From the NCBI GenBank assembly GCA_021792185.1, contig JAJYVD010000002.1, positions 14,759-78,758 of the forward strand: a stretch of 64,000 nt of DNA, read 5' to 3'. This DNA comes from Nitrospirota bacterium. GTDB lineage: Bacteria; Nitrospirota; Thermodesulfovibrionia; Thermodesulfovibrionales; Dissulfurispiraceae. Under the pieces are notes generated by a model. The model made no database searches and had not been told where the DNA came from. It worked only from the letters and a program-made list of their open reading frames with translations. Positions within the stretch are counted from its first letter, which is position 1, and every line of letters starts with the position of its first letter. Both the position numbers and the translations under genes were made by a program. Positions 1 through 64,000 of this stretch are shown in pieces.

Positions 1-72
1 TACTGTTATAGAACGACTCGGACTCAGGAAATAAGCCCGCGGGAAATACAAACTAAGGAGACAGAAAGACAA

Positions 73-2187
73 TTGATGAGAAATGTAGAACTTGAGATTA
101 AAGGTAAGCGTCTGGTTCTTGAGACCGGTCAAATGGCTAAGCAGTCGGGCGGCGCAGTTGTGGTAAAGTACGGAGATACGGTTGTTTTAGCAACGGCAGT
201 TGCGGATAAAAGGGTAAAAGAGGGGTTGGATTTTTTCCCCCTCACCATTGATTATCAAGAGAGAACCTATGCCGCGGGCAAAATCCCCGGCGGTTTTTTT
301 AAACGGGAAGGCAGGCCCAGCGAAAAAGAAATCCTCACCTGCCGCCTTATAGATCGTCCGTTAAGGCCGTTGTTCCCGAAAGGATTTTATCACGAGACTC
401 AGGGAATCGCCTCGGTGCTGTCATACGGCAGTGAAAATGTCGCGGACATTTTAGGCATTATCGGAATGTCCGCTGCCATGCATATATCCGATATTCCCTT
501 TGACGGACCGGTTGCAGCAGTCAGGGTGGGAATGATCGACGGCAGCTTAGTGATCAATCCCGACAATACCGAAACGGAAAGGCTTGCTCTTAACCTCGTT
601 GTAGCCGGGACGGCGGATGCCGTCATAATGGTTGAAGGAGGAGGAGCAGAGGTATCGGAATTATTCATCCTTGAAGCCATTGATTATGCCCATGCGGAGA
701 TTAAACGCATTACGGCGCTGCAAAACGAACTCAGGGACAAGGCCGGAAAGGCAAAGAGGCCGGTCAAACCCGTTGAAGAAAATCTTGCGCTCAAACAAGA
801 AGTAAGAGCCTTTGTTGCGGACAGGCTTAAGGAAGCGATCATCATTCCCGGAAAACATCAGCGGCAGGAAGCCCTTGACATAATCCTTGAAGATGCCGTT
901 AAACATTTCAATACTCCTGAAAACTCAGAGAGGCTTTCAGGAGATGCCGGTAAAAATTTGACGAGAGATATTGCAAATGCCTTTGACTCTTACGAGAAAG
1001 AAATCGTCAGGAATATGATTATCAATGAGGGAATCAGATCTGACGGCAGAAGAACCGATGAGATAAGGCCGATATCCTGTCATCTCGGGTTTCTCCCCCG
1101 CGTGCACGGCTCGGCTCTCTTTATCAGGGGCGAGACTCAGGCGCTTGCGGTAGCGACACTCGGCACAGCGGATGACGAGCAGAAGATCGACTCCCTTGAC
1201 GGAGAAATGTATAAAACATTTATGCTTCATTACAACTTTCCGCCGTTCAGCGTCGGAGAGGTGAAACCCCTCCGCTCTCCGGGCAGAAGAGAGATAGGGC
1301 ACGGAGCGCTCGCGGAGAGGGCTTTGAAGTATGTAATCCCTTCAAGAGAGGCATTTCCCTATACTATAAGGATAGTGTCGGACATCCTTGAATCGAACGG
1401 TTCATCATCAATGGCTACCGTATGCGGAGCAACGCTGTCCATGATGGATGCAGGGGTGCCGCTTTCCTCGCCTGTTGCGGGCATTGCGATGGGGCTTATT
1501 AAGGAAGGAGAACAGGTCGTTGTCCTTACGGATATTCTCGGCCTTGAGGACCACCTCGGCGATATGGATTTCAAGGTTGCCGGCACCGAAAAGGGCATTA
1601 CAGCCTTTCAGATGGATTGCAAGATCAGCGGCGTAAGCAGAGCAATTATGGGGACAGCCCTTGAACAGGCCAAAAGCGGGAGGCTTCATATCCTCGGTAA
1701 AATGAAAGAGGCGCTGCCTTCTGCAAGAGAGAACCTTTCTCCGCATGCTCCGAGGATATACACCATGCAGATAAAGCAGGACAAAATAAGGGATGTCATA
1801 GGCACCGGCGGGAAGGTTATCCGCGGCATCATCGAACAAACCGGCGCAAAGATAAACGTAGAAGACAGCGGTTTGATCAGCATAGCGTCTTCGGATGAAG
1901 AATCGGCAAAAAAAGCCATGGAAATAATAAGCGGCATAACAGCCGAGGCCGAGCTCGGAAAGATATACATGGGCAAAGTGGTGAGGATAGCCGACTTCGG
2001 AGCCTTTGTGGAAATACTTCCGGGAACCGACGGCCTTTTGCATATATCGCAAATATCGGATAAGCGCATAGCGAAAGTTACGGACGAAATCAATCTCGGC
2101 GACGAAGTAATGGTCAAGGTTATCGAGATAGACCCTCAGGGAAGAATCAGGCTCAGCAGAAAAGAGGCGATGAGAGAAAAGCGTTAA
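73..2187 (+). CDS. pnp: polyribonucleotide nucleotidyltransferase (PNPase)
   Basis: 704-aa ORF with two RNase PH-like halves followed by KH and S1 segments (C-terminal GKVVRIADFGAFVEILPGTDGLLHISQ). Length and order are typical of PNPase. Confidence 0.95.
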   Translation: MMRNVELEIKGKRLVLETGQMAKQSGGAVVVKYGDTVVLATAVADKRVKEGLDFFPLTIDYQERTYAAGKIPGGFFKREGRPSEKEILTCRLIDRPLRPLFPKGFYHETQGIASVLSYGSENVADILGIIGMSAAMHISDIPFDGPVAAVRVGMIDGSLVINPDNTETERLALNLVVAGTADAVIMVEGGGAEVSELFILEAIDYAHAEIKRITALQNELRDKAGKAKRPVKPVEENLALKQEVRAFVADRLKEAIIIPGKHQRQEALDIILEDAVKHFNTPENSERLSGDAGKNLTRDIANAFDSYEKEIVRNMIINEGIRSDGRRTDEIRPISCHLGFLPRVHGSALFIRGETQALAVATLGTADDEQKIDSLDGEMYKTFMLHYNFPPFSVGEVKPLRSPGRREIGHGALAERALKYVIPSREAFPYTIRIVSDILESNGSSSMATVCGATLSMMDAGVPLSSPVAGIAMGLIKEGEQVVVLTDILGLEDHLGDMDFKVAGTEKGITAFQMDCKISGVSRAIMGTALEQAKSGRLHILGKMKEALPSARENLSPHAPRIYTMQIKQDKIRDVIGTGGKVIRGIIEQTGAKINVEDSGLISIASSDEESAKKAMEIISGITAEAELGKIYMGKVVRIADFGAFVEILPGTDGLLHISQISDKRIAKVTDEINLGDEVMVKVIEIDPQGRIRLSRKEAMREKR

Positions 2188-2265
2188 GCGTGGAGCGTGG
2201 AGCGTTATAGCGTGAAAGGAAACGCAATAACGCCATAACACACAACGCTATAACGCTATAACGCA
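2181..2265. repeat. intergenic palindromic array of 7-8-mers (GCGTnnn units on the left, ACGCnnnn units on the right)
   Basis: Read directly: gcgttaa gcgtgga gcgtgga gcgttata gcgtgaaaggaa acgcaata acgccata acacaca acgctata acgctata acgc. The right arm is the reverse complement of the left-arm unit type. It lies between the pnp stop and the next start codon. Confidence 0.7.
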
Positions 2266-2266
2266 T

Positions 2267-3511
2267 ATGTTTACAAAACGCCACCTCGATAACGGCATCC
2301 CGGTTGTGATGGAGCAGTTGAAGAACTTCCGCTCCGTCATACTGGGCGTATGGGTCAAGGTCGGCTCCCGCAACGAAATACCCGAAAAGAGCGGTATCTC
2401 TCACTTTCTCGAACATATGTTTTTCAAGGGCACGAAAAAGCGCACCCCTACCGATATATCCATAGACATAGACTCTCTCGGTGGAGACCTCAATGCCTTC
2501 ACGTCGAGAGAGAGCACCGCTTTTTATGTAAAGGTGCTTGACGAGTACATAGACAAGGGCATCGAACTGCTTTCGGACATATTTCTGCATTCCACATTCG
2601 CCGAAGAAGAACTCGAAAAAGAAAAGGGCGTTATAAAGGAAGAGATAAAGTTGGTCGAAGACACGCCGGATGACTATATCCATGACCTTTTCAGCAAGAC
2701 GGTATGGGGAGATGTTGGCCTCGGGCAGCCTGTTTTGGGCAGGCGCGATACCATTAAGGCGATAACGCGAGATGATCTGATCAATCATGTAAGGAAGTAT
2801 TACGGCACTACGGATACTGTAGTGGCATGCGCGGGTAATTTCGAACCTGACAGGGTGGTAAACCTGCTCAACCATCACCTCGGAGGCCTTAGGAGAGGCT
2901 CCGAGCCGGAAATGTTCTCTCCGCCGGCATTTAAAAGCGAAATCGCCGTTTATCCAAAAGACCTCTCCGAGACCCATATATGTTTCGGCGTAGAGGGGCT
3001 TCCGTATGCGAGCGAGCAGCGGTATATCCTCGCCATTTTGAATTCCATAGTCGGTTCGAGCGTAAGCTCCCGGCTATTCCAGGAAATAAGGGAGAAAAAA
3101 GGATACGCGTATTCCATATATTCATTCGCGTCGTCTTACAAGGACGCCGGACTCTGGGCGGTATACGCCGGAACGGGCAGGAAAAGGGCTGTAACCGTTA
3201 CCGAACTTATCGTCAAAGAGATGAAGGGCCTTTATGAGACCGTTTCGGATGTGGAGTTGAGAAGGGCGAAGGATCAACTCAAGGGGAATTTGGTGCTCGG
3301 CCTCGAATCGACGAGCAGCAGGATGCAGAGCATAGCCCGTCAGGAAATGTATTACGGGAGATATTTTTCGCAGAAAGAGATAATGAAGGAAATAGAGAGC
3401 GTAACGCTCAGGCAGGTAAAGGATCTGTCATGCCGGCTTATCAATCAGGGCAGGATGAGCCTGACTGTTTTCGGCCGGGTGAAAGGGGAAGATTTCAAGG
3501 GACTGTTTTAA
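2267..3511 (+). CDS. M16 family zinc metallopeptidase (insulinase-like, no signal peptide)
   Basis: 414-aa ORF with the HxxEH zinc motif (HFLEHMFFKG) near the N-terminus and M16 two-domain length. Confidence 0.85.
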   Translation: MFTKRHLDNGIPVVMEQLKNFRSVILGVWVKVGSRNEIPEKSGISHFLEHMFFKGTKKRTPTDISIDIDSLGGDLNAFTSRESTAFYVKVLDEYIDKGIELLSDIFLHSTFAEEELEKEKGVIKEEIKLVEDTPDDYIHDLFSKTVWGDVGLGQPVLGRRDTIKAITRDDLINHVRKYYGTTDTVVACAGNFEPDRVVNLLNHHLGGLRRGSEPEMFSPPAFKSEIAVYPKDLSETHICFGVEGLPYASEQRYILAILNSIVGSSVSSRLFQEIREKKGYAYSIYSFASSYKDAGLWAVYAGTGRKRAVTVTELIVKEMKGLYETVSDVELRRAKDQLKGNLVLGLESTSSRMQSIARQEMYYGRYFSQKEIMKEIESVTLRQVKDLSCRLINQGRMSLTVFGRVKGEDFKGLF

Positions 3512-5211
3512 TGCTCCGCGAACTGAGAATCAGAAATTTCACCATAATAGACGACCTCTCAATTCATTTCGATTCAGGCCTGAATGCGCTTACCGGCGAG
3601 ACAGGCGCCGGCAAATCCATAATCGTTGACGCCATAGGACTTGTGCTCGGAGACAAGGCATCCGCCGACATGATAAAGTCGGGAAGCAAAGAGGCGGGCA
3701 TCGAGGCGTATTTCGACAATTCAAACCATCCCGCGCTAAAAGAGCTTTCCATAGAGAGCGATGAAGGCATATCGGTAAGAAGAAACATACCCTCTCAAGG
3801 CAAAGGCAGGGCTTATATAAACGATACGGCGATAAGTCTTCAGACCCTTGCCGGTATAGGCGAAAGCCTTATTAATATTCACGGCCAGCACGAACATCAG
3901 GGGCTTTTAAAAAAAGAAAGCCATCTCATATTGCTGGACGGCTTCGCGGGACTGACCGGAGAAGCCGCCTCATTGAAAGACATATACGATGAAGTTCTGG
4001 CACTCAGAAATAAAGTCAATCAGCTTAAAGAGCGCATCAGGGAGAGGAGCCAAAGGATAGAGTTTCTGAGATTCCAGATAAACGAAATAGATGCCGCAAA
4101 CCTCAAATCCGGAGAAAAAGAGGTCGTAGAAGATGAGATGAAGATCCTGCTCAATCTTAATAAGCTCAAGGAGTGTTCTGAAACTGCATACGGCCTTATC
4201 TATGAATCGCAAGGCTCGTGCATCGAGCAGATGTCGCAGGCATTGTCGAAGATAAGGGATATGGCCGGATTCGACGAAAGCGCAAAGGAGCTTCTCAATA
4301 TAATGGAAACAACTATTCCCCAGATAGAGGATGCCGCCCTGCTTCTCAGGAAATTTAAGGACAAATACGATATAGACCCGCAAAGGCTTACGGAGCTTGA
4401 CGAGAGGCTCGATCTCATAAAAAGGCTCGAAAAGAAATACGGCGAAGGCGTTGACGCGGTACTTAAATACAGGGACGATGCGGAAGAAGAATTGAAGGGG
4501 CTCGTCACTGCAGAGGAGCAGCAGGAGAGCCTTCAGTCAGGGCTTGACGCGAAGGAAAATGAGATTAAAGCAATGTCGGACAATCTGTCGAATAAGCGGA
4601 TTGCTGCCGCAAAAAAGATGGAAAAGGCGATATTGGGAGAGCTTCGTGATCTCGGATTTCAAAAGGCGGATTTTAAAGTCGATATAAAAAAGAGGGCTGA
4701 TATTTCAGCGCACGGCAAGGATGATATGGAGTTTTTGTTCAGCGCTAATCCCGGAGAGCCGCCGAGGCCGTTGATAAAGGTCGCGTCGGGCGGCGAACTG
4801 TCGAGGATAATGCTCGCCTTGAAATGCATGGAGATACAGGGAGTTAAGAGTCAAGAGTCAGAAAAAGATAAATGCTCCAAACTCATAACTCATAACTCTG
4901 AACTCCAAACTCTCATCTTTGACGAGGTGGACGCCGGTATAGGCGGCGTTACCGCGCAGCATGTGGGGAAGCGGTTAAAGGAAATTGCCGGAACTTATCA
5001 GGTGCTCTGCATAACACACCTGCCGCAGATAGCGGCTCTGGCGGACAATCATTTGAAAGTTGAAAAAATCATGGGCAGGGACGCGGTAAAAGTGACTGTC
5101 GAACCTTTGACCGGCGGAAAAAGGCAGGATGAGATCGCGAGGATGCTGAGCGGAAAAATCACCGACAGCTCTCTTAAACACGCGAGGGAGTTGCTCGGAG
5201 CCGGGATCTGA
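3511..5211 (+). CDS. recN: DNA repair protein RecN
   Basis: The ATG at 3511 overlaps the upstream stop (TAATG). Walker A GETGAGKS, long coiled-coil middle, SGGELSR signature and FDEVDAGIGG Walker B are present. The 3430 start in the ORF track is an upstream extension overlapping the previous gene. Confidence 0.9.
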   Translation: MLRELRIRNFTIIDDLSIHFDSGLNALTGETGAGKSIIVDAIGLVLGDKASADMIKSGSKEAGIEAYFDNSNHPALKELSIESDEGISVRRNIPSQGKGRAYINDTAISLQTLAGIGESLINIHGQHEHQGLLKKESHLILLDGFAGLTGEAASLKDIYDEVLALRNKVNQLKERIRERSQRIEFLRFQINEIDAANLKSGEKEVVEDEMKILLNLNKLKECSETAYGLIYESQGSCIEQMSQALSKIRDMAGFDESAKELLNIMETTIPQIEDAALLLRKFKDKYDIDPQRLTELDERLDLIKRLEKKYGEGVDAVLKYRDDAEEELKGLVTAEEQQESLQSGLDAKENEIKAMSDNLSNKRIAAAKKMEKAILGELRDLGFQKADFKVDIKKRADISAHGKDDMEFLFSANPGEPPRPLIKVASGGELSRIMLALKCMEIQGVKSQESEKDKCSKLITHNSELQTLIFDEVDAGIGGVTAQHVGKRLKEIAGTYQVLCITHLPQIAALADNHLKVEKIMGRDAVKVTVEPLTGGKRQDEIARMLSGKITDSSLKHARELLGAGI

Positions 5212-5228
5212 GGTAAACTATTAAAGAC

Positions 5229-5486
5229 ATGAATAAATGTGCGGCAGGGATGCCGAAGGCTGCAAAAAAGAAAACTAAAGGCAAGATTGTTATCGACAGG
5301 GAATTGTGCAAGGGCTGTAAGTATTGCATTATGGCATGCCCTAAGGGATCGATAGCGATAGGCAAGAAGTTCAACGGCATGGGTTATTTCCCTGCGCATT
5401 TCGAACATCCCGAAAAATGCACCGGCTGCGCCATGTGCGCGCATGTGTGTCCTGAGATTGCTATAGAGGTATGGAGAGAGGAATAG
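5229..5486 (+). CDS. small 2x[4Fe-4S] ferredoxin-type protein
   Basis: 85 aa with two CxxCxxCxxxCP motifs (CKGCKYCIMACP, CTGCAMCAHVCP). Confidence 0.75.
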   Translation: MNKCAAGMPKAAKKKTKGKIVIDRELCKGCKYCIMACPKGSIAIGKKFNGMGYFPAHFEHPEKCTGCAMCAHVCPEIAIEVWREE

Positions 5487-5497
5487 GGGGTATTTTT

Positions 5498-5713
5498 ATG
5501 GCGGAGAAAGTTCTTATTTACGGAAAGGCGGGCTGACCGTTTACCGAAAAGGCCATGTCGGTCTATGGGGATAAGGCGCGGTATTTCGACGTGAAAGCAG
5601 AGATCGCGAAACTGGATGAGATGCTCAAGCATTCCGGAGGCGTGAGGAAAGTCCCTGTCATAGTGGAGGGTAAAAACGTAACAATAGGCTACGGAGGCTC
5701 CTGAGGCGTTTAA
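5498..5713 (+). CDS. glutaredoxin-fold selenoprotein with two in-frame UGA codons (Uxx-stop type)
   Basis: ATG at 5498. Translation is MAEKVLIYGKAG-U-PFTEKAMSVYGDKARYFDVKAEIAKLDEMLKHSGGVRKVPVIVEGKNVTIGYGGS-U-GV-stop. UGA 5534-5536 occupies the redox-motif position. UGA 5702-5704 lies three codons before TAA 5711-5713. Hairpins follow both UGAs. The gene is absent from the ORF track because of the UGAs. Confidence 0.65.
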
Positions 5714-5858
5714 CCGCCGATAGTTATCGGCTCCATTCATATTTTTAATCTTTAAACAAGCGATTTTATGCGAGCCGTGTTTGCTCGCATATTTCAGAAC
5801 AAGAATCGCTCAATTTAGGTTATAATTTTATATAAGCCGTTTTCACTCAGGAGGACGT

Positions 5859-6185
5859 ATGAAGATAAGAATCGCGTTGTATGTTTTTCTCGCAGCCGTT
5901 CTTTTATTGAACGGTTTGTACGTCTCTGCCGCGCATTCCGGAGAAGCAGAGAAAAAATCCGCGCTCGAGCAGAACAGAACCCAGATAATAGAAGATATAG
6001 AAACGCTGCAGCAGGGCCTGCATAAAACCAAGGAGTGCGTATCCGAAGCGAGAACAGCCGTGGAACTCGAGCGCTGCCGGGAACTTAATAAGATAAGGAG
6101 ATTCGAGGAAGTTCAGGACAAACTGTTCGAAATGGGTATGAGCAGGGAGGAGAGACGGCTGAGGAAATCACCGAGGGAGTATTGA
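5859..6185 (+). CDS. hypothetical secreted protein
   Basis: 108 aa with an N-terminal hydrophobic signal-like segment (IALYVFLAAVLLLNGLYVSAA), then a charged helical region. No recognisable family. Confidence 0.45.
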   Translation: MKIRIALYVFLAAVLLLNGLYVSAAHSGEAEKKSALEQNRTQIIEDIETLQQGLHKTKECVSEARTAVELERCRELNKIRRFEEVQDKLFEMGMSREERRLRKSPREY

Positions 6186-6198
6186 TATAGCCGGATTT

Positions 6199-7515
6199 AT
6201 GCGGTTTTTAAACATTGTCTTAATAATTGTATTTCTTTTTATCCCGTTTGCCGCCGATGCGTCGGTAAAAGAATACACGCTTAAGAATGGCATTAATGTC
6301 TTAATCATTGAAGACCATAAAGCCCCTCTTGCGACATTTCAGATATGGTACAGGGTTGGTTCGAGAGATGAGCCTGCCGGCAAGACAGGGATAAGCCACC
6401 TTCTTGAACACATGATGTTCAAAGGGACGCACAAATACAGTTCAAAGGAGTTTTCCGGAATCATCAAAAGAAACGGCGGCTCGGACAACGCGTTCACCAC
6501 GAAGGATTACACCATGTATTTCCAGACTCTCTCGTCGGACAGGATAGGCATATCCATCGAGCTTGAGGCCGACAGGATGGCGAATCTCCTCCTCGATCCA
6601 AAGGAGGTTGCGAGCGAGAAGAATGTCGTTATGGAAGAGAGGCGCATGCGGTATGAGGATGACCCGCAAAATCTATTGTATGAAGAGGTAATCGCGGCCG
6701 CTTTTAAGGCGCATCCTTATCAATGGCCTGTTATAGGATGGATGTCCGATATAGAATCCATAGGAAGGGAAGACCTCTTTAAGCACTATAAGACCTACTA
6801 TTCCCCTGACAATGCGCTTATCATCATATCCGGAGACGTAAATCCGGACAATGTCGTTGCCGGTGTAAGGAAACATTTCGAGGGCATTCCTAATGCAATG
6901 AAAAACTCCACGGATAAAAAAACCTCGGAGCCCGAACAAAAGGGGGAGAGGAGAATATATCTGAAAAAAGAGGCTGAACTGCCGTATGTTCTTATGGCGT
7001 ATCATACTCCGAGTTTCCCCCATGATGATAGTTTTGCCCTTGAGGTATTGTCCGCAATACTCTCCGGAGGTAAGAGTTCGATTCTCTACCGCAATATCGT
7101 CCGTGAAAAACAAATAGCCCTTAATGCATTTGCCGATTACAACGCATTGCAAAGAGACCCTTTTCTTTTTGTTCTCGGCGCAACGACAGCGCCTCAAAAA
7201 AATATCGGAGATTTGGAGAAAGCCCTCTACGAAGAAATAGAGAAAATAAAAGAAGCGCCTCCGCCTGAAAAGGAAGTGCAGAAGGCGAAAAATCAAATAG
7301 AGGCTTCATTCGTTTTCGCCCAGGACTCCAGCTATTCGAGGGCGCTTTATACGGGCATGTTCGCAATGCTCGGTGACTGGAGGCTCATGGACAGGTATCT
7401 CGAAGGCATAAGGAAGGTAATGCCCGAGGACGTGCAGGCTGCGGCAAGAAAATATTTAACGGATGACAACAAAACAGTCGGAATTTTGGTGCCGGTGAAG
7501 ATGGGCGAAAAATGA
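6199..7515 (+). CDS. M16 family peptidase, catalytic-type subunit, secreted
   Basis: 438 aa with a signal peptide and HxxEH motif (HLLEHMMFKG). It is translationally coupled to the next M16 gene (ATGA overlap). Confidence 0.85.
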   Translation: MRFLNIVLIIVFLFIPFAADASVKEYTLKNGINVLIIEDHKAPLATFQIWYRVGSRDEPAGKTGISHLLEHMMFKGTHKYSSKEFSGIIKRNGGSDNAFTTKDYTMYFQTLSSDRIGISIELEADRMANLLLDPKEVASEKNVVMEERRMRYEDDPQNLLYEEVIAAAFKAHPYQWPVIGWMSDIESIGREDLFKHYKTYYSPDNALIIISGDVNPDNVVAGVRKHFEGIPNAMKNSTDKKTSEPEQKGERRIYLKKEAELPYVLMAYHTPSFPHDDSFALEVLSAILSGGKSSILYRNIVREKQIALNAFADYNALQRDPFLFVLGATTAPQKNIGDLEKALYEEIEKIKEAPPPEKEVQKAKNQIEASFVFAQDSSYSRALYTGMFAMLGDWRLMDRYLEGIRKVMPEDVQAAARKYLTDDNKTVGILVPVKMGEK

Positions 7516-8945
7516 GACAAATAGAGCAGAAGCGCAGAAGCGCAGAAGCGCAGAAAAATAACAGAGCAACAATAAAAAAAGTCTGCATTCCATTTATTTT
7601 CTTTTTCTTCTGCTCTTCTGCTCTATTGATCTTCTGCTCTAACAGTGCTCATGCCCTTGAATTTAAAAAGCAGGTTCTTCCGAACGGCCTGACGGTTCTA
7701 TATGCGGAGAGACATAACCTTCCGGTGGTCATGGTTACCCTTTTGATAAAGGCTTCTCCCCTGAACGAGCCGGAAGATAAAGCAGGGCTTGCGTATTTTA
7801 CTTCAAATATGCTGATTGAAGGAACATCTAAAAGAAAGGCGGCGGAGATCAGCGAAGAGATAGAGTTTATAGGCGCGTCTATGGGAGCGTCAACGACGAG
7901 CGATTATACGACTGTTTCCCTTTCTGTCTTAAAAAAAGACATAGAAAAGGGATTCGAGCTTTTTTCCGACGTGCTCTTGAACCCGTTATTTACGGAGGAC
8001 GAGATAAAAAGGAAAAAGGGAATTATAAAAGGTTCATTAAGGCAGAGCGAAGAGGATCCGTCCTTTATTGCTCGAAGGGCATTTATAAGAGAGGTGTTCG
8101 GAAGCCATCCTTACGGCAGGCTTGTGAACGGAAGCGCCGGGAGCATAGACAATATCGGGAGGGACGACATTGTAAGTTTTTATCGCAAGCACTACCTGCC
8201 TGACAACGCGATCCTTTCCGTGGTCGGAGACCTCACATCAGGCGAATTGGATGCGCTGACGGCAAAGTACCTAAGCACATGGAAGCAGGAAGCAGGAAAT
8301 AGGAAGCAGGGAATAGGAAGCAGGACAGAGAAAGGCAATAAAGCAAAGAAAATTACGGTAATAGACAAAGACGTTACGCAGGCCACTATTATCTTCGGAC
8401 ATGCCGGAATATCCCGCAGCAACCCGGATTATTACGCCGCATCTGTCATGAACTATATACTCGGAGGAGGAGGCTTTGCGTCGAGGCTTATGAAGAGCGT
8501 ACGCGACGAGATGGGTCTCACCTACTCGATTTACAGTTTTTTCTCGGCCAATAAGGAGCCGGGACAGTTCGAGGTTTCTGTCCAGACAAAGAACGAGTCG
8601 GCAGCGACCGTGATCAAGGAAATAGCGAGGCAGGTCAAAAAGATAAGGACAGAGCCTGTCTCGGATCAGGAGCTTCAAGACGCAAAGGCATATCTCACCG
8701 GCAGTTTCCCGAGGAGGTTTGAGACAAGCAGAAGTATAGCGGATTTCCTTGCCGCCCAGCAGTTCTACAATCTGGGAGATGATTATATCGAAAAATACGC
8801 CTCGTATATAAAGGCGGTAACAAAGGAAGATGTCCTGATGGCCGCGCAAAAGTATTTGAGCGCTGAAAACTACGTGCTTGTAACGGTCGGGAATAAAAAG
8901 AAGATAAACCTATCTGATCTTCAGCCTTCTGAAAATATACATTAA
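7512..8945 (+). CDS. M16 family peptidase, non-catalytic-type subunit
   Basis: 477 aa with the M16 fold but a degenerate zinc motif (YFTSNMLIEG). The start overlaps the upstream stop. The N-terminal ~40 codons coincide with a repeat element. Confidence 0.8.
   Translation: MRQIEQKRRSAEAQKNNRATIKKVCIPFIFFFFCSSALLIFCSNSAHALEFKKQVLPNGLTVLYAERHNLPVVMVTLLIKASPLNEPEDKAGLAYFTSNMLIEGTSKRKAAEISEEIEFIGASMGASTTSDYTTVSLSVLKKDIEKGFELFSDVLLNPLFTEDEIKRKKGIIKGSLRQSEEDPSFIARRAFIREVFGSHPYGRLVNGSAGSIDNIGRDDIVSFYRKHYLPDNAILSVVGDLTSGELDALTAKYLSTWKQEAGNRKQGIGSRTEKGNKAKKITVIDKDVTQATIIFGHAGISRSNPDYYAASVMNYILGGGGFASRLMKSVRDEMGLTYSIYSFFSANKEPGQFEVSVQTKNESAATVIKEIARQVKKIRTEPVSDQELQDAKAYLTGSFPRRFETSRSIADFLAAQQFYNLGDDYIEKYASYIKAVTKEDVLMAAQKYLSAENYVLVTVGNKKKINLSDLQPSENIH
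7521..7640. repeat. octamer-array palindromic element inside the 5' end of an M16 gene
   Basis: Left arm is agagcaga + (agcgcaga)x3. The right arm has three ttctgctc units with an interposed tattgatc (ttctgctc ttctgctc tattgatc ttctgctc), separated from the left arm by a ~50-nt A-rich spacer. The arms are reverse complements. Confidence 0.7.
8281..8326 (+). repeat. tandem heptamer array (GAAGCAG/GAAATAG units) inside the M16 CDS
   Basis: ggaagcag gaagcag gaaatag gaagcag ggaatag gaagcag gacag read directly. It encodes KQEAGNRKQGIGSRTE. Confidence 0.7.
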
Positions 8946-9617
8946 CTCGCTTACGGACAACTGTCCCGGCGCTGACGGCTTTGTAATGTACCCGTATGTT
9001 ATTAATGAGCCGAAAAGCGGACTGAATACCCTCGAAGGCAGCCCTTTATCTCCCATAGACATCGTTATTAAGCCCGCGTCCCTGTATTTCAGGGTGAAGG
9101 TGAGGAGTCTGGTGAGGTCTTCTGAGTTATGGGCCATTACCGCTATTTTTACGATATCAACGCCGGAGTCTTTTCCCTTTTCGACAATCCCTGATAGAAC
9201 GTTGTCCGGAGGCGTCGATTCAAAATTATGATAAGAGCCTATCAGGATTTTTTTATAATTATGGCAGAGATTTTTAACCTCTTGCAGGAGATTCCCCGAA
9301 TTTATTTCAACATCGATAATGTCCGAAAGCGGGGCGATATATCTGTAGATACTCGATCTGTCCGCGATCTCTCTTTGACCGCCTTCCTTAATATCCCTTA
9401 CCGTAGCGATTATAGGTTTTTTCAGATTTTCCTTAACACTTCTGAATACCGTTTCGATATTGTCCAACGTTATGTCTTCGAACATATCGATCCTGAGTTC
9501 TATAAGGTCAACGGCATTGATGGCCTCGTGTTTTATTGTAAGTGCGTCGGAATCCGTGAGCACTCCGGCTATAAGGGGTTTTTCTCCCAGTTTGAAATTG
9601 CAGAGAAGTATTTCCAT
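8910..9617 (-). CDS. aroD: type I 3-dehydroquinate dehydratase
   Basis: Motifs LIELRIDMF, GSYHNFESTP, VKIAVMA and SMGDKG..SRV are typical of type I DHQase. The start is placed at the internal ATG 9617 (MEILLCNFKLGEKPLIAGV); the longer 9788 start adds a non-homologous leader. Confidence 0.8.
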   Translation of the reverse strand: MEILLCNFKLGEKPLIAGVLTDSDALTIKHEAINAVDLIELRIDMFEDITLDNIETVFRSVKENLKKPIIATVRDIKEGGQREIADRSSIYRYIAPLSDIIDVEINSGNLLQEVKNLCHNYKKILIGSYHNFESTPPDNVLSGIVEKGKDSGVDIVKIAVMAHNSEDLTRLLTFTLKYRDAGLITMSMGDKGLPSRVFSPLFGSLITYGYITKPSAPGQLSVSELMYIFRRLKIR

Positions 9618-10132
9618 AGTTTTATCCTTGAGACGCTTTATATTATAATATCCGCACTCCGAAAAACAATTAAGGCAATCTATAAAGTGCATATCCACTT
9701 CAACGCCTTTATAAGTGTTATTCTTTATGCAAAGCAAAAATAATATCTGCTTCAGCAAGTGGATGCCGCCTATGCGGGTGACGGGCATAAGAGAATGTCG
9801 TTAAAAGGTTTCGCTGATAAAGTCATTGAAGCAGCCATGCACTTTATTTTGAGATGCTTCAATTTTATTGGCAGACATGCGGCAGGTGTGATTTTAAAGA
9901 CTTTATCCGCAGAATATGAAATTAGCATATGCTTTCTCGTCATCCGCATCGGTGGATAGTATTTGAGCAAAACACAGATTATCTTTCATCAACACTGATA
10001 ACCACACTTATAAAGGCTTTAAAAGCATGCTTGCCGCATGTAATCATGCCGACAAATTTTTTTGCGGCAAAAAGTGAAGGTATTACGATTTTACTGCGGC
10101 ACATGTTACAATAAGGGCGGAGCGTTGGAAAA

Positions 10133-10205
10133 GGGCGGTTAGCTCAGTTGGGAGAGCGCCACGTTCGCAACGTGGAGGCCGTGGGTTCGACCCCCATACC
10201 GTCCA
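10133..10205 (+). tRNA. tRNA-Ala (anticodon CGC)
   Basis: Cloverleaf read by hand: acceptor GGGCGGT/ACCGTCC with the G3:U70 Ala identity pair, D arm GCTC..GAGC, anticodon stem CCACG/CGTGG with loop TTCGCAA, T arm GTGGG TTCGACC CCCAT. No encoded CCA. Confidence 0.9.
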
Positions 10206-10240
10206 CTTATTTTCCCCTCACGATCAACTTTTATGCGGAA

Positions 10241-12049
10241 CTATACCTTCAAATGAAACGGAACGCTCGTTGATACCACTCCCTTCTTGAATAAGAGGAC
10301 TCCCTTTATAAAAAGCGCAGTCTGGTTATGAAGAAGATGATGCCACCATTTCGAGGGTACGAATTCAGGAAGGACAACGGTGATGATGCCGTCCTTGTGC
10401 TTTTCGCGTATGGAGTCTATATAATCCATCAGCGGCTCCATTACCGATCTGTAGGGAGAGTGCAGGATTTCGAGCTTCACTCCCATGCAGCTGACATCCC
10501 ACTTCTCCTTCATTTTTTTGGTCTCAACAGGGTCTATGTAGACATATACTGCAGTAACATCATCAGAAAGCGCTTTTGCATACTTAATGGCGCTTATTAC
10601 AGCCTGCTGCAAGCCTGATATAGGAATTATGACAGAGTGATGTTTATATTCTTTTTCTCCAGTTATGCATTTTTCAAGGGAAAGCTGCTCTGCAACAGAG
10701 AGATAATGCCTATGCACCTTCTGCGTCAGGAAAACCACAAAAGGAATAGCTATAAGCACTATCCAAGCGCCGTGCGTGAACTTTTCAACCGCAACAATTA
10801 CGAGGACTACACCCGTAGTGATACCTCCAATGCCGTTGATGATTGTGCTTTTGAACCAGCCCTTACCCTTCTCTCTTATCCAATGCCTCACCATGCCGAG
10901 CTGTGAAAGTGTAAAGGCTGTAAAGACACCTATAGCATAAAGAGGTATTAAAGAATGCGTATCGCCCCCGAAAAGAATTATCAAAAGCGCGGAAAGAAAA
11001 CTGAGTATCAGGATTCCATTTGAAAAGACGAGCTTGTCGCCGCGATTACTCAATTGCCTCGGCAGATAGCGGTCATTTGCCATGATAGAAGACAGTCTCG
11101 GGAAATCCGAATACGATGTGTTAGCCGCAAGAATAAGCACAAGCATTGTGGCAAACTGGATTGTATAATAGACAACTCCTTTGCCGAATACAGTCCTTGC
11201 AAGCTGAGACACGACCGTCTCATTAGGGTTAGGCATAATACCGTAATAATTTGAGAAATACGCTATCCCGATGGTTAGAAAGCCGAGCATAACCGCCATC
11301 CATACGAGGGTAATTCCTGCGTTTTTTGCCTCAGGCGCCTTGAAGGCCCGCACTCCATTGGAGATCGCTTCTATTCCGGTAAGAGTAACACAGCCGGACG
11401 CAAACGCCCTCAATATTATGAACACGGGGAATATGTTAGCCGCGCCTGTAACTTCGCGCTCTATGTGAGGAAGGGAAAAAGATTTAGACAGACTTGCGGC
11501 TATGAGCACAAGCAGGCTGCCTATGAAAATATATACCGGAAGCGAAAATACCTTTCCGGATTCCCTGACACCCCTCAGATTGACAACCATAATGAACAGT
11601 ATTGACACAAGGCACATTGTAATGGTGTAACTCTTGGTTGCCGGAAATGCTGAAGTAATGGCGGCTATGCCTGCTGCCACGCTGACTGTAACGGTAAGAA
11701 CGTAATCAATGAGCAATGCGGACCCTGCGATAAGCCCCGGAAGTTCGCCGAGGTTTTCCTTTGCGACTATATACGCCCCGCCTCCGGAGGAATATGCGTG
11801 AATAGTTTGATAATAAGAAGTGACGACAATGGAAACGGTTATGACAATTGCGATTGCGATCGGCAACGTGTAACTAAGGAGCGCTGCACCTCCGGCGATA
11901 AGTGCAAACATTATCTCTTCTGTTCCGTATGCGACGGATGACAGTGGGTCTGACGAGAAGACAGCCAGCCCCATTTTTTTAGAGAGCCGCTCGTGCTTTT
12001 CCTTGATTGTTTCGATAGGACTTCCGATAAGAAAACTCTTGATAGACAT
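10241..12049 (-). CDS. kimA: KimA-like K+ importer (APC superfamily permease with C-terminal cytoplasmic domain)
   Basis: ~600 aa, multi-TM APC-type N-terminal part plus a soluble C-terminal domain. The start at 12049 has SD GGAGG. It is directly preceded by a ydaO-type c-di-AMP riboswitch, the classic partner of kimA (ydaO). Confidence 0.7.
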   Translation of the reverse strand: MSIKSFLIGSPIETIKEKHERLSKKMGLAVFSSDPLSSVAYGTEEIMFALIAGGAALLSYTLPIAIAIVITVSIVVTSYYQTIHAYSSGGGAYIVAKENLGELPGLIAGSALLIDYVLTVTVSVAAGIAAITSAFPATKSYTITMCLVSILFIMVVNLRGVRESGKVFSLPVYIFIGSLLVLIAASLSKSFSLPHIEREVTGAANIFPVFIILRAFASGCVTLTGIEAISNGVRAFKAPEAKNAGITLVWMAVMLGFLTIGIAYFSNYYGIMPNPNETVVSQLARTVFGKGVVYYTIQFATMLVLILAANTSYSDFPRLSSIMANDRYLPRQLSNRGDKLVFSNGILILSFLSALLIILFGGDTHSLIPLYAIGVFTAFTLSQLGMVRHWIREKGKGWFKSTIINGIGGITTGVVLVIVAVEKFTHGAWIVLIAIPFVVFLTQKVHRHYLSVAEQLSLEKCITGEKEYKHHSVIIPISGLQQAVISAIKYAKALSDDVTAVYVYIDPVETKKMKEKWDVSCMGVKLEILHSPYRSVMEPLMDYIDSIREKHKDGIITVVLPEFVPSKWWHHLLHNQTALFIKGVLLFKKGVVSTSVPFHLKV

Positions 12050-12082
12050 ATTGCCTCCTTTTGACGGGCAAACGGAGGCAAT
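12050..12082 (-). promoter_or_regulatory. SD-sequestering hairpin in front of kimA
   Basis: On the mRNA strand, ATTGCCTCC-N15-GGAGGCAAT lies immediately before the ATG. The 9-bp perfect stem includes the GGAGG Shine-Dalgarno. Confidence 0.6.
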
Positions 12083-12105
12083 AAAAAAACCGCCGGGCTG
12101 GCGGT
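12083..12105 (-). terminator. intrinsic terminator (riboswitch expression platform)
   Basis: mRNA strand ACCGCC-AGCCC-GGCGGT followed by TTTTTTT. Confidence 0.7.
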
Positions 12106-12109
12106 CTTC

Positions 12110-12243
12110 ATTCCTGACCATTGCCCTTCCAAACGCCTACGAGGTTAGCTGACGGGCTCGGGACTGGAAGTTCCCTATCCTTTCGGAATGCGCCCCTAAA
12201 ATTGGGTCCCCCGCGTCCATTCTTTGAATGGACCTCGGCTGCT
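12110..12243 (-). promoter_or_regulatory. c-di-AMP riboswitch (ydaO-yuaA motif)
   Basis: The mRNA strand contains CGCGGGGGACCCAAU, GGGGCG and CCCGAGCCCGUCAGCUAACCUCGUAGGCG. These match the conserved pseudo-two-fold ydaO core as I recall it. Position is the 5' UTR of a K+ transporter gene. Confidence 0.85.
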
Positions 12244-12330
12244 ATATGGTTTAATTTACTCCTACTGTGAAAAATTGTCAATAATTTTTTCTTCCAACAT
12301 AATTTTCTCAGCAGGCACTATCCGGCAGGA

Positions 12331-14943
12331 TTATCTTTTATGTGACACGATAAATTTTCTCGTCTCCTCTGCAGCGAATAGGAAAACCGCAAACGGTATC
12401 AGCACAAGCCACATCTGCGCTGCAATCGGAGAGGTTGCAAATATCGCATTTCCCCACGGGTGATAAACAATGAATATTTGCAGGGCGATTTCAAATGCTA
12501 TGCCTGCGAATATCAGCCTATTTGAAAAAAAGCCGATGCTGAATACGGACTCCCTGAATGAGCGGCACGCAAAGACATTAGCGACCTGCGCAATGACTAT
12601 CCCTGTAAGACATGCGGTAGTTGCCTGCATATAAAGAAGATTGTTCGCAGCAAGCATTTCTCCCCATTGCCATCCGGCCTGCTTTAAGATATAAAAAAAG
12701 CCGAACAAGCCTGCCGCGGCTTCAATTGGTCCGAGGAATAAAAATGCAAGACTCAAAACTTTCGCGTTTAGAAGCCTGTCTTTTGGAGTTCTCGGTTTTT
12801 GTTTCATAACGTCTTTTGTCGGTTTTTCAGCGCCGAGGGCAAGGCCCGGAAGGAGGTCTGTACCGAGATCAACGGCAAGTATCTGCATTATCGTAAGAGG
12901 CAGGGGAACCCTGAAAAGTACATAGATGATATAAGGAACAAGCTCGGCTACGTTAGATGTGAAAAAATATATAACGAACTTTCTTATGTTTTCATAGATT
13001 GCCCTTCCTTCCTCTACCGCATTTACTATTGTAGCGAAGTTGTCGTCAAGCAGAATCATGTCGGCAGTCTCTTTTGCCACATCCGTTCCTGTAATGCCCA
13101 TCGCAATGCCTATATCGGCCTTTTTCAATGCGGGAGCGTCATTCACGCCGTCGCCCGTAACCGCAACCCTTTCGCCCTCTTCCTTGAGAATCGATACTAC
13201 ACGCATCTTATGTTTCGGGGTCATTCTCGCGAATATTATTTCTTTTTCTGAAAGCTTTTCCCTCAGTTCCCTGTCGCCCATCTTCATAAAATCATGCCCT
13301 TCTATCGCCACAGGATTGCCTTTGGCAAGACCTATCTCTTTTGCGATGGCAACTGCCGTCCTGCTTCCGTCTCCGGTTATCATGATTATCTTTATTCCTG
13401 CCTCATGACACTTTTTTATGGCATCAGGCACTTCAGGCCTTGGCGGGTCTTCGAGTCCTACGAGTCCTAAAAATATCATGTCCTTTTCAGGTTCGGAATC
13501 TGGAGTTGAAAGTTCCGAATATGCAAAGGATAAGACTCTCAACCCCTTGTCCATCAATGAATGATAGGCATGTGTAATTTCCTCTTTCAGTTTTCCATTG
13601 ATAAGTGTCTTTTCGTTATTTATCAGGGCATAGGCGCATAACGGCAGCACATTTTCAAGCGCTCCTTTTGTAAAGCCTAATCTCTTGCCGTCAACCATAT
13701 TGATCGTTGTCATTCTCTTTCTCTCTGAATCGAATGGAATCTCCGATATCCTCTCTGCCTTTAAATCCCCGATGTTTTCTCTCGCATGCTTAAAAAGAGC
13801 GGTTTCGGTGGGGTCTCCCTTGTATTGTCCTTCGATAAACTTTGCGTTATTGCATAGATAGGCGGTATTCATCAGAAGATCGGCAGAATTTTGATTATAA
13901 TCAGGCGTCCATGTTTCTTCTACTTCCATTCTGTTTTGAGTAAGAGTTCCTGTTTTGTCCGTGCATATGACCGTTACAGAACCGAGGGTTTCTACGGATG
14001 TGAGAGTCTTCATCAAAGCCTTTTTCTTAGCCATCCTCTGGCTTCCCATAGAGAGAGCAAGAGTAACGGTCGGCAGCATTCCCTCGGGAACAAGGGCTAC
14101 AATCACTCCTATTGCAAAAACGAAATTTTCCCAGAAGCTCTTTCCTATGATATTTCCAATACTGAAAAAAACAACGCCTATCAGCGTTGCCAAAAAGGCA
14201 ATGATCCTCGTTGCCTTAACTATTTCTTTTTGCAAAGGACTCAAACCGGTTTCTACTGCGCTCGTGAGATGCGCTATCCTGCCGAACTCGGTTCTCATGC
14301 CTGTGGCAAAGACTACAGCCTTTCCGGAGCCGCTCACAACAGTCGTTCCTGCAAAGGCGATGTTTTTGCTTTCTATCAATTCACCTGAATACGGTTCTTG
14401 CTGTAAAGGCACAGGCTCCGATTCTCCGGTGAGCGGCGCGTTATTTACCATGAGATATGCGGTTTCTATGAGCCTTGAGTCGGCAGGGACTTTATCTCCT
14501 TCGGAAAGTATTATCACATCTCCCGGAACAGCCTCCCGTGCAGGTATCTCTGTCTGTTTTCCTCCTCGTATTACTTTCACATAAAAGGGGAGGAGGAGCT
14601 TCAGTTTTTCGATAGATTTCTCAGCCCTGTATTCCTGAATGAATGTGAAGATCGCGTTGATGAATATTACTCCGATTATCGCAAGTCCGAGCGTAAGCAT
14701 TCCTTCGCCCGGATGAAGGTATTCGGACAAAACAGCTAATCCCGCGCCTATCCATAATAGGATAGCAAGAAAATGCGTGAACTGCTTGAGAAATCTTACG
14801 GACAGCGGCGTCTTTTTTGCTTCTTTTATCTCATTATGCCCGAATTCAGAGAGGCGCTTTTTAGCCTCTTCCCCGCTCAGGCCGCTTTCGGAGGTTACGA
14901 GATTCTTGAAGACTTCTTCTTTTGTAAGATTATTTATTTTCAT
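12331..14943 (-). CDS. cation-translocating P-type ATPase (type II, Ca2+/Mg2+-like)
   Basis: 870 aa with DKTGTLT phosphorylation site, TGDGVNDAPALKKADIGIAMG hinge and 10-TM layout. Confidence 0.9.
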   Translation of the reverse strand: MKINNLTKEEVFKNLVTSESGLSGEEAKKRLSEFGHNEIKEAKKTPLSVRFLKQFTHFLAILLWIGAGLAVLSEYLHPGEGMLTLGLAIIGVIFINAIFTFIQEYRAEKSIEKLKLLLPFYVKVIRGGKQTEIPAREAVPGDVIILSEGDKVPADSRLIETAYLMVNNAPLTGESEPVPLQQEPYSGELIESKNIAFAGTTVVSGSGKAVVFATGMRTEFGRIAHLTSAVETGLSPLQKEIVKATRIIAFLATLIGVVFFSIGNIIGKSFWENFVFAIGVIVALVPEGMLPTVTLALSMGSQRMAKKKALMKTLTSVETLGSVTVICTDKTGTLTQNRMEVEETWTPDYNQNSADLLMNTAYLCNNAKFIEGQYKGDPTETALFKHARENIGDLKAERISEIPFDSERKRMTTINMVDGKRLGFTKGALENVLPLCAYALINNEKTLINGKLKEEITHAYHSLMDKGLRVLSFAYSELSTPDSEPEKDMIFLGLVGLEDPPRPEVPDAIKKCHEAGIKIIMITGDGSRTAVAIAKEIGLAKGNPVAIEGHDFMKMGDRELREKLSEKEIIFARMTPKHKMRVVSILKEEGERVAVTGDGVNDAPALKKADIGIAMGITGTDVAKETADMILLDDNFATIVNAVEEGRAIYENIRKFVIYFFTSNVAELVPYIIYVLFRVPLPLTIMQILAVDLGTDLLPGLALGAEKPTKDVMKQKPRTPKDRLLNAKVLSLAFLFLGPIEAAAGLFGFFYILKQAGWQWGEMLAANNLLYMQATTACLTGIVIAQVANVFACRSFRESVFSIGFFSNRLIFAGIAFEIALQIFIVYHPWGNAIFATSPIAAQMWLVLIPFAVFLFAAEETRKFIVSHKR

Positions 14944-14969
14944 TGGTTATAGTTGTATCACTTGGAAGC

Positions 14970-15088
14970 ATGGCACAGTATTTCCGCTCATTCTCGCCGA
15001 ACATCCATGTCCGGCTCCGAGGTACCAGCTCGGTTTCGCCATCACGGCAAAACCTTGAGCTGCTAAAACCGCTACAATACAATGCCAT
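14970..15088 (-). repeat. R1 nested-hairpin repeat, copy 1 (variant B)
   Basis: atggcacagtat...ttccgctcattctcg...ctccgagg...ccgctacaatacaatgccat. Shares the core with six other full copies. Lies between the usp stop and the ATPase start. Confidence 0.85.
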
Positions 15089-15103
15089 ACTCCCTCTATT
15101 CCA

Positions 15104-15943
15104 TTAAACTTCATGTCTTGGCTTCAGTATTATCAGATCGCACGGCGTCTCCCTCAGCACCTCTTCCACAGGATTGCCTCTGAGAATCGAAGACAACATG
15201 CTTCTTTCGCTCGCGCCCATTATTATCAGGTCGTGCCTTCTTGATGCAGCCTCGACGGTTATGCTCTTTGCGGCCGCTCCGGGCGAAAGCCTTCCCTCAA
15301 TTTCGACTTTGTACCTTTTCATATGCTCTATGAACTCGGATATGTCTTCAGGCAGCCTCTTTTCCCACTGGGCAGGCGTGAGATGCATTTCGCCGTGAAA
15401 AAACTTAGTTATAGGAGTCGTAGCGTGAAAGACAAAGACCTTAGAGCCGAAACATCCGGCCATTTTGGCCGTAAAATACGCCCGCTCCTGCATGCTGGCA
15501 ATCCTTGCCTTAAGAGGTATCAGGATATCTTTCGGATGGATCCTTCCCATATGGACGACACGCACGAGGGCTACGGAGCATGAAAGCTTCAGGGACAGGT
15601 TTCGCGCAACCGTCCCCGTGTAGAATCGCCTCTCGACATCCTCTCTCCTTGTCGATGCAAAGGCTATATCGATGCCTTCATGCCTTGCTATTTTATTTAT
15701 TTCTTCGACGGGCTTTCCGGTCTCTGTTATGCCCTCGACTGCTATCCCCATTTTTTCAGCGTCAATGAACAGTCTTTTTACGGCATCCTCCGCCTTTTCA
15801 AGACTCGATACGGACATTCCCTTTTCGGCAATAAAACATATATAAAGCTTTGCCCCACAGGCATTGGCGAGGTTCAGCGCATATCTTGCGGAGATCTCGG
15901 AATTGAGGTGTTCGTTTACCGCCGCAAGGATTTTCTTATACAT
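15104..15943 (-). CDS. tandem universal stress protein (UspA family)
   Basis: 279 aa with two Usp-like halves, each ending in a G-x2-G-x9-G(S/T)-type region (IIMGASERSMLSSILRGNP). Confidence 0.8.
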   Translation of the reverse strand: MYKKILAAVNEHLNSEISARYALNLANACGAKLYICFIAEKGMSVSSLEKAEDAVKRLFIDAEKMGIAVEGITETGKPVEEINKIARHEGIDIAFASTRREDVERRFYTGTVARNLSLKLSCSVALVRVVHMGRIHPKDILIPLKARIASMQERAYFTAKMAGCFGSKVFVFHATTPITKFFHGEMHLTPAQWEKRLPEDISEFIEHMKRYKVEIEGRLSPGAAAKSITVEAASRRHDLIIMGASERSMLSSILRGNPVEEVLRETPCDLIILKPRHEV

Positions 15944-16038
15944 GCCGCCTCCATTATAGTTAAACTATATCACATAAAAAGCTACAATAAAGGCGTAAGA
16001 CTTTACATTTTTGTAGCATCTTAATTAAACTGATAATC

Positions 16039-17580
16039 ATGAGCCGCAGCTACGACAAAACGCTGGAGATTACCGCCCTTTACGAAATAAGCAAGCTCTT
16101 GGGATCGTCCCTGAATCTCAAGTCCAATTTGCGTGGAGTTATGAGGGTGCTTGCCGAATATCTGGACATGAAACGCGGCACCGTCGCGCTCAGGAGCGAC
16201 AGCGAGGTCTCCATTATCGCCGCCCACGGCATGTCCGAGGAAGAGATAAAGAGGGGAAGATATAAGCTTGGCGAAGGCATTATCGGAAGGGTCGCAAAAC
16301 ACGGCTCTCCGATAGTCATTCCCAATATCGGCGACGAACCGTTGTTCCTCAACAAGACCGGTTCGAGGAAAACGATAAAAAAAGAGAATGTCGCCTTTCT
16401 GTGCGTTCCCATAAAATTCAAAAACGAAATACTCGGCGTATTGAGCGTTGACAGGCTCTTCGGCTCAAAGGCTGTTTCATTCGAGGAAGATTTAAGGTTA
16501 TTGAAGATTATCGCCTCGCTCATCGCGCAATACGTAAGAATGCATATGGAAATTGAAAGAGAGAGGGAGTCATTTCTCGAGGAGAAGGAAAATCTTAAGA
16601 GTCAGCTTAAAGGCAAATACAGGGTCGAAAATATTATAGGCCAGTCCGACAGCATGCAGGAGGTATTCGAGGCCGTTCACAGGGTCGCGCCTTCAAAGGC
16701 CAACGTGCTCTTGCGAGGCGAGAGCGGCACAGGCAAGGAGCTTGTCGCAAAGGCTATCCATTACATGAGCGCGCGGGCAAAAGGGCCGTTCATAAAATTC
16801 AACTGCGCCTCCATCCCCGAAGGGCTTCTCGAATCCGAACTCTTCGGACACGAAAAGGGATCATTCACGGGCGCTACCGCGATGAGGAAAGGCAGATTCG
16901 AACTCGCCAACGGCGGCTCGATATTCCTCGATGAGATCGGCGACCTGCCTTTGACCCTTCAGCCCAAGATATTGAGGGTATTGCAGGAAAAGGAATTCGA
17001 GAGGGTCGGCGGCGAAAAGACCATTAAAGTTGACGTGCGCCTTATCGCCGCCACGAGCAGAAACCTCGAAGAACTCGTTTCATCCGGTAAATTCAGGGAG
17101 GATTTATATTACCGTCTGAATGTCGTGCCTATCTTTCTGCCGTCCCTGATGGAGAGGAAAGAGGACATTTCTTTGCTTTCGGAATACTTCATCAAAAAAT
17201 ATAATACGGAAAATAACAAGTCGGCAATGATCACGCCCGACGTTATGAATGTTTTTATGAACTATGACTGGCCAGGCAATGTAAGAGAGCTTGAGAACAC
17301 GATAGAAAGGCTTGTGGTGATGGCGCGCGGCAAAAATATAACCGCGTCCGACCTTCCGATCAACATTAGAGAGCAGTCCATGAGGGCCCGTTACTCTGTC
17401 CAGATAAAGGACGCGCTTCCTTCGACCATCGAAGACATCGAGAAGGCAAGGATTCTCGGCGCCCTTCAAATGACCGGCTGGATTCAGGCAAAGGCGGCGA
17501 AATCGCTCGGCATAACTCCGAGGCAGATAGGCTACAAGATAAAAAAGTACAATATTCAGGAAACCTCCGGGTCGAAATAA
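16039..17580 (+). CDS. nifA: NifA-like sigma-54-dependent transcriptional activator (GAF-AAA+-HTH)
   Basis: N-terminal GAF domain ([16 protein letters not shown]...), AAA+ core with GESGTGKE and the GAFTGA-type loop [15 protein letters not shown], and a C-terminal Fis-type HTH. TGT-N10-ACA sites lie upstream of the nifH and nifB sigma-54 promoters in this window. Confidence 0.7.
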
Positions 17581-17638
17581 AACGGCATCTCCGGCATGCC
17601 TCTATATGCTCGGTTATACACAGCATGGAATCAATGAA

Positions 17639-18409
17639 ATGGGCAAGATAATCGCGATAACTAATCAGAAGGGCGGGGTAGGCAAAACAACCACCGCCCT
17701 GAATCTTTCGGCCTCCCTCGCGCTTGCGAATGAGAATATCCTTGTCGTAGACTCCGACCCCCAGGGCAATCTTACAAGCAGTTTCGGCATTAAAAGCCAG
17801 ATGAAGAACGGCCTGTACGAGGTTTATACAGGCAGGATGCCGGTAGAAGATATCATGCAGCAGACCTTAATACCAAATTTATATATCCTGCCTACCACTA
17901 TGGATTTGTTCGCGGCAGAGATAGAACTCCTTGATAAGGCTGACAGGGAGAGTACCCTAAAGAATATTTTGAAGCCGTTGAAAGACAGGTTCAAATATAT
18001 ATTCATCGACTGCCCGCCGTCTTTCGGGATACTTACCCTTAACGCCCTTATTGCTGCTGAGTCCGTGTTGGTGCCTGTGCAGTGCGAGTATTTTGCAATG
18101 GAGGGAGTCAGCCTCCTGATAAAGCTCCTTTGGAGGATACGCGGGAGCTTCAACGAAACCCTCGACATGGAAGGAATTTTGCTTACAATGTATAACAGGC
18201 ATATAGCATTATCACGACAGATATCGGAAGATGTGAGAAAGATGTTCAAATCAAAGGTCTACGATACGGTTATACCGAGAAATGTAATACTCGCCGAGTC
18301 TCCGAGCCACGGGAAGCCCGCTGTGCTTTACGCGCCGAATTCATCAGGCGCGCAGGGATATATCGCGCTTGCAAAGGAGATATTGAACGAGAATAATCTG
18401 CTGTTTTAA
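17639..18409 (+). CDS. parA: ParA/Soj family partition ATPase
   Basis: Deviant Walker A KGGVGKTT at the N-terminus; start moved to ATG 17639 (MGKIIAITNQKGGVGKTT). Confidence 0.85.
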   Translation: MGKIIAITNQKGGVGKTTTALNLSASLALANENILVVDSDPQGNLTSSFGIKSQMKNGLYEVYTGRMPVEDIMQQTLIPNLYILPTTMDLFAAEIELLDKADRESTLKNILKPLKDRFKYIFIDCPPSFGILTLNALIAAESVLVPVQCEYFAMEGVSLLIKLLWRIRGSFNETLDMEGILLTMYNRHIALSRQISEDVRKMFKSKVYDTVIPRNVILAESPSHGKPAVLYAPNSSGAQGYIALAKEILNENNLLF

Positions 18410-18413
18410 AAAC

Positions 18414-19340
18414 CTATATATTGCCGAGGGCTTTATATAATCCGGTTATAAGCTCCGTCATTCTATCATAATCGAGCGTTTCTGCCGTATCACCCGGAGC
18501 GTGATAATTAGGGTTTCTGTAAAATGCCGTATCCGTGATCATGAACGCGGGGAATCCGAATTCCCAGAAACCCCAGTGGTCTGAGAAATTAACGCCGGGG
18601 ATCAGAGAAATACCATTCAGCGATTCCACAGGAAGGGAAGATGCCTCTCTGAAAGATTTCTTAACTCTTTGGGTAAACGACCTCGATGATATATTTCCGA
18701 CAAATGTAATAAAGTTGCCCTTATCGGGATAAAACCATTTGAAAATCGGGAATGGGTAATACTGAGAGCCTTTTCTGTCGGAGTAATATCCGAGCATTTC
18801 GAGGGAAATCATGCCGTAGACTTTTATGTTTTCTTGTTTAAGACTTTTTGCATAAACATAGCTGCCCATGTGTTTTGTCATGAAAGTTGGAGGCTCCTCA
18901 AGACTGAAGGCAACGAAGCGGACTGTCCTTTGAAAAGGTTTTGTTACGGCAATCCGCGCCAGTTCGAGAAGCCCTGCAACGCCGCTCGCATTGTCATCCG
19001 CGCCCGAAGTTTCGGTTACCGTGTCGTAATGTGCGCCGATTACGAGAATCCCGTCTTTCGGATTTTTTGCGCCTTTTATTTCGCAGGATACGTTGTAATA
19101 TGTATTGCCGAGATACTCAAACGGCTGCCTTTTAACTTCACAGCCGTAAGAGCGGAATTTTCCTTCTATGTAATCGGCGGCACTGTTCAGCTTGACGACA
19201 TTATGATAGCTTCTTTCGCCTATGTCATGGGCAAGGTGCTTGACGGTTTCGATGAGATTCTGTTTTATGTTTTCCATATTTATGCCCTGCACAGCCGATG
19301 CGCTGAAAAATATAAAGAGCAGTATAACAAAAACTTTCAC
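18414..19340 (-). CDS. M28 family aminopeptidase, secreted
   Basis: 308 aa with a signal peptide and M28 metal ligand regions (GAHYDT, DDNASG, SLEEPP, SDHW). Confidence 0.8.
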   Translation of the reverse strand: MKVFVILLFIFFSASAVQGINMENIKQNLIETVKHLAHDIGERSYHNVVKLNSAADYIEGKFRSYGCEVKRQPFEYLGNTYYNVSCEIKGAKNPKDGILVIGAHYDTVTETSGADDNASGVAGLLELARIAVTKPFQRTVRFVAFSLEEPPTFMTKHMGSYVYAKSLKQENIKVYGMISLEMLGYYSDRKGSQYYPFPIFKWFYPDKGNFITFVGNISSRSFTQRVKKSFREASSLPVESLNGISLIPGVNFSDHWGFWEFGFPAFMITDTAFYRNPNYHAPGDTAETLDYDRMTELITGLYKALGNI

Positions 19341-19535
19341 TTAGGATGAAAGGAAATCATCGATAACAGGGCAGAGTTGGCTTCCCATATCGAGTTGCAG
19401 GAAATTAGACTTAAAAGGATATTCCTTTTTATCTATCCAATTAATATCAGACATGCGGCCATTTCCTCCTGATGATATAAGGATAGCACGACATAGTATT
19501 TTGCGCTATTCCAACTTTTATAATCTGCTATTTTT

Positions 19536-19650
19536 TGTTTAATATCATCGTTATACATGGAGGCAAAAGAAACGGGCATCCGATACCTGAAGCAAGAGCC
19601 TTGCGGCAATTATCAAGAGCATGAAGGAGTGGGGAGAGAAGATAAAATAA
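19536..19650. pseudogene. fused remnants of a flavoprotein 3' end (minus strand) and an HxlR 3' end (plus strand)
   Basis: 19536-19576 matches the 3' end of gene 23817-24401 (..atcatcgttatacat.gaggcaaa..). 19595-19650 translates to SLAAIIKSMKEWGEKIK-stop, matching the C-terminus of the HxlR gene at 24513-24833. Confidence 0.55.
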
Positions 19651-19658
19651 GATTCTTA

Positions 19659-20210
19659 TCAGCTTTCAAGACTACTTATCCACTCCGAGGTTTTCATTAT
19701 CTTGCTGAACCGCATAGCCTGAGTTACCAATATTGCCCTGTGAAGCTCCTCATCTGTGCCTGTGCCTGCATTATTTGTAAAGGAGAGGGTTCCTGTTGCA
19801 TCGGATAAAAACTCTACATTGAATCCTAAGTGAAATGCCTGCCGTGCTGTGGTATCGCAGCACATCTGGGTCATGTATCCGGCAATCACTACAGTATCAA
19901 TATCCCTCTCTCTGAGCCATGATTCCAATATCGTACCTGTAAAACTTCCGGGCAAGTTCTTTTCTATTAAAATGTCACATGGACGTCTTGCAATCTCGTG
20001 ATGAAGCTCCCATTCAGGACTTCCCTTCCTAAACACAGGAGAATCTGCTGCCTTAGCAGTGTGTTGAATAACGATTACCGGAATGCCATATTCATAGACA
20101 GCATCCATCGCCTTCAGGATATTCTCAAGGCTTCCTGATGGATAAGAGACCGGCAGCTTGCCGGTGAAATATTCATTCTGAACATCAATAACCAATAATG
20201 CCTTTTTCAT
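19659..20210 (-). CDS. isochorismatase-family cysteine hydrolase
   Basis: 183 aa with [11 protein letters not shown] at the N-terminus and a conserved Cys region ([13 protein letters not shown]). Confidence 0.8.
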
Positions 20211-20225
20211 AGGTTGTTCCTCCCT

Positions 20226-20549
20226 CTATAAATAGTCCTCTCTTATCGGATACCATGCATCAACCGCCTTTGTTGGCTTATCCAGAACCCTTGCGCTGTG
20301 TTCCTGGTTGGAGAAAATCACAACACCATCGCCTTCCTTTAAAATCTTTGTCTCTCCATCAACCATGAATTCCATCTCTCCTTCGATGACATATGTTATC
20401 TGCTCATGCGGATGCTTGTGTGAAGGAATCACTGCATGAGGTTTAAACTCAAAGAATGTCATCATGGTTTTATCGCCAGAGACAGCCCTGAGAGTAATGC
20501 CTTCAAGCACTTTTCTTGCCTTTAAATCTGATCCCTTGAAAAAATTCAT
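20226..20549 (-). CDS. cupin domain protein
   Basis: ~107 aa with cupin motifs (HKHPHEQITYVIEGE ... GDGVVIFSNQEHS). The start at 20549 is preceded by GGAGG. Confidence 0.75.
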   Translation of the reverse strand: MNFFKGSDLKARKVLEGITLRAVSGDKTMMTFFEFKPHAVIPSHKHPHEQITYVIEGEMEFMVDGETKILKEGDGVVIFSNQEHSARVLDKPTKAVDAWYPIREDYL

Positions 20550-20567
20550 ATGCAACCTCCAGAGCAC

Positions 20568-21494
20568 TTATTTATTCTTCAGATACTTCATCTGAATATT
20601 CCAGAGTATAAGTCCCGCGCCTTCGGGTCTTTGCGGCAGAAATTTTTTGATCTCAGAGGCGATATGCTCGGCATTATCGGATTTAGCCGCGAGTTCTTTG
20701 GCCTTTTTATCAAAGGCAATAAGGTAGTCCTTCATTTCTTCGATATCTTTTTTGCTTGAGACCGGCCCGTGTCCCGGAATGATTTTCTCGGCGTCCATTG
20801 TCATGATATAGTCGAGCGTTTTCAGCCATCCCTCTATGTCTCCTTCCCCCATGAATGGGTGATAACCGGTAAATAGAATGTCACCTGCAAATAGAACTTT
20901 CTTGTCCGGCAGATAGACCATAATGCTTCCATCGGTATGCGACTGTCTGAAATAAATTAGCTCTATCTTCCGATCGCCGAGGTCTATTTCCATTCTTTCG
21001 TTAAAAGTCAAAACAGGGTATGCGATTTTAGTCCCCTTTATGTCCTTTTCGGTGAGGCCGTAGTTGCTGGCGTTTTTCAGGGCTGTTTCGCCGTGAATTT
21101 TAAGGTTATTGCCGTCATTTGTGTGCGAGATGATCAGTGCCCCGAGTTTTGCGAACTCTGAATTGCCGAAAGTGTGGTCGAGGTGATAATGGGTATTGAC
21201 GACATATTTTATAGGCTTTTTCGAAATCGCTTTTATGTCTCTGATAAACCTCTTTGCCTCTTTTGCCGATATGAGAGTATCGATCACAATTATTCCGTCC
21301 TTCCCGATTATGATCCCTGCATTTGCGCCATAGCTGTTTGCTGGAGAGCTGTTTTTTGTGTCAACATATGAGTAAACATTATCGGCTATCTTTGTCAGTC
21401 CCTGAGCTGATGCTTCGTGATGCATTAATACAGAACTGACAATAAGCAATATTAACAACATAACAATCCTGATTTTTAAAATCATTTTCTTCAT
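20568..21494 (-). CDS. MBL-fold metallo-hydrolase, secreted
   Basis: 308 aa with a signal peptide and the HxHxDH motif (THYHLDHTFG). Confidence 0.8.
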   Translation of the reverse strand: MKKMILKIRIVMLLILLIVSSVLMHHEASAQGLTKIADNVYSYVDTKNSSPANSYGANAGIIIGKDGIIVIDTLISAKEAKRFIRDIKAISKKPIKYVVNTHYHLDHTFGNSEFAKLGALIISHTNDGNNLKIHGETALKNASNYGLTEKDIKGTKIAYPVLTFNERMEIDLGDRKIELIYFRQSHTDGSIMVYLPDKKVLFAGDILFTGYHPFMGEGDIEGWLKTLDYIMTMDAEKIIPGHGPVSSKKDIEEMKDYLIAFDKKAKELAAKSDNAEHIASEIKKFLPQRPEGAGLILWNIQMKYLKNK

Positions 21495-21512
21495 AACATT
21501 CTCCTTTTTAGA

Positions 21513-21980
21513 CTATTTTACACCTTTAACAGCCGATTGATAACGGGCAAGCAGTTCAGGGTCGTCAATTGAACCGTGATGGTGGACCTGCCGCCACTGT
21601 CCGTCAAATAATTTGAATATTCTGCTTGTCCTTATTGCCAAAGGGACAACAGTATCGCCAATGCGGAATTCACCACGCTCTCTGCCAACTGCATAAAACA
21701 TTTCTTTTGTCTCATGTATTGTATAATCATAGAATTCCACATAGACTTTTGCAGGGCCGGTGAAAATTCGTTCATATACCGACCTGATTTCATTCCATCC
21801 CCGCTTGATGCCGCCGATGGGATTGTCCATGGCAATTTCATCAGTTTGAGCCCAGTTCTTTGACATCTTATCCATGTCACGATTATTGAAGGCGTTGTAA
21901 AAATCTACAAGGGCAAGCAAGGGGCCTTTCAGGTCTGCTCTGTCCTCATTGCCTGTGATAGGTGTCTGTTCTGCCTTCAT
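21513..21980 (-). CDS. SnoaL/NTF2-like fold protein (paralog 1)
   Basis: 155 aa, small alpha+beta barrel-type composition. Near-identical paralog at 23331-23798. Confidence 0.55.
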   Translation of the reverse strand: MKAEQTPITGNEDRADLKGPLLALVDFYNAFNNRDMDKMSKNWAQTDEIAMDNPIGGIKRGWNEIRSVYERIFTGPAKVYVEFYDYTIHETKEMFYAVGRERGEFRIGDTVVPLAIRTSRIFKLFDGQWRQVHHHGSIDDPELLARYQSAVKGVK

Positions 21981-21989
21981 GCTTTCACC

Positions 21990-22193
21990 TCATTGTCCTC
22001 GCTTCCTTCGCATCGTGACCGATTCGCCGCCGATGCCCCAGTTATCGGTCTCCACTTCATCAATAACCACAAACGTTGTCTGAGGATTCTTGTCGAGGAC
22101 ATCAACGAGGAGTTGAGTTACGCCTTTAATGATCTGAGCCTTCTGCTCGGCTGTTGCACCTTCCTTTGTTATCTTGATATTTACATAAGGCAT
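21990..22193 (-). CDS. 4-oxalocrotonate tautomerase family protein
   Basis: 67 aa starting MPYVNIKITKEG, with the catalytic Pro1 after Met removal. Confidence 0.75.
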   Translation of the reverse strand: MPYVNIKITKEGATAEQKAQIIKGVTQLLVDVLDKNPQTTFVVIDEVETDNWGIGGESVTMRRKRGQ

Positions 22194-22207
22194 AAGAACC
22201 TCCCTTT

Positions 22208-23317
22208 CTATGCTGATTTTTGATTGAAAGCTACGCAGTAAAACTTCCTTTCATTGATAGCAGCGCCAAAGCATTTATTGCATGATATGCATCTTGCCTT
22301 CTTCCTGTCGCCAGACTGCCATCTATTTATAAGATCAGGTTCTGATATGAGCGGTCTGGAAATGCTGAAAAATTGCGCTGCTCCATCGCGATAAATACCC
22401 TCCATCACATCAAGGGAACGGAGGCCGCCAACGAGGATTAAAGGACATTTCAAATGAGGCCTGAATTGCCCTGCATAATCCCTGAAATACGCCTCCTTTT
22501 CCGGACTATTAATCCCGGCTCTTGCCGGCATAAGCTCTCCTGATGCAAATATTCCACCGCTTAATTCAATGGCGTCAATACCCATATCTGATAACTTTTT
22601 GCAGACCCACAAAGAATCTTCAGGTGCAAGTCCGGCTCCTCCGTCAAAGTCCGATGAATTTATCTTTACCATCACAGGATAGTCTCTGCCGACTTTTCCC
22701 CTTACAGCATCGTATATCTCGAAGATTATCCTTGCCCTGTTCTCAATTGAACCACCATACGCATCTGCACGTTTATTCGAATAAGGAGAGAGGAACTGTG
22801 ACAGTAGATAGCCATGAGCAGCGTGTATCTCCACGCCATCAAATCCTGCATCTTTTGCCCTTCTTGCTGCCTCTGCAAATTCATTTACAACACGTTTTAT
22901 ATCATCCACACTCATCTCAACAGGCAAATTGCCGGTTGCCCTCTCTTTCACAGCAGACGGAGCTTCAAGCGGCATGCCGGTATCAAACATGCCCTGCGAG
23001 CCGCCATGAGCAATCTGCAGTACAATTTTACCTCCATGCTCATGGACTGCTTCTGTAAGACGTTTGAGGCCCGGGATTAAGGCATCGCTGTCAGCCCCGA
23101 GCTTGCCAAAAAGCGCCTTGCCCCTTTTGGTGACAAATGAGTAGCCGGTCAGTATAAGACCGACTCCGCCTTTTGCAAGGTCTCTGTAGATTTCGATTAA
23201 CGGTTCGGTTACTTCACCGTTTTCACCAGCCATCCCTTCCCATGTGGCTGACCTTACAAAATGGTTTCTCATCTCCATGTTTCCTGTAAATGTCTTCTGA
23301 AAAAGTTCGTTCATCAT
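22208..23317 (-). CDS. NADH:flavin oxidoreductase (Old Yellow Enzyme family)
   Basis: 369 aa TIM-barrel OYE-like (HAAHGYLLSQFLSP) with a C-terminal Cys cluster (CISCNKC). Confidence 0.85.
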   Translation of the reverse strand: MMNELFQKTFTGNMEMRNHFVRSATWEGMAGENGEVTEPLIEIYRDLAKGGVGLILTGYSFVTKRGKALFGKLGADSDALIPGLKRLTEAVHEHGGKIVLQIAHGGSQGMFDTGMPLEAPSAVKERATGNLPVEMSVDDIKRVVNEFAEAARRAKDAGFDGVEIHAAHGYLLSQFLSPYSNKRADAYGGSIENRARIIFEIYDAVRGKVGRDYPVMVKINSSDFDGGAGLAPEDSLWVCKKLSDMGIDAIELSGGIFASGELMPARAGINSPEKEAYFRDYAGQFRPHLKCPLILVGGLRSLDVMEGIYRDGAAQFFSISRPLISEPDLINRWQSGDRKKARCISCNKCFGAAINERKFYCVAFNQKSA

Positions 23318-23330
23318 ATCCTCCTTCTAA

Positions 23331-23798
23331 CTATTTTACACCTTTGACAGTCGATTGATAACGGGCAAGGAGTTCAGGATCATCGATTGAACCGTGATGA
23401 TGGACCTGCTTCCACTTCCCATCAATTAATATGAATATCCTGCTTGTCCTTATTGCTAAAGGGACAGCAGTATCTCCAATGCGAAACTCACCCCGCTCCC
23501 TGCCTACCGCATAAAACATCTCCTTTGTCTCATGGATCGTATAATCATAGAATTCCACATAGACCTTTGCAAGGCCGGTGAAAATTCGTTCATATACCGA
23601 CCTGATTTCATCCCATCCACGCTTGATGCCGCCCAGCGGATTATCCATTGCAATATCTTCAGTCTGTGCCCAGTTTTGGGACATGAGCATAATATTGCGG
23701 GTATTGAAGGCGCGGTAAAACTGAACAAGCGCGTAAAAAGGAGATGACGGGTCTTCCAGATTTTCGCTTCCTGTTATCGGTATTTGTATTGGTTGCAT
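23331..23798 (-). CDS. SnoaL/NTF2-like fold protein (paralog 2)
   Basis: 155 aa. The C-terminal ~100 residues are almost identical to those of 21513-21980. Confidence 0.55.
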   Translation of the reverse strand: MQPIQIPITGSENLEDPSSPFYALVQFYRAFNTRNIMLMSQNWAQTEDIAMDNPLGGIKRGWDEIRSVYERIFTGLAKVYVEFYDYTIHETKEMFYAVGRERGEFRIGDTAVPLAIRTSRIFILIDGKWKQVHHHGSIDDPELLARYQSTVKGVK

Positions 23799-23816
23799 TT
23801 CAGCGTCTCCTTCACA

Positions 23817-24401
23817 TTATCCTGCAAGTTTACGGCCAAAGGCCATTGCCCGTTCACGAAGTTCCGCGTTTTGTTTGATGTCATCGTTATACATAGAGGC
23901 AAACGGAATGAGGAGCGATTCCAGTTCCGAACCGATAAAGCCAACGCTTGTTTTAAATACCTGCTCGACAAGACTTAAGCCGGGATTGATGTCCCCGCCG
24001 TCGGTACAGATAAGCCCCCATTTGAGATGACCCAGTTCATGCACGTATTGTCCCTTGGCAGGATCAAATTTGATGAGAGAGTACATCCTGTCCATCACGA
24101 GCTTTAATTGTGCGCTCGGCCCGAAAAAGTAGACCGGAGTGGCGAATACAACAATATCCTTCTCCGGCATTCTTGCCAATATCGGCTTTATCTCATCATC
24201 CACCGCGCACTCGTATTTTTCTGACTTCTGGCATCCCATGCAAGCAATGCAGCCGTTATTCCTGCTTTTCAGACGGGCCACGTCTACCACCTCAACAGCT
24301 GCACCCGCCTCTTTCGCTCCTTCTGCAAACCATCCCACTACAGTATTAGTATTCCCGTTTTTCCTCGGGCTGCCACTTAACATCATAATCTTTTTGCCCA
24401 T
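23817..24401 (-). CDS. NAD(P)H-dependent FMN reductase / iron-sulfur flavoprotein-like
   Basis: MGKKIMMLSGSPRKNGNT flavodoxin-like N-terminus, Cys cluster CIACMGCQKSEKYEC, and a start with GGAGG. Confidence 0.7.
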   Translation of the reverse strand: MGKKIMMLSGSPRKNGNTNTVVGWFAEGAKEAGAAVEVVDVARLKSRNNGCIACMGCQKSEKYECAVDDEIKPILARMPEKDIVVFATPVYFFGPSAQLKLVMDRMYSLIKFDPAKGQYVHELGHLKWGLICTDGGDINPGLSLVEQVFKTSVGFIGSELESLLIPFASMYNDDIKQNAELRERAMAFGRKLAG

Positions 24402-24512
24402 AAAAGCCTCCTTTAAAATCAATATTGACAAACAATATCAGCATCGGTATACTTTGTCAAGTAGTTACATTTAGGTTATACAGTTTCAAAAAAGATACTA
24501 TTGGAGGGGAAC

Positions 24513-24833
24513 ATGGCTTATAAAACCTGCAGCGATAAGGAATGTTCGGTGGTAAAAACCCTGCGGATCATCGGCAGTAAATGGACTATTTTAATCATCA
24601 GGGACCTTCTTGACGGCAAGAAGAGATTCGGAGAACTGAGGAAGTCCCTCGCAGGAGTCAGCCCGAAAACTTTATCCGAACGTCTGAAGTCCCTTGAGAA
24701 AGAGGGAATAGCCACCAAAAAGATTTATCCCGAAGTCCCGCCGAGGGTTGAATACTCTTTGACCAAAAGAGGACAGAGCCTTGCTGCGATCATCAAAAGC
24801 ATGAAGGAATGGGGAGAGAAAATAAGCAAATAA
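24513..24833 (+). CDS. HxlR family transcriptional regulator
   Basis: 106 aa with C..V..L..IGSKWT..I.R.L...KRFGEL and a winged-helix HxlR signature. Divergent from the flavoprotein gene. Confidence 0.85.
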   Translation: MAYKTCSDKECSVVKTLRIIGSKWTILIIRDLLDGKKRFGELRKSLAGVSPKTLSERLKSLEKEGIATKKIYPEVPPRVEYSLTKRGQSLAAIIKSMKEWGEKISK

Positions 24834-24864
24834 TAAATATTTTAATTTGTCCTTACCTAAATAA

Positions 24865-24895
24865 AAAGGCCACGGAGCCTGATTCCGTGGCCTTT
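24865..24895. terminator. bidirectional intrinsic terminator
   Basis: aaaggccacgga-gcctgat-tccgtggccttt flanked by A-run and T-run, between convergent genes. Confidence 0.7.
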
Positions 24896-24975
24896 AAGTT
24901 TTTCTGCTTACCTTCCGCTAAAAGCTAATAGAATCCCCCCTCCAGCCGCAGGAGATTTTATTTTTTGTCCGGCAA

Positions 24976-25134
24976 TTACTCGCCGCAGCAGATGCGTCTC
25001 ATTCTTTTCTTTCCCGTGGAAGAGACGGCCATAACTACATCCACCTTGTTGCCGCAACTCCCGCAGATATTGGCCTTCGCCTTGTTCCCGGCCCTTGCAG
25101 CAACGTCGGTCTTTGACTTTACTTTTTCAGCCAT
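24976..25134 (-). CDS. unannotated 52-aa Cys-rich small protein
   Basis: SD GGAGG is 7 nt upstream of the ATG at 25134. Translation MAEKVKSKTDVAARAGNKAKANICGSCGNKVDVVMAVSSTGKKRMRRICCGE-stop has CxxC plus CC (zinc-ribbon-like). A terminator lies downstream. It is below the 60-aa cutoff of the ORF track. Confidence 0.5.
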   Translation of the reverse strand: MAEKVKSKTDVAARAGNKAKANICGSCGNKVDVVMAVSSTGKKRMRRICCGE

Positions 25135-25373
25135 GATACGACCTCCTTTCTTTTTCTAAATCTTTTGTCTTTTGATCGACATATATACGGTAAACCACGC
25201 AATAGTATTTTGAGTGGCCGCAAATCTTAATAATATAATGAAAATTCGGGGATTTTGTCAAACTCATAATCCGTAAATGGACAGCAGGTATGCTCTCAAA
25301 GCCTTAAATAATGCGATGAGAAACCGTTTATGCGCTTGACTTTTAAAACACACGTTTAATACAATTGTTTGAA

Positions 25374-26042
25374 ATGAATGTTCTGAAGGCATATATCACG
25401 CCGCCGGAATCTGCCGAAGATACCCGCCAACGGCTTCTGGAGGCGGCAGGCGAGGTCTTTGCCGAAAAGGGTTTTCGCAGCGCCACGGTGCGGGAGATAT
25501 GCAGCAGGGCAGGGGCTAATGTGGCTGCGGTAAATTATCATTTCGGTGATAAAGACCGTCTCTATGCGGCGGTGCTCAAGTATGCCCATCGCCGTGCGCT
25601 CGAAAAATTTCCTCCCTCCCTCGGGCTGCCGGAGAGCGCATCGGCCGAGGATAGGCTTAAAGTGTTTATCAGGTCTTTTCTGTATCGCATTCTTGATGAA
25701 GGAAGACCGTCATGGCATGGTAAGCTTATGACCAGGGAATTGGCCGATCCCACCGCTGCCCTCGACAGTCTCGTCGAGGAATCCATACGGCCTACCTATG
25801 AAACGCTTACTGGAATTATAGGAGAGATGCTCGGCAAGGCCGCGTCTTCCGATCTACGCTATTTCGCCAACAGCATCGTGGGGCAATGCGTATTTTATTG
25901 TCATGCTGCGCCGGTTCTGGAGCGCCTTGCTCCGGGCAAATTCAAGAGCAGCGAAATCGAGCGGCTCGCGGAGCATATTTCGCAATTTTCTCTGTGCGCC
26001 CTGAGGCAACCGCGAAAAACCGGCGGGAGAAGAAATAAATGA
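25374..26042 (+). CDS. TetR/AcrR family transcriptional regulator
   Basis: TetR HTH region (RQRLLEAAGEVFAEKGFRSATVREICSRAGANVAAVNYHFGDK). The stop overlaps the first exporter gene start. Confidence 0.8.
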   Translation: MNVLKAYITPPESAEDTRQRLLEAAGEVFAEKGFRSATVREICSRAGANVAAVNYHFGDKDRLYAAVLKYAHRRALEKFPPSLGLPESASAEDRLKVFIRSFLYRILDEGRPSWHGKLMTRELADPTAALDSLVEESIRPTYETLTGIIGEMLGKAASSDLRYFANSIVGQCVFYCHAAPVLERLAPGKFKSSEIERLAEHISQFSLCALRQPRKTGGRRNK

Positions 26043-27199
26043 GGTTTGTCGCAATAAAAATGCTCGTCGGCGACAGGGCCAAGTATCTGGGTATTGTCAT
26101 GGGGCTTGCCTTTGCCTCGTTCCTTATTACGGAGCAGCTTGCCATTTTTACCGGACTTATGACGAGGACATTCGGCTTTATAACGGATACCGCTATAGCA
26201 GACATCTGGGTCATGGATCCTAAAGTGCAGTTCGTTGACGACATAAAACCCATGCAGGACATGCAGCTTTACAGAACGAGAGGCGTTGACGGCGTTGAGT
26301 GGGCGGTTCCTTTGTATAAGGGGCTACTCAAGGCAAAGCTCGAAAACGGCAATTATCAAACGGTAATTGTAATCGGCCTCGATGACGCCACGCTTATCGG
26401 CTCTCCGCCTGTTATGCTGAAGGGACAGGCCGCTGATTTGAGGAGAAGCGAAGCGGTGATTGTGGACACTGTAGGGGCTGCAGGCAAGCTGTCCAAGCCG
26501 TCGCCGGTTCCCGGCCAAAAGCGCATTCCCCTCGCTATAGGCGATACCCTGGAAATTAATGACAACCGGGCATCCGTGGCAGGCATATGCAAAGTGTCGA
26601 GGACATTTCAGTCCCAGCCCGTTATCTACACTACATATTCGAGGGCTACCACCTTTGCCCCTAAAGAGCGGAAACTCCTTTCCTTTGTCCTCGTAAAGGC
26701 AAAACCGGGAGAGGATGTTAAAGCGCTCGCCTCCCGGATCAAGGCCGTCACCGGTCTTGCGGCTTATACGCGCGACGAGTTCAAAGAATTGACCATAAGG
26801 TATTACATGAAATACACCGGCATCCCTATAAACTTCGGCATGGCGGTGCTTTTAGGCTTTATTGTCGGCACGGCAATAGCGGGCCAGACTTTTTACAGCT
26901 TCACACTCGAAAATCTCAGACACTTCGGCACGCTTAAGGCGATGGGGACTACCAATAAAACCCTTCTCGGCATGATTGTGCTTCAGGCGCTGATGGTCGG
27001 GAGCATCGGCTACGGCATCGGCGTAGGCGCCGCAACCGCATTCGGCAAGCTCGTCAAGGACACGGAACTGGCGTTCAGGCTGCCGTGGCAGCTTCTTGTA
27101 ATTACCGCTGTAGCGATAAGCCTTATCTGCGTGTTCGCGGCTCTTCTCAGCATACGAAAGGTAATGAAGCTGGAACCGGCGATAGTTTTTAAGACTTAG
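26039..27199 (+). CDS. ABC exporter permease (FtsX/MacB/DevC-like)
   Basis: 386 aa with an N-terminal TM, a large periplasmic domain and a C-terminal FtsX-type 3-TM bundle. Confidence 0.85.
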   Translation: MRFVAIKMLVGDRAKYLGIVMGLAFASFLITEQLAIFTGLMTRTFGFITDTAIADIWVMDPKVQFVDDIKPMQDMQLYRTRGVDGVEWAVPLYKGLLKAKLENGNYQTVIVIGLDDATLIGSPPVMLKGQAADLRRSEAVIVDTVGAAGKLSKPSPVPGQKRIPLAIGDTLEINDNRASVAGICKVSRTFQSQPVIYTTYSRATTFAPKERKLLSFVLVKAKPGEDVKALASRIKAVTGLAAYTRDEFKELTIRYYMKYTGIPINFGMAVLLGFIVGTAIAGQTFYSFTLENLRHFGTLKAMGTTNKTLLGMIVLQALMVGSIGYGIGVGAATAFGKLVKDTELAFRLPWQLLVITAVAISLICVFAALLSIRKVMKLEPAIVFKT

Positions 27200-27208
27200 G
27201 ATAAATTT

Positions 27209-27964
<756 letters not shown>

Positions 27965-28029
27965 ATGAGCGGAAATACTATGACTGCCCTAAAGTAACAT
28001 ATATTAATCTGAAATAAAGGAGAAAATTT

Positions 28030-29010
28030 ATGATACGCAAATATCTTTTACCTGTTTTGGCAGCGGCAGGCGCCCTCTTTGCCGTTTTTTCGGTTATGTC
28101 CGCCAGAAAATCGGCGCCGGTCCCTCCGCCGGTGGTGCAGCCGGCGCAGGCGCCCTTTAGATCATATATAGCGGGAGCCGGAATAATCGAGGCGAGCACG
28201 GAGAACATCGCCGTGGGCACAAACCTGCCGGGTATCGTGACTAAAGTATTTGTGAAAGTTGGAAGCAGGGTAAAGGCCGGCGATTCGCTTTTCACGCTCG
28301 ACGACCGGGAACTGCGCTCCGAACTGCTCGTCAAGCAATCAAACCTTGTTAAGGCTAAGGCATCTGTAGAGGAAGCCAAGGCTTCGCTGCAGGATTACCG
28401 GACGCAATATGCGCGTGTGAAAGGCGTGACCGACAGCCGGGCGGTCAGCGTAGATGAGATGGAAAAACGCCGCAACGCCGAATTGCTCGCCGAGGCGAAA
28501 CTCGAAAGCGCCAAGGCGGCGGTGATCGCGGTAGAGGCCGAAGTCAAAGCCGTACAAACCACTATAGAGCGCCTTACGGTGCGCGCGCCGGTAAACGGCG
28601 AGATCCTTCAGATCAATGTAAGGCCGGGCGAATATGCCCAGACCGGAGCGCTACAGAAGCCGCTTATGCTCCTCGGCAATCTCGACAGGCTGCATGTGCG
28701 CGTGGATGTGGATGAAAATGATGCATGGAGATTTAAGAAAGATGCGTCTGCGTTAGCATTTATCCGCGGCAACAGGGAGATGAAGACCCAACTCACTTAC
28801 GAGCGTACAGAGCCTTATGTTATACCTAAAAAGTCCCTCACGGGAGACAGCACAGAGCGGGTGGACACGAGGGTCATGCAGGTGGTTTACAGCTTTGACC
28901 GCTCCCAGTTGCAGGTGTATGTCGGACAGTTAATGGATGTCTTTATAGATGCCCCGCCTGTGGCGGCAACAAAACAGCCGCAGGAAAAGACCAATAGAGG
29001 CAAGAAATGA
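28030..29010 (+). CDS. HlyD-family periplasmic adaptor (DevB-like)
   Basis: 326 aa with an N-terminal TM, lipoyl-like halves around a coiled-coil hairpin, and a beta-barrel C-terminal part. Confidence 0.85.
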   Translation: MIRKYLLPVLAAAGALFAVFSVMSARKSAPVPPPVVQPAQAPFRSYIAGAGIIEASTENIAVGTNLPGIVTKVFVKVGSRVKAGDSLFTLDDRELRSELLVKQSNLVKAKASVEEAKASLQDYRTQYARVKGVTDSRAVSVDEMEKRRNAELLAEAKLESAKAAVIAVEAEVKAVQTTIERLTVRAPVNGEILQINVRPGEYAQTGALQKPLMLLGNLDRLHVRVDVDENDAWRFKKDASALAFIRGNREMKTQLTYERTEPYVIPKKSLTGDSTERVDTRVMQVVYSFDRSQLQVYVGQLMDVFIDAPPVAATKQPQEKTNRGKK

Positions 29011-29038
29011 AAATAACATTTAAAAACAGTCTCAAGGA

Positions 29039-29157
29039 GGATAAGGCATTATCCGCTCATTCTCGAAAGGCATCCAACCTTTCTCCGAGGCTACGCCAGC
29101 CTGCTCCGCCATCCATGGCTATGCATCGGCTGCCGAAGCCGCTTCAATGCCTTATCC
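29039..29157 (-). repeat. R1 nested-hairpin repeat, copy 2 (variant A)
   Basis: ggataaggcatt...ccgctcattctcgaaaggcatccaacctttctccgaggctacgccagc...gctgccgaagccgcttcaatgccttatcc, with a 12-bp perfect outer stem. It overlaps the 5' end of the outer-membrane factor gene. Confidence 0.85.
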
Positions 29158-38197: not shown

Positions 38198-39319
38198 ATG
38201 GATACCGTCGAAAAACTCAAAATACTTTCCAATGACTCGCAGTACGACCTTGCATGCGCGTGCGGCACAAACAAGGACGATCGCAGAATGAGGGGGCTCG
38301 ACGGCAAGTGGCTCTATCCTGTTACGCTTCCGAACGGAGGATACACCATCCTCCTGAAAACCCTTCTCTCAAATGCATGCGCGAATGATTGCAAATATTG
38401 TCCCCTGCGCTCGGAGACGGATGTGCGGCGCTGCACGCTCCAGCCGGAAGAGACGGCAAATATTTTTATGGAATATTTGCGAAAGAAAAAGGTCTTCGGC
38501 CTTTTTCTGAGTTCGGGAGTTATAGGCACGCCGGATCATACTATGGACAGGATCAACGCGGTTGCCCGCATTTTGAGATACAAGCATAAATTCAAAGGCT
38601 ACATCCATCTAAAGGCCATTCCCGGCGCATCAGATGCCGCGATCGAAGATGCCTTTTCGCTTGCGAGCGCTGTTTCATTGAATATCGAGACGCCGGGCAA
38701 AAATCGTTTTGATCTGCTTTCAGGCAAAAAGAATTATGAGCGGGACATCATTCGCCCGCTGAAGCTTATGTCGGAGCTTTCACGAAAGAAAGAGCGGTTT
38801 TCAAAGGTCAAATGCACCACGCAGTTCATTGTCGGAGCATCGGACGAGACGGATTCTGAAATAGTAAAATACATGTTCGGCATTTATAAAAAACTGAAAT
38901 TCCAGCGGGTCTATTTCTCGGCATATCAAAAAGGGCTCGGAAATCCCTATATCCCCGGCGAGCGCGGGATTACCGACAATCCGGAGCAGACATTTATGAG
39001 AGAGCACAGATTATATCAGGCGGATTTCCTTGTCCGGAGATACGGTTTTAATGCCGATGACATTATCCTCGACAGGACAGGCAATTTGAGACTGGACAAA
39101 GACCCGAAGCAGGTGTGGGCTGACAGCCATCCGGAATTTTATCCTGTAAGGATCAACATGGCCGACAAAGAGGCGCTCCTCAGGGTTCCGGGAATCGGGC
39201 CTGATTCTGTATCTAAGATTTTGAAGTTTAGGCGAGAGAAGAAAATCACCCGCATTGAGGATCTCGGCATTAAGGGCAAAAGGCTTGAAAAGGCAAAGCA
39301 ATATATGATTTGCGAATAA
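38198..39319 (+). CDS. putative DNA modification/repair radical SAM protein with C-terminal HhH
   Basis: CxxxCxxC cluster (CANDCKYC), a TIM-barrel-like middle, and a C-terminal helix-hairpin-helix (LLRVPGIGPDSVSKIL). Confidence 0.7.
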   Translation: MDTVEKLKILSNDSQYDLACACGTNKDDRRMRGLDGKWLYPVTLPNGGYTILLKTLLSNACANDCKYCPLRSETDVRRCTLQPEETANIFMEYLRKKKVFGLFLSSGVIGTPDHTMDRINAVARILRYKHKFKGYIHLKAIPGASDAAIEDAFSLASAVSLNIETPGKNRFDLLSGKKNYERDIIRPLKLMSELSRKKERFSKVKCTTQFIVGASDETDSEIVKYMFGIYKKLKFQRVYFSAYQKGLGNPYIPGERGITDNPEQTFMREHRLYQADFLVRRYGFNADDIILDRTGNLRLDKDPKQVWADSHPEFYPVRINMADKEALLRVPGIGPDSVSKILKFRREKKITRIEDLGIKGKRLEKAKQYMICE

Positions 39320-39324
39320 TATCG

Positions 39325-40929
39325 TTAAAACAGTCCTATCTGTTTCTTTTTGTCTTTTATCATCCTGTCAGAAACGACCATGCTATGAACTAAGTCCTTT
39401 GGAATTTCTTTCAGGAACGGCGATGCCGGTTGATTTAGTTTTTGTCCGTATAAGAACCTGCTTCTCGAATGCAAGAGGAAAAGCTCGTCCTTAGCCCTTG
39501 TCATGCCAACATAAAAGAGCCTTCTTTCTTCCTCTATGTCGGCACTGTCTTTGTTGAGCGTATAAGGGATTAAACCGTCCTCTGCCCCTGCAATGAATAC
39601 GACCCTGAACTCAAGCCCCTTTGCCATGTGCATCGTCATCAGTGTAACGGTATTTGCCTTTGGATCGAAGAGATCGTCGTCGCTTAGCAGGGTTTCTTCC
39701 AATGATGCGCTTTGCTCTTTTCCCGCCTCGCCGGATGGATCAATAATGCTTTTCATATACGAAATCGTGTCTTCTATCTCTTTTCTCTGGCGCAGGTTTT
39801 TCCTGCCTATAACCTGATAAGGAATTCCTGATTCCATAAAAACCTCTTCGACGGCGTTTGCCTGCGCGTTTGTCCTGAAGATGACCGCAAAATCCGAAAA
39901 ACCGTAAGAGCCTTCGCATACCGTACTTGCCCCCTTCGCATACAAATTATAATGGCTCGTGCAGCCCATCCGGGCATCTATTTCCTTAACGATGATCTCC
40001 CCTTCCGCCCTTTCATCCGGCACGGATACTATGTTTATCGAATTTCCCGAATTTTTTGCGGGAGTGAGGTTTTTCTCTATTCTTTTTAGATTGTTTTTTA
40101 TCATGGAGCCGGATGCGTTCAATATTGCTCCGGTTGAGCGATAGTTCTGTGTAAGGGCTATTGTTTTAGCGCCTTTGAAGTCTTTCTCAAAATTCAGGAA
40201 GTTCTCAATGTCCGCACCCCTGAACGCGTATATAGCCTGATCCGAATCTCCTACGGCGCAGACATAAGCCTTATCCCCGGCCAAAAGTTTTAACAATCTG
40301 TATTGCGCCGGGTTAATGTCCTGATATTCGTCAACGATGATATGACTGAACATATCCTGATATTGTTTAAGGACGGCTTCATCCTGAAACATATCAATCG
40401 GTTTCAGAATAAGGTCGTCGAAATCGAGCGCGGATTTTGCCGCGAGGGCTGATTGATACGCCTCATAAACTGTATTAATTTCCGCATCCCTGTCTTCGAG
40501 AAAATTTTTGATTCTCGATATTCTTTCGGCTGCATCATGCGCCTTTGCTTTCGTCCCTTTCAGGATTTCTTTCAGGATATTCATCTGCCCGTCTCTGTCG
40601 CATATCACAAAATCATCCTGCATGAATTGCTTCAAAATTTTAAGGCCGAGGAGATGAAATGTGCCGATAAAGAGGTTATTTGAATGCCTGCCCAAAAATG
40701 ATTCTGTTCTCTCCTTCATCTCCCTTGCAGCGCGGTTGGTGAATGTAACCGCAAGTATCTTTTCGGGACTTACGCCCTGATTGACGAGATGCGCGATCCT
40801 TCGGACAATGGTTAATGTCTTGCCTGTGCCCGGACCAGCGACTATAAGCAGGTGTCCGTCTGTGGCGGTTACAGCCTGCTTCTGCGATTCGTTTAGTCCG
40901 TCAAGGAAAGAAGAGTCAGGGTGTTTCAT
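39325..40929 (-). CDS. compact UvrD/Rep/PcrA-family helicase
   Basis: 534 aa with AGPGTGKT, DEYQD, TQNYRS, TMHMAKGLEF and VGMTRAK motifs. Confidence 0.8.
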   Translation of the reverse strand: MKHPDSSFLDGLNESQKQAVTATDGHLLIVAGPGTGKTLTIVRRIAHLVNQGVSPEKILAVTFTNRAAREMKERTESFLGRHSNNLFIGTFHLLGLKILKQFMQDDFVICDRDGQMNILKEILKGTKAKAHDAAERISRIKNFLEDRDAEINTVYEAYQSALAAKSALDFDDLILKPIDMFQDEAVLKQYQDMFSHIIVDEYQDINPAQYRLLKLLAGDKAYVCAVGDSDQAIYAFRGADIENFLNFEKDFKGAKTIALTQNYRSTGAILNASGSMIKNNLKRIEKNLTPAKNSGNSINIVSVPDERAEGEIIVKEIDARMGCTSHYNLYAKGASTVCEGSYGFSDFAVIFRTNAQANAVEEVFMESGIPYQVIGRKNLRQRKEIEDTISYMKSIIDPSGEAGKEQSASLEETLLSDDDLFDPKANTVTLMTMHMAKGLEFRVVFIAGAEDGLIPYTLNKDSADIEEERRLFYVGMTRAKDELFLLHSRSRFLYGQKLNQPASPFLKEIPKDLVHSMVVSDRMIKDKKKQIGLF

Positions 40930-41590
40930 TTATAATGATTTCTTTGATGCGGGCTTTAAAAAATCTTTCGATATCTTCTCTCGTTACAGAAATCCTTAAC
41001 GGCAGATTTTCAACTCCATCCGGTATCTGCAATAGCCTGCTCTTCAAAATATGCCTTATCCCTTTGACTTCGCACTTCTGTTCTGCAAGCGCGAACATCT
41101 CATTTATATTAAGGCCGGAAGAGGTTAAGGCACAATAAACATCAATATAGTCCTTTGCGTCAGACCTGTCCGCCATAGCGCAGAGTTTATTCACCGTGAG
41201 ATCAAGAAATCCGTCAACATGCAGTCCGTCAATCGTGACAGCAGCTTCAATATTCCTGAGCGGATAATAAGTGAATTCGGTCTTTAAGGCTGTGCCGTCT
41301 TTCAGTTTGAGATTGAAAATGTTTCTGTCAAAAAGCCTTGTGTGACTGATGGCATCGACAAAACTCAGTGACTTCAGAAACTCCTCCGGCAGGTAAAATG
41401 GGATCTTATCATGCGAGAAAAAATCGAGGTCTTCAGAGAACCTGTGCTCCAGATAAAACGCGCTCAAGGCTGTGCCACCCGTGAGTCTGAAGACATTGCC
41501 CATGTCGGATTTAACGAACCCCTCAAGCAAGGAGATCTGTGCTAACGTGAGTATGGAGTTATTTCGTATGCCCTTTAACGGCTTTCTCAT
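40916..41590 (-). CDS. AbiEii/AbiGii-family nucleotidyltransferase toxin
   Basis: GGTALSAFYLEHRFSEDLDFF motif, 224 aa. Overlaps both neighbouring ORFs. Confidence 0.75.
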   Translation of the reverse strand: MRKPLKGIRNNSILTLAQISLLEGFVKSDMGNVFRLTGGTALSAFYLEHRFSEDLDFFSHDKIPFYLPEEFLKSLSFVDAISHTRLFDRNIFNLKLKDGTALKTEFTYYPLRNIEAAVTIDGLHVDGFLDLTVNKLCAMADRSDAKDYIDVYCALTSSGLNINEMFALAEQKCEVKGIRHILKSRLLQIPDGVENLPLRISVTREDIERFFKARIKEIIINETP

Positions 41591-41819
41591 CCCATACCTC
41601 TTTGTAGAGGGCTATAAGTTTATATTTCCCTTGTTCCAGTTTGAGCTTGTCCCTGTATTCAAAAAGGAGTTCGACCGTCTCTCTCTCCGTCCCGTATTGC
41701 GGGAAAAAATCAGCAATACGCTGGAGCCTCCACAGAATGTCATCCGGCGGCTCCTTATAGTCCCATAGGAGTTCGGGAGGGATATGAATGTCTTTATTTG
41801 GGTTTAATGTCTGTGTCAT
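41559..41819 (-). CDS. small protein, putative cognate antitoxin of the AbiEii-like toxin
   Basis: 86 aa from ATG 41819. Overlaps the toxin gene by 32 nt. No family recognised with confidence. Confidence 0.4.
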   Translation of the reverse strand: MTQTLNPNKDIHIPPELLWDYKEPPDDILWRLQRIADFFPQYGTERETVELLFEYRDKLKLEQGKYKLIALYKEVWDEKAVKGHTK

Positions 41820-41881
41820 AATGCCGCCTCTATTAATTTTATCATATACGCTCAAATTTGGAGGGAATAATTATGAGAGCT

Positions 41882-43444
41882 CTACTCAACCGCCTTTATC
41901 TCGAGTATCCTCTCTATATGAAATACCCGATTGTCCTTCCGCGAGGTGCAGAACGCCTGAACTCCCGTGAATTTTCTTCCGTTGTATTCAAGCTCTCCAA
42001 CGAATGAGGGCAGAATTGTCCTTCGTGATTTCTCGTCCTTTGTCTTTAGATAAACAATTTCAAGCGGCCTTTTATCCCTTATGGCCTGGGCTATTATGGA
42101 AAGCTTTTCATCAACCGACAGGTTCTTGTGCGCCTGTTTATACTGGTATTTCGTAACAAAATCCACGACACGCCAGTCCATAAATATATGTCTTTGGGCA
42201 ATCGGTTTTTTTAGGACAATTCCTTCAAGGGTAGTGCAGCGGCTGAGGGCTACATAAATCTGGCCGTGAGAGAATGTCCCTCTGCCTATATCTATTATCA
42301 CCTTTTCAAATGTCATGCCCTGTCCCTTGTGTATGGTTACCGCCCACGCGAGTTTGAGAGGATATTGAGTGAATGTGCCGACAACATCGGATATGACCGC
42401 GCCTGCCTTTTTGTCGTAATGGAATTCATACATCCCCCATGTATAAGGCTCGACATCTACGGTTTCTCCGTCCTGAAGCTTTATGCGGATAATATCAGAC
42501 TCGTCCTTGTTCTTTTTGATGCCCGTAATCCTGCCGATGCTCCCGTTTATCCACCGCCCCATAGAGTCGTTATTCAGGAGCATCACCTGCGCTCCGCTTT
42601 TAATCGTTAGGTCAAGGCCTGTGGGCAGGTCTTTTGCATTAAAGTCCCCCGCGACCAGGCCGTGATAGCGGTATTCTTTACCTTTGAGATCGGCGAGCCG
42701 TCTTGTGTTAATGGAGTCGGCGAGGTCGTTTGTTGTTGTGAGATAAATATAAAAACCCTTGTCGTCATGGAAGTCCGGCATGCACCGCGCATTGATCTTG
42801 GAAATGTCCTCGTCTGTGGCAGTATTATTTCTGATAGCATTGAGGATGTTCAGAAATTTGTCATCCCTCTGGCGATAGACTTTTTCAAGCTCTATAAACT
42901 GCATATCAAAACCGCTGCCGAAAAGCATAGCATCAAAGAAATACGGACTCTTGTAAAGGGTTTCGAACAGAGCCTTATCCCGCGATGTCACAACAGGAGG
43001 CAACTGGTAAAGGTCTCCGATAAAGATTATCTGAAGGCCGCCGAAAGGCTGGCTCTTGCTCTTTCCGTGAATGCGGAGGAAGCCGTCTATGCAGTCCATG
43101 AGGTCGGCGCGCACCATCGAGACCTCGTCAATCACAATAGCGTCGAGCTTTTTATAAATGGACTTTTCTTTCGGGCGCATCCCCTTCACTATATCAGGAG
43201 TAATATCCGGTTTGAAGCCGAAGAATGAATGGATGGTCTGGCCCTTCACATTTACCGCTGCAACGCCTGTGGGCGCAAGCACCGCGATGTTTTTTTTCGT
43301 AGTATTCCTGAAATGCTGAAGGAGCGTTGACTTGCCTGTGCCTGCCCTGCCGGTAATGAAGGCATTTTTATCTGTCTCCTCCATTACATTAAGGGCATTG
43401 AGGAATTGGGGGTTAAGGTCGAGGGATATGTCAGCCGATTTCAT
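41882..43444 (-). CDS. Pif1/RecD-like SF1 helicase with C-terminal WYL-like domain
   Basis: GRAGTGKST, LAPTGVAA, DEVSMV, GDLYQLPPV, TIHKGQGMTF and YVALSRC motifs. The C-terminal ~70 aa (RPLEIVYLK...RVFHIERIL) resemble a WYL domain. Confidence 0.7.
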   Translation of the reverse strand: MKSADISLDLNPQFLNALNVMEETDKNAFITGRAGTGKSTLLQHFRNTTKKNIAVLAPTGVAAVNVKGQTIHSFFGFKPDITPDIVKGMRPKEKSIYKKLDAIVIDEVSMVRADLMDCIDGFLRIHGKSKSQPFGGLQIIFIGDLYQLPPVVTSRDKALFETLYKSPYFFDAMLFGSGFDMQFIELEKVYRQRDDKFLNILNAIRNNTATDEDISKINARCMPDFHDDKGFYIYLTTTNDLADSINTRRLADLKGKEYRYHGLVAGDFNAKDLPTGLDLTIKSGAQVMLLNNDSMGRWINGSIGRITGIKKNKDESDIIRIKLQDGETVDVEPYTWGMYEFHYDKKAGAVISDVVGTFTQYPLKLAWAVTIHKGQGMTFEKVIIDIGRGTFSHGQIYVALSRCTTLEGIVLKKPIAQRHIFMDWRVVDFVTKYQYKQAHKNLSVDEKLSIIAQAIRDKRPLEIVYLKTKDEKSRRTILPSFVGELEYNGRKFTGVQAFCTSRKDNRVFHIERILEIKAVE

Positions 43445-43885
43445 TCGTTAATTCTATCATATGTTCTAAAGTTGGCGGAAATAATCACGAGAAAGTTATA
43501 AGAGGATGATTTTTGTTCCGATAAAAATTAGAGGCGGGTTGCAAGAAAAGTGTTGCGCAAGAAAGGATGGTGTGATATTCTTATTCAAGATAGGTTGTGA
43601 AATGCCGATAAAAAATTATTGACATAGACATTGACGATAGAATATGATACGGTTTTATAATATCGGGAATTGCGAAGAATTAGATGAGTGCCGGCGGCGC
43701 TGGCGTTGCGAAATTGTAAAAGTCAGAAATATAAAGGGGCAATGAATGGGGTAGCGGCAAAAAAACAGTCAACAAATTCCCGCCTATCAAAACCAATCCG
43801 CACCTCAACAATTTACAAACAAGAAGGACAGCATGGTTATGTTTTAACTATGCGCGAAATGAGATTTAGAGGAGAAAGGAGGTAG

Positions 43886-44074
43886 ATGATAATGAAAACA
43901 GTGGAAATCGATTCTTCTGTGGAAGATGAAGATGTGGCGGCAAAAGAAGAAAAAATGATAAGAACGTTGGTTCTTTTATTTGGCCTGTCAGAAGAAAAAG
44001 CCAGAGAATGGTTTAAGGATCTTGATGAAAGTTTAAGAAAAAAGAAGCGGAAATTCAGACGCCTTGCAGCTTAA
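43886..44074 (+). CDS. hypothetical small acidic/basic protein
   Basis: 62-aa ORF with SD GGAGG and a terminator directly downstream. Confidence 0.35.
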   Translation: MIMKTVEIDSSVEDEDVAAKEEKMIRTLVLLFGLSEEKAREWFKDLDESLRKKKRKFRRLAA

Positions 44075-44078
44075 AATT

Positions 44079-44105
44079 GAAGACCCGTTAAGGGTCTTTT
44101 TTTTG
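44079..44105 (+). terminator. intrinsic terminator
   Basis: gaagaccc-gtta-agggtctt followed by tttttttt. Confidence 0.65.
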
Positions 44106-44118
44106 CGGGTTTAAAGCT

Positions 44119-44994
44119 ATGGCCAATAAAAAAATTACTGAGGAAGATTTACTTAAAACGGGTATTAAGATAATACGAGATATCCAGAAGGATATGTTAA
44201 CTTTACTTACCCACGATCGCTTATCTGCGCTTGAAATATATAAAAATAAATGGAAAAGCGAAGAAAATATTACTAGAGGAGTTGATGTCGCCGCAGAAAA
44301 TAGGTGTAAGGCAATTTTATATGGAAGATATGGCACTCAGATTTTTGTATTAGGAGAAGAAAGTCTAAGAGATGAAACAATAAATTTAACCCAAGAAAAT
44401 AGAATAGTTGCTTTATTAGACATGGTAGATGGAACTGATTTATTAAGTCGTGATTTACACAACTGGTGTTCGGCAATTCTTTTTTTTAATCCCAGCGAGA
44501 AGAAAATAATATCTAGTTTAGTAGGTGATCCTTTTGGACAAATTTATTATGCGACATATTCTAAAGAAGGAGCATATAAAATACCTTTTAATAAAGGAAA
44601 AGAGATACAAATTAAGTCGGTCCCCGTGGAAAAGATTGAAGAGGCTTATGTATGTTTTTATGGTCAAAAAAAGAAAAATCTTCTTTCAATCACTTCCAAA
44701 ACAAATTTTCTTAGTAGAATATATCGTATTTATAATCTTGGCGGCAACCCAATGATGGTTAAGGTAGCAGAAGGTGTAATGAATGCTGTTTTTGAATTAT
44801 GTGGTCAAAAGCCACATGATGTTATTCCCGGAGCTTTTATAGCTAAAAAAGCGGGAGCTTTTTTTGAAGGAATAGATGAAAAAATTATTTTAGAAGATAC
44901 CTTATTAACACCTTCTGCAAGCGAATTAAAATATATACTCGCCTGTTCAGAATCTTTATGGTATCAACTCAAACAATCTTTTACATCTCATTAA
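44119..44994 (+). CDS. inositol monophosphatase / CysQ-fold phosphatase-like protein
   Basis: 291 aa with GEES, LLDMVDGT (the DPxDGT equivalent) and a HDVIPGAFIAKKAG region, in the order of the IMPase fold. Markedly AT-rich. Confidence 0.55.
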   Translation: MANKKITEEDLLKTGIKIIRDIQKDMLTLLTHDRLSALEIYKNKWKSEENITRGVDVAAENRCKAILYGRYGTQIFVLGEESLRDETINLTQENRIVALLDMVDGTDLLSRDLHNWCSAILFFNPSEKKIISSLVGDPFGQIYYATYSKEGAYKIPFNKGKEIQIKSVPVEKIEEAYVCFYGQKKKNLLSITSKTNFLSRIYRIYNLGGNPMMVKVAEGVMNAVFELCGQKPHDVIPGAFIAKKAGAFFEGIDEKIILEDTLLTPSASELKYILACSESLWYQLKQSFTSH

Positions 44995-45154
44995 GATAAA
45001 TTTCGATCAATTGATGTTAATTTATTTTTGGTGAAAATAGCGACAGCGACCGTTAAAAGGCATGAACTGCTCCCGCGCCTCTGAATTTCACACGGTTTAC
45101 AAAATTACCGATAATTGCAATAATAAAATCATAGACTATTGAGGAGGTTGTAAA

Positions 45155-45373
45155 ATGCCGACAGACACAAAGCAGATATTAAAAGAGGCATTGGAATTGC
45201 CGGCCATTGAAAGGGCAAGTCTTGCGGATCATCTATTGTCCAGCCTTGATCAGCCTGATGAACGCATAGACGCTCTCTGGCGCAAAGAAGTTGAGGACAG
45301 GATCAATGCCTACCAGTCCGGTAAAATAAAAGCAGTCTCGCTTGAAGAAGTTCTATCGAAATACAAGAAATAA
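45155..45373 (+). CDS. addiction-module antitoxin
   Basis: 72 aa with ILKEALELP..ERA.LA..LL.SL and W..E...R, typical of the small 'putative addiction module component' family. Its stop overlaps the toxin start. Confidence 0.65.
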   Translation: MPTDTKQILKEALELPAIERASLADHLLSSLDQPDERIDALWRKEVEDRINAYQSGKIKAVSLEEVLSKYKK

Positions 45374-45663
45374 TGGAAACCCGATTTCTTGAGATAGCTC
45401 AGATCGAACTTGACGAAACTATCGAATATTACAATTCTGAATCTCCCGGACTGGGGGATTCGTTTTTGTTGGACGTGCTGACCACTATTGAACGGATCAG
45501 GCATTTTTCAAAGGCGTGGCATCCCTTCAGCAGCGTTACCCGTCGATGTCAATTGCGCCAGTTCCCCTACGGAATCATTTATCAGACGCTGGATACGGAA
45601 ATTCTTATCGTTGCAGTAGCCAACTTGCATAGAAAACCGGACTATTGGCAGGACAGGATATGA
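45373..45663 (+). CDS. RelE/ParE family toxin
   Basis: 96 aa. Size, position and the C-terminal motif (FPYGIIYQ....ILIVAVANLHRKPDYW) fit RelE/ParE. Confidence 0.7.
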   Translation: METRFLEIAQIELDETIEYYNSESPGLGDSFLLDVLTTIERIRHFSKAWHPFSSVTRRCQLRQFPYGIIYQTLDTEILIVAVANLHRKPDYWQDRI

Positions 45664-45698
45664 AAATTTATAGCTATAGAATTGCTTTGGCTGTTGGA

Positions 45699-46970
45699 TC
45701 AAAACAACATTGACTGTCCTTTGATCTCTTTTCTCTCGACCGCCTCGAATATCTTTATCTTTCCATATTCGCCGTCATATCCGGGCGCGATATGCACCTT
45801 GCCCTCGCGCATGCGGGATATAGCCTCTTTCATAAGCGCGGAGCTTGCGTGGCCTATATCTTTAAGCGGCACGTCCATGAGTATCTTGAATTCATTGCCG
45901 AGTTTTTGAAGAAGATTTTGATATTCCTTGTCCACAGCCTTGCTGGTTGGCCCTACCTTTAAGACCTCCGCGATTATTTCAGGCAAAGGGATTATAGAAT
46001 GAAAAGATGGAGAGCCCTTCGGCTTAAACCCTTCATTCCTGTCAGCGAGCTTTTCAACTCTGTGCATAACGCCGACTGTAACCCTCTTGCCGCAAACAGG
46101 GCAGAGATAGTTATGTTTTAAGGTCTCTTTTGGCGTTAGGCTTATGCCGCATGTCCTGTGGCCGTCATAATGATACTTGCCTTCTTCTGGAAAAAATTCT
46201 ACGGTTCCGACAAATCCTTTCTTAGTTTTGATAGAGTCCATCATCGCATGGTATGAAATATCGGTGTCGAATATATTCGCCTCGCGGCCTATCTTGGCAG
46301 GAGAGTGCGCGTCCGAATTTGAGATCAGGGTTATTTTATCCAGTGCCGAAAGCCTCCAGTTCATGAGTGGGTCTGATGATAATCCTGTCTCTATCGCATA
46401 GATATGCGGTGTCAAATCTTCAAAGCACTCTTCAAAGGAATCGAAACCCGACACCGCTCCGAATATCGAAAAGTGAGGCGTCCACGCGTGGGCAGGCACG
46501 AGCATGCCGTCGGGCGCTTCATTCAGAACAATCTTTAAAAGCTCTTTTGCGTCGAGGCCGAGTATAGGCCTTCCGTCGGCATTGAGATTTCCTATCTTCG
46601 CAAGGGCTATGTTTATCTTTGCGGCGTCTGCAAAGTCGGGCACGAACAAAATCGAGTGTATCTTTCTTGTCTTTCCGTTTTTGCTGTAAATACAGCTTAT
46701 CTCGGCGGTGAGAAGGAAAGAGACATCGGCTCTGCACGATTCGGGAATGTCGTCTGTCGTGAACTCTTTCTTTAATTTGAACAGCCCGTTGCCTGAAGGC
46801 TGGAGCTTTTCATTGAGCTCTTTAAACCATTTAGGATGCGTGAAGTCTCCTGTGCCGATTACTGAAATACCTTTGATCTGCGCCCATTTCCATATGCTTT
46901 CCGGCGACATGTCCTTGCTGGTTGCCCGCGAATATTTTGAATGGATGTGGAGGTCTGCAATAAAACGCAT
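45699..46970 (-). CDS. PHP-domain endonuclease Q-like protein
   Basis: N-terminus MRFIADLHIHSKYSRATS (PHP), a zinc finger CPVCGKRVTVGVMHRV, and ~420 aa as in EndoQ. Confidence 0.65.
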   Translation of the reverse strand: MRFIADLHIHSKYSRATSKDMSPESIWKWAQIKGISVIGTGDFTHPKWFKELNEKLQPSGNGLFKLKKEFTTDDIPESCRADVSFLLTAEISCIYSKNGKTRKIHSILFVPDFADAAKINIALAKIGNLNADGRPILGLDAKELLKIVLNEAPDGMLVPAHAWTPHFSIFGAVSGFDSFEECFEDLTPHIYAIETGLSSDPLMNWRLSALDKITLISNSDAHSPAKIGREANIFDTDISYHAMMDSIKTKKGFVGTVEFFPEEGKYHYDGHRTCGISLTPKETLKHNYLCPVCGKRVTVGVMHRVEKLADRNEGFKPKGSPSFHSIIPLPEIIAEVLKVGPTSKAVDKEYQNLLQKLGNEFKILMDVPLKDIGHASSALMKEAISRMREGKVHIAPGYDGEYGKIKIFEAVERKEIKGQSMLF

Positions 46971-46995
46971 TAGGGATTATAACAGAACTAAAAAA

Positions 46996-47027
46996 CAAAA
47001 AGCCCCGATTTTCATCGGGGCTTTTTT
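46996..47027. terminator. bidirectional intrinsic terminator
   Basis: aaaaagccccgat-tttc-atcggggcttttt. Confidence 0.7.
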
Positions 47028-47038
47028 GAAATCAGGTT

Positions 47039-47452
47039 TTATTTCTTCTGCATTCTGTCGCCTTTTTTCTGCATGCGATCTCCCTGCCTCTGCATGCGCT
47101 CGCCTTTCTTCTCCATCATGTCGCCCTGCTTCTGCATCATTTCTCCTCTGCGCTCCATTTTTTCGCCGGTCCTTTCCATCTTTTCAGCGGCCTTCTCGTG
47201 CCCGGCCTCCCTCATTTTTTCCGACCTTTCCTGAAGCATTTCTCCCTTCTTTTCGAGCATCTCGCCTCTCTTTCCCCTCTGCTCGCCCTTTTTCTCCATC
47301 ATCTCGCCGTGCTGCTCCCTCATTTCCCCGCGTTTCTCAAGGCGTTTTCCGGCCTTCTCTTTGGGGACAGGCCGTTCAGCCGCGATACCCTGAGGCATTT
47401 GAACCATAAGCAGTCCAAGGGCTACAGATAAACACACCAGAAGTCTTTTCAT
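47039..47452 (-). CDS. secreted Met/Lys/Glu/Gly-rich periodic repeat protein
   Basis: The start at 47452 has GGAGG. A signal peptide (MKRLLVCLSVALGLLMVQMPQGIAA) is followed by ~10 repeats of an ~11-residue unit (GEMMEKKGE / GDRMQKKGD). Confidence 0.55.
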   Translation of the reverse strand: MKRLLVCLSVALGLLMVQMPQGIAAERPVPKEKAGKRLEKRGEMREQHGEMMEKKGEQRGKRGEMLEKKGEMLQERSEKMREAGHEKAAEKMERTGEKMERRGEMMQKQGDMMEKKGERMQRQGDRMQKKGDRMQKK

Positions 47453-47542
47453 TTTCTTCCTCCATTTTTTTAATTTTGTTTTAAGTATACCACTAACCGG
47501 CGATTTATCAAATTCTTTAGAATAAGACTTATAGCACAATTT

Positions 47543-47558
47543 TGTTTCAAACGAGACA
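47543..47558 (+). promoter_or_regulatory. NifA-type upstream activator site (TGT-N10-ACA)
   Basis: TGTttcaaacgagACA followed by TAAATG, ~80 bp upstream of the nifH -24 element. The same ACATAAATG extension occurs at the nifB site. Confidence 0.6.
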
Positions 47559-47634
47559 TAAATGTAATAAAAGAAAATTAGCGGAACGGCCGGTTTCCCC
47601 ATGTTTCTTTTTAATATCAACAAATATCTGTTTC

Positions 47635-47650
47635 TGGCACGCTCATTGCT
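47635..47650 (+). promoter_or_regulatory. sigma-54 promoter of nifH
   Basis: TGGCAC-gctca-TTGCT, a perfect -24/-12 consensus spacing. Confidence 0.85.
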
Positions 47651-47663
47651 TTATCTTTATTAG

Positions 47664-48536
<873 letters not shown>

Positions 48537-48575
48537 ACCGGTAGAGCAATCAATACATAAAGGTAAGGAGACAAT

Positions 48576-50003
48576 ATGAGCACGGCGATTAAAGACACCC
48601 AGAAAATGATAGAAGAGGTTCTGGATGCCTATCCTGAAAAGACCAAGAAGGATAGGGCGAAACATTTAGCTGCAAACGATCCGAGCGGACAGTGCAGCAC
48701 ATGCCAGGTAAAGTCCAATGTAAAATCACGGCCGGGCGTTATGACCGTCAGGGGCTGCGCTTACGCAGGTGCAAAGGGCGTTGTATGGGGCCCTGTAAAA
48801 GATCAGGTAACGATCAGCCACGGGCCGGTAGGCTGCGGGCAATACAGTTGGTGGTCGCGCAGGAATTATTACAACGGTCAGACGGGAGTCGATACCTTCG
48901 GCACAATGCACATAACAACTGATTTTCAGGAAAGGGATATAGTTTACGGCGGAGACAAAAATCTTCATGCCGCGCTGCACGAACTGAAGGAGCTTTTCCC
49001 TCTCGCAAAGAGCATGGGCATACTGTCGGAGTGTCCTGTGGGCCTTATTGGAGACGACATAGAGTCCGTATCAAAAAAGGCGTCTAAAGAATTGAGCATT
49101 CCAATAGTGCCGGTGCGCTGCGAGGGCTTCAGGGGCGTGAGCCAGTCTCTCGGCCATCATATCGCAAACGATACGATCAGGGATTATATTCTCGGCAAAG
49201 GAGAGCTTGATAAATCCACACCGTATGACGTCGCCCTTATAGGAGATTACAACATCGGCGGCGACGCGTGGGCCTCGAGAAAGATGCTCGAAGAACTGGG
49301 ACTGAGGGTCATCGCCCAGTGGACAGGGGATGCGTCCATTAACGAGATGGGCATAGCGCACAAGGCAAAGCTTAACCTTGTTCACTGTTACAGGTCGATG
49401 AACTATATCTGCAGGCACATGGAGGAGACATACGGCACCCCGTGGGTTGAATTCAATTTCTTCGGCCCTACAAAGATATACCAGAGCATCAGGAAGATAG
49501 CGTCGCATTTCGATGACAGGATAAAAGAGAACGCAGAGAAGATGATAGAGAAGTATAAACCCGTTATGGACAAGATAGTCGAAGCATACAAGCCGAGGCT
49601 CGAAGGCAAGAAGGTAATGCTCTATGTGGGCGGCCTGAGGCCGAGACATACCATAGGCGCGTATGAAGACCTCGGCATGGAGGTTATCGCATCGGGATAC
49701 GAATTCGGACATAACGACGATTACAAAAGGACATATCCCGATATGAAGGAAGGCGCGGTTATCATGGATGACGCCACGCTTTACGAAATGGAGGAATTCA
49801 CCAGGAGGCTCAGGCCTGATATGGTCGGTTCGGGCATTAAGGAGAAGTATTCATATCACAAGATGGGAGTGCCTTTCAGACAGATGCATTCGTGGGATTA
49901 TTCAGGGCCGTATCACGGCTTTGACGGGTTCCCGGTATTCGCAAGGGACATGGACATGACGGTAAACAGCCCTACATGGGATTTGATACGGAGGAAAAGA
50001 TGA
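48576..50003 (+). CDS. nifD: nitrogenase MoFe protein alpha chain NifD
   Basis: [35 protein letters not shown] and the C-terminal cofactor His region. No G-subunit gene lies between D and K. Confidence 0.9.
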
Positions 50004-51526
50004 TAAGGCTAAAGATAAGAGACCATAACGACCTTTTTCAGGGGCAGGAGTATGTCGAGCAGTTCGAGCGGAAGAAAGAGTTCGAGAAGGGTCCTTCGGA
50101 CGATGAGATCAGGCGCGTGGCCGAGTGGACTAAGTCTGAAGAGTATAAAGAGCTGAACTTTAAGAGACAGAACATAAAGATAAATCCTGCCAAGGCATGC
50201 CAGCCTCTCGGCGCGGTCTTCTGCGCCTCGGGCTTTGAAGGCACGATGCCTTTTGTGCAGGGGGCGCAGGGCTGCGTGGCATATTTCAGGAGCCATCTGA
50301 ACAGGCACTTCAAGGAGCCTTTCGCGGCCATATCCACATCAATGACAGAGGATGCGGCTGTTTTCGGAGGGCTGAACAATATGCTCGAAGGGCTTGAAAA
50401 CGCCTATACGCTTTACAAGCCGAAAATGATTGCGGTCTCAACTACCTGCATGGCGGAGGTTATCGGCGACGACCTGAACGCATATATAAAACAGGCGCGG
50501 GACAAGGGCATTATCCCGAAAGATCTGCCCGTGCCGTTTGCGCACACCCCGAGTTTTGTAGGCTCATATATAACCGGCTATGACAACATGTTGAAGGGAA
50601 TACTCTCAAGCATTACGGCAGGCAAGAAAGGCGAGCCGAACGGCCCAAATAAAAATAAACTGAATTTCATTCCGGGCTTCGACACCTATACAGGCGATTA
50701 TTTCGAGTTGAAGAGGCTGATGAACATGATGGGAGTCAAGCATACTGTCTTAGCGGATGTAAGCAATGTGTTCGATTCTCCGAATACCGGCGAGTACAAG
50801 CTCTATCCGGGCGGCACTCCGCTTTCTGACGCGATGGATTCGATCAATGCCGATGCTGTTGTCGCGCTTCAGAAATACTCGACGCTTAAGACTATGGAAT
50901 ATATCGGGAAAGAATGGAATCAGAAGACTGCCGTTCTTACTCCCATAGGCATAAAAAATACGGACAGGTTTTTTGAGGAAATAAGCAAGATTACGGGCAA
51001 ACCCGTGCCTCAGGAAATAGAGGACGAGCGCGGCAGGGCTGTTGACGCGATGATCGACTCTCATCCTTACGTGCACGGAAAGAGGTTTGCGCTGGTCGGA
51101 GACCCGGACATGCTGATGGGGCTGGTGAGCTTCCTGATGGAGATGGGAGGTATTCCTGTACATATCGTCTGCACCATGGGAGATAAAAAATTCGAGGAGG
51201 ATATGAACGCCCTTTTGAGCGAGAGCCCGTTCGGAGTGGAAGCCAAGGTCTATGTAGGCAAGGACATGTGGCATTTGAGGTCTCTGCTTTTCACCGAGCC
51301 GGTAGATCTGTTAATCGGGAATTCGTACGCGAAGTTCCTCTGGAGAGACACGGAGACCCCGCTTGTCAGGATAGGGTTCCCGCTCTTTGACAGGCATCAT
51401 CTTCACAGGTATCCGGTAATCGGCTATCAGGGAGTGATAAACCTCGTGAGTTCGGTTGTGAATACGGTTTTGGATGAGATGGACAGAAAGACGATTAATA
51501 CCACGAGCTTTGATGTAATCAGGTAG
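50000..51526 (+). CDS. nifK: nitrogenase MoFe protein beta chain NifK
   Basis: [18 protein letters not shown] and P-cluster Cys positions. ATG 50000 overlaps the nifD stop (ATGA). Confidence 0.9.
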
Positions 51527-51549
51527 GAATATAGAAGGAGAGATCTGAA

Positions 51550-54258
51550 ATGACTACGGGACTGGACAAATATTTCGAGCACGGCTGCGGCGCGGAGAAG
51601 AAGGACAAGGTCTGCCGTTCGCGGGGCGGGGAATCGTGCGCATTTGACGGCGCAATGATAGTCCTTCAGCCCATAGCCGATGCCGCTCATATCGTCCACG
51701 GCCCGATTGCATGCTGCGGCAATTCGTGGGAAGGAAGGGGAACTCTGTCATCAAAGGGCAGCCTCCACAAGATGGGTTTTACAACGGATATGAGCGAGAT
51801 GGATATCATCTATGGCTCTGAAAACAAGCTCTATGAAGCGATATTGCGTACTTATGAAGCGGTAAGGCCGAAGGCGATATTTGTTCACGCAACCTGCGTG
51901 AGCGGCTTGATAGGAGAAGACATCGAGGCGGTCTGTAAAAAGGCCGAAGCATCTCTCGGCATTCGGGTGATTCCCGTAAATGCGCCGGGATTTGTCGGCC
52001 CTAAGAATCTCGGAAACAGAATAGCGGGAGAGGTTTTGCTCGATTATGTGATAGGAACCGGCAAGCCGTCTGAAGGGGACAGTCCCGATTCTACGACTTC
52101 GCTTCCCTTCGCCCGTAAATCTGGCGCCCGTAAATCCGGGACAGTCCCCAATTTAATCAATCTTATAGGCGAATACAACATAGCGGGCGATTTATGGCTT
52201 GTCGAGCCAGTCCTTAAAAAAGCAGGAATAAGGGTTCTTTCGAGGATGACAGGCGATTCGACATTTGAGGAGATAACATACGCGCACCGTGCGAAGCTGA
52301 ACGTGGTGGTATGCAGCCGCGCGTTGATAAACATTGCGAGGGAGATGGAAAGGAAATACGGAATCCCGTATATCGAAGTCTCCTTCTTCGGGAAAACCGA
52401 GATGTCGAAGGCTATGAGGCTTATCGCCTCAAATTTCAAATCTCAAATTTCAAATCTCAAATTGACGGAGAAGGTTGAAACAATCATTGAAGAGGAAGAA
52501 AAACGACTCGAAGAAAAATTGAAGGCTTATGAAAATTTGAAAGGCAAAAAGGCCGTGCTTTATACAGGCGGCGTGAAGAGCTGGTCTTTTATTTCCGCGC
52601 TTATGGATTTGGGGATAGAGATCGTCGCCGTCGGCACAAAGAAAAGCAGCCTTGAAGACGAAGAGAAGATGAAAGAGATATTGGGGCAGGATGCGCCTCT
52701 TGTTGAAGACGTAACACCCAAGAACCTGCTCAGGCTTCTGAAAGATAAAAATGCGGATATCCTCATCGCGGGCGGAAGGAACCAGTATCTTGCCGTAAAA
52801 GAGGGGTATCCATTTGTGGATGTCAATCAGGAAAGGCATACGGCATATGCGGGATACGACGGATTGATAAATTTAGCCGGGCAGATAAGCAGCGGTCTGC
52901 GCTTTTATGCAAAGCATAGGGCATACATGTCGAATAAGACTTATACTCGAAGCCATGGAAAGGGGACTGTCCAGGATTTACGGGCGGGTTCATCTATGGC
53001 TTTGGGCGAAGCCGTAGAATCGGGACTGTCCCCGCGAATTAAGAAAAAAGAAATTCTTATCAACCCGTTGAAGCACTCTCAGGCTATCGGCGCCGCTATA
53101 GCATTTCAGGGGATTGATAAGGCGCTTCCTATTATTCACGGAGCGCAGGGATGCACTTTTTTAGGAAAGGTGCTTTTGACAAAGCATTTCAGGGAGCCGA
53201 TCGCCCTCGCATCCACAAAGCTCTTTACGGAGAATGTTGTTATGGGAAGCGAGGACAATATAACAAAAACGGTCGAAGGATTTATCGAAAAGAACAATCC
53301 CGCTTTGATAGGAATTTTTACATCGGGACTCTCGGAAGTGAAGGGCGATGATATTATGGCTTCAGCGAAGGGGCTGGATGTTTCAAACGGCGGGACAACG
53401 GTGCTGCATGTCCCTACCCCGGATTATGAAGGAGGATTGGAAACAGGGTATGCGAAAGCCGTAGAGGCGATTCTTGATGTTGTTACGGGGAATGCTGCGA
53501 ATATGCGCAGTTCACGGGTCACGGAAAAACAGATTAATGTTATTTCAGGCTCGCATCTCAGCCCGGCCGATTTTACGGAACTGAGGGAGATAATAGAATC
53601 ATTCGGCTTAATGCCTATAATTCTGCCTGACCTGTCCGTGCTCGACGGAAGCAGGCAGGGTATGTCGGCCATTGCGATCGGAGGCGCAAGTATCGATGAA
53701 ATCAGCGGGATGTCGAAATCGGAATTTACCCTTGCGATAGGCTCAAGCATGGAGGCTTCCGCCAGGAAGCTGAAGGAAAGGTTCGGCATAGAATACCGGG
53801 TATTTGAGAGCATTGCCGGATTAAAGGATACGGACATGTTCATGGAGACGCTTTCGATGTTGAGCGGCAGGCCTGTTCCAAAAAAATACGAAAGGCAGAG
53901 GCGGAGTTTAATAGACGGGATGAGGGACGCGCATTTTTATTACGGCGATAAAAAGGTATGCATAGCGCTGGAGCGTGATCTGTCTATTCAGGCGTCGAGA
54001 TTGCTTGATGAGATGGGCGCTGAAATTGAAAGCGTCGATGTTAATTCGGGAGACCTGTTTTCTGTCGAGGGTAATTTTGACCTGCTTATTTCAAATTCCC
54101 ATGCGGAAGATGCAGCAAAGAGGCTCGGAGCGCCTTTGTATCAGATGGGGTTCCCTGTCTACAAAGTTCTGGGAAATAACCACAGGATTACTATCGGATA
54201 CAGAGGGACTCTGAATATGATTAATGATATAGCAAATTCACTGGCAGGAGTAAATTAG
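51550..54258 (+). CDS. nifEN: fused FeMo-cofactor scaffold NifE-NifN
   Basis: 902 aa in a single ORF. The N-terminal ~460 aa are NifE-like (CAFDGA, HGPIACCGNSWEGRG, INLIGEYNIAGD). The C-terminal ~410 aa are NifN-like (INPLKHSQAIGAAIAFQGI..IHGAQGCT). Confidence 0.85.
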   Translation: MTTGLDKYFEHGCGAEKKDKVCRSRGGESCAFDGAMIVLQPIADAAHIVHGPIACCGNSWEGRGTLSSKGSLHKMGFTTDMSEMDIIYGSENKLYEAILRTYEAVRPKAIFVHATCVSGLIGEDIEAVCKKAEASLGIRVIPVNAPGFVGPKNLGNRIAGEVLLDYVIGTGKPSEGDSPDSTTSLPFARKSGARKSGTVPNLINLIGEYNIAGDLWLVEPVLKKAGIRVLSRMTGDSTFEEITYAHRAKLNVVVCSRALINIAREMERKYGIPYIEVSFFGKTEMSKAMRLIASNFKSQISNLKLTEKVETIIEEEEKRLEEKLKAYENLKGKKAVLYTGGVKSWSFISALMDLGIEIVAVGTKKSSLEDEEKMKEILGQDAPLVEDVTPKNLLRLLKDKNADILIAGGRNQYLAVKEGYPFVDVNQERHTAYAGYDGLINLAGQISSGLRFYAKHRAYMSNKTYTRSHGKGTVQDLRAGSSMALGEAVESGLSPRIKKKEILINPLKHSQAIGAAIAFQGIDKALPIIHGAQGCTFLGKVLLTKHFREPIALASTKLFTENVVMGSEDNITKTVEGFIEKNNPALIGIFTSGLSEVKGDDIMASAKGLDVSNGGTTVLHVPTPDYEGGLETGYAKAVEAILDVVTGNAANMRSSRVTEKQINVISGSHLSPADFTELREIIESFGLMPIILPDLSVLDGSRQGMSAIAIGGASIDEISGMSKSEFTLAIGSSMEASARKLKERFGIEYRVFESIAGLKDTDMFMETLSMLSGRPVPKKYERQRRSLIDGMRDAHFYYGDKKVCIALERDLSIQASRLLDEMGAEIESVDVNSGDLFSVEGNFDLLISNSHAEDAAKRLGAPLYQMGFPVYKVLGNNHRITIGYRGTLNMINDIANSLAGVN
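52075..52149 (+). repeat. R2 palindrome-bounded 75-bp element inside the NifE coding region
   Basis: ggggacagtccc...cccgtaaatc tg gcg cccgtaaatc c gggacagtcccc. Exactly 25 codons (GDSPDSTTSLPFARKSGARKSGTVP). Confidence 0.8.
52429..52463 (+). repeat. tandem heptamer array (TCAAATY x5) inside NifE
   Basis: tcaaatt tcaaatc tcaaatt tcaaatc tcaaatt read directly. Encodes NFKSQISNLKL. Confidence 0.75.
52962..53033 (-). repeat. R2 element, inverted copy, 72 bp, in the NifE-NifN linker
   Basis: ggggactgtccaggatttacggg...gtagaatcgggactgtcccc is the reverse complement of the ends of the 52075 copy. Exactly 24 codons long. Confidence 0.8.
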
Positions 54259-54287
54259 TTGTGAGGCAGTTATTTGAGAATAATGGA

Positions 54288-54414
54288 GGAAGGGCATGGT
54301 ATTGGAGCGACTTCGGCAGCCCAAGCGTATCAAGGACAGAGGAGCGGGCTGGCGTAGCTTCGGAGGAAGGCTTGGATGCCTTCCGAGAATGAAGCGGAAA
54401 TATTATGTCCTTCC
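54288..54414 (+). repeat. R1 nested-hairpin repeat, copy 4 (variant A)
   Basis: ggaagggcat-gGTATTGGAGCGACTTCGGCAGCCC...GGAAGGCTTGGATGCCTTCC GAGAATGAAGCGGAAATAT-t-atgtccttcc. Confidence 0.9.
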
Positions 54415-54451
54415 TCAGAGAAGCATTAAACGTTTGTAAGGAGGTGCACAA

Positions 54452-54844
54452 ATGAAAATCGCATTTGCTACAACTGACGGCGTGATGGTGGACGAGCATT
54501 TCGGCAGGGCAGGAATGTTCGCGGTGTATGAATTGACCAATGACGGCTATAAATTCCTTGAGATGAGAAAGTTTGCCGAGGGAAGGGATTCGGCAGTAGA
54601 AGATACCAAGGGAATGGGACACGCTCACGACGAAAAGGTGCAGGGCAAAGTGGATAAACTGGCGGACTGCAAGATCATATATCTGACCGAAATAGGCGGG
54701 CCTTCCGCGGCCCGGCTTGCAAGAAAAGGGATTATGCCCGTAAAGGTGAAAGAGATCGTTTCGATCGAGGAGTCGATGAAGAAAATAATGGAGACAGTGA
54801 AGACATCGCCGCCGATATGGCTTAGAAAGGCGATGAATGATTAA
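54452..54844 (+). CDS. nifX: NifX/NafY-family FeMo-cofactor binding protein
   Basis: 130 aa starting MKIAFATTDG..VDEHFGRA..F.VYE (dinitrogenase FeMo-co biosynthesis domain). Confidence 0.75.
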   Translation: MKIAFATTDGVMVDEHFGRAGMFAVYELTNDGYKFLEMRKFAEGRDSAVEDTKGMGHAHDEKVQGKVDKLADCKIIYLTEIGGPSAARLARKGIMPVKVKEIVSIEESMKKIMETVKTSPPIWLRKAMND

Positions 54845-54857
54845 CAGTGGCTAATCA

Positions 54858-54985
54858 GACAGGACATAGTATTTACGCTTCATTCTCGGAAGGCATCCAA
54901 GCCTTCCTCCGAGGCTACGCCAGCCCGCTTAGCCGTCCATGGCACGCTATGGGCTGCCGAAGCCGCTCCAATACTATGTCCTGTC
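54858..54985 (-). repeat. R1 nested-hairpin repeat, copy 5 (variant A), inverted relative to copy 4
   Basis: gacaggacatagtat...atactatgtcctgtc, a 15-bp perfect outer stem. The core is nearly identical to the reverse complement of copy 4. Confidence 0.9.
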
Positions 54986-55020
54986 TATTATAAAAAACTC
55001 AATGAATAGGAGGAAGAGAA

Positions 55021-55338
55021 ATGAAGATGATCAGGGCGTTTATCAGACCGGAAAAAGAGCAGGAGGTTGTGCTGGCATTGGAGGGCGCGGGATTCCCGTC
55101 CCTTACAAAGATGCCTGTGTTCGGAAGGGGAAAACAGAAAGGGCTTCAGGTAGGTCCCGTGCATTACGACGAGCTTCCGAAGACCCTCCTAATGACGGTT
55201 GTCGATAATGAGGACGCGGACAAGGTGATCAAGATAATTCAGGATAAGGCGAAGACAGGTTTCATAGGCGACGGAAAGATATTCGTCAGCCCTGTGGAGA
55301 CCGCATATACCGTGAGAACAGGCGAGGCCGGGCTATGA
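55021..55338 (+). CDS. nifI1: PII-like nitrogenase regulator NifI1
   Basis: 105-aa GlnB-fold protein (MKMIRAFIRPEK ... GDGKIFVSPVE). Confidence 0.8.
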   Translation: MKMIRAFIRPEKEQEVVLALEGAGFPSLTKMPVFGRGKQKGLQVGPVHYDELPKTLLMTVVDNEDADKVIKIIQDKAKTGFIGDGKIFVSPVETAYTVRTGEAGL

Positions 55339-55751
55339 AAGAAATAACTGCGATCATAAGAAGGGATAAGCTCCCTGAAACAAAGACGGTGCTTGACGAA
55401 CTGGGCTACCCGTCACTCACTATCCAGAGCGTTGACGGCAGAGGAAAACAGAAAGGCGCTATGTGCGCTGAGATGGATTCAGAAATGCCTGACAGTTATT
55501 GCACTGCGGTGAAGCTGACTCCTACGCCTTCAACATATGCCCTTGAGCATACTCTTCCTAAGATAGCGCTGTATGTGCCGAAGAGGATGCTTACTATCGT
55601 GGTGCCTGATGACGTTGTGAGCAAGATTGTGAAGTCCATAATTAAGGTGAATCAGACAGGCCAGCACGGGGACGGAAAGATATTCGTCTCGCCGATAGAG
55701 GGAGCCGTAAGGGTGAGGACAGGAGAGCATGACGGAGAGGCTATAGCGTAA
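55335..55751 (+). CDS. nifI2: PII-like nitrogenase regulator NifI2 (extended T-loop)
   Basis: 138-aa GlnB-fold protein with a long insertion in the T-loop region. Overlaps the nifI1 stop. Confidence 0.8.
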   Translation: MKEITAIIRRDKLPETKTVLDELGYPSLTIQSVDGRGKQKGAMCAEMDSEMPDSYCTAVKLTPTPSTYALEHTLPKIALYVPKRMLTIVVPDDVVSKIVKSIIKVNQTGQHGDGKIFVSPIEGAVRVRTGEHDGEAIA

Positions 55752-55754
55752 GTC

Positions 55755-55885
55755 ACAGGCATGACATAGTATTTCCGCTCATTCTCGACAGGCATCCGAG
55801 CCTGTCTCCGAGGCACCGGCTCGGTTTCGCCGTCATGGCGAAACTTCGAGCCGCTGAAACCGCTTCAATACAATGTCATACCTGT
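55755..55885 (-). repeat. R1 nested-hairpin repeat, copy 6 (variant B)
   Basis: acaggcatgacatagtat...ttccgctcattctcgacaggcatccgagcctgtctccgagg...cgcttcaatacaatgtcatacctgt. Confidence 0.9.
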
Positions 55886-55928
55886 AATCTCATAGGGTTT
55901 GAACTGAAAAACAAGAAAGGAGAGCGTA

Positions 55929-56204
55929 ATGGCAATTATAGGATATACGAGAGGCGGTAAGGAATGGACGCCTAAATTCATCGAGTCTATTGACGTGGAG
56001 AAGTGCATCGGCTGCGGACGTTGCTATAAGGTCTGCAGCCGAGAGGTGCTTGAGCTTATAGAAAAGCCCTTTGAAGGGGAGGATGAGTACGGAGACGACA
56101 TGGGTAATAAGGTAATGTCGATAGCCAATCCGGAAGAGTGTATCGGATGCGAGGCATGCTCCCGCGCCTGCACAAAGAAATGCCATGTGCATATAGCGCT
56201 ATAG
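55929..56204 (+). CDS. fdxB: nif-associated ferredoxin III-like 2x[4Fe-4S] protein
   Basis: 91 aa with TRGGKEWTPKFIESIDVEKCIGCGRCYKVC and CIGCEACSRAC, the pattern of nif-specific ferredoxin III. Confidence 0.7.
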   Translation: MAIIGYTRGGKEWTPKFIESIDVEKCIGCGRCYKVCSREVLELIEKPFEGEDEYGDDMGNKVMSIANPEECIGCEACSRACTKKCHVHIAL

Positions 56205-56225
56205 AAGTGCGCGGAATTTTATTGC

Positions 56226-56942
56226 TTACGTGTTTTTGGATTCGATCTTGAAGGCCGGGTTTGGAGGAGTGTTTAAAACGCTCGCTATCATACGGTGTTC
56301 GTTAACCGATGCCCTGAGGCTGTTGATCCTGTTCGTCCAACCTTTAAGATACTTGCCGTATCTTTCGGGCCTTAATTCCGCAAGGCGTCTGTAGCGTTTT
56401 TCCCTTAGCTGCAGATAGGTATCTATATCGCCGCCGGATTTTTCGAGGAGCTTCTTTGCCGCTCCCGGGCTGTTTACGTAAGTGTCGAAGTGCACGAGGC
56501 TCATTGGGTAAGGCAAAGAGGCCGCCCCTGATTTTTCCCACATCTTTCTGTAGATGCCTTCGACCTCCGCCTGAGAGATATTTTTAATATCGCCCTTATA
56601 GCCGTATTGGCGCGCAGTGCTTTCGAGAATGCCGAAGCGCGAAGCCCCTCTTCCCCCGTCGTTTTTCACCAATCTATGTCCTTCATGCTTAAAAACGACT
56701 TTTAGGATTTCATTAAAAGGGTCCGCCGGTTTCGATGCCTCTGCCTGAATGTTTTGATTGATTATCCGATCGACAATGCCGTTAACGGTAGTATCTTCCT
56801 GTTTAATAGGGGTAAGAGATGAGAACAGCATTTTCTCGAATGTTCCGCTGCCTGTAATATCCTTGTTCGGTTTTTTGTTTTGTACCGTATCTACGGACTG
56901 ATCCGCAGGTTTGTTGAAAATCGGATTCGGGCGGTCAAGCAT
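56226..56942 (-). CDS. GH108-like / peptidoglycan-binding domain protein
   Basis: The central HEGHRLVKNDGGRGASRFGI resembles the EGGYVNDPxDPGGxTxxGI motif of glycoside hydrolase family 108. It is an opposite-strand gene inside the nif cluster. Confidence 0.55.
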   Translation of the reverse strand: MLDRPNPIFNKPADQSVDTVQNKKPNKDITGSGTFEKMLFSSLTPIKQEDTTVNGIVDRIINQNIQAEASKPADPFNEILKVVFKHEGHRLVKNDGGRGASRFGILESTARQYGYKGDIKNISQAEVEGIYRKMWEKSGAASLPYPMSLVHFDTYVNSPGAAKKLLEKSGGDIDTYLQLREKRYRRLAELRPERYGKYLKGWTNRINSLRASVNEHRMIASVLNTPPNPAFKIESKNT

Positions 56943-57013
56943 GTCTTTACCCCTCCGGTAAAATGGTTTGCATCAATTATACCAGAACAGCGGCTATTAT
57001 CAAACAACAAAAA

Positions 57014-57029
57014 TGTCTCAATAGCTACA
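57014..57029 (+). promoter_or_regulatory. NifA-type upstream activator site (TGT-N10-ACA) of nifB
   Basis: TGTctcaatagctACA followed by TAAATG, ~65 bp upstream of the -24 element. Confidence 0.6.
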
Positions 57030-57094
57030 TAAATGCATGAAAGCTGAAATCCGTAAAATCCGGCTTTCCCTATGATTTCATGAGCTTACACATC

Positions 57095-57110
57095 TGGCAT
57101 CGCTATTGCA
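57095..57110 (+). promoter_or_regulatory. sigma-54 promoter of nifB
   Basis: TGGCAT-cgcta-TTGCA. Confidence 0.8.
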
Positions 57111-57150
57111 TTTGTTAATGCAAGACTATTCTTTAAGGCGAGGTGGCTAT

Positions 57151-58044
57151 ATGAGACGGTTAGGGATTCTCAGGGAGAAGGACATAATGAAAAGCCATCC
57201 CTGTTTTTCGGAAGAGGCTCATCATAAATTCGGGAGGCTGCATCTTCCGGTCGCTCCCGCGTGCAATATCCAGTGCAGATACTGCATAAGGAAATACGAC
57301 TGCGCCAACGAGTCGAGGCCTGGAATCACAAGCAGGGTCTTATCGCCTGCCGGGGCGCTGGAGAGGGTAAGGGCGCTTGTAGGAAGGAGCGGGAACCTCA
57401 GCGTGGTCGGGATAGCAGGACCGGGCGACCCGCTGGCAAACGACGCGACTTTCGAGACAATGAGGGCGATCAACAGGGAATTCCCGGAATTGATACTCTG
57501 CGTTTCCACGAACGGCCTTTATCTTTCGGACAGGCTTGAAGACCTCGTGAAATGCGGCGTCAGGAGCCTTACCATAACCATCAACTCCGTTATGCCGGAG
57601 ACGGCCGAGAAAATATATTCGTGGGTGAACTATAGAGGCAAGCGTTACACCGGCAGGGATGCGGCTGAATGCCTTTTATGCAACCAGTGGAGAGGTTTGA
57701 GGAACGCTATAGACGCGGGGCTTATCGTGAAAGTGAACAGCGTTCTGATCCCCGGAGTCAACGACGCGGAAATCCCGTTAATCGCATGGCTTGCGGGCGG
57801 GAAGGGCGCGGATATCATGAACATAATACCTCTCATCCCGCAGGCCGAATTCGAACATCTGAGCAGGCCGTCGCGCGAAACGCTAAACAGGATGAGGGAC
57901 AGGTGTGTTCATTACATTCCGCAGATGACGCACTGCAGGCAGTGCAGGGCGGATGCGTGCGGTATCCTCGGAGAGGACAAGGACATGGAGCTTGAGGTTT
58001 TGAATGCTCGGATCGGAGAGGAGTACTGTGAGATGGTTAACTGA
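57151..58044 (+). CDS. nifB: FeMo-cofactor biosynthesis radical SAM protein NifB (stand-alone SAM domain)
   Basis: HPCFSEEAHHKFGRLHLPVAPACNIQCRYC and a C-terminal CRQCRADACG. At ~297 aa it has no NifX-like C-terminal extension. The start is placed downstream of the sigma-54 promoter. Confidence 0.85.
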   Translation: MRRLGILREKDIMKSHPCFSEEAHHKFGRLHLPVAPACNIQCRYCIRKYDCANESRPGITSRVLSPAGALERVRALVGRSGNLSVVGIAGPGDPLANDATFETMRAINREFPELILCVSTNGLYLSDRLEDLVKCGVRSLTITINSVMPETAEKIYSWVNYRGKRYTGRDAAECLLCNQWRGLRNAIDAGLIVKVNSVLIPGVNDAEIPLIAWLAGGKGADIMNIIPLIPQAEFEHLSRPSRETLNRMRDRCVHYIPQMTHCRQCRADACGILGEDKDMELEVLNARIGEEYCEMVN

Positions 58045-58786
58045 CGGAGAACGTGAGCGCTACCGGAGGCAGCTTATGCTCGAAGGGTTCGCGGAATATC
58101 ACCAGAGAAAGCTGAAGGATTCCACCGCGTTTATCGCAGGCATCGGCGGCCTCGGCGGAACAGCCGCTGCTTATCTTGCTGTGGCAGGTATCGGGAAAAT
58201 GATAATAGCCCACTCCGGCAATCTGACCCTTTCGAATATGAACAGGCAGATATTGATGAAAAATGACTGGATAGGCAAGAGCAGAGTAGAGCAGGCGAAG
58301 AAAACCATAGAGGAAATAAATCCGGATGTTGAGGTTGATATATATGATGAGCGGACATCCCACTCTAACGTCGATAAGTTGCTTGAAGGAGCGCAGATAG
58401 CACTGTCGGCCCGGCCTAATTTTAATGAAAGGCGCGTTTTAAACAACGCATGCATTCGGATGAATATACCGATGGTCGAGGCCGCGATGAACGGGATGGA
58501 GGGATATATATTCAATATCATCCCCGAAGTTACGCCGTGCCTGAACTGCCTGTATCCCGACGACAATCCCGAATGGGAGGAACTCGGCTTCCCGGTGCTC
58601 GGCGCCGTATCGGGCATGCTCGGCTGCCTCATGGCCATCGAGGCAATCAAGCTGCTCACAGGCTACGGGAAGCCGTTGTTTTCAAAGATGCTCGTCTTTA
58701 ATACCGACGGCATGGATTTTAAAAAACTGAACATAAGAAGGGACGATAATTGCGCGGTATGCGGGCAGGCGGGCATAAACAGCTAA
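58004..58786 (+). CDS. hesA: HesA/MoeB/ThiF family adenylyltransferase
   Basis: RYRRQLML, GIGGLGG nucleotide loop and CxxC pairs (CLNC, CAVC). A GTG at 58028 is an alternative start. Confidence 0.75.
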   Translation: MLGSERSTVRWLTDGERERYRRQLMLEGFAEYHQRKLKDSTAFIAGIGGLGGTAAAYLAVAGIGKMIIAHSGNLTLSNMNRQILMKNDWIGKSRVEQAKKTIEEINPDVEVDIYDERTSHSNVDKLLEGAQIALSARPNFNERRVLNNACIRMNIPMVEAAMNGMEGYIFNIIPEVTPCLNCLYPDDNPEWEELGFPVLGAVSGMLGCLMAIEAIKLLTGYGKPLFSKMLVFNTDGMDFKKLNIRRDDNCAVCGQAGINS

Positions 58787-58813
58787 ATCACAATGTTCAC
58801 AAATACCAGGATC

Positions 58814-58947
58814 AAGACGTAAGACAAAGTATTGGAGCGACTTCGGCAGCCCAGGCGTTACATGGACGTTTAAGCGGGCTGGCGCAGCTTCGGAGAAAGG
58901 CCGGATGCCTTTCGAGAATGAAGCGGAAATGCTGTGTCTTACGTCTT
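58814..58947 (+). repeat. R1 nested-hairpin repeat, copy 7 (variant A) with 13-bp outer stem
   Basis: aagacgtaagaca-aaGTATTGGAGCGACTTCGGCAGCCC...GAGAATGAAGCGGAAATGC-tg-tgtcttacgtctt. Confidence 0.9.
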
Positions 58948-58949
58948 AG

Positions 58950-58984
58950 CGAAACTTAGAACTGCTAAAACCGCTCCAATACTT
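58950..58984 (-). repeat. partial R1 repeat (variant-B arm only)
   Basis: gcgaaacttagaactgctaaaaccgctccaatact matches the distal arm of copies 1 and 6. Confidence 0.6.
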
Positions 58985-59108
58985 TATCTTCCCTTACTGA
59001 TATGGTGAATATGATTTGAGGCGTTTAAATCATACAAAATTGTAATTGATTACAAGAATGTAGTTATCCCTCCCTAATGGGTTCCCTATAAATCAAGGAG
59101 ATACATGC

Positions 59109-59124
59109 TGGCACAGTTCTGGCT
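59109..59124 (+). promoter_or_regulatory. sigma-54 promoter upstream of nrfH
   Basis: TGGCAC-agttc-TGGCT, with GG and GC at correct spacing. Palindromes lie 55-90 bp upstream. Confidence 0.7.
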
Positions 59125-59189
59125 AAACCTTTTATCGGAAAGCAATAAAAGATAAAGTTCATCCAGTTTCTGTTTAAGGAGGTAAGATT

Positions 59190-59648
59190 GTGAAGGTAAT
59201 AAGAAAAAAACCTTTGAGAATGTCTTATAGAGTCTTGCTGGCTCTCGTTATTGCAGGTGTCATACTCATCCCGCTTATTCCCCTTGCAGTAAAAGGTGCA
59301 TGGACTTACACAAATAAACCTGAGTTCTGCATATCCTGCCATGCGATGAAAGGGGAGTACAGAAACTGGACACACTCATCGCACAGAAACTGGGCAGGCT
59401 GTACCGACTGTCATGCGCCGCAGGAGAGTGTTGTTACAAAATTAGCAGGCAAAACGAGAGATGGCATTTATCACGGCTATGCATATTTGCTCAACAAAGA
59501 TCCTGTTCTTATCAGAATATCAAAGCACGGTGGGGATACTGTTATGAGCAATTGTGTGAGATGTCACGAACAGATTGTGGCAAGCATCCTTCACAACAGT
59601 GAAAGGAAATGCTGGGAATGCCACAGAGGGATTGCACATGGGTATTAA
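59190..59648 (+). CDS. nrfH: cytochrome c nitrite reductase small subunit NrfH (NapC/NirT family)
   Basis: N-terminal TM and four CxxCH motifs (CISCH, CTDCH, CVRCH, CWECH). GTG start after AAGGAGG. Confidence 0.85.
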   Translation: MKVIRKKPLRMSYRVLLALVIAGVILIPLIPLAVKGAWTYTNKPEFCISCHAMKGEYRNWTHSSHRNWAGCTDCHAPQESVVTKLAGKTRDGIYHGYAYLLNKDPVLIRISKHGGDTVMSNCVRCHEQIVASILHNSERKCWECHRGIAHGY

Positions 59649-59701
59649 AAAAAAGCTGACAGCTATCAGCTAAAGGTTCAAGAATAAAAAGGAGGATTAC
59701 A

Positions 59702-61126
59702 ATGAAGAAGAAAAGTTATCTAATGGCCTTTAGTTTACTGCTTCTAAGTATTTTTGCATTTGGTTGTGAACAAAAGGCAAAGACCGTTGCAGTACCAATA
59801 ACCATACCAGAGGGGGAAAAGGACCCTGCTGTATGGGGCAGGGCATATCCAGCCCATTATGACAGCTATTTAAAGAACAAAGAAAGGAGGAAGGGATACA
59901 GCAAATACAGAAACGATGACGAGGATAGATTGAGCCCCTGGCCATTCCAGTTTGTGCTTTTTGATGGATGGGGAATGGGCATAGAATACAATGAGCCGAA
60001 TGGCCATACAGATATGCTTAAAGACCAGTTGAAGATTGATGCAACTCGCAGAAAGGCTGGTGGTGTATGCCTGACATGCAAGACTCCCTATGCGCCTGAA
60101 CTGAAGGAAAAATTAAAGGTTAATTATTTCAGCAAGCCCTATGACGAGGTCTGGAAGGAGATTCCTGAAAAACACAGGGAAATGGGTGTTGTCTGCGCTG
60201 ACTGCCATGACCCGAAGACTATGGATTTACGCATAAATCGCTGGACACTGATAGAGGCATTGAAGGCCATAGGCAAAGACCCTGATAAATTAACAAGACA
60301 GGAACTGCGAAGCCTCGTCTGCGCACAGTGCCATGTAACTTACTCCATACCAAAGGACAGAGATAACAAGTCTGCGGGCCTTTTATTTCCGTGGAGGAAT
60401 GGTAAATGGGGGAATATCACCATTGAGGCAGTGATAAAGCAGATTAAGGACGAAAATCTGAGGGAATGGAAGCACAAGGTCACGGACCAGAAGATGGGAC
60501 ATATCAGACATCCTGAGTTTGAACTTTTCTCATCCCCTGGCAGCGTGCACTGGGCAGCAGGCGTTGCCTGTGCCGACTGCCATATGCCTTACGAAAGGGT
60601 TGGCAAAGAAAAGATCTCTTCCCACAGGTGGGAAAGTCCTCTCAAAAAGAATATGAAGGCATGCATGCAGTGCCACAACCAGAGCCCTGAGTGGTTGAAA
60701 GAACAGGTATTGAATATTCAGGACAGGGTGAATCATATGTTCACAAAGGCAGGATATTCGGTTGCCCGTGCAGCATTGATGATTGAGGCAGCAGAGAAAA
60801 ATCCCCGTTCGGATAAGGCAGTGATTAAAAAGGCTAAGGAGATATATGAAGAGGCGTATTACCGCAATACATGGATAGGGGCTGAAAACAGCATGGGCTT
60901 TCACAACCCTCCGGAGGCGCTGCGAGTGCTGGGAGATGCCCTTGACCAGGGGCGTCAGGCTGAGATGTTGGCAAGGGAGGCAATACTGAAGGCAGGTGCT
61001 GCGCCGCCAGAATTAGATATGGCAAAGATTGATGCAATTGTTGCAGAGAGGTATAAGACAAAGGACGGAAAGACAGGATTTAAGCCTGCTGTAAAGAGAA
61101 AGGCTGCGCTATTAACACAAAAATAG
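59702..61126 (+). CDS. nrfA: pentaheme cytochrome c nitrite reductase NrfA
   Basis: The CxxCK active-site heme motif (CLTCK) plus four CxxCH (CADCH, CAQCH, CADCH, CMQCH), with a signal/lipobox-like N-terminus. Confidence 0.9.
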   Translation: MKKKSYLMAFSLLLLSIFAFGCEQKAKTVAVPITIPEGEKDPAVWGRAYPAHYDSYLKNKERRKGYSKYRNDDEDRLSPWPFQFVLFDGWGMGIEYNEPNGHTDMLKDQLKIDATRRKAGGVCLTCKTPYAPELKEKLKVNYFSKPYDEVWKEIPEKHREMGVVCADCHDPKTMDLRINRWTLIEALKAIGKDPDKLTRQELRSLVCAQCHVTYSIPKDRDNKSAGLLFPWRNGKWGNITIEAVIKQIKDENLREWKHKVTDQKMGHIRHPEFELFSSPGSVHWAAGVACADCHMPYERVGKEKISSHRWESPLKKNMKACMQCHNQSPEWLKEQVLNIQDRVNHMFTKAGYSVARAALMIEAAEKNPRSDKAVIKKAKEIYEEAYYRNTWIGAENSMGFHNPPEALRVLGDALDQGRQAEMLAREAILKAGAAPPELDMAKIDAIVAERYKTKDGKTGFKPAVKRKAALLTQK

Positions 61127-61156
61127 ATGTCATAAAGGATTGCCGGAGGTAACAAA

Positions 61157-62467
61157 ATGAAACGATTAGGAATAATGATTTTATTATGTCTTTTAGCCTT
61201 GAATGGAGTCTCTTTTGCCGAGGTCCAAACAGCGCCGGCTCCGCAAAAGATAGATACAGGTGATACTGCATGGATGCTTATCTCAACAGCCCTTGTCATG
61301 CTTATGACCCCGGGGCTTGCCTTCTTTTATGGCGGTATGGTCAGGAGGAAAAATGTCCTCGGCACAATCATGCAGAGCTTTGCCATCCTTTGCATTGTAA
61401 GTGTTATATGGATTCTCTGGGGATATACCCTCGCCTTTGGTTCTGACAAATGGGGCATTATCGGCGGTCTTGACTGGCTTGGTCTTAAGGGTGTTGGTCA
61501 GGAGTCGGCGCCTCTTGCGCCCACAATCCCGCATCTCATCTTCATGATGTTTCAGGGGATGTTTGCCATCATCACACCTGCTCTTATTACCGGGGCATTT
61601 GCCGAGAGAATGAAGTTTTCTGCATTAATCCTATTCTCTGTCCTGTGGCTGACATTTGTCTATTCACCGCTGGCACACTGGGTATGGGGAGGCGGATGGA
61701 TAGGAGGCACACTGGGCGCCCTTGATTTTGCAGGAGGCACGGTTGTTCACATCAATTCAGCAATTGCCGCCATTACAGCAGTTGTTGTTATAGGCAAGCG
61801 TCATTTTTACGGTGTTGAGGCGATGCCGCCGCATAACCTACCAATGACCATCCTCGGAGCAGCACTCCTGTGGTTCGGGTGGTTCGGATTTAATGCAGGC
61901 AGCGCCCTTGCATCAGGAGGGCTTGCCTCTGTTGCGTTTGTCACCACAAATACCGCTACAGGCGCTGCTGCAATGAGCTGGCTCGCTGTTGAATGGATTC
62001 AGAGGGGCAGACCAACCGCCCTCGGCGCAGTCAGTGGAGCAGTGGCAGGGCTTGTTGCCATAACGCCGGCAGCAGGGTTTGTCAGTCCTTTATCATCAAT
62101 ACTCATCGGAATAGGCGCGGGAACATTCTGTTATATGGCGGTAAATCTGAAGCAGAGGCTCGGCTATGATGATTCCCTCGATGTCCTCGGTATTCACGGA
62201 GTTGGAGGCACATGGGGTGCGCTGGCCACCGGGCTTTTTGCATCGACAGCAATAAACCCGGCAGGCAAGGATGGTTTATTCTTCGGAAACCCACCTCTTC
62301 TCGGCATTCAGGCAATTGCTGTAGCGGCAACCTATGTATTTGTCTTTGCGGCTACTCTGATTATTCTTAAAATCGTTGACAGAACAATAGGTCTCAGGAT
62401 TGATGAGGAGCAAGAGTTTGTCGGACTTGACCAGTCACAGCATGGAGAGAGCGGGTATATCTTTTAA
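61157..62467 (+). CDS. amtB: ammonium transporter AmtB
   Basis: Signal peptide, DTGDTAWML, FAGGTVVHINSA and LDVLGIHGVGG motifs, with 11 TM segments. Confidence 0.9.
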   Translation: MKRLGIMILLCLLALNGVSFAEVQTAPAPQKIDTGDTAWMLISTALVMLMTPGLAFFYGGMVRRKNVLGTIMQSFAILCIVSVIWILWGYTLAFGSDKWGIIGGLDWLGLKGVGQESAPLAPTIPHLIFMMFQGMFAIITPALITGAFAERMKFSALILFSVLWLTFVYSPLAHWVWGGGWIGGTLGALDFAGGTVVHINSAIAAITAVVVIGKRHFYGVEAMPPHNLPMTILGAALLWFGWFGFNAGSALASGGLASVAFVTTNTATGAAAMSWLAVEWIQRGRPTALGAVSGAVAGLVAITPAAGFVSPLSSILIGIGAGTFCYMAVNLKQRLGYDDSLDVLGIHGVGGTWGALATGLFASTAINPAGKDGLFFGNPPLLGIQAIAVAATYVFVFAATLIILKIVDRTIGLRIDEEQEFVGLDQSQHGESGYIF

Positions 62468-62560
62468 TTCCTACAATTTTGAACCTACAAAATTGTAGAA
62501 ACATACAAAAATGTAAGGGTTCTTAAATGAGATTTCTTTATAAATCAATGACATAAGCAT

Positions 62561-62576
62561 TGGCACGATTCTGGCT
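62561..62576 (+). promoter_or_regulatory. sigma-54 promoter
   Basis: TGGCAC-gattc-TGGCT, the same variant -12 box and similar upstream context (tataaatcaa) as the nrfH promoter. Confidence 0.7.
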
Positions 62577-62592
62577 TTTTAGAGGTGAAAAA

Positions 62593-62805
62593 ATGAACAG
62601 TTCACTGAAGGATAGGGTAAAGGAGATTGAGAGGGAGGAGATAATCAATGCCCTCAAGGAATGTGATTGGGTTATGGCGAGGGCAGCGAGAAAGCTCGGC
62701 ATAACCGAAAGGATGATCGGCTATAAGATCAAAAAATACGGGATAAGAAAGGAGGGGGAGAGAGGCACGGGTTTTACGGGGAGAGAGATAGAGTCAGCGA
62801 GATAA
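62593..62805 (+). CDS. stand-alone Fis-type HTH protein (bEBP DNA-binding-domain-like)
   Basis: 70 aa. [39 protein letters not shown] parallels the C-terminus of the NifA-like protein ([39 protein letters not shown]). Confidence 0.6.
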   Translation: MNSSLKDRVKEIEREEIINALKECDWVMARAARKLGITERMIGYKIKKYGIRKEGERGTGFTGREIESAR

Positions 62806-62862
62806 GACGTAACAAAAATGCAGCGGGGTATCCCGCTGAATAAAAAAGATTGGAGGTATGTG

Positions 62863-63765
62863 ATGAGAAGTTTGAAAGTCTTGATTTTACTGGCGGTTAT
62901 AATGTTTTCAGCCGGCAGCCTCTATGCAGAGGAAAAGAAGGTGGATGGCAAGGCAGTCCATGAAGTGCCTACGGAAAAGGGAGCGACTCTTGCTCACACA
63001 GCGCAGCCTGAAGCTTCTCCTGTTTCAGGCAGCGCATCGGTCGCTGTTTTAAACAAGTATATATTCAGGGGATATGAGTTAAGCTCGCACAGCTTTGTGG
63101 TGCAGCCGTCGATAAGCATTTCATACAAAGGCTTTTCAGCGTCCCTCTGGAGCAATATCGACAGCAATGTAAACGGCACCCAGAGCCTTACCAACGCCAA
63201 TTATCTTGCAAATAACCAGGGAAAGAAAGACATTAACGAAACGGATTTGACATTGAGCTATACCTATGTTATAGACAAATTAAGCCTGACAGGCGGTTAT
63301 ATTTATTACGGTACCGATTATACTCCTGAGACAGACGAGATTTTCGTAACTATAGCGTATGATACCCTGTTGAAGCCTACTTTATCGGTGTATCGAGACA
63401 TAAACGAGTACGGAGGCACTTATTTCAATCTTTCGATAGCTCACTCGGTGCCTGTGTATAAAGAAATAACTCTTGATCTCGGCGCGTCGGCAGGTTATTT
63501 TGCGGGCAGCGATAACTACTGGAAGACTTACGAATCTGCGACAGGCGCGTATACGGGCAAGAAATACAGCGGGTTTCACGACGGTATGGTAAAGGCAGGC
63601 TTCACGATACCTATAGCGAAAAATGTATCGCTACAGCCGATGGTTCAGTATTGGTTCCCGCTTTCGAATAAGGCTAAAAAAAGCGTGGCCGGAAACTCGT
63701 ATAATCCTAATGGGAAGCTCGACGATACCCTTGTTACGGGTATTAATCTTACTCTGAGCTTTTAA
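62863..63765 (+). CDS. putative outer-membrane beta-barrel porin
   Basis: Signal peptide MRSLKVLILLAVIMFSAGSLYA, alternating beta-strand pattern, and a terminal aromatic residue (LTLSF). Confidence 0.5.
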   Translation: MRSLKVLILLAVIMFSAGSLYAEEKKVDGKAVHEVPTEKGATLAHTAQPEASPVSGSASVAVLNKYIFRGYELSSHSFVVQPSISISYKGFSASLWSNIDSNVNGTQSLTNANYLANNQGKKDINETDLTLSYTYVIDKLSLTGGYIYYGTDYTPETDEIFVTIAYDTLLKPTLSVYRDINEYGGTYFNLSIAHSVPVYKEITLDLGASAGYFAGSDNYWKTYESATGAYTGKKYSGFHDGMVKAGFTIPIAKNVSLQPMVQYWFPLSNKAKKSVAGNSYNPNGKLDDTLVTGINLTLSF

Positions 63766-63782
63766 TTTAATAGGAGGAAAAT

Positions 63783-64000
63783 ATGAAAAGATTTATAAGC
63801 ATATTATTAGTAACGGTTTTGTTGGGTTTTGCGGGTCTTGTGTTTGCGGAGCAGGCACAGACCCCACTTCCCACTCCCCCCGCGGCTGAGCAGTCCCCCG
63901 CTGCTCAGCCCGCACCCCCTGTTGCTGCGGCTCCTGCCGTATCATCAGTAGTTCCGGCGCCTTTGAAAATAGACACGGGCGACACCGCATGGATGATAGT
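63783..64000 (+). CDS. amt: second ammonium transporter, 5' partial (runs off window)
   Basis: SD AGGAGG, signal peptide and a Pro/Ala-rich linker, then LKIDTGDTAWMIV matching the AmtB N-terminal motif. Confidence 0.75.
   Translation, partial: MKRFISILLVTVLLGFAGLVFAEQAQTPLPTPPAAEQSPAAQPAPPVAAAPAVSSVVPAPLKIDTGDTAWMI

Follow-up and report, generated by a model that had tools for sequence, protein, structure and literature searches.

The window analysed here, a 64-kb stretch of Nitrospirota DNA, contains seven full copies of a repeat that we call R1 and one 5′ remnant, and no others. A covariance model trained on the seven copies and run over the window with filters off matched exactly these seven (121–156 bits); their reverse-strand echoes scored 8.5–25 bits and everything else at most 13 bits. 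The core GGAGCGRCTTCGGCAGCCC occurs five times in the window at up to three mismatches, versus 0.04 occurrences expected. Sequence reading and the model scores together confirm where the original prediction had placed the seven copies, and the partial copy that it reported at 58950–58984 proved genuine: it is the 5′ end of a minus-strand copy of subtype B and abuts c7. The features are:

c1, 14964–15094, minus strand: subtype B, with GUGAU instead of GGA in the P2 loop; 121.3 bits; folding z = −5.6
c2, 29034–29162, minus strand: inside ORF 29007–30545, antisense to the gene
c3, 31828–31963, plus strand: between convergent isocitrate dehydrogenase and glutaredoxin-like genes; 153 bits
c4, 54286–54416, plus strand: nifEN–nifX spacer, sense to the nif operon; 149.9 bits
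c5, 54857–54986, minus strand: nifX–PII spacer, antisense to the operon; 156.3 bits
c6, 55753–55887, minus strand: subtype B, spacer between the second PII gene and a ferredoxin gene, antisense to the operon; 129.3 bits
c7, 58814–58947, plus strand: downstream of a ThiF-family gene; 151.7 bits
remnant, 58949–58993, minus strand: subtype B, comprising the P1 5′ arm, J12 and the 5′ half of P2

Copy c1 has a Usp gene on one side and a P-type ATPase gene on the other, and is sense to both. The ORF hosting c2 encodes a NodT-type outer-membrane lipoprotein, and c2 is read in frame, separating the n-region (MKITFKNSLK) from the h-region of the signal peptide. Flanking nifX, c4 and c5 form an 88-nt inverted pair that is 89% complementary. 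The remnant corresponds to the 5′ ~35–45 nt of a subtype-B copy, with 85% identity to c1; when set against a complete copy (L081, 5435–5573), it ends in the P2 loop, precisely at the start of c7.

The element measures ~135–140 nt and folds on one strand, here called top. Read 5′ to 3′, the fold comprises an outer stem (P1), internal loops, and a three-way junction with hairpins P2 and P3. The internal loops are of the sheared G·A type (5′ side uGA-GC-GGnUU; 3′ side AAUGA-GC-GAA), and P3 has the form CUC-GGA-(7 bp)-loop-(7 bp)-GAG. Amid freely covarying stems, some 25 nucleotides, clustered in the junctions and internal loops, hardly vary, and the junctions are conserved, asymmetric and non-palindromic. 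The seven window copies fold with z-scores of −5.4 to −8.3 relative to dinucleotide shuffles, and compensatory changes are present in 19 of the 41 RNAalifold pairs within the window alone. The comparative set adds ~93 copies from outside the window, spanning seven phyla. In the alignment of these copies, which is fitted to the model's own structure, predicted pairs form in 95.1% of cells, versus 58.3% in shuffles and 36–47% with slid partners. The covariation analysis that the original prediction had proposed yields double (compensatory) changes in 39 of 41 pairs and a score of 0.88 versus 0.19, and its suggestion of selection on structure is supported by these pairing and covariation results. 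The five P3 variants that it listed, with compensating changes around a GGAU loop, are all correct. For the 20-nt P3 hairpin, some of the double changes could also have arisen by gene conversion of short tracts from one copy to another. Conservation is highest at the centre and lowest at the termini (distal P1). These results show that the conserved unit of R1 is the fold of one particular strand, with an internal three-way junction, and that its ends are not conserved.

The strand is identified by its wobble pairs. Across 93 copies, G:U and U:G pairs outnumber A:C and C:A 151 to 34, and in P1 alone the ratio is 110:11, so that the original observation of G:U rather than A:C mismatches in one orientation not only holds but generalises. 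Copies antisense to the surrounding operon show the same bias (50:12) as sense copies (23:3); one strand of the element is therefore the folded one, and an explanation as a structured part of the host mRNA is by itself inadequate. The top strand is also the more stable in 81 of 90 copies, with a mean folding energy of −72.5 kcal/mol compared with −64.3 kcal/mol for the bottom strand, which supports the earlier proposal that one specific strand folds. The folded form would be the top strand as a single strand, either RNA or ssDNA.

Comparison of orthologous sites in related loci (L numbers) revealed turnover. L124 and L127, which have the same gene order, lack a copy at the c2 site, and in the closest relative (L126) this site holds only a 23-nt remnant, coding SPKPLQC. 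Copy c3 and its L126 counterpart (5936–6075) differ by three compensated double changes and by a single C-to-U substitution, which yields a U:G pair. L129 has no copy at the c4 site, and L130 has one that points the other way, with P1 arms that are similar and a right flank that is the same. Copy c5 is absent from L128, where the site carries a different element, and from L130, where the site is empty; c6 has orthologues in both, and differs from that of L130 by three single changes, each a switch between Watson–Crick and U:G pairing; c6 is antisense to the nif operon. At the spot occupied by c7, the syntenic locus L081 has a full subtype-B copy, most of which c7 replaces. Elsewhere, L036 and L062 share one composite in which the core is oriented oppositely between the two. 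Opposite orientations were found only between species or between loci. Presence and orientation of c4–c6 are identical in five samples of the same species, as they are for c7 in the two samples that reach it, which indicates that movement is slow or has stopped. Together, the orthologous sites show copies gained, lost, truncated and nested, and in one case opposite in orientation at the same site. The compensatory changes at orthologous sites suggest that each locus is under constraint, which a purely selfish element would not predict.

Some of these observations would also be expected of a DNA-level palindrome (a cruciform, a protein-binding site or an invertible segment) whose arms stay complementary through templated quasi-palindrome correction or through recombination, rather than through selection on one strand. 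Cores occur in both orientations within the same outer context, orthologues differ by double changes, and extra palindromic layers surround some copies (a 51-bp stem in L110; 27-nt outer inverted repeats in JBFLYJ01). Nevertheless, a symmetric process predicts similar numbers of G:T and A:C, unlike the 110:11 of P1, and it does not account for asymmetric, non-palindromic junctions; moreover, recombinase genes are absent beside the copies and the five samples of the species show no orientation polymorphism. We therefore consider a palindrome acting as DNA quite unlikely. The specific case of an inverton was rejected, with no recombinase among the 116 neighbouring genes and a single orientation in the five samples.

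P1 is an integral part of the element, with sequence drift that is compensated across the stem. It is ~21 bp long (18–23 bp in 66 of 95 copies, mode 21), with the peak at 21 bp in all phyla. It has a weak consensus consisting of a purine-rich 5′ arm and an inner part ..GRCAUNGUAUU, and the P1 arms of c3 and c7 are ~70% identical. The outer stems were first described as 10–16 bp long with a sequence unique to each copy, and this claim was overstated, given the common consensus and the length of ~21 bp. Two origins had been offered for these stems, and the data favour covariation of a structured single strand over insertion of the core into loops of terminator hairpins that the host already had, in which case the outer stems would be host sequence. 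The insertion model is largely refuted and very improbable, since P1 is fixed at ~21 bp in seven phyla and has a consensus, c2 sits within a coding sequence, and the clearest empty site, the nifX–PII spacer of L130, is 17 nt long and contains no hairpin. It draws on one nested case, c7 starting inside an older copy, within its P2 loop, and on small secondary hairpins present in the loops of some copies. On the top strand a T-rich tail is present after only 5 of 86 copies, a further argument against it, and on the bottom strand after 2 of 86. A terminator scan found none at the copies, and a role as intrinsic terminator was rejected because the stem as a rule has no U-tract after it.

Copies are scattered among housekeeping genes, and the gene context of R1 is not specific. 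The 116 neighbouring genes contain 145 Pfam families, none of them in more than three. Relative to these genes, 29 copies are antisense, 14 sense, 12 between convergent and 10 between divergent genes; about two thirds of those between co-directional genes are antisense, a majority that fits badly with any function for which the host must transcribe the top strand. Copies are almost always intergenic, at only 5–30 nt from ORF ends, which leaves no room for a promoter, and no promoter or terminator signals of their own were found at the copies. Reading frames across R1 are open in 0–39% of copies, versus about 12% in shuffles, and none is consistently kept. A riboswitch or cis-regulatory leader of nitrogen-fixation or other genes could be imagined from the three copies inside the nif cluster and from a three-way junction with conserved junction nucleotides; orientation and context refute this reading, which we regard as scarcely tenable, as both orientations occur in one operon (c4 sense; c5 and c6 antisense), the neighbouring families are unrelated, and other copies are found between convergent genes and, in one case, within an ORF.

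Mobility genes are likewise missing from the vicinity. No transposase or reverse transcriptase adjoins a copy, either among the window neighbours or among the 116 neighbouring genes, which confirms for the window, and extends to other copies, the earlier statement that no transposase lies nearby. Y1_Tnp is absent from the neighbour families listed for about 90 copies. Direct repeats in the flanks are no longer than those of re-paired flanks, so there is no sign of a target-site duplication. No mobilising enzyme was found among copy neighbours and no excision or insertion intermediates were seen. With variable termini and target-site duplication at chance level, R1 was rejected as a classical MITE, and with variable ends and no Y1_Tnp among the 116 neighbouring genes it was rejected as a REP/REPIN–RAYT system.

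R1 is widespread, with copies in Nitrospirota, Desulfobacterota, Latescibacterota, Gemmatimonadota, Omnitrophota, Spirochaetota and Nitrospinota; full-length matches occur in MAGs of at least seven phyla with G+C contents of 0.31–0.76, and Nitrospirota carry several copies per 8-kb locus. Related copies were collected with a pattern that fixes UCGGAG, GGAUG and CGAGAAUGA, and the invariance of these columns is therefore partly built in; only six copies escape the pattern, with UCGGAA..CUGAGAAUGA and GGAGG loops. At gathering thresholds, the 4227 models of Rfam 15 detected only a c-di-AMP riboswitch and a tRNA in the whole window. The comparison with Rfam that had been recommended thus leaves R1 matching none of these families, and permissive scans of four copies and of one copy returned only noise (E ≥ 0.87). 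R1 looks like an uncatalogued structured repeat family.

Twister, hammerhead, hatchet and pistol RNAs are multi-copy, occur in either orientation and lack gene association. R1 shares a multi-copy, context-free, cross-phylum distribution, a strand-specific fold, and some 25 near-invariant nucleotides in junctions and internal loops between covarying stems, and could in principle be a new self-cleaving ribozyme, or another catalytic or processing RNA, within a selfish element. We judge this rather improbable, since none of the copies scanned matched models of the hammerhead, twister, twister-sister, pistol, hatchet, HDV-like or hairpin ribozymes even at E ≤ 10, neither a pseudoknot nor a conserved cleavage-site context was identified, and the search pattern makes several junction columns look more invariant than they are.

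The loops of R1 suggest a further possibility. The P3 loop reads CA(N)GGAUG in almost every copy, with GGA in about 80 of 81, and the P2 loop, which the search pattern did not fix, contains GGA in 54 of 75 copies, mostly in a ca(N)GGA(u/g)g-like context; further GGA motifs lie in one internal loop and in J12. These loops fit the CsrA SELEX consensus RUACARGGAUGU with GGA inside a hairpin loop, and R1 has the multiple loop-borne GGA motifs of CsrB/Rsm-type sponges. R1 may accordingly be a protein-binding RNA module, most plausibly for the CsrA/RsmA family, whose multiplication is secondary; the three-way junction would present its pair of CA(N)GGAUG loops next to each other to a single CsrA dimer, and copies would serve as sponges or bring CsrA control to neighbouring genes. 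The wobble bias, which marks the GGA-bearing strand, favours this reading along with the loops. Against it, copies in co-directional spacers are mostly antisense and have no space for a promoter, subtype B (c1, c6) has GUGAU in the P2 loop, and the most conserved nucleotides lie in junctions that CsrA binding does not require. In addition, the CsrB, RsmY, RsmZ and TwoAYGGAY models of Rfam did not match R1 copies, and no csrA gene was found in the window and the 8-kb loci, which were the parts of these genomes searched. On balance, a primary role in protein binding appears unlikely. The narrower candidate of an independent CsrB/Rsm-type sRNA gene was rejected, as promoter and terminator signals are absent and ORFs lie 5–30 nt away.

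The reading that we prefer, and in which we place about even confidence, is that R1 is an uncatalogued, structure-defined, non-autonomous intergenic repeat family of ~135–140 nt, REP/ERIC-like, that multiplies and turns over in short spacers. It looks like a small repeat, selfish or domesticated, in which shape is conserved rather than ends. Copying or selection would proceed via the single-stranded top strand, as RNA or ssDNA. A structure-recognising enzyme encoded elsewhere may set the ends by distance from the junction and not by terminal sequence; such a ruler-type enzyme would account for a conserved centre with variable ends, for the fixed length of P1 and for the lack of a target duplication. 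Once co-transcribed, a copy may act like REP, ERIC or Correia elements, placing in the mRNA a very stable ~25-bp duplex that would be long enough for an RNase III-type processing or stability module, and the top orientation would expose GGA loops of the kind bound by CsrA/RsmE. Correia elements influence mRNA processing or stability through RNase III. A bolder version is unlikely: R1 would be an undescribed kind of mobile element, a single-stranded RNA or ssDNA three-way-junction module whose enzyme reads the junction and counts off some two helical turns along P1, setting the ends by a structural ruler, or else a new ribozyme class self-processing from transcripts, and in either form would have spread horizontally through at least seven anaerobe-rich phyla, carrying CsrA-type loops.

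Known repeats share some of these features. ERIC/IRU and Correia (CREE/NEMIS) elements are 100–160-bp palindromic intergenic repeats of enterobacteria and Neisseria that are known to affect how mRNA is processed or how stable it is, by way of RNase E (PMC3184786). R1 resembles them in size, long hairpin, location in short co-transcribed spacers in either orientation, and presence or absence between relatives. Those elements are defined by conserved terminal inverted repeats and a TA target duplication, and each is limited to a single family or genus; in R1 the termini vary, a target duplication is missing, the conserved part is an internal three-way junction, and copies occur in at least seven phyla. 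REP/REPIN elements are non-autonomous, are mobilised by RAYT (Y1/HUH) enzymes, have a hairpin believed to work as a single strand, and show compensatory hairpin changes and singlet remnants (PMC3116915). R1 is similarly non-autonomous and free of target duplication, with a hairpin that is probably single-stranded, compensatory changes and remnants; however, REPINs have conserved ends (REPs) and a variable spacer, the reverse of R1, and REPs are species specific and clustered around a RAYT gene, whereas a Y1 transposase lies beside none of about 90 R1 copies. Rickettsia palindromic elements and other repeats fused in frame to genes have a parallel in c2, which supplies part of a signal peptide, and by the coding remnant in L126, but R1 keeps no frame consistently open and is nearly always intergenic. 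The GGA loops, in the CA(N)GGAUG context preferred by CsrA/RsmE, are shared with CsrB, RsmY, RsmZ and TwoAYGGAY RNAs; these are sRNA genes present once or a few times, each with a promoter and a terminator, whereas R1 has neither and is high-copy and context-free. Integron attC sites are recognised as a folded single strand, with structure kept while sequence varies and one strand active. R1 would resemble them in these respects, as an analogy of mechanism only, but shows neither the conserved R and L boxes at the stem base nor nearby cassettes and integrase.

Most small intergenic repeats are specific to a lineage and have ends that define them. A family in which the ends drift while an RNA-like three-way junction is kept in the interior across seven phyla would be a new model for the recognition and copying of non-autonomous elements, and R1 would add to the catalogues a well-supported structured family, covarying in 39 of 41 pairs, that has no Rfam match. 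We know of no CsrA-antagonist RNA in these phyla, for which the CsrA-like loops provide a directly testable biochemical lead. R1 also bears on annotation, operon prediction and assembly of MAGs from Nitrospirota, Desulfobacterota and related groups, since it fills about 1.4% of the window, including three spacers of the nif operon, and rewrote the start of a lipoprotein gene.

All seven copies of the R1 repeat in the window read as originally predicted, and every one of them folds far below its dinucleotide shuffles (z = -5.4 to -8.3). The 19-nt core occurs five times in the window at ≤3 mismatches, against 0.04 expected. An unfiltered search of the window with a covariance model of R1, derived by aligning the seven copies with MAFFT and RNAalifold, recovered them at 121-156 bits. 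Their own reverse-strand echoes scored up to 25 bits, and no other match in the window exceeded 13 bits. The partial copy at 58950-58984 consists of the 5′ arm and half of the junction hairpin P2 from a further, minus-strand copy. The copies fall into two subtypes, A and B.

14964-15094, minus strand, copy c1, subtype B
29034-29162, minus strand, copy c2, subtype A
31828-31963, plus strand, copy c3, subtype A
54286-54416, plus strand, copy c4, subtype A
54857-54986, minus strand, copy c5, subtype A
55753-55887, minus strand, copy c6, subtype B
58814-58947, plus strand, copy c7, subtype A
58949-58993, minus strand, remnant abutting c7, subtype B

Scanning a single genome from each GTDB species for an exact sequence pattern located at least 115 loci. 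Among the matches listed, about 93 reached E < 1e-7 with the model, nearly all at full length; their carriers span a G+C content of 0.31-0.76 and belong to Nitrospirota, Desulfobacterota, Latescibacterota, Gemmatimonadota, Omnitrophota, Spirochaetota, and Nitrospinota. Nitrospirota loci hold several copies per 8 kb, and the nearest relatives of the window are Thermodesulfovibrionales MAGs. Desulfospira joergensenii DSM 10085 is among the carriers, with a copy in locus L064. The search pattern fixed UCGGAG, GGAUG, and CGAGAAUGA, so the invariance of these columns is overstated; six copies outside the pattern read UCGGAA...CUGAGAAUGA, which is one further compensated pair, and have GGAGG loops. 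Three matches on viral contigs, all within coding sequence, were set aside as chance, and blastn against a plasmid database found no R1 match. Comparison with Rfam 15, proposed alongside the original prediction, gave no family at gathering thresholds, and two permissive scans, of four copies and of one copy, gave no family match even at E ≤ 10 other than noise at E ≥ 0.87; full-text literature searches for a Nitrospirae/Thermodesulfovibrio repeat or RNA motif returned nothing specific. R1 is a real, strongly structured family, absent from Rfam 15 and from the literature searched.

From its 5′ side, the element runs through the outer stem P1 (about 21 bp), uGA, GC, G-g-n-U-U, P2, (n)CC, UC, and GGA; the 3′ side continues with the hairpin P3b (7 bp plus apical loop), GA, GA, AUGa, GC, G-n-AA, and P1′. 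The long P2 hairpin has internal loops rich in A and ends in the apical loop Ca(n)GGAnG; the P3b loop reads (c)a(n)GGAUG. In the modelled fold, tandem sheared G.A pairs can form in the internal loops (uGA/GAA, GGA/GA). Standard pairs fill 95.1% of the pair cells across 93 copies, relative to 58.3% in column shuffles and 36-47% when the partner is slid by 1-3 columns. The compensatory changes first noticed in a few stems extend to double changes in 39 of 41 pairs, with a covariation score of 0.88 vs 0.19. AAUGAGCGAAA was considered as hammerhead-like but dismissed on visual inspection: it lacks the CUGANGA core, and GC/GC forms the junction base, not stem II.

The excess of G:U over A:C mismatches seen in one orientation of the window copies holds across the family. 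G:U/U:G outnumbers A:C/C:A by 151:34 over the whole element and by 110:11 in P1, and folding energy is lower on the top strand, the one that folds, in 81 of 90 copies. That R1 is a DNA-level palindrome is a possible minority reading, against which this strong G:U excess speaks. Where the neighbours are co-directional, sense copies (23:3) and antisense copies (50:12) show a like bias, and the signature is therefore that of the element's own strand, not of host mRNA. Comparison of orthologues agrees with one-strand folding. Between c3 and its orthologue in L126, one of several ~8-kb loci compared from other genomes, three stem pairs have changed on both sides with pairing kept, and a single C-to-U has produced U:G; c6 differs from its counterpart in L130 by three single changes, each a switch between Watson-Crick and U:G. 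These c6 changes keep top-strand pairing even though the copy runs antisense to the nif operon.

Closure by an outer stem was confirmed, but the stem sequence is not unique to each copy as had been supposed: P1 carries a weak consensus with a purine-rich 5′ arm (G 33%, C 14%), and the arms of c3 and c7 are ~70% identical. Measured outward from the G.A loop, P1 spans 18-23 bp in 66 of 95 copies, and its mode is 21 bp in all phyla. P1 is constrained in pairing and length only. Of 86 copies examined for a U-tract after the element, five have a T-rich tail on the top strand and two on the bottom one. The c5 site is empty in L130, where the nifX-PII spacer measures 17 nt and contains no hairpin; at the c4 site, the empty nifEN-nifX spacer of L129 measures 18 nt. 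The earlier suggestion that cores inserted into pre-existing terminator hairpins is rejected on the strength of the fixed P1 length, the P1 consensus, the lack of a U-tract, and the hairpin-free L130 spacer. A captured flank, in which a c2 stem arm would be ancestral signal-peptide sequence, was likewise ruled out because c2 P1 resembles c3 P1 and is of standard length.

R1 elements lie 5-30 nt from ORF ends, with 29 antisense to their neighbours, 14 sense, 12 convergent, and 10 divergent. The loops match the CsrA/RsmE consensus, making putative CsrA/RsmE-type binding sites a specific, unproven lead. Both the abundance of antisense copies and the subtype B loop sequence GUGAU weaken it. A csrA motif search over DNA of the window and retrieved loci gave no match and does not bear on this lead. 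The 116 neighbour genes contain 145 Pfam families, each at most three times and none enriched, and no transposase or reverse transcriptase is listed among them; as first observed, no transposase was found among the tested window genes near copies or in the 35-43 kb island. Promoter and terminator scans gave no signal at the copies, no reading frame is kept open over them, and target duplication at the flanks equals the control. The sole flank feature lies at position -1, which is A in 61% of copies. Three copies occupy spacers of the nif cluster (nifH-D-K-EN-c4-X-c5-PII-PII-c6-fdx), whose nifX product is unchanged on contigs of one MAG species (GCA_023382185.1 and an ENA 142-kb contig). On either side of nifX, c4 (54324-54411) and c5 (54861-54948) are 89% complementary over 88 nt in inverted orientation; in one transcript, they could pair over long range with nifX looped out.

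Orthologous sites reveal turnover. Copy c2 lies in frame within a NodT lipoprotein gene, 3′ of the MKITFKNSLK codons. The c2-less orthologues L124 and L127 share the MacB-ABC-MFP-OMP-IDH order and start with MKKLIIFSLLIAGC or MKRGIIAVALILTGC, and the closest relative, L126, has a 23-nt remnant at this site, now coding SPKPLQC. The c4 site has an identical filling in L128; in L130 it holds an opposite-orientation copy that shares the right flank and resembles c4 in its P1 arms. L128 also lacks c5; another nested-hairpin repeat of ~70 nt, GTGTCATTCC...GGAATGACAG, fills its nifX-PII spacer (~800-870) and encloses two hairpins that resemble each other. The syntenic L081 carries a complete subtype B copy in place of c7 and its remnant, the break falling in the P2 loop; an extra 245-bp L081 segment, considered as an element, contains a small membrane ORF instead. 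L036 and L062 share one 224-bp composite with the core reversed between them, a pattern repeated in L046. Because homology between L036 and L062 stops ~45 nt beyond the edge of the element, they represent separate loci with one composite repeat and not two assemblies of an invertible locus. In JBFLYJ01, R1 forms the middle of a larger repeat (275-350 bp) bordered on the outside by 27-nt inverted repeats. Five source-species samples agree on the presence and orientation of the copies they cover (c4 and c5 in 5/5, c6 in 4, c7 in 2); change is therefore slow.

R1 behaves like REP, REPIN, ERIC, or Correia-type intergenic repeats (PMC3184786; PMC3116915), although its architecture is inverted, with a conserved centre and free ends, and it differs further in its fixed P1 length, lack of target duplication, and cross-phylum spread. 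We class R1 among the small non-autonomous intergenic palindromic repeats, as a previously undescribed variant, and the chance that its mechanism is of a new kind is not negligible; a new ribozyme is a possible minority reading. We infer that R1 is recognised as a folded single strand, which may be RNA or ssDNA, and that its ends would be set by distance from the junction.

Some R1 copies carry small perfect hairpins, either within the P2 or P3 loop or at their 3′ end.

L034, 948-1126, small perfect hairpin in R1 copy
L094, 255-435, small perfect hairpin in R1 copy
L115, 1953-2067, small perfect hairpin in R1 copy
L069, 3704-3868, 42-nt hairpin in R1 copy

Most read CCC(C)RAAAAGTC-N3-GACTTTTYGGG(G), which suggests a further mini-palindrome family nesting in loops. 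The window and L081 contain additional repeats and features.

52075-52149 and 52962-53033, second repeat, two ~72-75-nt copies inverted to each other, bounded by GGGGAC(A/T)GTCCC
59024-59062, 62477-62515, and 36620-36658, and L081 ~1215-1250 and ~5380-5420, operator-like repeats ..CATACAAAATTGTA..TTACAAAAATGTA
10133-10205, plus strand, tRNA gene
12119-12250, minus strand, c-di-AMP riboswitch (83.5 bits), directly 5′ of minus-strand ORF 10241-12121
21512-21811 and 23330-23629, 300-nt direct duplication (89% identity) spanning the starts of two paralogous 155-aa ORFs
35020-43444, defence-type cluster: AIPR, AbiEii nucleotidyltransferase toxin, UvrD-like helicase, PIF1-like helicase with WYL domain
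47035-47350, tandem repeat, 21-nt period, ~10 copies, 60-84% alike, in a minus-strand ORF upstream of nifH

Both copies of the second repeat lie inside the 902-aa NifE-N fusion ORF, the first being translated in frame (...EGDSPDSTTSLPFARKSGARKSGTVP...), and an 11-mer of it occurs four times against 0.5 expected; it looks like a second family inserting into coding sequence. The operator-like repeats, found upstream of nrfH and after amt and kept in the related MAG's syntenic locus, are candidate nitrogen-regulator binding sites.

What the first reader, a model, noticed from the sequence alone, without database searches (positions are those of the whole stretch)
51550..54258. NifE-NifN single-polypeptide fusion carrying two inverted, codon-exact palindrome-bounded inserts (R2)
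nifE and nifN form one 902-codon ORF. Two copies of a short element bounded by the near-palindrome GGGGACAGTCCCC lie inside it in opposite orientations: 52075-52149 (75 bp, 25 codons) and 52962-53033 (72 bp, 24 codons).

The first sits in the variable loop just before the conserved INLIGEYNIAGD. The second sits in the linker joining the NifE-like and NifN-like halves, just before INPLKHSQAIGAAIAFQG. Both lengths are multiples of three.

This behaviour is that of Rickettsia-palindromic-element-like repeats, which survive only as in-frame inserts. The location of one copy exactly in the E-N junction raises the possibility that an insertion event created or stabilised the fusion.
Basis: partly seen in the sequence, partly recalled or inferred. 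Interest (0 to 1): 0.65.

Follow-up and report, generated by a model that had tools for sequence, protein, structure and literature searches.

The report
Hairpin repeats translated inside fused nifEN
Two copies of a small hairpin-forming mobile repeat sit in frame inside a nitrogenase-assembly gene (fused nifEN) of a Nitrospirota bacterium; the repeat family often lodges inside genes, as Rickettsia palindromic elements do, but it did not create the gene fusion.

Summary
ORF 51550-54258 is a 902-codon NifE-NifN fusion. It carries two inverted copies of one element, at 52075-52149 (75 nt) and 52962-53033 (72 nt).

The element belongs to a widespread family of about 60 nt, apparently undescribed in the papers I could search. 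It has two conserved inverted 20-nt ends around a variable centre, and it folds as a hairpin with compensatory changes. Copies occur in Nitrospirota, Desulfobacterota, Planctomycetia and Bacteroidota MAGs and in viral contigs.

Of 168 non-redundant copies, 89 (53%) lie in frame inside long ORFs of real genes such as MnmG, CobQ, CbiD and a phage portal. The flanks are C|element|T with no target duplication. The architecture fits a REPIN (REP doublet), but no transposase was found.

The RPE-like reading is therefore broadly supported. The fusion idea is not. All 120 closest homologs are fused and 117 of them lack the linker copy. A solved fused NifEN (9i0g) also lacks it.

The loop before INLIGEYN carries repeat-like peptides of several distinct types across homologs. 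Element subtypes found only in nifEN are shared between the two sites, which points to copying or gene conversion within the gene. This is a new member of a known kind and of moderate interest.

The parts
51550..54258 (+). nifEN: one ORF of 902 codons plus stop, encoding fused NifE-like and NifN-like halves
51550..52890 (+). NifE-like half (aa 1-447)
   Evidence: aligns to A. vinelandii NifE chains over residues 13-447, E about 5e-125
52075..52149 (+). R2 copy A, 75 nt, '+' orientation, read in element frame +1 as GDSPDSTTSLPFARKSGARKSGTVP (aa 176-200); sits in the loop before INLIGEYNIAGD
   Evidence: hairpin fold z=-3.2; alignment gap in 9i0g here
52111..52140 (+). 15-nt tandem duplication inside copy A (GCCCGTAAATCTGGC / GCCCGTAAATCCGGG); it turns a 60-nt-type unit into 75 nt and encodes ARKSG ARKSG
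   Evidence: read; compared with 60-nt copies
52429..52463 (+). Heptanucleotide tandem array (TCAAATY x5) inside nifEN encoding SNFKSQISNLK; a second kind of multicopy repeat in the same gene
   Evidence: depth spike 580 vs 79 in run X1; same peptide in many homologs
52891..53043 (+). E-N linker (aa 448-498), not aligned to separate NifE or NifN chains; coil with pLDDT about 30 in a low-confidence model
52962..53033 (-). R2 copy L, 72 nt, inverted orientation, read in element frame -2 as (K)GTVQDLRAGSSMALGEAVESGLSP (aa 471-495)
   Evidence: fold z=-3.8; 93% identical to the site-A copy of homolog P0002
53044..54255 (+). NifN-like half (aa 499-902)
   Evidence: aligns to A. vinelandii NifN over residues 499-898, E about 4e-78

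Best explanation
R2 is a pair of copies of a small non-autonomous mobile repeat.

What the family looks like (shown):
- The typical length is 60 nt. The consensus is GGGGACAGTCCCGATTCTACGACTYCGCTTCGCTCCGTCCGTAAATCYGGGACAGTCCCC.
- Two conserved inverted 20-nt ends flank a variable centre, so a single strand folds into one long imperfect hairpin.
- The family is dispersed in many anaerobic subsurface bacteria and in their phages.
- Four of its six reading frames are open, and about half of all copies sit in frame inside intact genes.

What happens in nifEN (shown for position, inferred for translation):
- Both copies lie at permissive sites: a surface-type loop before the INLIGEYN strand, and the inter-domain linker of an already fused NifEN.
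- Both are most likely simply translated into 24-25 extra Gly/Pro/Ser-rich residues.
- The two inverted copies exchange sequence within the gene, by conversion or local copying.

How it moves (inferred):
- It probably moves as single-stranded hairpin DNA, handled by a RAYT/TIRYT-type HUH tyrosine nuclease that cuts at C|T. That would explain the C...T flanks and the absence of target duplication.
- Integration is often imprecise. In nifEN the native codons were replaced rather than interrupted.
- Selection keeps only events that preserve the reading frame and a tolerable peptide.

The element neither created nor is needed for the E-N fusion.
For: Family and spread:
- 79 loci in species-representative genomes matched the right-end 20-mer.
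- 9 viral contigs matched, with most of their copies intragenic.

Anatomy:
- The ends are conserved and the centre is variable.
- Hairpin fold z-scores are -3 to -6.
- 97.8% of cells are paired. 26 cells show compensatory double changes at pairs 21:40, 22:38, 27:33 and 28:32, against 3.2 +/- 1.7 in shuffles (0 of 500 shuffles reach it).

Intragenic residence:
- 89 of 168 copies lie inside long ORFs.
- Pfam domains lie on both sides of the insert in MnmG, CobQ, CbiD, NAD(P)HX dehydratase, a class-III aminotransferase, poly(A)/CCA polymerase, a Mu portal and a radical-SAM protein that holds two copies.
- Frame use is uneven, 48/21/10/6 (p=6e-11). Orientation relative to the host gene is biased 62:27 (p=3e-4).

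Flanks:
- Position -1 is C in 68% of copies and +1 is T in 80%. There is no target-site duplication.
- E. coli RAYT cleaves at CT dinucleotides (PMC3479197).
- TIRs flanking RAYT-like genes share the motif GGGGWSAS, which GGGGACAG fits (PMC3733652).
- The REPIN definition matches: two inverted REPs, a variable spacer and compensatory changes (PMC3116915).

nifEN itself:
- Empty alleles carry FTTDYD or AQRSRKSVV in place of the element. A related strain's contig skips 52068-52155 and has 22 other bases there.
- Across 120 fused homologs the site-A loop carries R2 or one of several other repeat-like peptide types, judged by recurring peptide motifs only.
- The 72-nt and 84-nt subtypes occur only in nifEN, at both sites and in opposite orientations.
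- Other contigs at the same depth in run X1 carry the element, so the same genome has more copies.
Against: - No transposase was found. ORFs lying between element pairs are ordinary genes. The one RAYT-like gene in the loci (L051) is flanked by an unrelated GTAG REP.
- Unlike classical REP/REPIN, the GTAG lies 4 nt away from the terminal palindrome and on one arm only, and most copies are not extragenic.
- Clean filled-versus-empty alleles were not seen, so the true element ends and the insertion chemistry are not established.
- Compensatory changes in a DNA palindrome can arise from hairpin-templated repair rather than from selection.
- Translation of the inserts is not shown. No transcripts of this gene were found in three metatranscriptomes, and there are no protein data.
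- The 'inside ORF' calls rest on a stop-to-stop ORF heuristic applied to MAG and metagenome contigs. Some copies are orthologous, so they are not independent.
Confidence: 0.72

Rival explanations
1. The insertion into the E-N junction created or stabilised the NifE-NifN fusion, for example by removing the nifE stop codon and the intergenic gap.
For: - One copy lies in the linker.
- In an unrelated locus (L017) an R2 copy sits exactly between a flavoprotein-like part and a PocR/AraC-like part of one 1212-aa ORF. Elements bridging two reading frames may therefore occur.
Against: - All 120 closest homologs are fused, and 117 of them have no R2 in the linker.
- Sister sequences P0002 and P0045 are fused without it.
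- The distant fused NifEN 9i0g has a linker of similar length without it.
- The linker R2 replaced existing linker codons (AQRSRKSVV in P0022) rather than a stop or an intergenic gap.
Confidence: 0.03
2. The inserts are selected functional modules of NifEN. The extra loop and longer linker would tune docking with NifH, NifB or NifX, or inter-domain flexibility, and are retained for that reason.
For: - R2 at site A, with the same junctions, is found in at least 10 homologs across the tree, and both reading frames stay open.
- Frame use in genes is strongly non-random.
Against: - The same two sites carry R2, repeat-like peptides of other kinds, or nothing in close relatives.
- The peptides are low-complexity and vary in length (60, 72, 75 or 84 nt).
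- The same element sits in dozens of unrelated proteins.
- The insert regions are predicted as coil with pLDDT about 30, though the model is poor overall.
Confidence: 0.08
3. The element works at the RNA level. A stable hairpin in the mRNA would pause ribosomes between folding units, set mRNA stability, or be bypassed or excised, and the coding capacity would be incidental.
For: - The hairpins are strong, -25 to -34 kcal/mol as RNA, and the structure is maintained by compensatory changes.
- One arm pair varies G-C/G-U (13:48, 18 G-U cells), which is tolerated in RNA.
- 26 intragenic copies have non-3n end-to-end lengths.
Against: - Every intragenic copy is open in the host frame, so there is no need for bypass.
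- The apex triloop closed by C-G reads GNA-like on the complementary strand in most copies. From my own knowledge that is a motif of stable DNA mini-hairpins, not of RNA.
- Both orientations occur in genes.
- No Rfam family matches.
- No RNA data exist for this gene.
Confidence: 0.1
4. Assembly artefact: metagenome assemblers joined contigs wrongly at a repeat, producing apparent in-frame inserts.
For: In run X1 the contigs break at copy A, with record 1 ending at 52104 and record 5 starting at 52076.
Against: - Seven independent runs hold 84-98% of the sampled words of the region.
- One X1 contig spans 52076-53300, including copy L, with no differences.
- Homologs from other samples and assemblers carry the element at the same two sites with the same junctions.
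Confidence: 0.02

Closest known systems
Rickettsia palindromic elements (RPE; Ogata et al. 2000, as summarised in PMC10969869 and PMC3733652)
   Same: Both are dispersed palindromic repeats with open reading frames. A large share of copies is inserted in frame in unrelated housekeeping genes, and they are tolerated at permissive places in the proteins.
   Different: - R2 is about 60 nt, against roughly 100-150 nt for RPE-1.
- I did not test for sequence relation to RPEs.
- The hosts are free-living anaerobes of several phyla plus phages, not Rickettsia.
- The centre of R2 is highly variable and can hold nested palindromes.
REPINs: REP doublets forming hairpins, mobilised by RAYT tyrosine nucleases (Bertels & Rainey 2011, PMC3116915; Messing et al. 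2012, PMC3479197)
   Same: - Two highly conserved inverted units flank a less conserved spacer.
- The whole folds as a hairpin, and compensatory changes are common.
- There is no target duplication.
- The flanks are C and T, matching the CT cleavage site of E. coli RAYT.
- A GTAG lies in one arm.
   Different: - No RAYT flanked by R2 was found.
- The GTAG is 4 nt from the terminal palindrome and is GTAA on the other arm.
- Each 13-nt end is too short to be a typical REP hairpin.
- 53% of copies are intragenic, whereas REPINs are extragenic.
Intragenic GTAG/CGTC REPs and the 'TIR' repeats of RAYT-like TIRYT genes (Di Nocera et al. 2013, PMC3733652)
   Same: That paper reports REPs inside genes of several species, mostly as dimers that encode 20-30 amino acids. 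It also reports that TIRs next to RAYT-like genes share the motif GGGGWSAS. The R2 ends GGGGACAG fit that motif, and R2 encodes 17-30 amino acids.
   Different: Thermodesulfovibrio and Geobacter are not mentioned in its main text. The link from R2 to a TIRYT rests on an 8-nt motif only and remains untested.
Naturally fused ('bifunctional') NifEN
   Same: One polypeptide carries a NifE-like half and a NifN-like half, as in PDB 9i0g (919 aa), the Dissulfurispira thermophila protein named 'NifEN2' by NCBI, and cyanobacterial NifE-NifN fusions.
   Different: The window's protein additionally carries two R2 copies and a heptamer-repeat segment. The fusion itself is ordinary for this clade.

Membership tests
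Fused NifEN (FeMo-cofactor maturation scaffold) | NifE-like and NifN-like Oxidored_nitro halves in one reading frame, located next to nifHDK | tested here: met
   Pfam PF00148 E=6e-196. NifE aligns to residues 13-447 and NifN to 499-898, and the fused chain 9i0g aligns to 24-897. A NifK-like ORF lies directly upstream. Relatives show the order nifH-D-K-EN-X.
Fused NifEN (FeMo-cofactor maturation scaffold) | Biochemical activity (L-cluster to M-cluster maturation) | not testable with these tools
   Sequence only. The conserved blocks HGPIACCGNSW, ATCVSGLIGED and NLIGEYNIAGD are intact.
RPE-like in-frame palindromic repeats (behavioural class) | A multicopy palindromic repeat with a large share of copies in frame inside intact genes | tested here: met
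   89 of 168 copies lie inside long ORFs. The host genes were verified with Pfam. The same holds in viral contigs.
Rickettsia palindromic elements proper (RPE-1 to RPE-10) | Sequence homology to an RPE family, in Rickettsiales hosts | not tested
   No RPE sequences were compared. The hosts here are Nitrospirota, Desulfobacterota and others, so I claim only the behaviour, not membership.
REPIN / REP-RAYT system | Two inverted conserved units around a variable spacer that fold into a hairpin with compensatory changes | tested here: met
REPIN / REP-RAYT system | A cognate RAYT gene flanked by the same repeat | tested here: inconclusive
   None was found among ORFs lying between element pairs in about 200 loci. 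A tblastn probe found only one RAYT-like gene, and it is flanked by a different GTAG REP. Whole genomes could not be searched.
REPIN / REP-RAYT system | GTAG tetranucleotide at the foot of each REP hairpin, with cleavage at CT | tested here: inconclusive
   GTAG is present on one arm only, 4 nt from the palindrome, and the other arm reads GTAA. The flanks, C at -1 (68%) and T at +1 (80%), fit CT cleavage. The cleavage itself was not tested.
REPIN / REP-RAYT system | Predominantly extragenic location | tested here: not met
   Only 58 of 168 copies are outside long ORFs.
Classical MITE (deletion derivative of a DDE insertion sequence) | Terminal inverted repeats plus a target-site duplication | tested here: not met
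   Terminal inverted repeats are present, but direct repeats of 4 nt or more occur at chance level (1 of 164 copies).
Rfam RNA families | Match to a curated covariance model | tested here: not met
   No match at E<=1 in 51000-55500.

The most novel reading that the evidence does not exclude
R2-type elements would be a distinct class of hairpin mobile DNA adapted to living inside coding sequence. Supporting features are four open frames, mostly hydrophilic loop-like peptides, and imprecise 'replace a few codons' integration. On this reading they are carried between phyla by phages, and they act as a recurrent source of loop and linker variation. Occasionally they would weld neighbouring reading frames into one, as the L017 ORF suggests. 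Copying within a gene would keep copies alike.
Probability: 0.15. Interest if true: 0.7.

Novelty: new member of a known kind. Interest (0 to 1): 0.45.

Why it matters
In-frame 'selfish DNA' inside essential enzymes is best known from Rickettsia. Here a different small hairpin element does the same thing in free-living anaerobes of several phyla and in their phages, and about half of its copies are intragenic.

NifEN of Thermodesulfovibrionales is a natural experiment. Across relatives the same loop and the same linker carry R2, other repeat-like peptides or nothing. That marks where this nitrogenase scaffold tolerates 20-50 extra residues, which is useful for engineering tags or fusions.

There are practical consequences too. 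Such elements inflate and fragment gene calls, break assemblies, and create spurious low-complexity 'families' in metagenomic protein catalogues.

The C|T flanks and the REPIN-like build give a concrete, testable hypothesis for the mobilising enzyme.

Tried and rejected
- Structure prediction of the 902-aa protein from 29 close homologs gave a poor model: mean pLDDT 52 and pTM 0.42. I used it only to note that both inserts are predicted coil. No fold search was run on it.
- RNA evidence: three metatranscriptomes from the same study hold nothing from nifHDK-EN.
- Rfam gave no match.
- A literature search for the core sequence found only unrelated primers and oligonucleotides.
- Clean empty-site comparison failed. 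Homologs and a related strain's contig show other codons in place of the element, not a precise gap. The exact ends and any footprint remain open.
- Target-site duplication: none.
- Extra enrichment of 3n lengths inside genes: none (Fisher p=0.47).
- Transposase hunt: ORFs between element pairs are an RNase T-like exonuclease, ORF6N, GemA, a MuB-like ATPase, NUDIX, SLT and LysR proteins. A RAYT sequence recalled from memory, used only as a probe, found one real Y1/HUH-like ORF in L051 (motifs read by eye). It is flanked by GTAGCCGCAGGCTTTAGCCTGCG, a different REP. My Pfam call on that ORF failed because of a coordinate error in a companion query and I did not repeat it.
- Hydropathy alone does not explain frame choice. 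The most hydrophilic open frame is used only 10 times.
- The automatic site-A labels printed on the NJ tree were wrong because my regular expression hit an earlier LIGE. I used that tree for topology only and took the site states.
Full report
**1. The observation**

The window holds a single 902-codon ORF at 51550-54258. Pfam finds nitrogenase component-1 type domains across it. Against solved structures, residues 13-447 align to NifE and residues 499-898 to NifN of Azotobacter vinelandii. The best hit overall is a 919-residue chain, 9i0g_A, that covers both halves.

A NifK-like ORF lies directly upstream. Relatives show the gene order nifH-D-K-EN-X followed by two P-II genes.

The near-palindrome GGGGACAGTCCCC, allowing one mismatch, occurs three times in 64 kb against 0.02 expected. 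All three hits are at the ends of the two reported units. The two units are inverted copies of each other, with arms 96% complementary.

The lengths are 75 and 72 nt. Copy A (52075-52149) is codon-aligned and covers aa 176-200. Copy L (52962-53033) is 3n long but starts at the third base of codon 471 and ends at the second base of codon 495. Copy A also contains a 15-nt tandem duplication at 52111-52140.

**2. What the element is**

I scanned public collections with 20-nt end sequences.
- 79 loci came from species-representative genomes.
- 9 came from viral contigs.

The genome records are labelled Nitrospirota or Thermodesulfovibrionales, Deltaproteobacteria or Desulfuromonadales, Syntrophaceae, Smithellaceae, Planctomycetia and Bacteroidota. 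A few isolated hits, in Nocardia and Oceanobacillus, lack the other end of the element and are probably chance matches.

The commonest form is 60 nt: GGGGACAGTCCCGATTCTACGACTYCGCTTCGCTCCGTCCGTAAATCYGGGACAGTCCCC. Forms of 50, 52 and 54 nt have shorter centres. Forms of 72-102 nt carry extra material in the centre, often a second nested palindrome of the CCCCC...GGGGG type.

Each form folds into one long imperfect hairpin, with z-scores of -3 to -6. On 50 distinct 60-nt copies, 97.8% of cells pair. The four pairs that vary do so almost entirely by double, compensating changes: 26 cells against 3.2 +/- 1.7 in shuffles, and 0 of 500 shuffles reach that number. One end of every sampled copy was fixed by the search pattern, so only the centre is informative.

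No Rfam family matches. A full-text search for the core sequence found nothing relevant.

**3. Where copies sit**

After removing duplicates I had 168 complete copies.
- 89 (53%) lie inside a stop-to-stop ORF of at least 200 aa, with at least 30 aa on each side.
- 21 lie within 30 aa of an ORF end.
- 58 lie in short ORFs or none.

Pfam on ten host ORFs shows real genes with domains on both sides of, or around, the insert. They are MnmG, CobQ (between its two domains), CbiD, NAD(P)HX dehydratase, a class-III aminotransferase, a poly(A)/CCA polymerase, a Mu-type portal, a TPR/PD40 protein and a radical-SAM protein with two copies. Viral contigs show the same habit, for example copies inside ORFs of 2002, 811 and 774 aa.

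Four of the six frames of the consensus are open. Their use in genes is 48 (GTVPDLRTERSEVVESGLSP), 21 (GDSPDSTTSLRSVRKSGTVP), 10 and 6, which is far from even (p=6e-11). Orientation relative to the host gene is biased 62:27 (p=3e-4). The window's two copies use the two commonest frames.

Lengths divisible by three make up 68% of all copies. The share is the same inside genes (71%) and outside them (64%; p=0.47). So 3n is a property of the dominant 60-nt form rather than a visible result of filtering.

Twenty-six intragenic copies have non-3n end-to-end lengths, yet the host frame continues. For those copies the palindrome ends cannot be the limits of the inserted DNA.

**4. Flanks and likely mechanism**

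The base before the element is C in 68% of copies and the base after it is T in 80%. There is no target-site duplication.

The build matches the published definition of REPINs: two conserved inverted units, a variable spacer, and a hairpin with compensating changes (PMC3116915). The E. coli REP-associated tyrosine nuclease cuts single-stranded DNA at CT dinucleotides and needs a GTAG near the hairpin foot (PMC3479197). R2 has GTAG on one arm and GTAA on the other. The inverted repeats that flank RAYT-like 'TIRYT' genes share the motif GGGGWSAS (PMC3733652), which GGGGACAG fits.

These are resemblances, not proof. In about 200 loci I found no Y1 nuclease bracketed by R2 ends. The one RAYT-like gene I did find is flanked by a different GTAG REP. 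The mechanism is therefore an inference and I hold it at roughly one chance in three.

**5. History in nifEN**

All 120 best homologs are fused NifEN of 840-993 aa from Nitrospirota MAGs, and one is from Dissulfurispira thermophila. Length differences concentrate at a few sites.

At site A, before INLIGEYN:
- About 45 homologs have a minimal nine-residue loop such as EPPFTTDYD.
- About a dozen carry R2 or a remnant of it.
- Many others carry peptides typical of other G+C-rich palindromic repeats, for example NPPSPPFAKGG...PPLKKGDEGGF and SPLNLRGDERGV.

In the linker only P0001 (the window), P0003 and P0006 carry R2. Others have a short linker or different repeat-like peptides.

At the DNA level the filled alleles share junctions: CCT GAA|R2|TTA ATC at site A, and R2|GCGAATT in the linker. 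The empty alleles carry other codons in place of the element (FTTDYD; AQRSRKSVV), so the event was a replacement and not a clean insertion. A contig from a related strain in run X8 shows the same thing. It skips 52068-52155 and has TTCATTTACGACCGATTATGAC instead.

On a neighbour-joining tree the states are patchy. P0001 has both copies. Its sister P0002 has only site A. P0003 has only the linker copy, and P0003's sister P0045 has neither. This needs repeated loss or replacement, or recombination between alleles.

Two subtypes of the element centre occur nowhere in my roughly 200 loci except in nifEN.
- The 72-nt type is at site A in P0002 and in L011, and inverted in the linker of the window (93% identical).
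- The 84-nt type is at both sites of P0006 (94% identical) and at site A in L065.

This is best explained by copying or gene conversion between the two inverted copies within the gene.

**6. The fusion hypothesis**

Homologs without the element already have the fusion and a linker. The distant fused structure 9i0g has a linker of similar length with no R2. Fused NifEN is also recorded in cyanobacteria. I put the idea at about 3%.

There is one side observation. In L017, an R2 copy lies exactly between a flavoprotein-like part and a PocR/AraC-like part of one 1212-aa ORF. A methionine three codons after the element looks like the regulator's own start. This could be a real element-bridged fusion or an assembly chimera at a repeat. 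I did not resolve it.

**7. Is it real DNA, and is it expressed?**

Seven independent DNA runs, from mine drainage, tailings and sediment, hold 84-98% of the sampled words of the region. One X1 contig spans 52076-53300 without any difference. Several other X1 contigs at the same depth (82-97 against 79-81) carry the element, so the same genome very likely has more copies. Assemblers do break at copy A, as expected for a repeat.

No RNA evidence exists. Three metatranscriptomes from the same study hold nothing from this operon. Translation of the inserts is therefore inferred from the open frame and from the conservation of that frame across homologs.

The structure prediction was of low quality (mean pLDDT 52). 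It shows both inserts as coil with pLDDT near 30, which is weak support. The alignment gap in the solved 9i0g chain at site A is better support.

**8. Verdict**

The finding describes a real feature and correctly recognises it as RPE-like. It is a member of a widespread, apparently undescribed REPIN-like hairpin repeat family with a strong habit of in-frame residence in genes. NifEN of this clade is a hot spot for this and other repeat-like inserts at two permissive sites. The link to the origin of the fusion is not supported.

Novelty: a new member of a known kind. Interest: moderate.

Limits:
- The ORF heuristic rather than gene calls.
- Sampling by exact 20-mers.
- MAG quality.
- Non-independence of orthologous copies.
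- No transposase found.
- No expression data.

Noticed in passing
window 14968-15090, 29038-29158, 31837-31954, 54292-54411, 54861-54982, 55759-55881, 58822-58990: A second repeat family of about 122 nt with 13-bp terminal inverted repeats (AGGACATAGTATT...AATACTATGTCCT). Two copies in inverted orientation (88 nt, 89% complementary) bracket the nifX-like ORF 54452-54844. In relatives L001 and L002 nifX abuts nifEN without them. No Rfam match in 51000-55500.
   Followed up: partly
window 52429-52463: Five tandem heptamers (TCAAATY) inside nifEN encode SNFKSQISNLK. The same peptide recurs in many homologs. Read depth over this stretch spikes to 580 against 79 in run X1, so the array is multicopy in the community. 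Other short arrays of period 7-8 lie at 2221, 4875, 7526, 7606 and 8281.
   Followed up: partly
window 47035-47350 (minus-strand ORF 47039-47623): A degenerate 21-nt-period tandem array of about 10 units, just upstream of the nifH-like ORF. It probably encodes a 7-residue repeat protein.
   Followed up: no
L017:3187-6822 (-): A 1212-aa ORF joins a FAD/fumarate-reductase-like part (aa 1-585) to a PocR/AraC regulator part (aa 627-1204), with an R2 copy exactly at the junction (aa 594-613). This is either an element-bridged gene fusion or an assembly chimera at the repeat.
   Followed up: partly
L051:1392-1892 (-): A 166-aa ORF with HUH-like (PDHQHL) and YILDNPV motifs, resembling a REP-associated tyrosine transposase. 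It is flanked by GTAG-tagged REPs (GTAGCCGCAGGCTTTAGCCTGCG), a family different from R2. It lies between two heptosyltransferase-like genes (named by eye), one of which carries a 59-nt R2-like insert.
   Followed up: partly
L041, L133, L205-L213: R2 copies lie inside genes of Mu-like prophages and viral contigs: a portal gene, near GemA and MuB-like genes, and in ORFs of up to 2002 aa. One viral contig holds three copies. Two of the source metagenomes are the same ones that hold NifEN homologs P0002 and P0006.
   Followed up: partly
alignment A1, columns about 110-165, 340-400, 800-850 and the C-terminus: NifEN homologs carry further repeat-like inserts at other sites, for example LQGDFVRGT, RHSGLSGIFPKKDCRQAAMTD, CEARSAEAISKEKGLLRFARNDRQ and C-terminal tails HWKLSPSPTPPIKGGES. 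Several different repeat families appear to use this protein.
   Followed up: no
window 21512-21811 and 23330-23629; 19533-19645 and 23869-23908 / 24775-24825: A 300-nt direct repeat at 89% identity and neighbouring shorter repeats suggest a duplicated gene segment about 30 kb upstream of the nif cluster.
   Followed up: no
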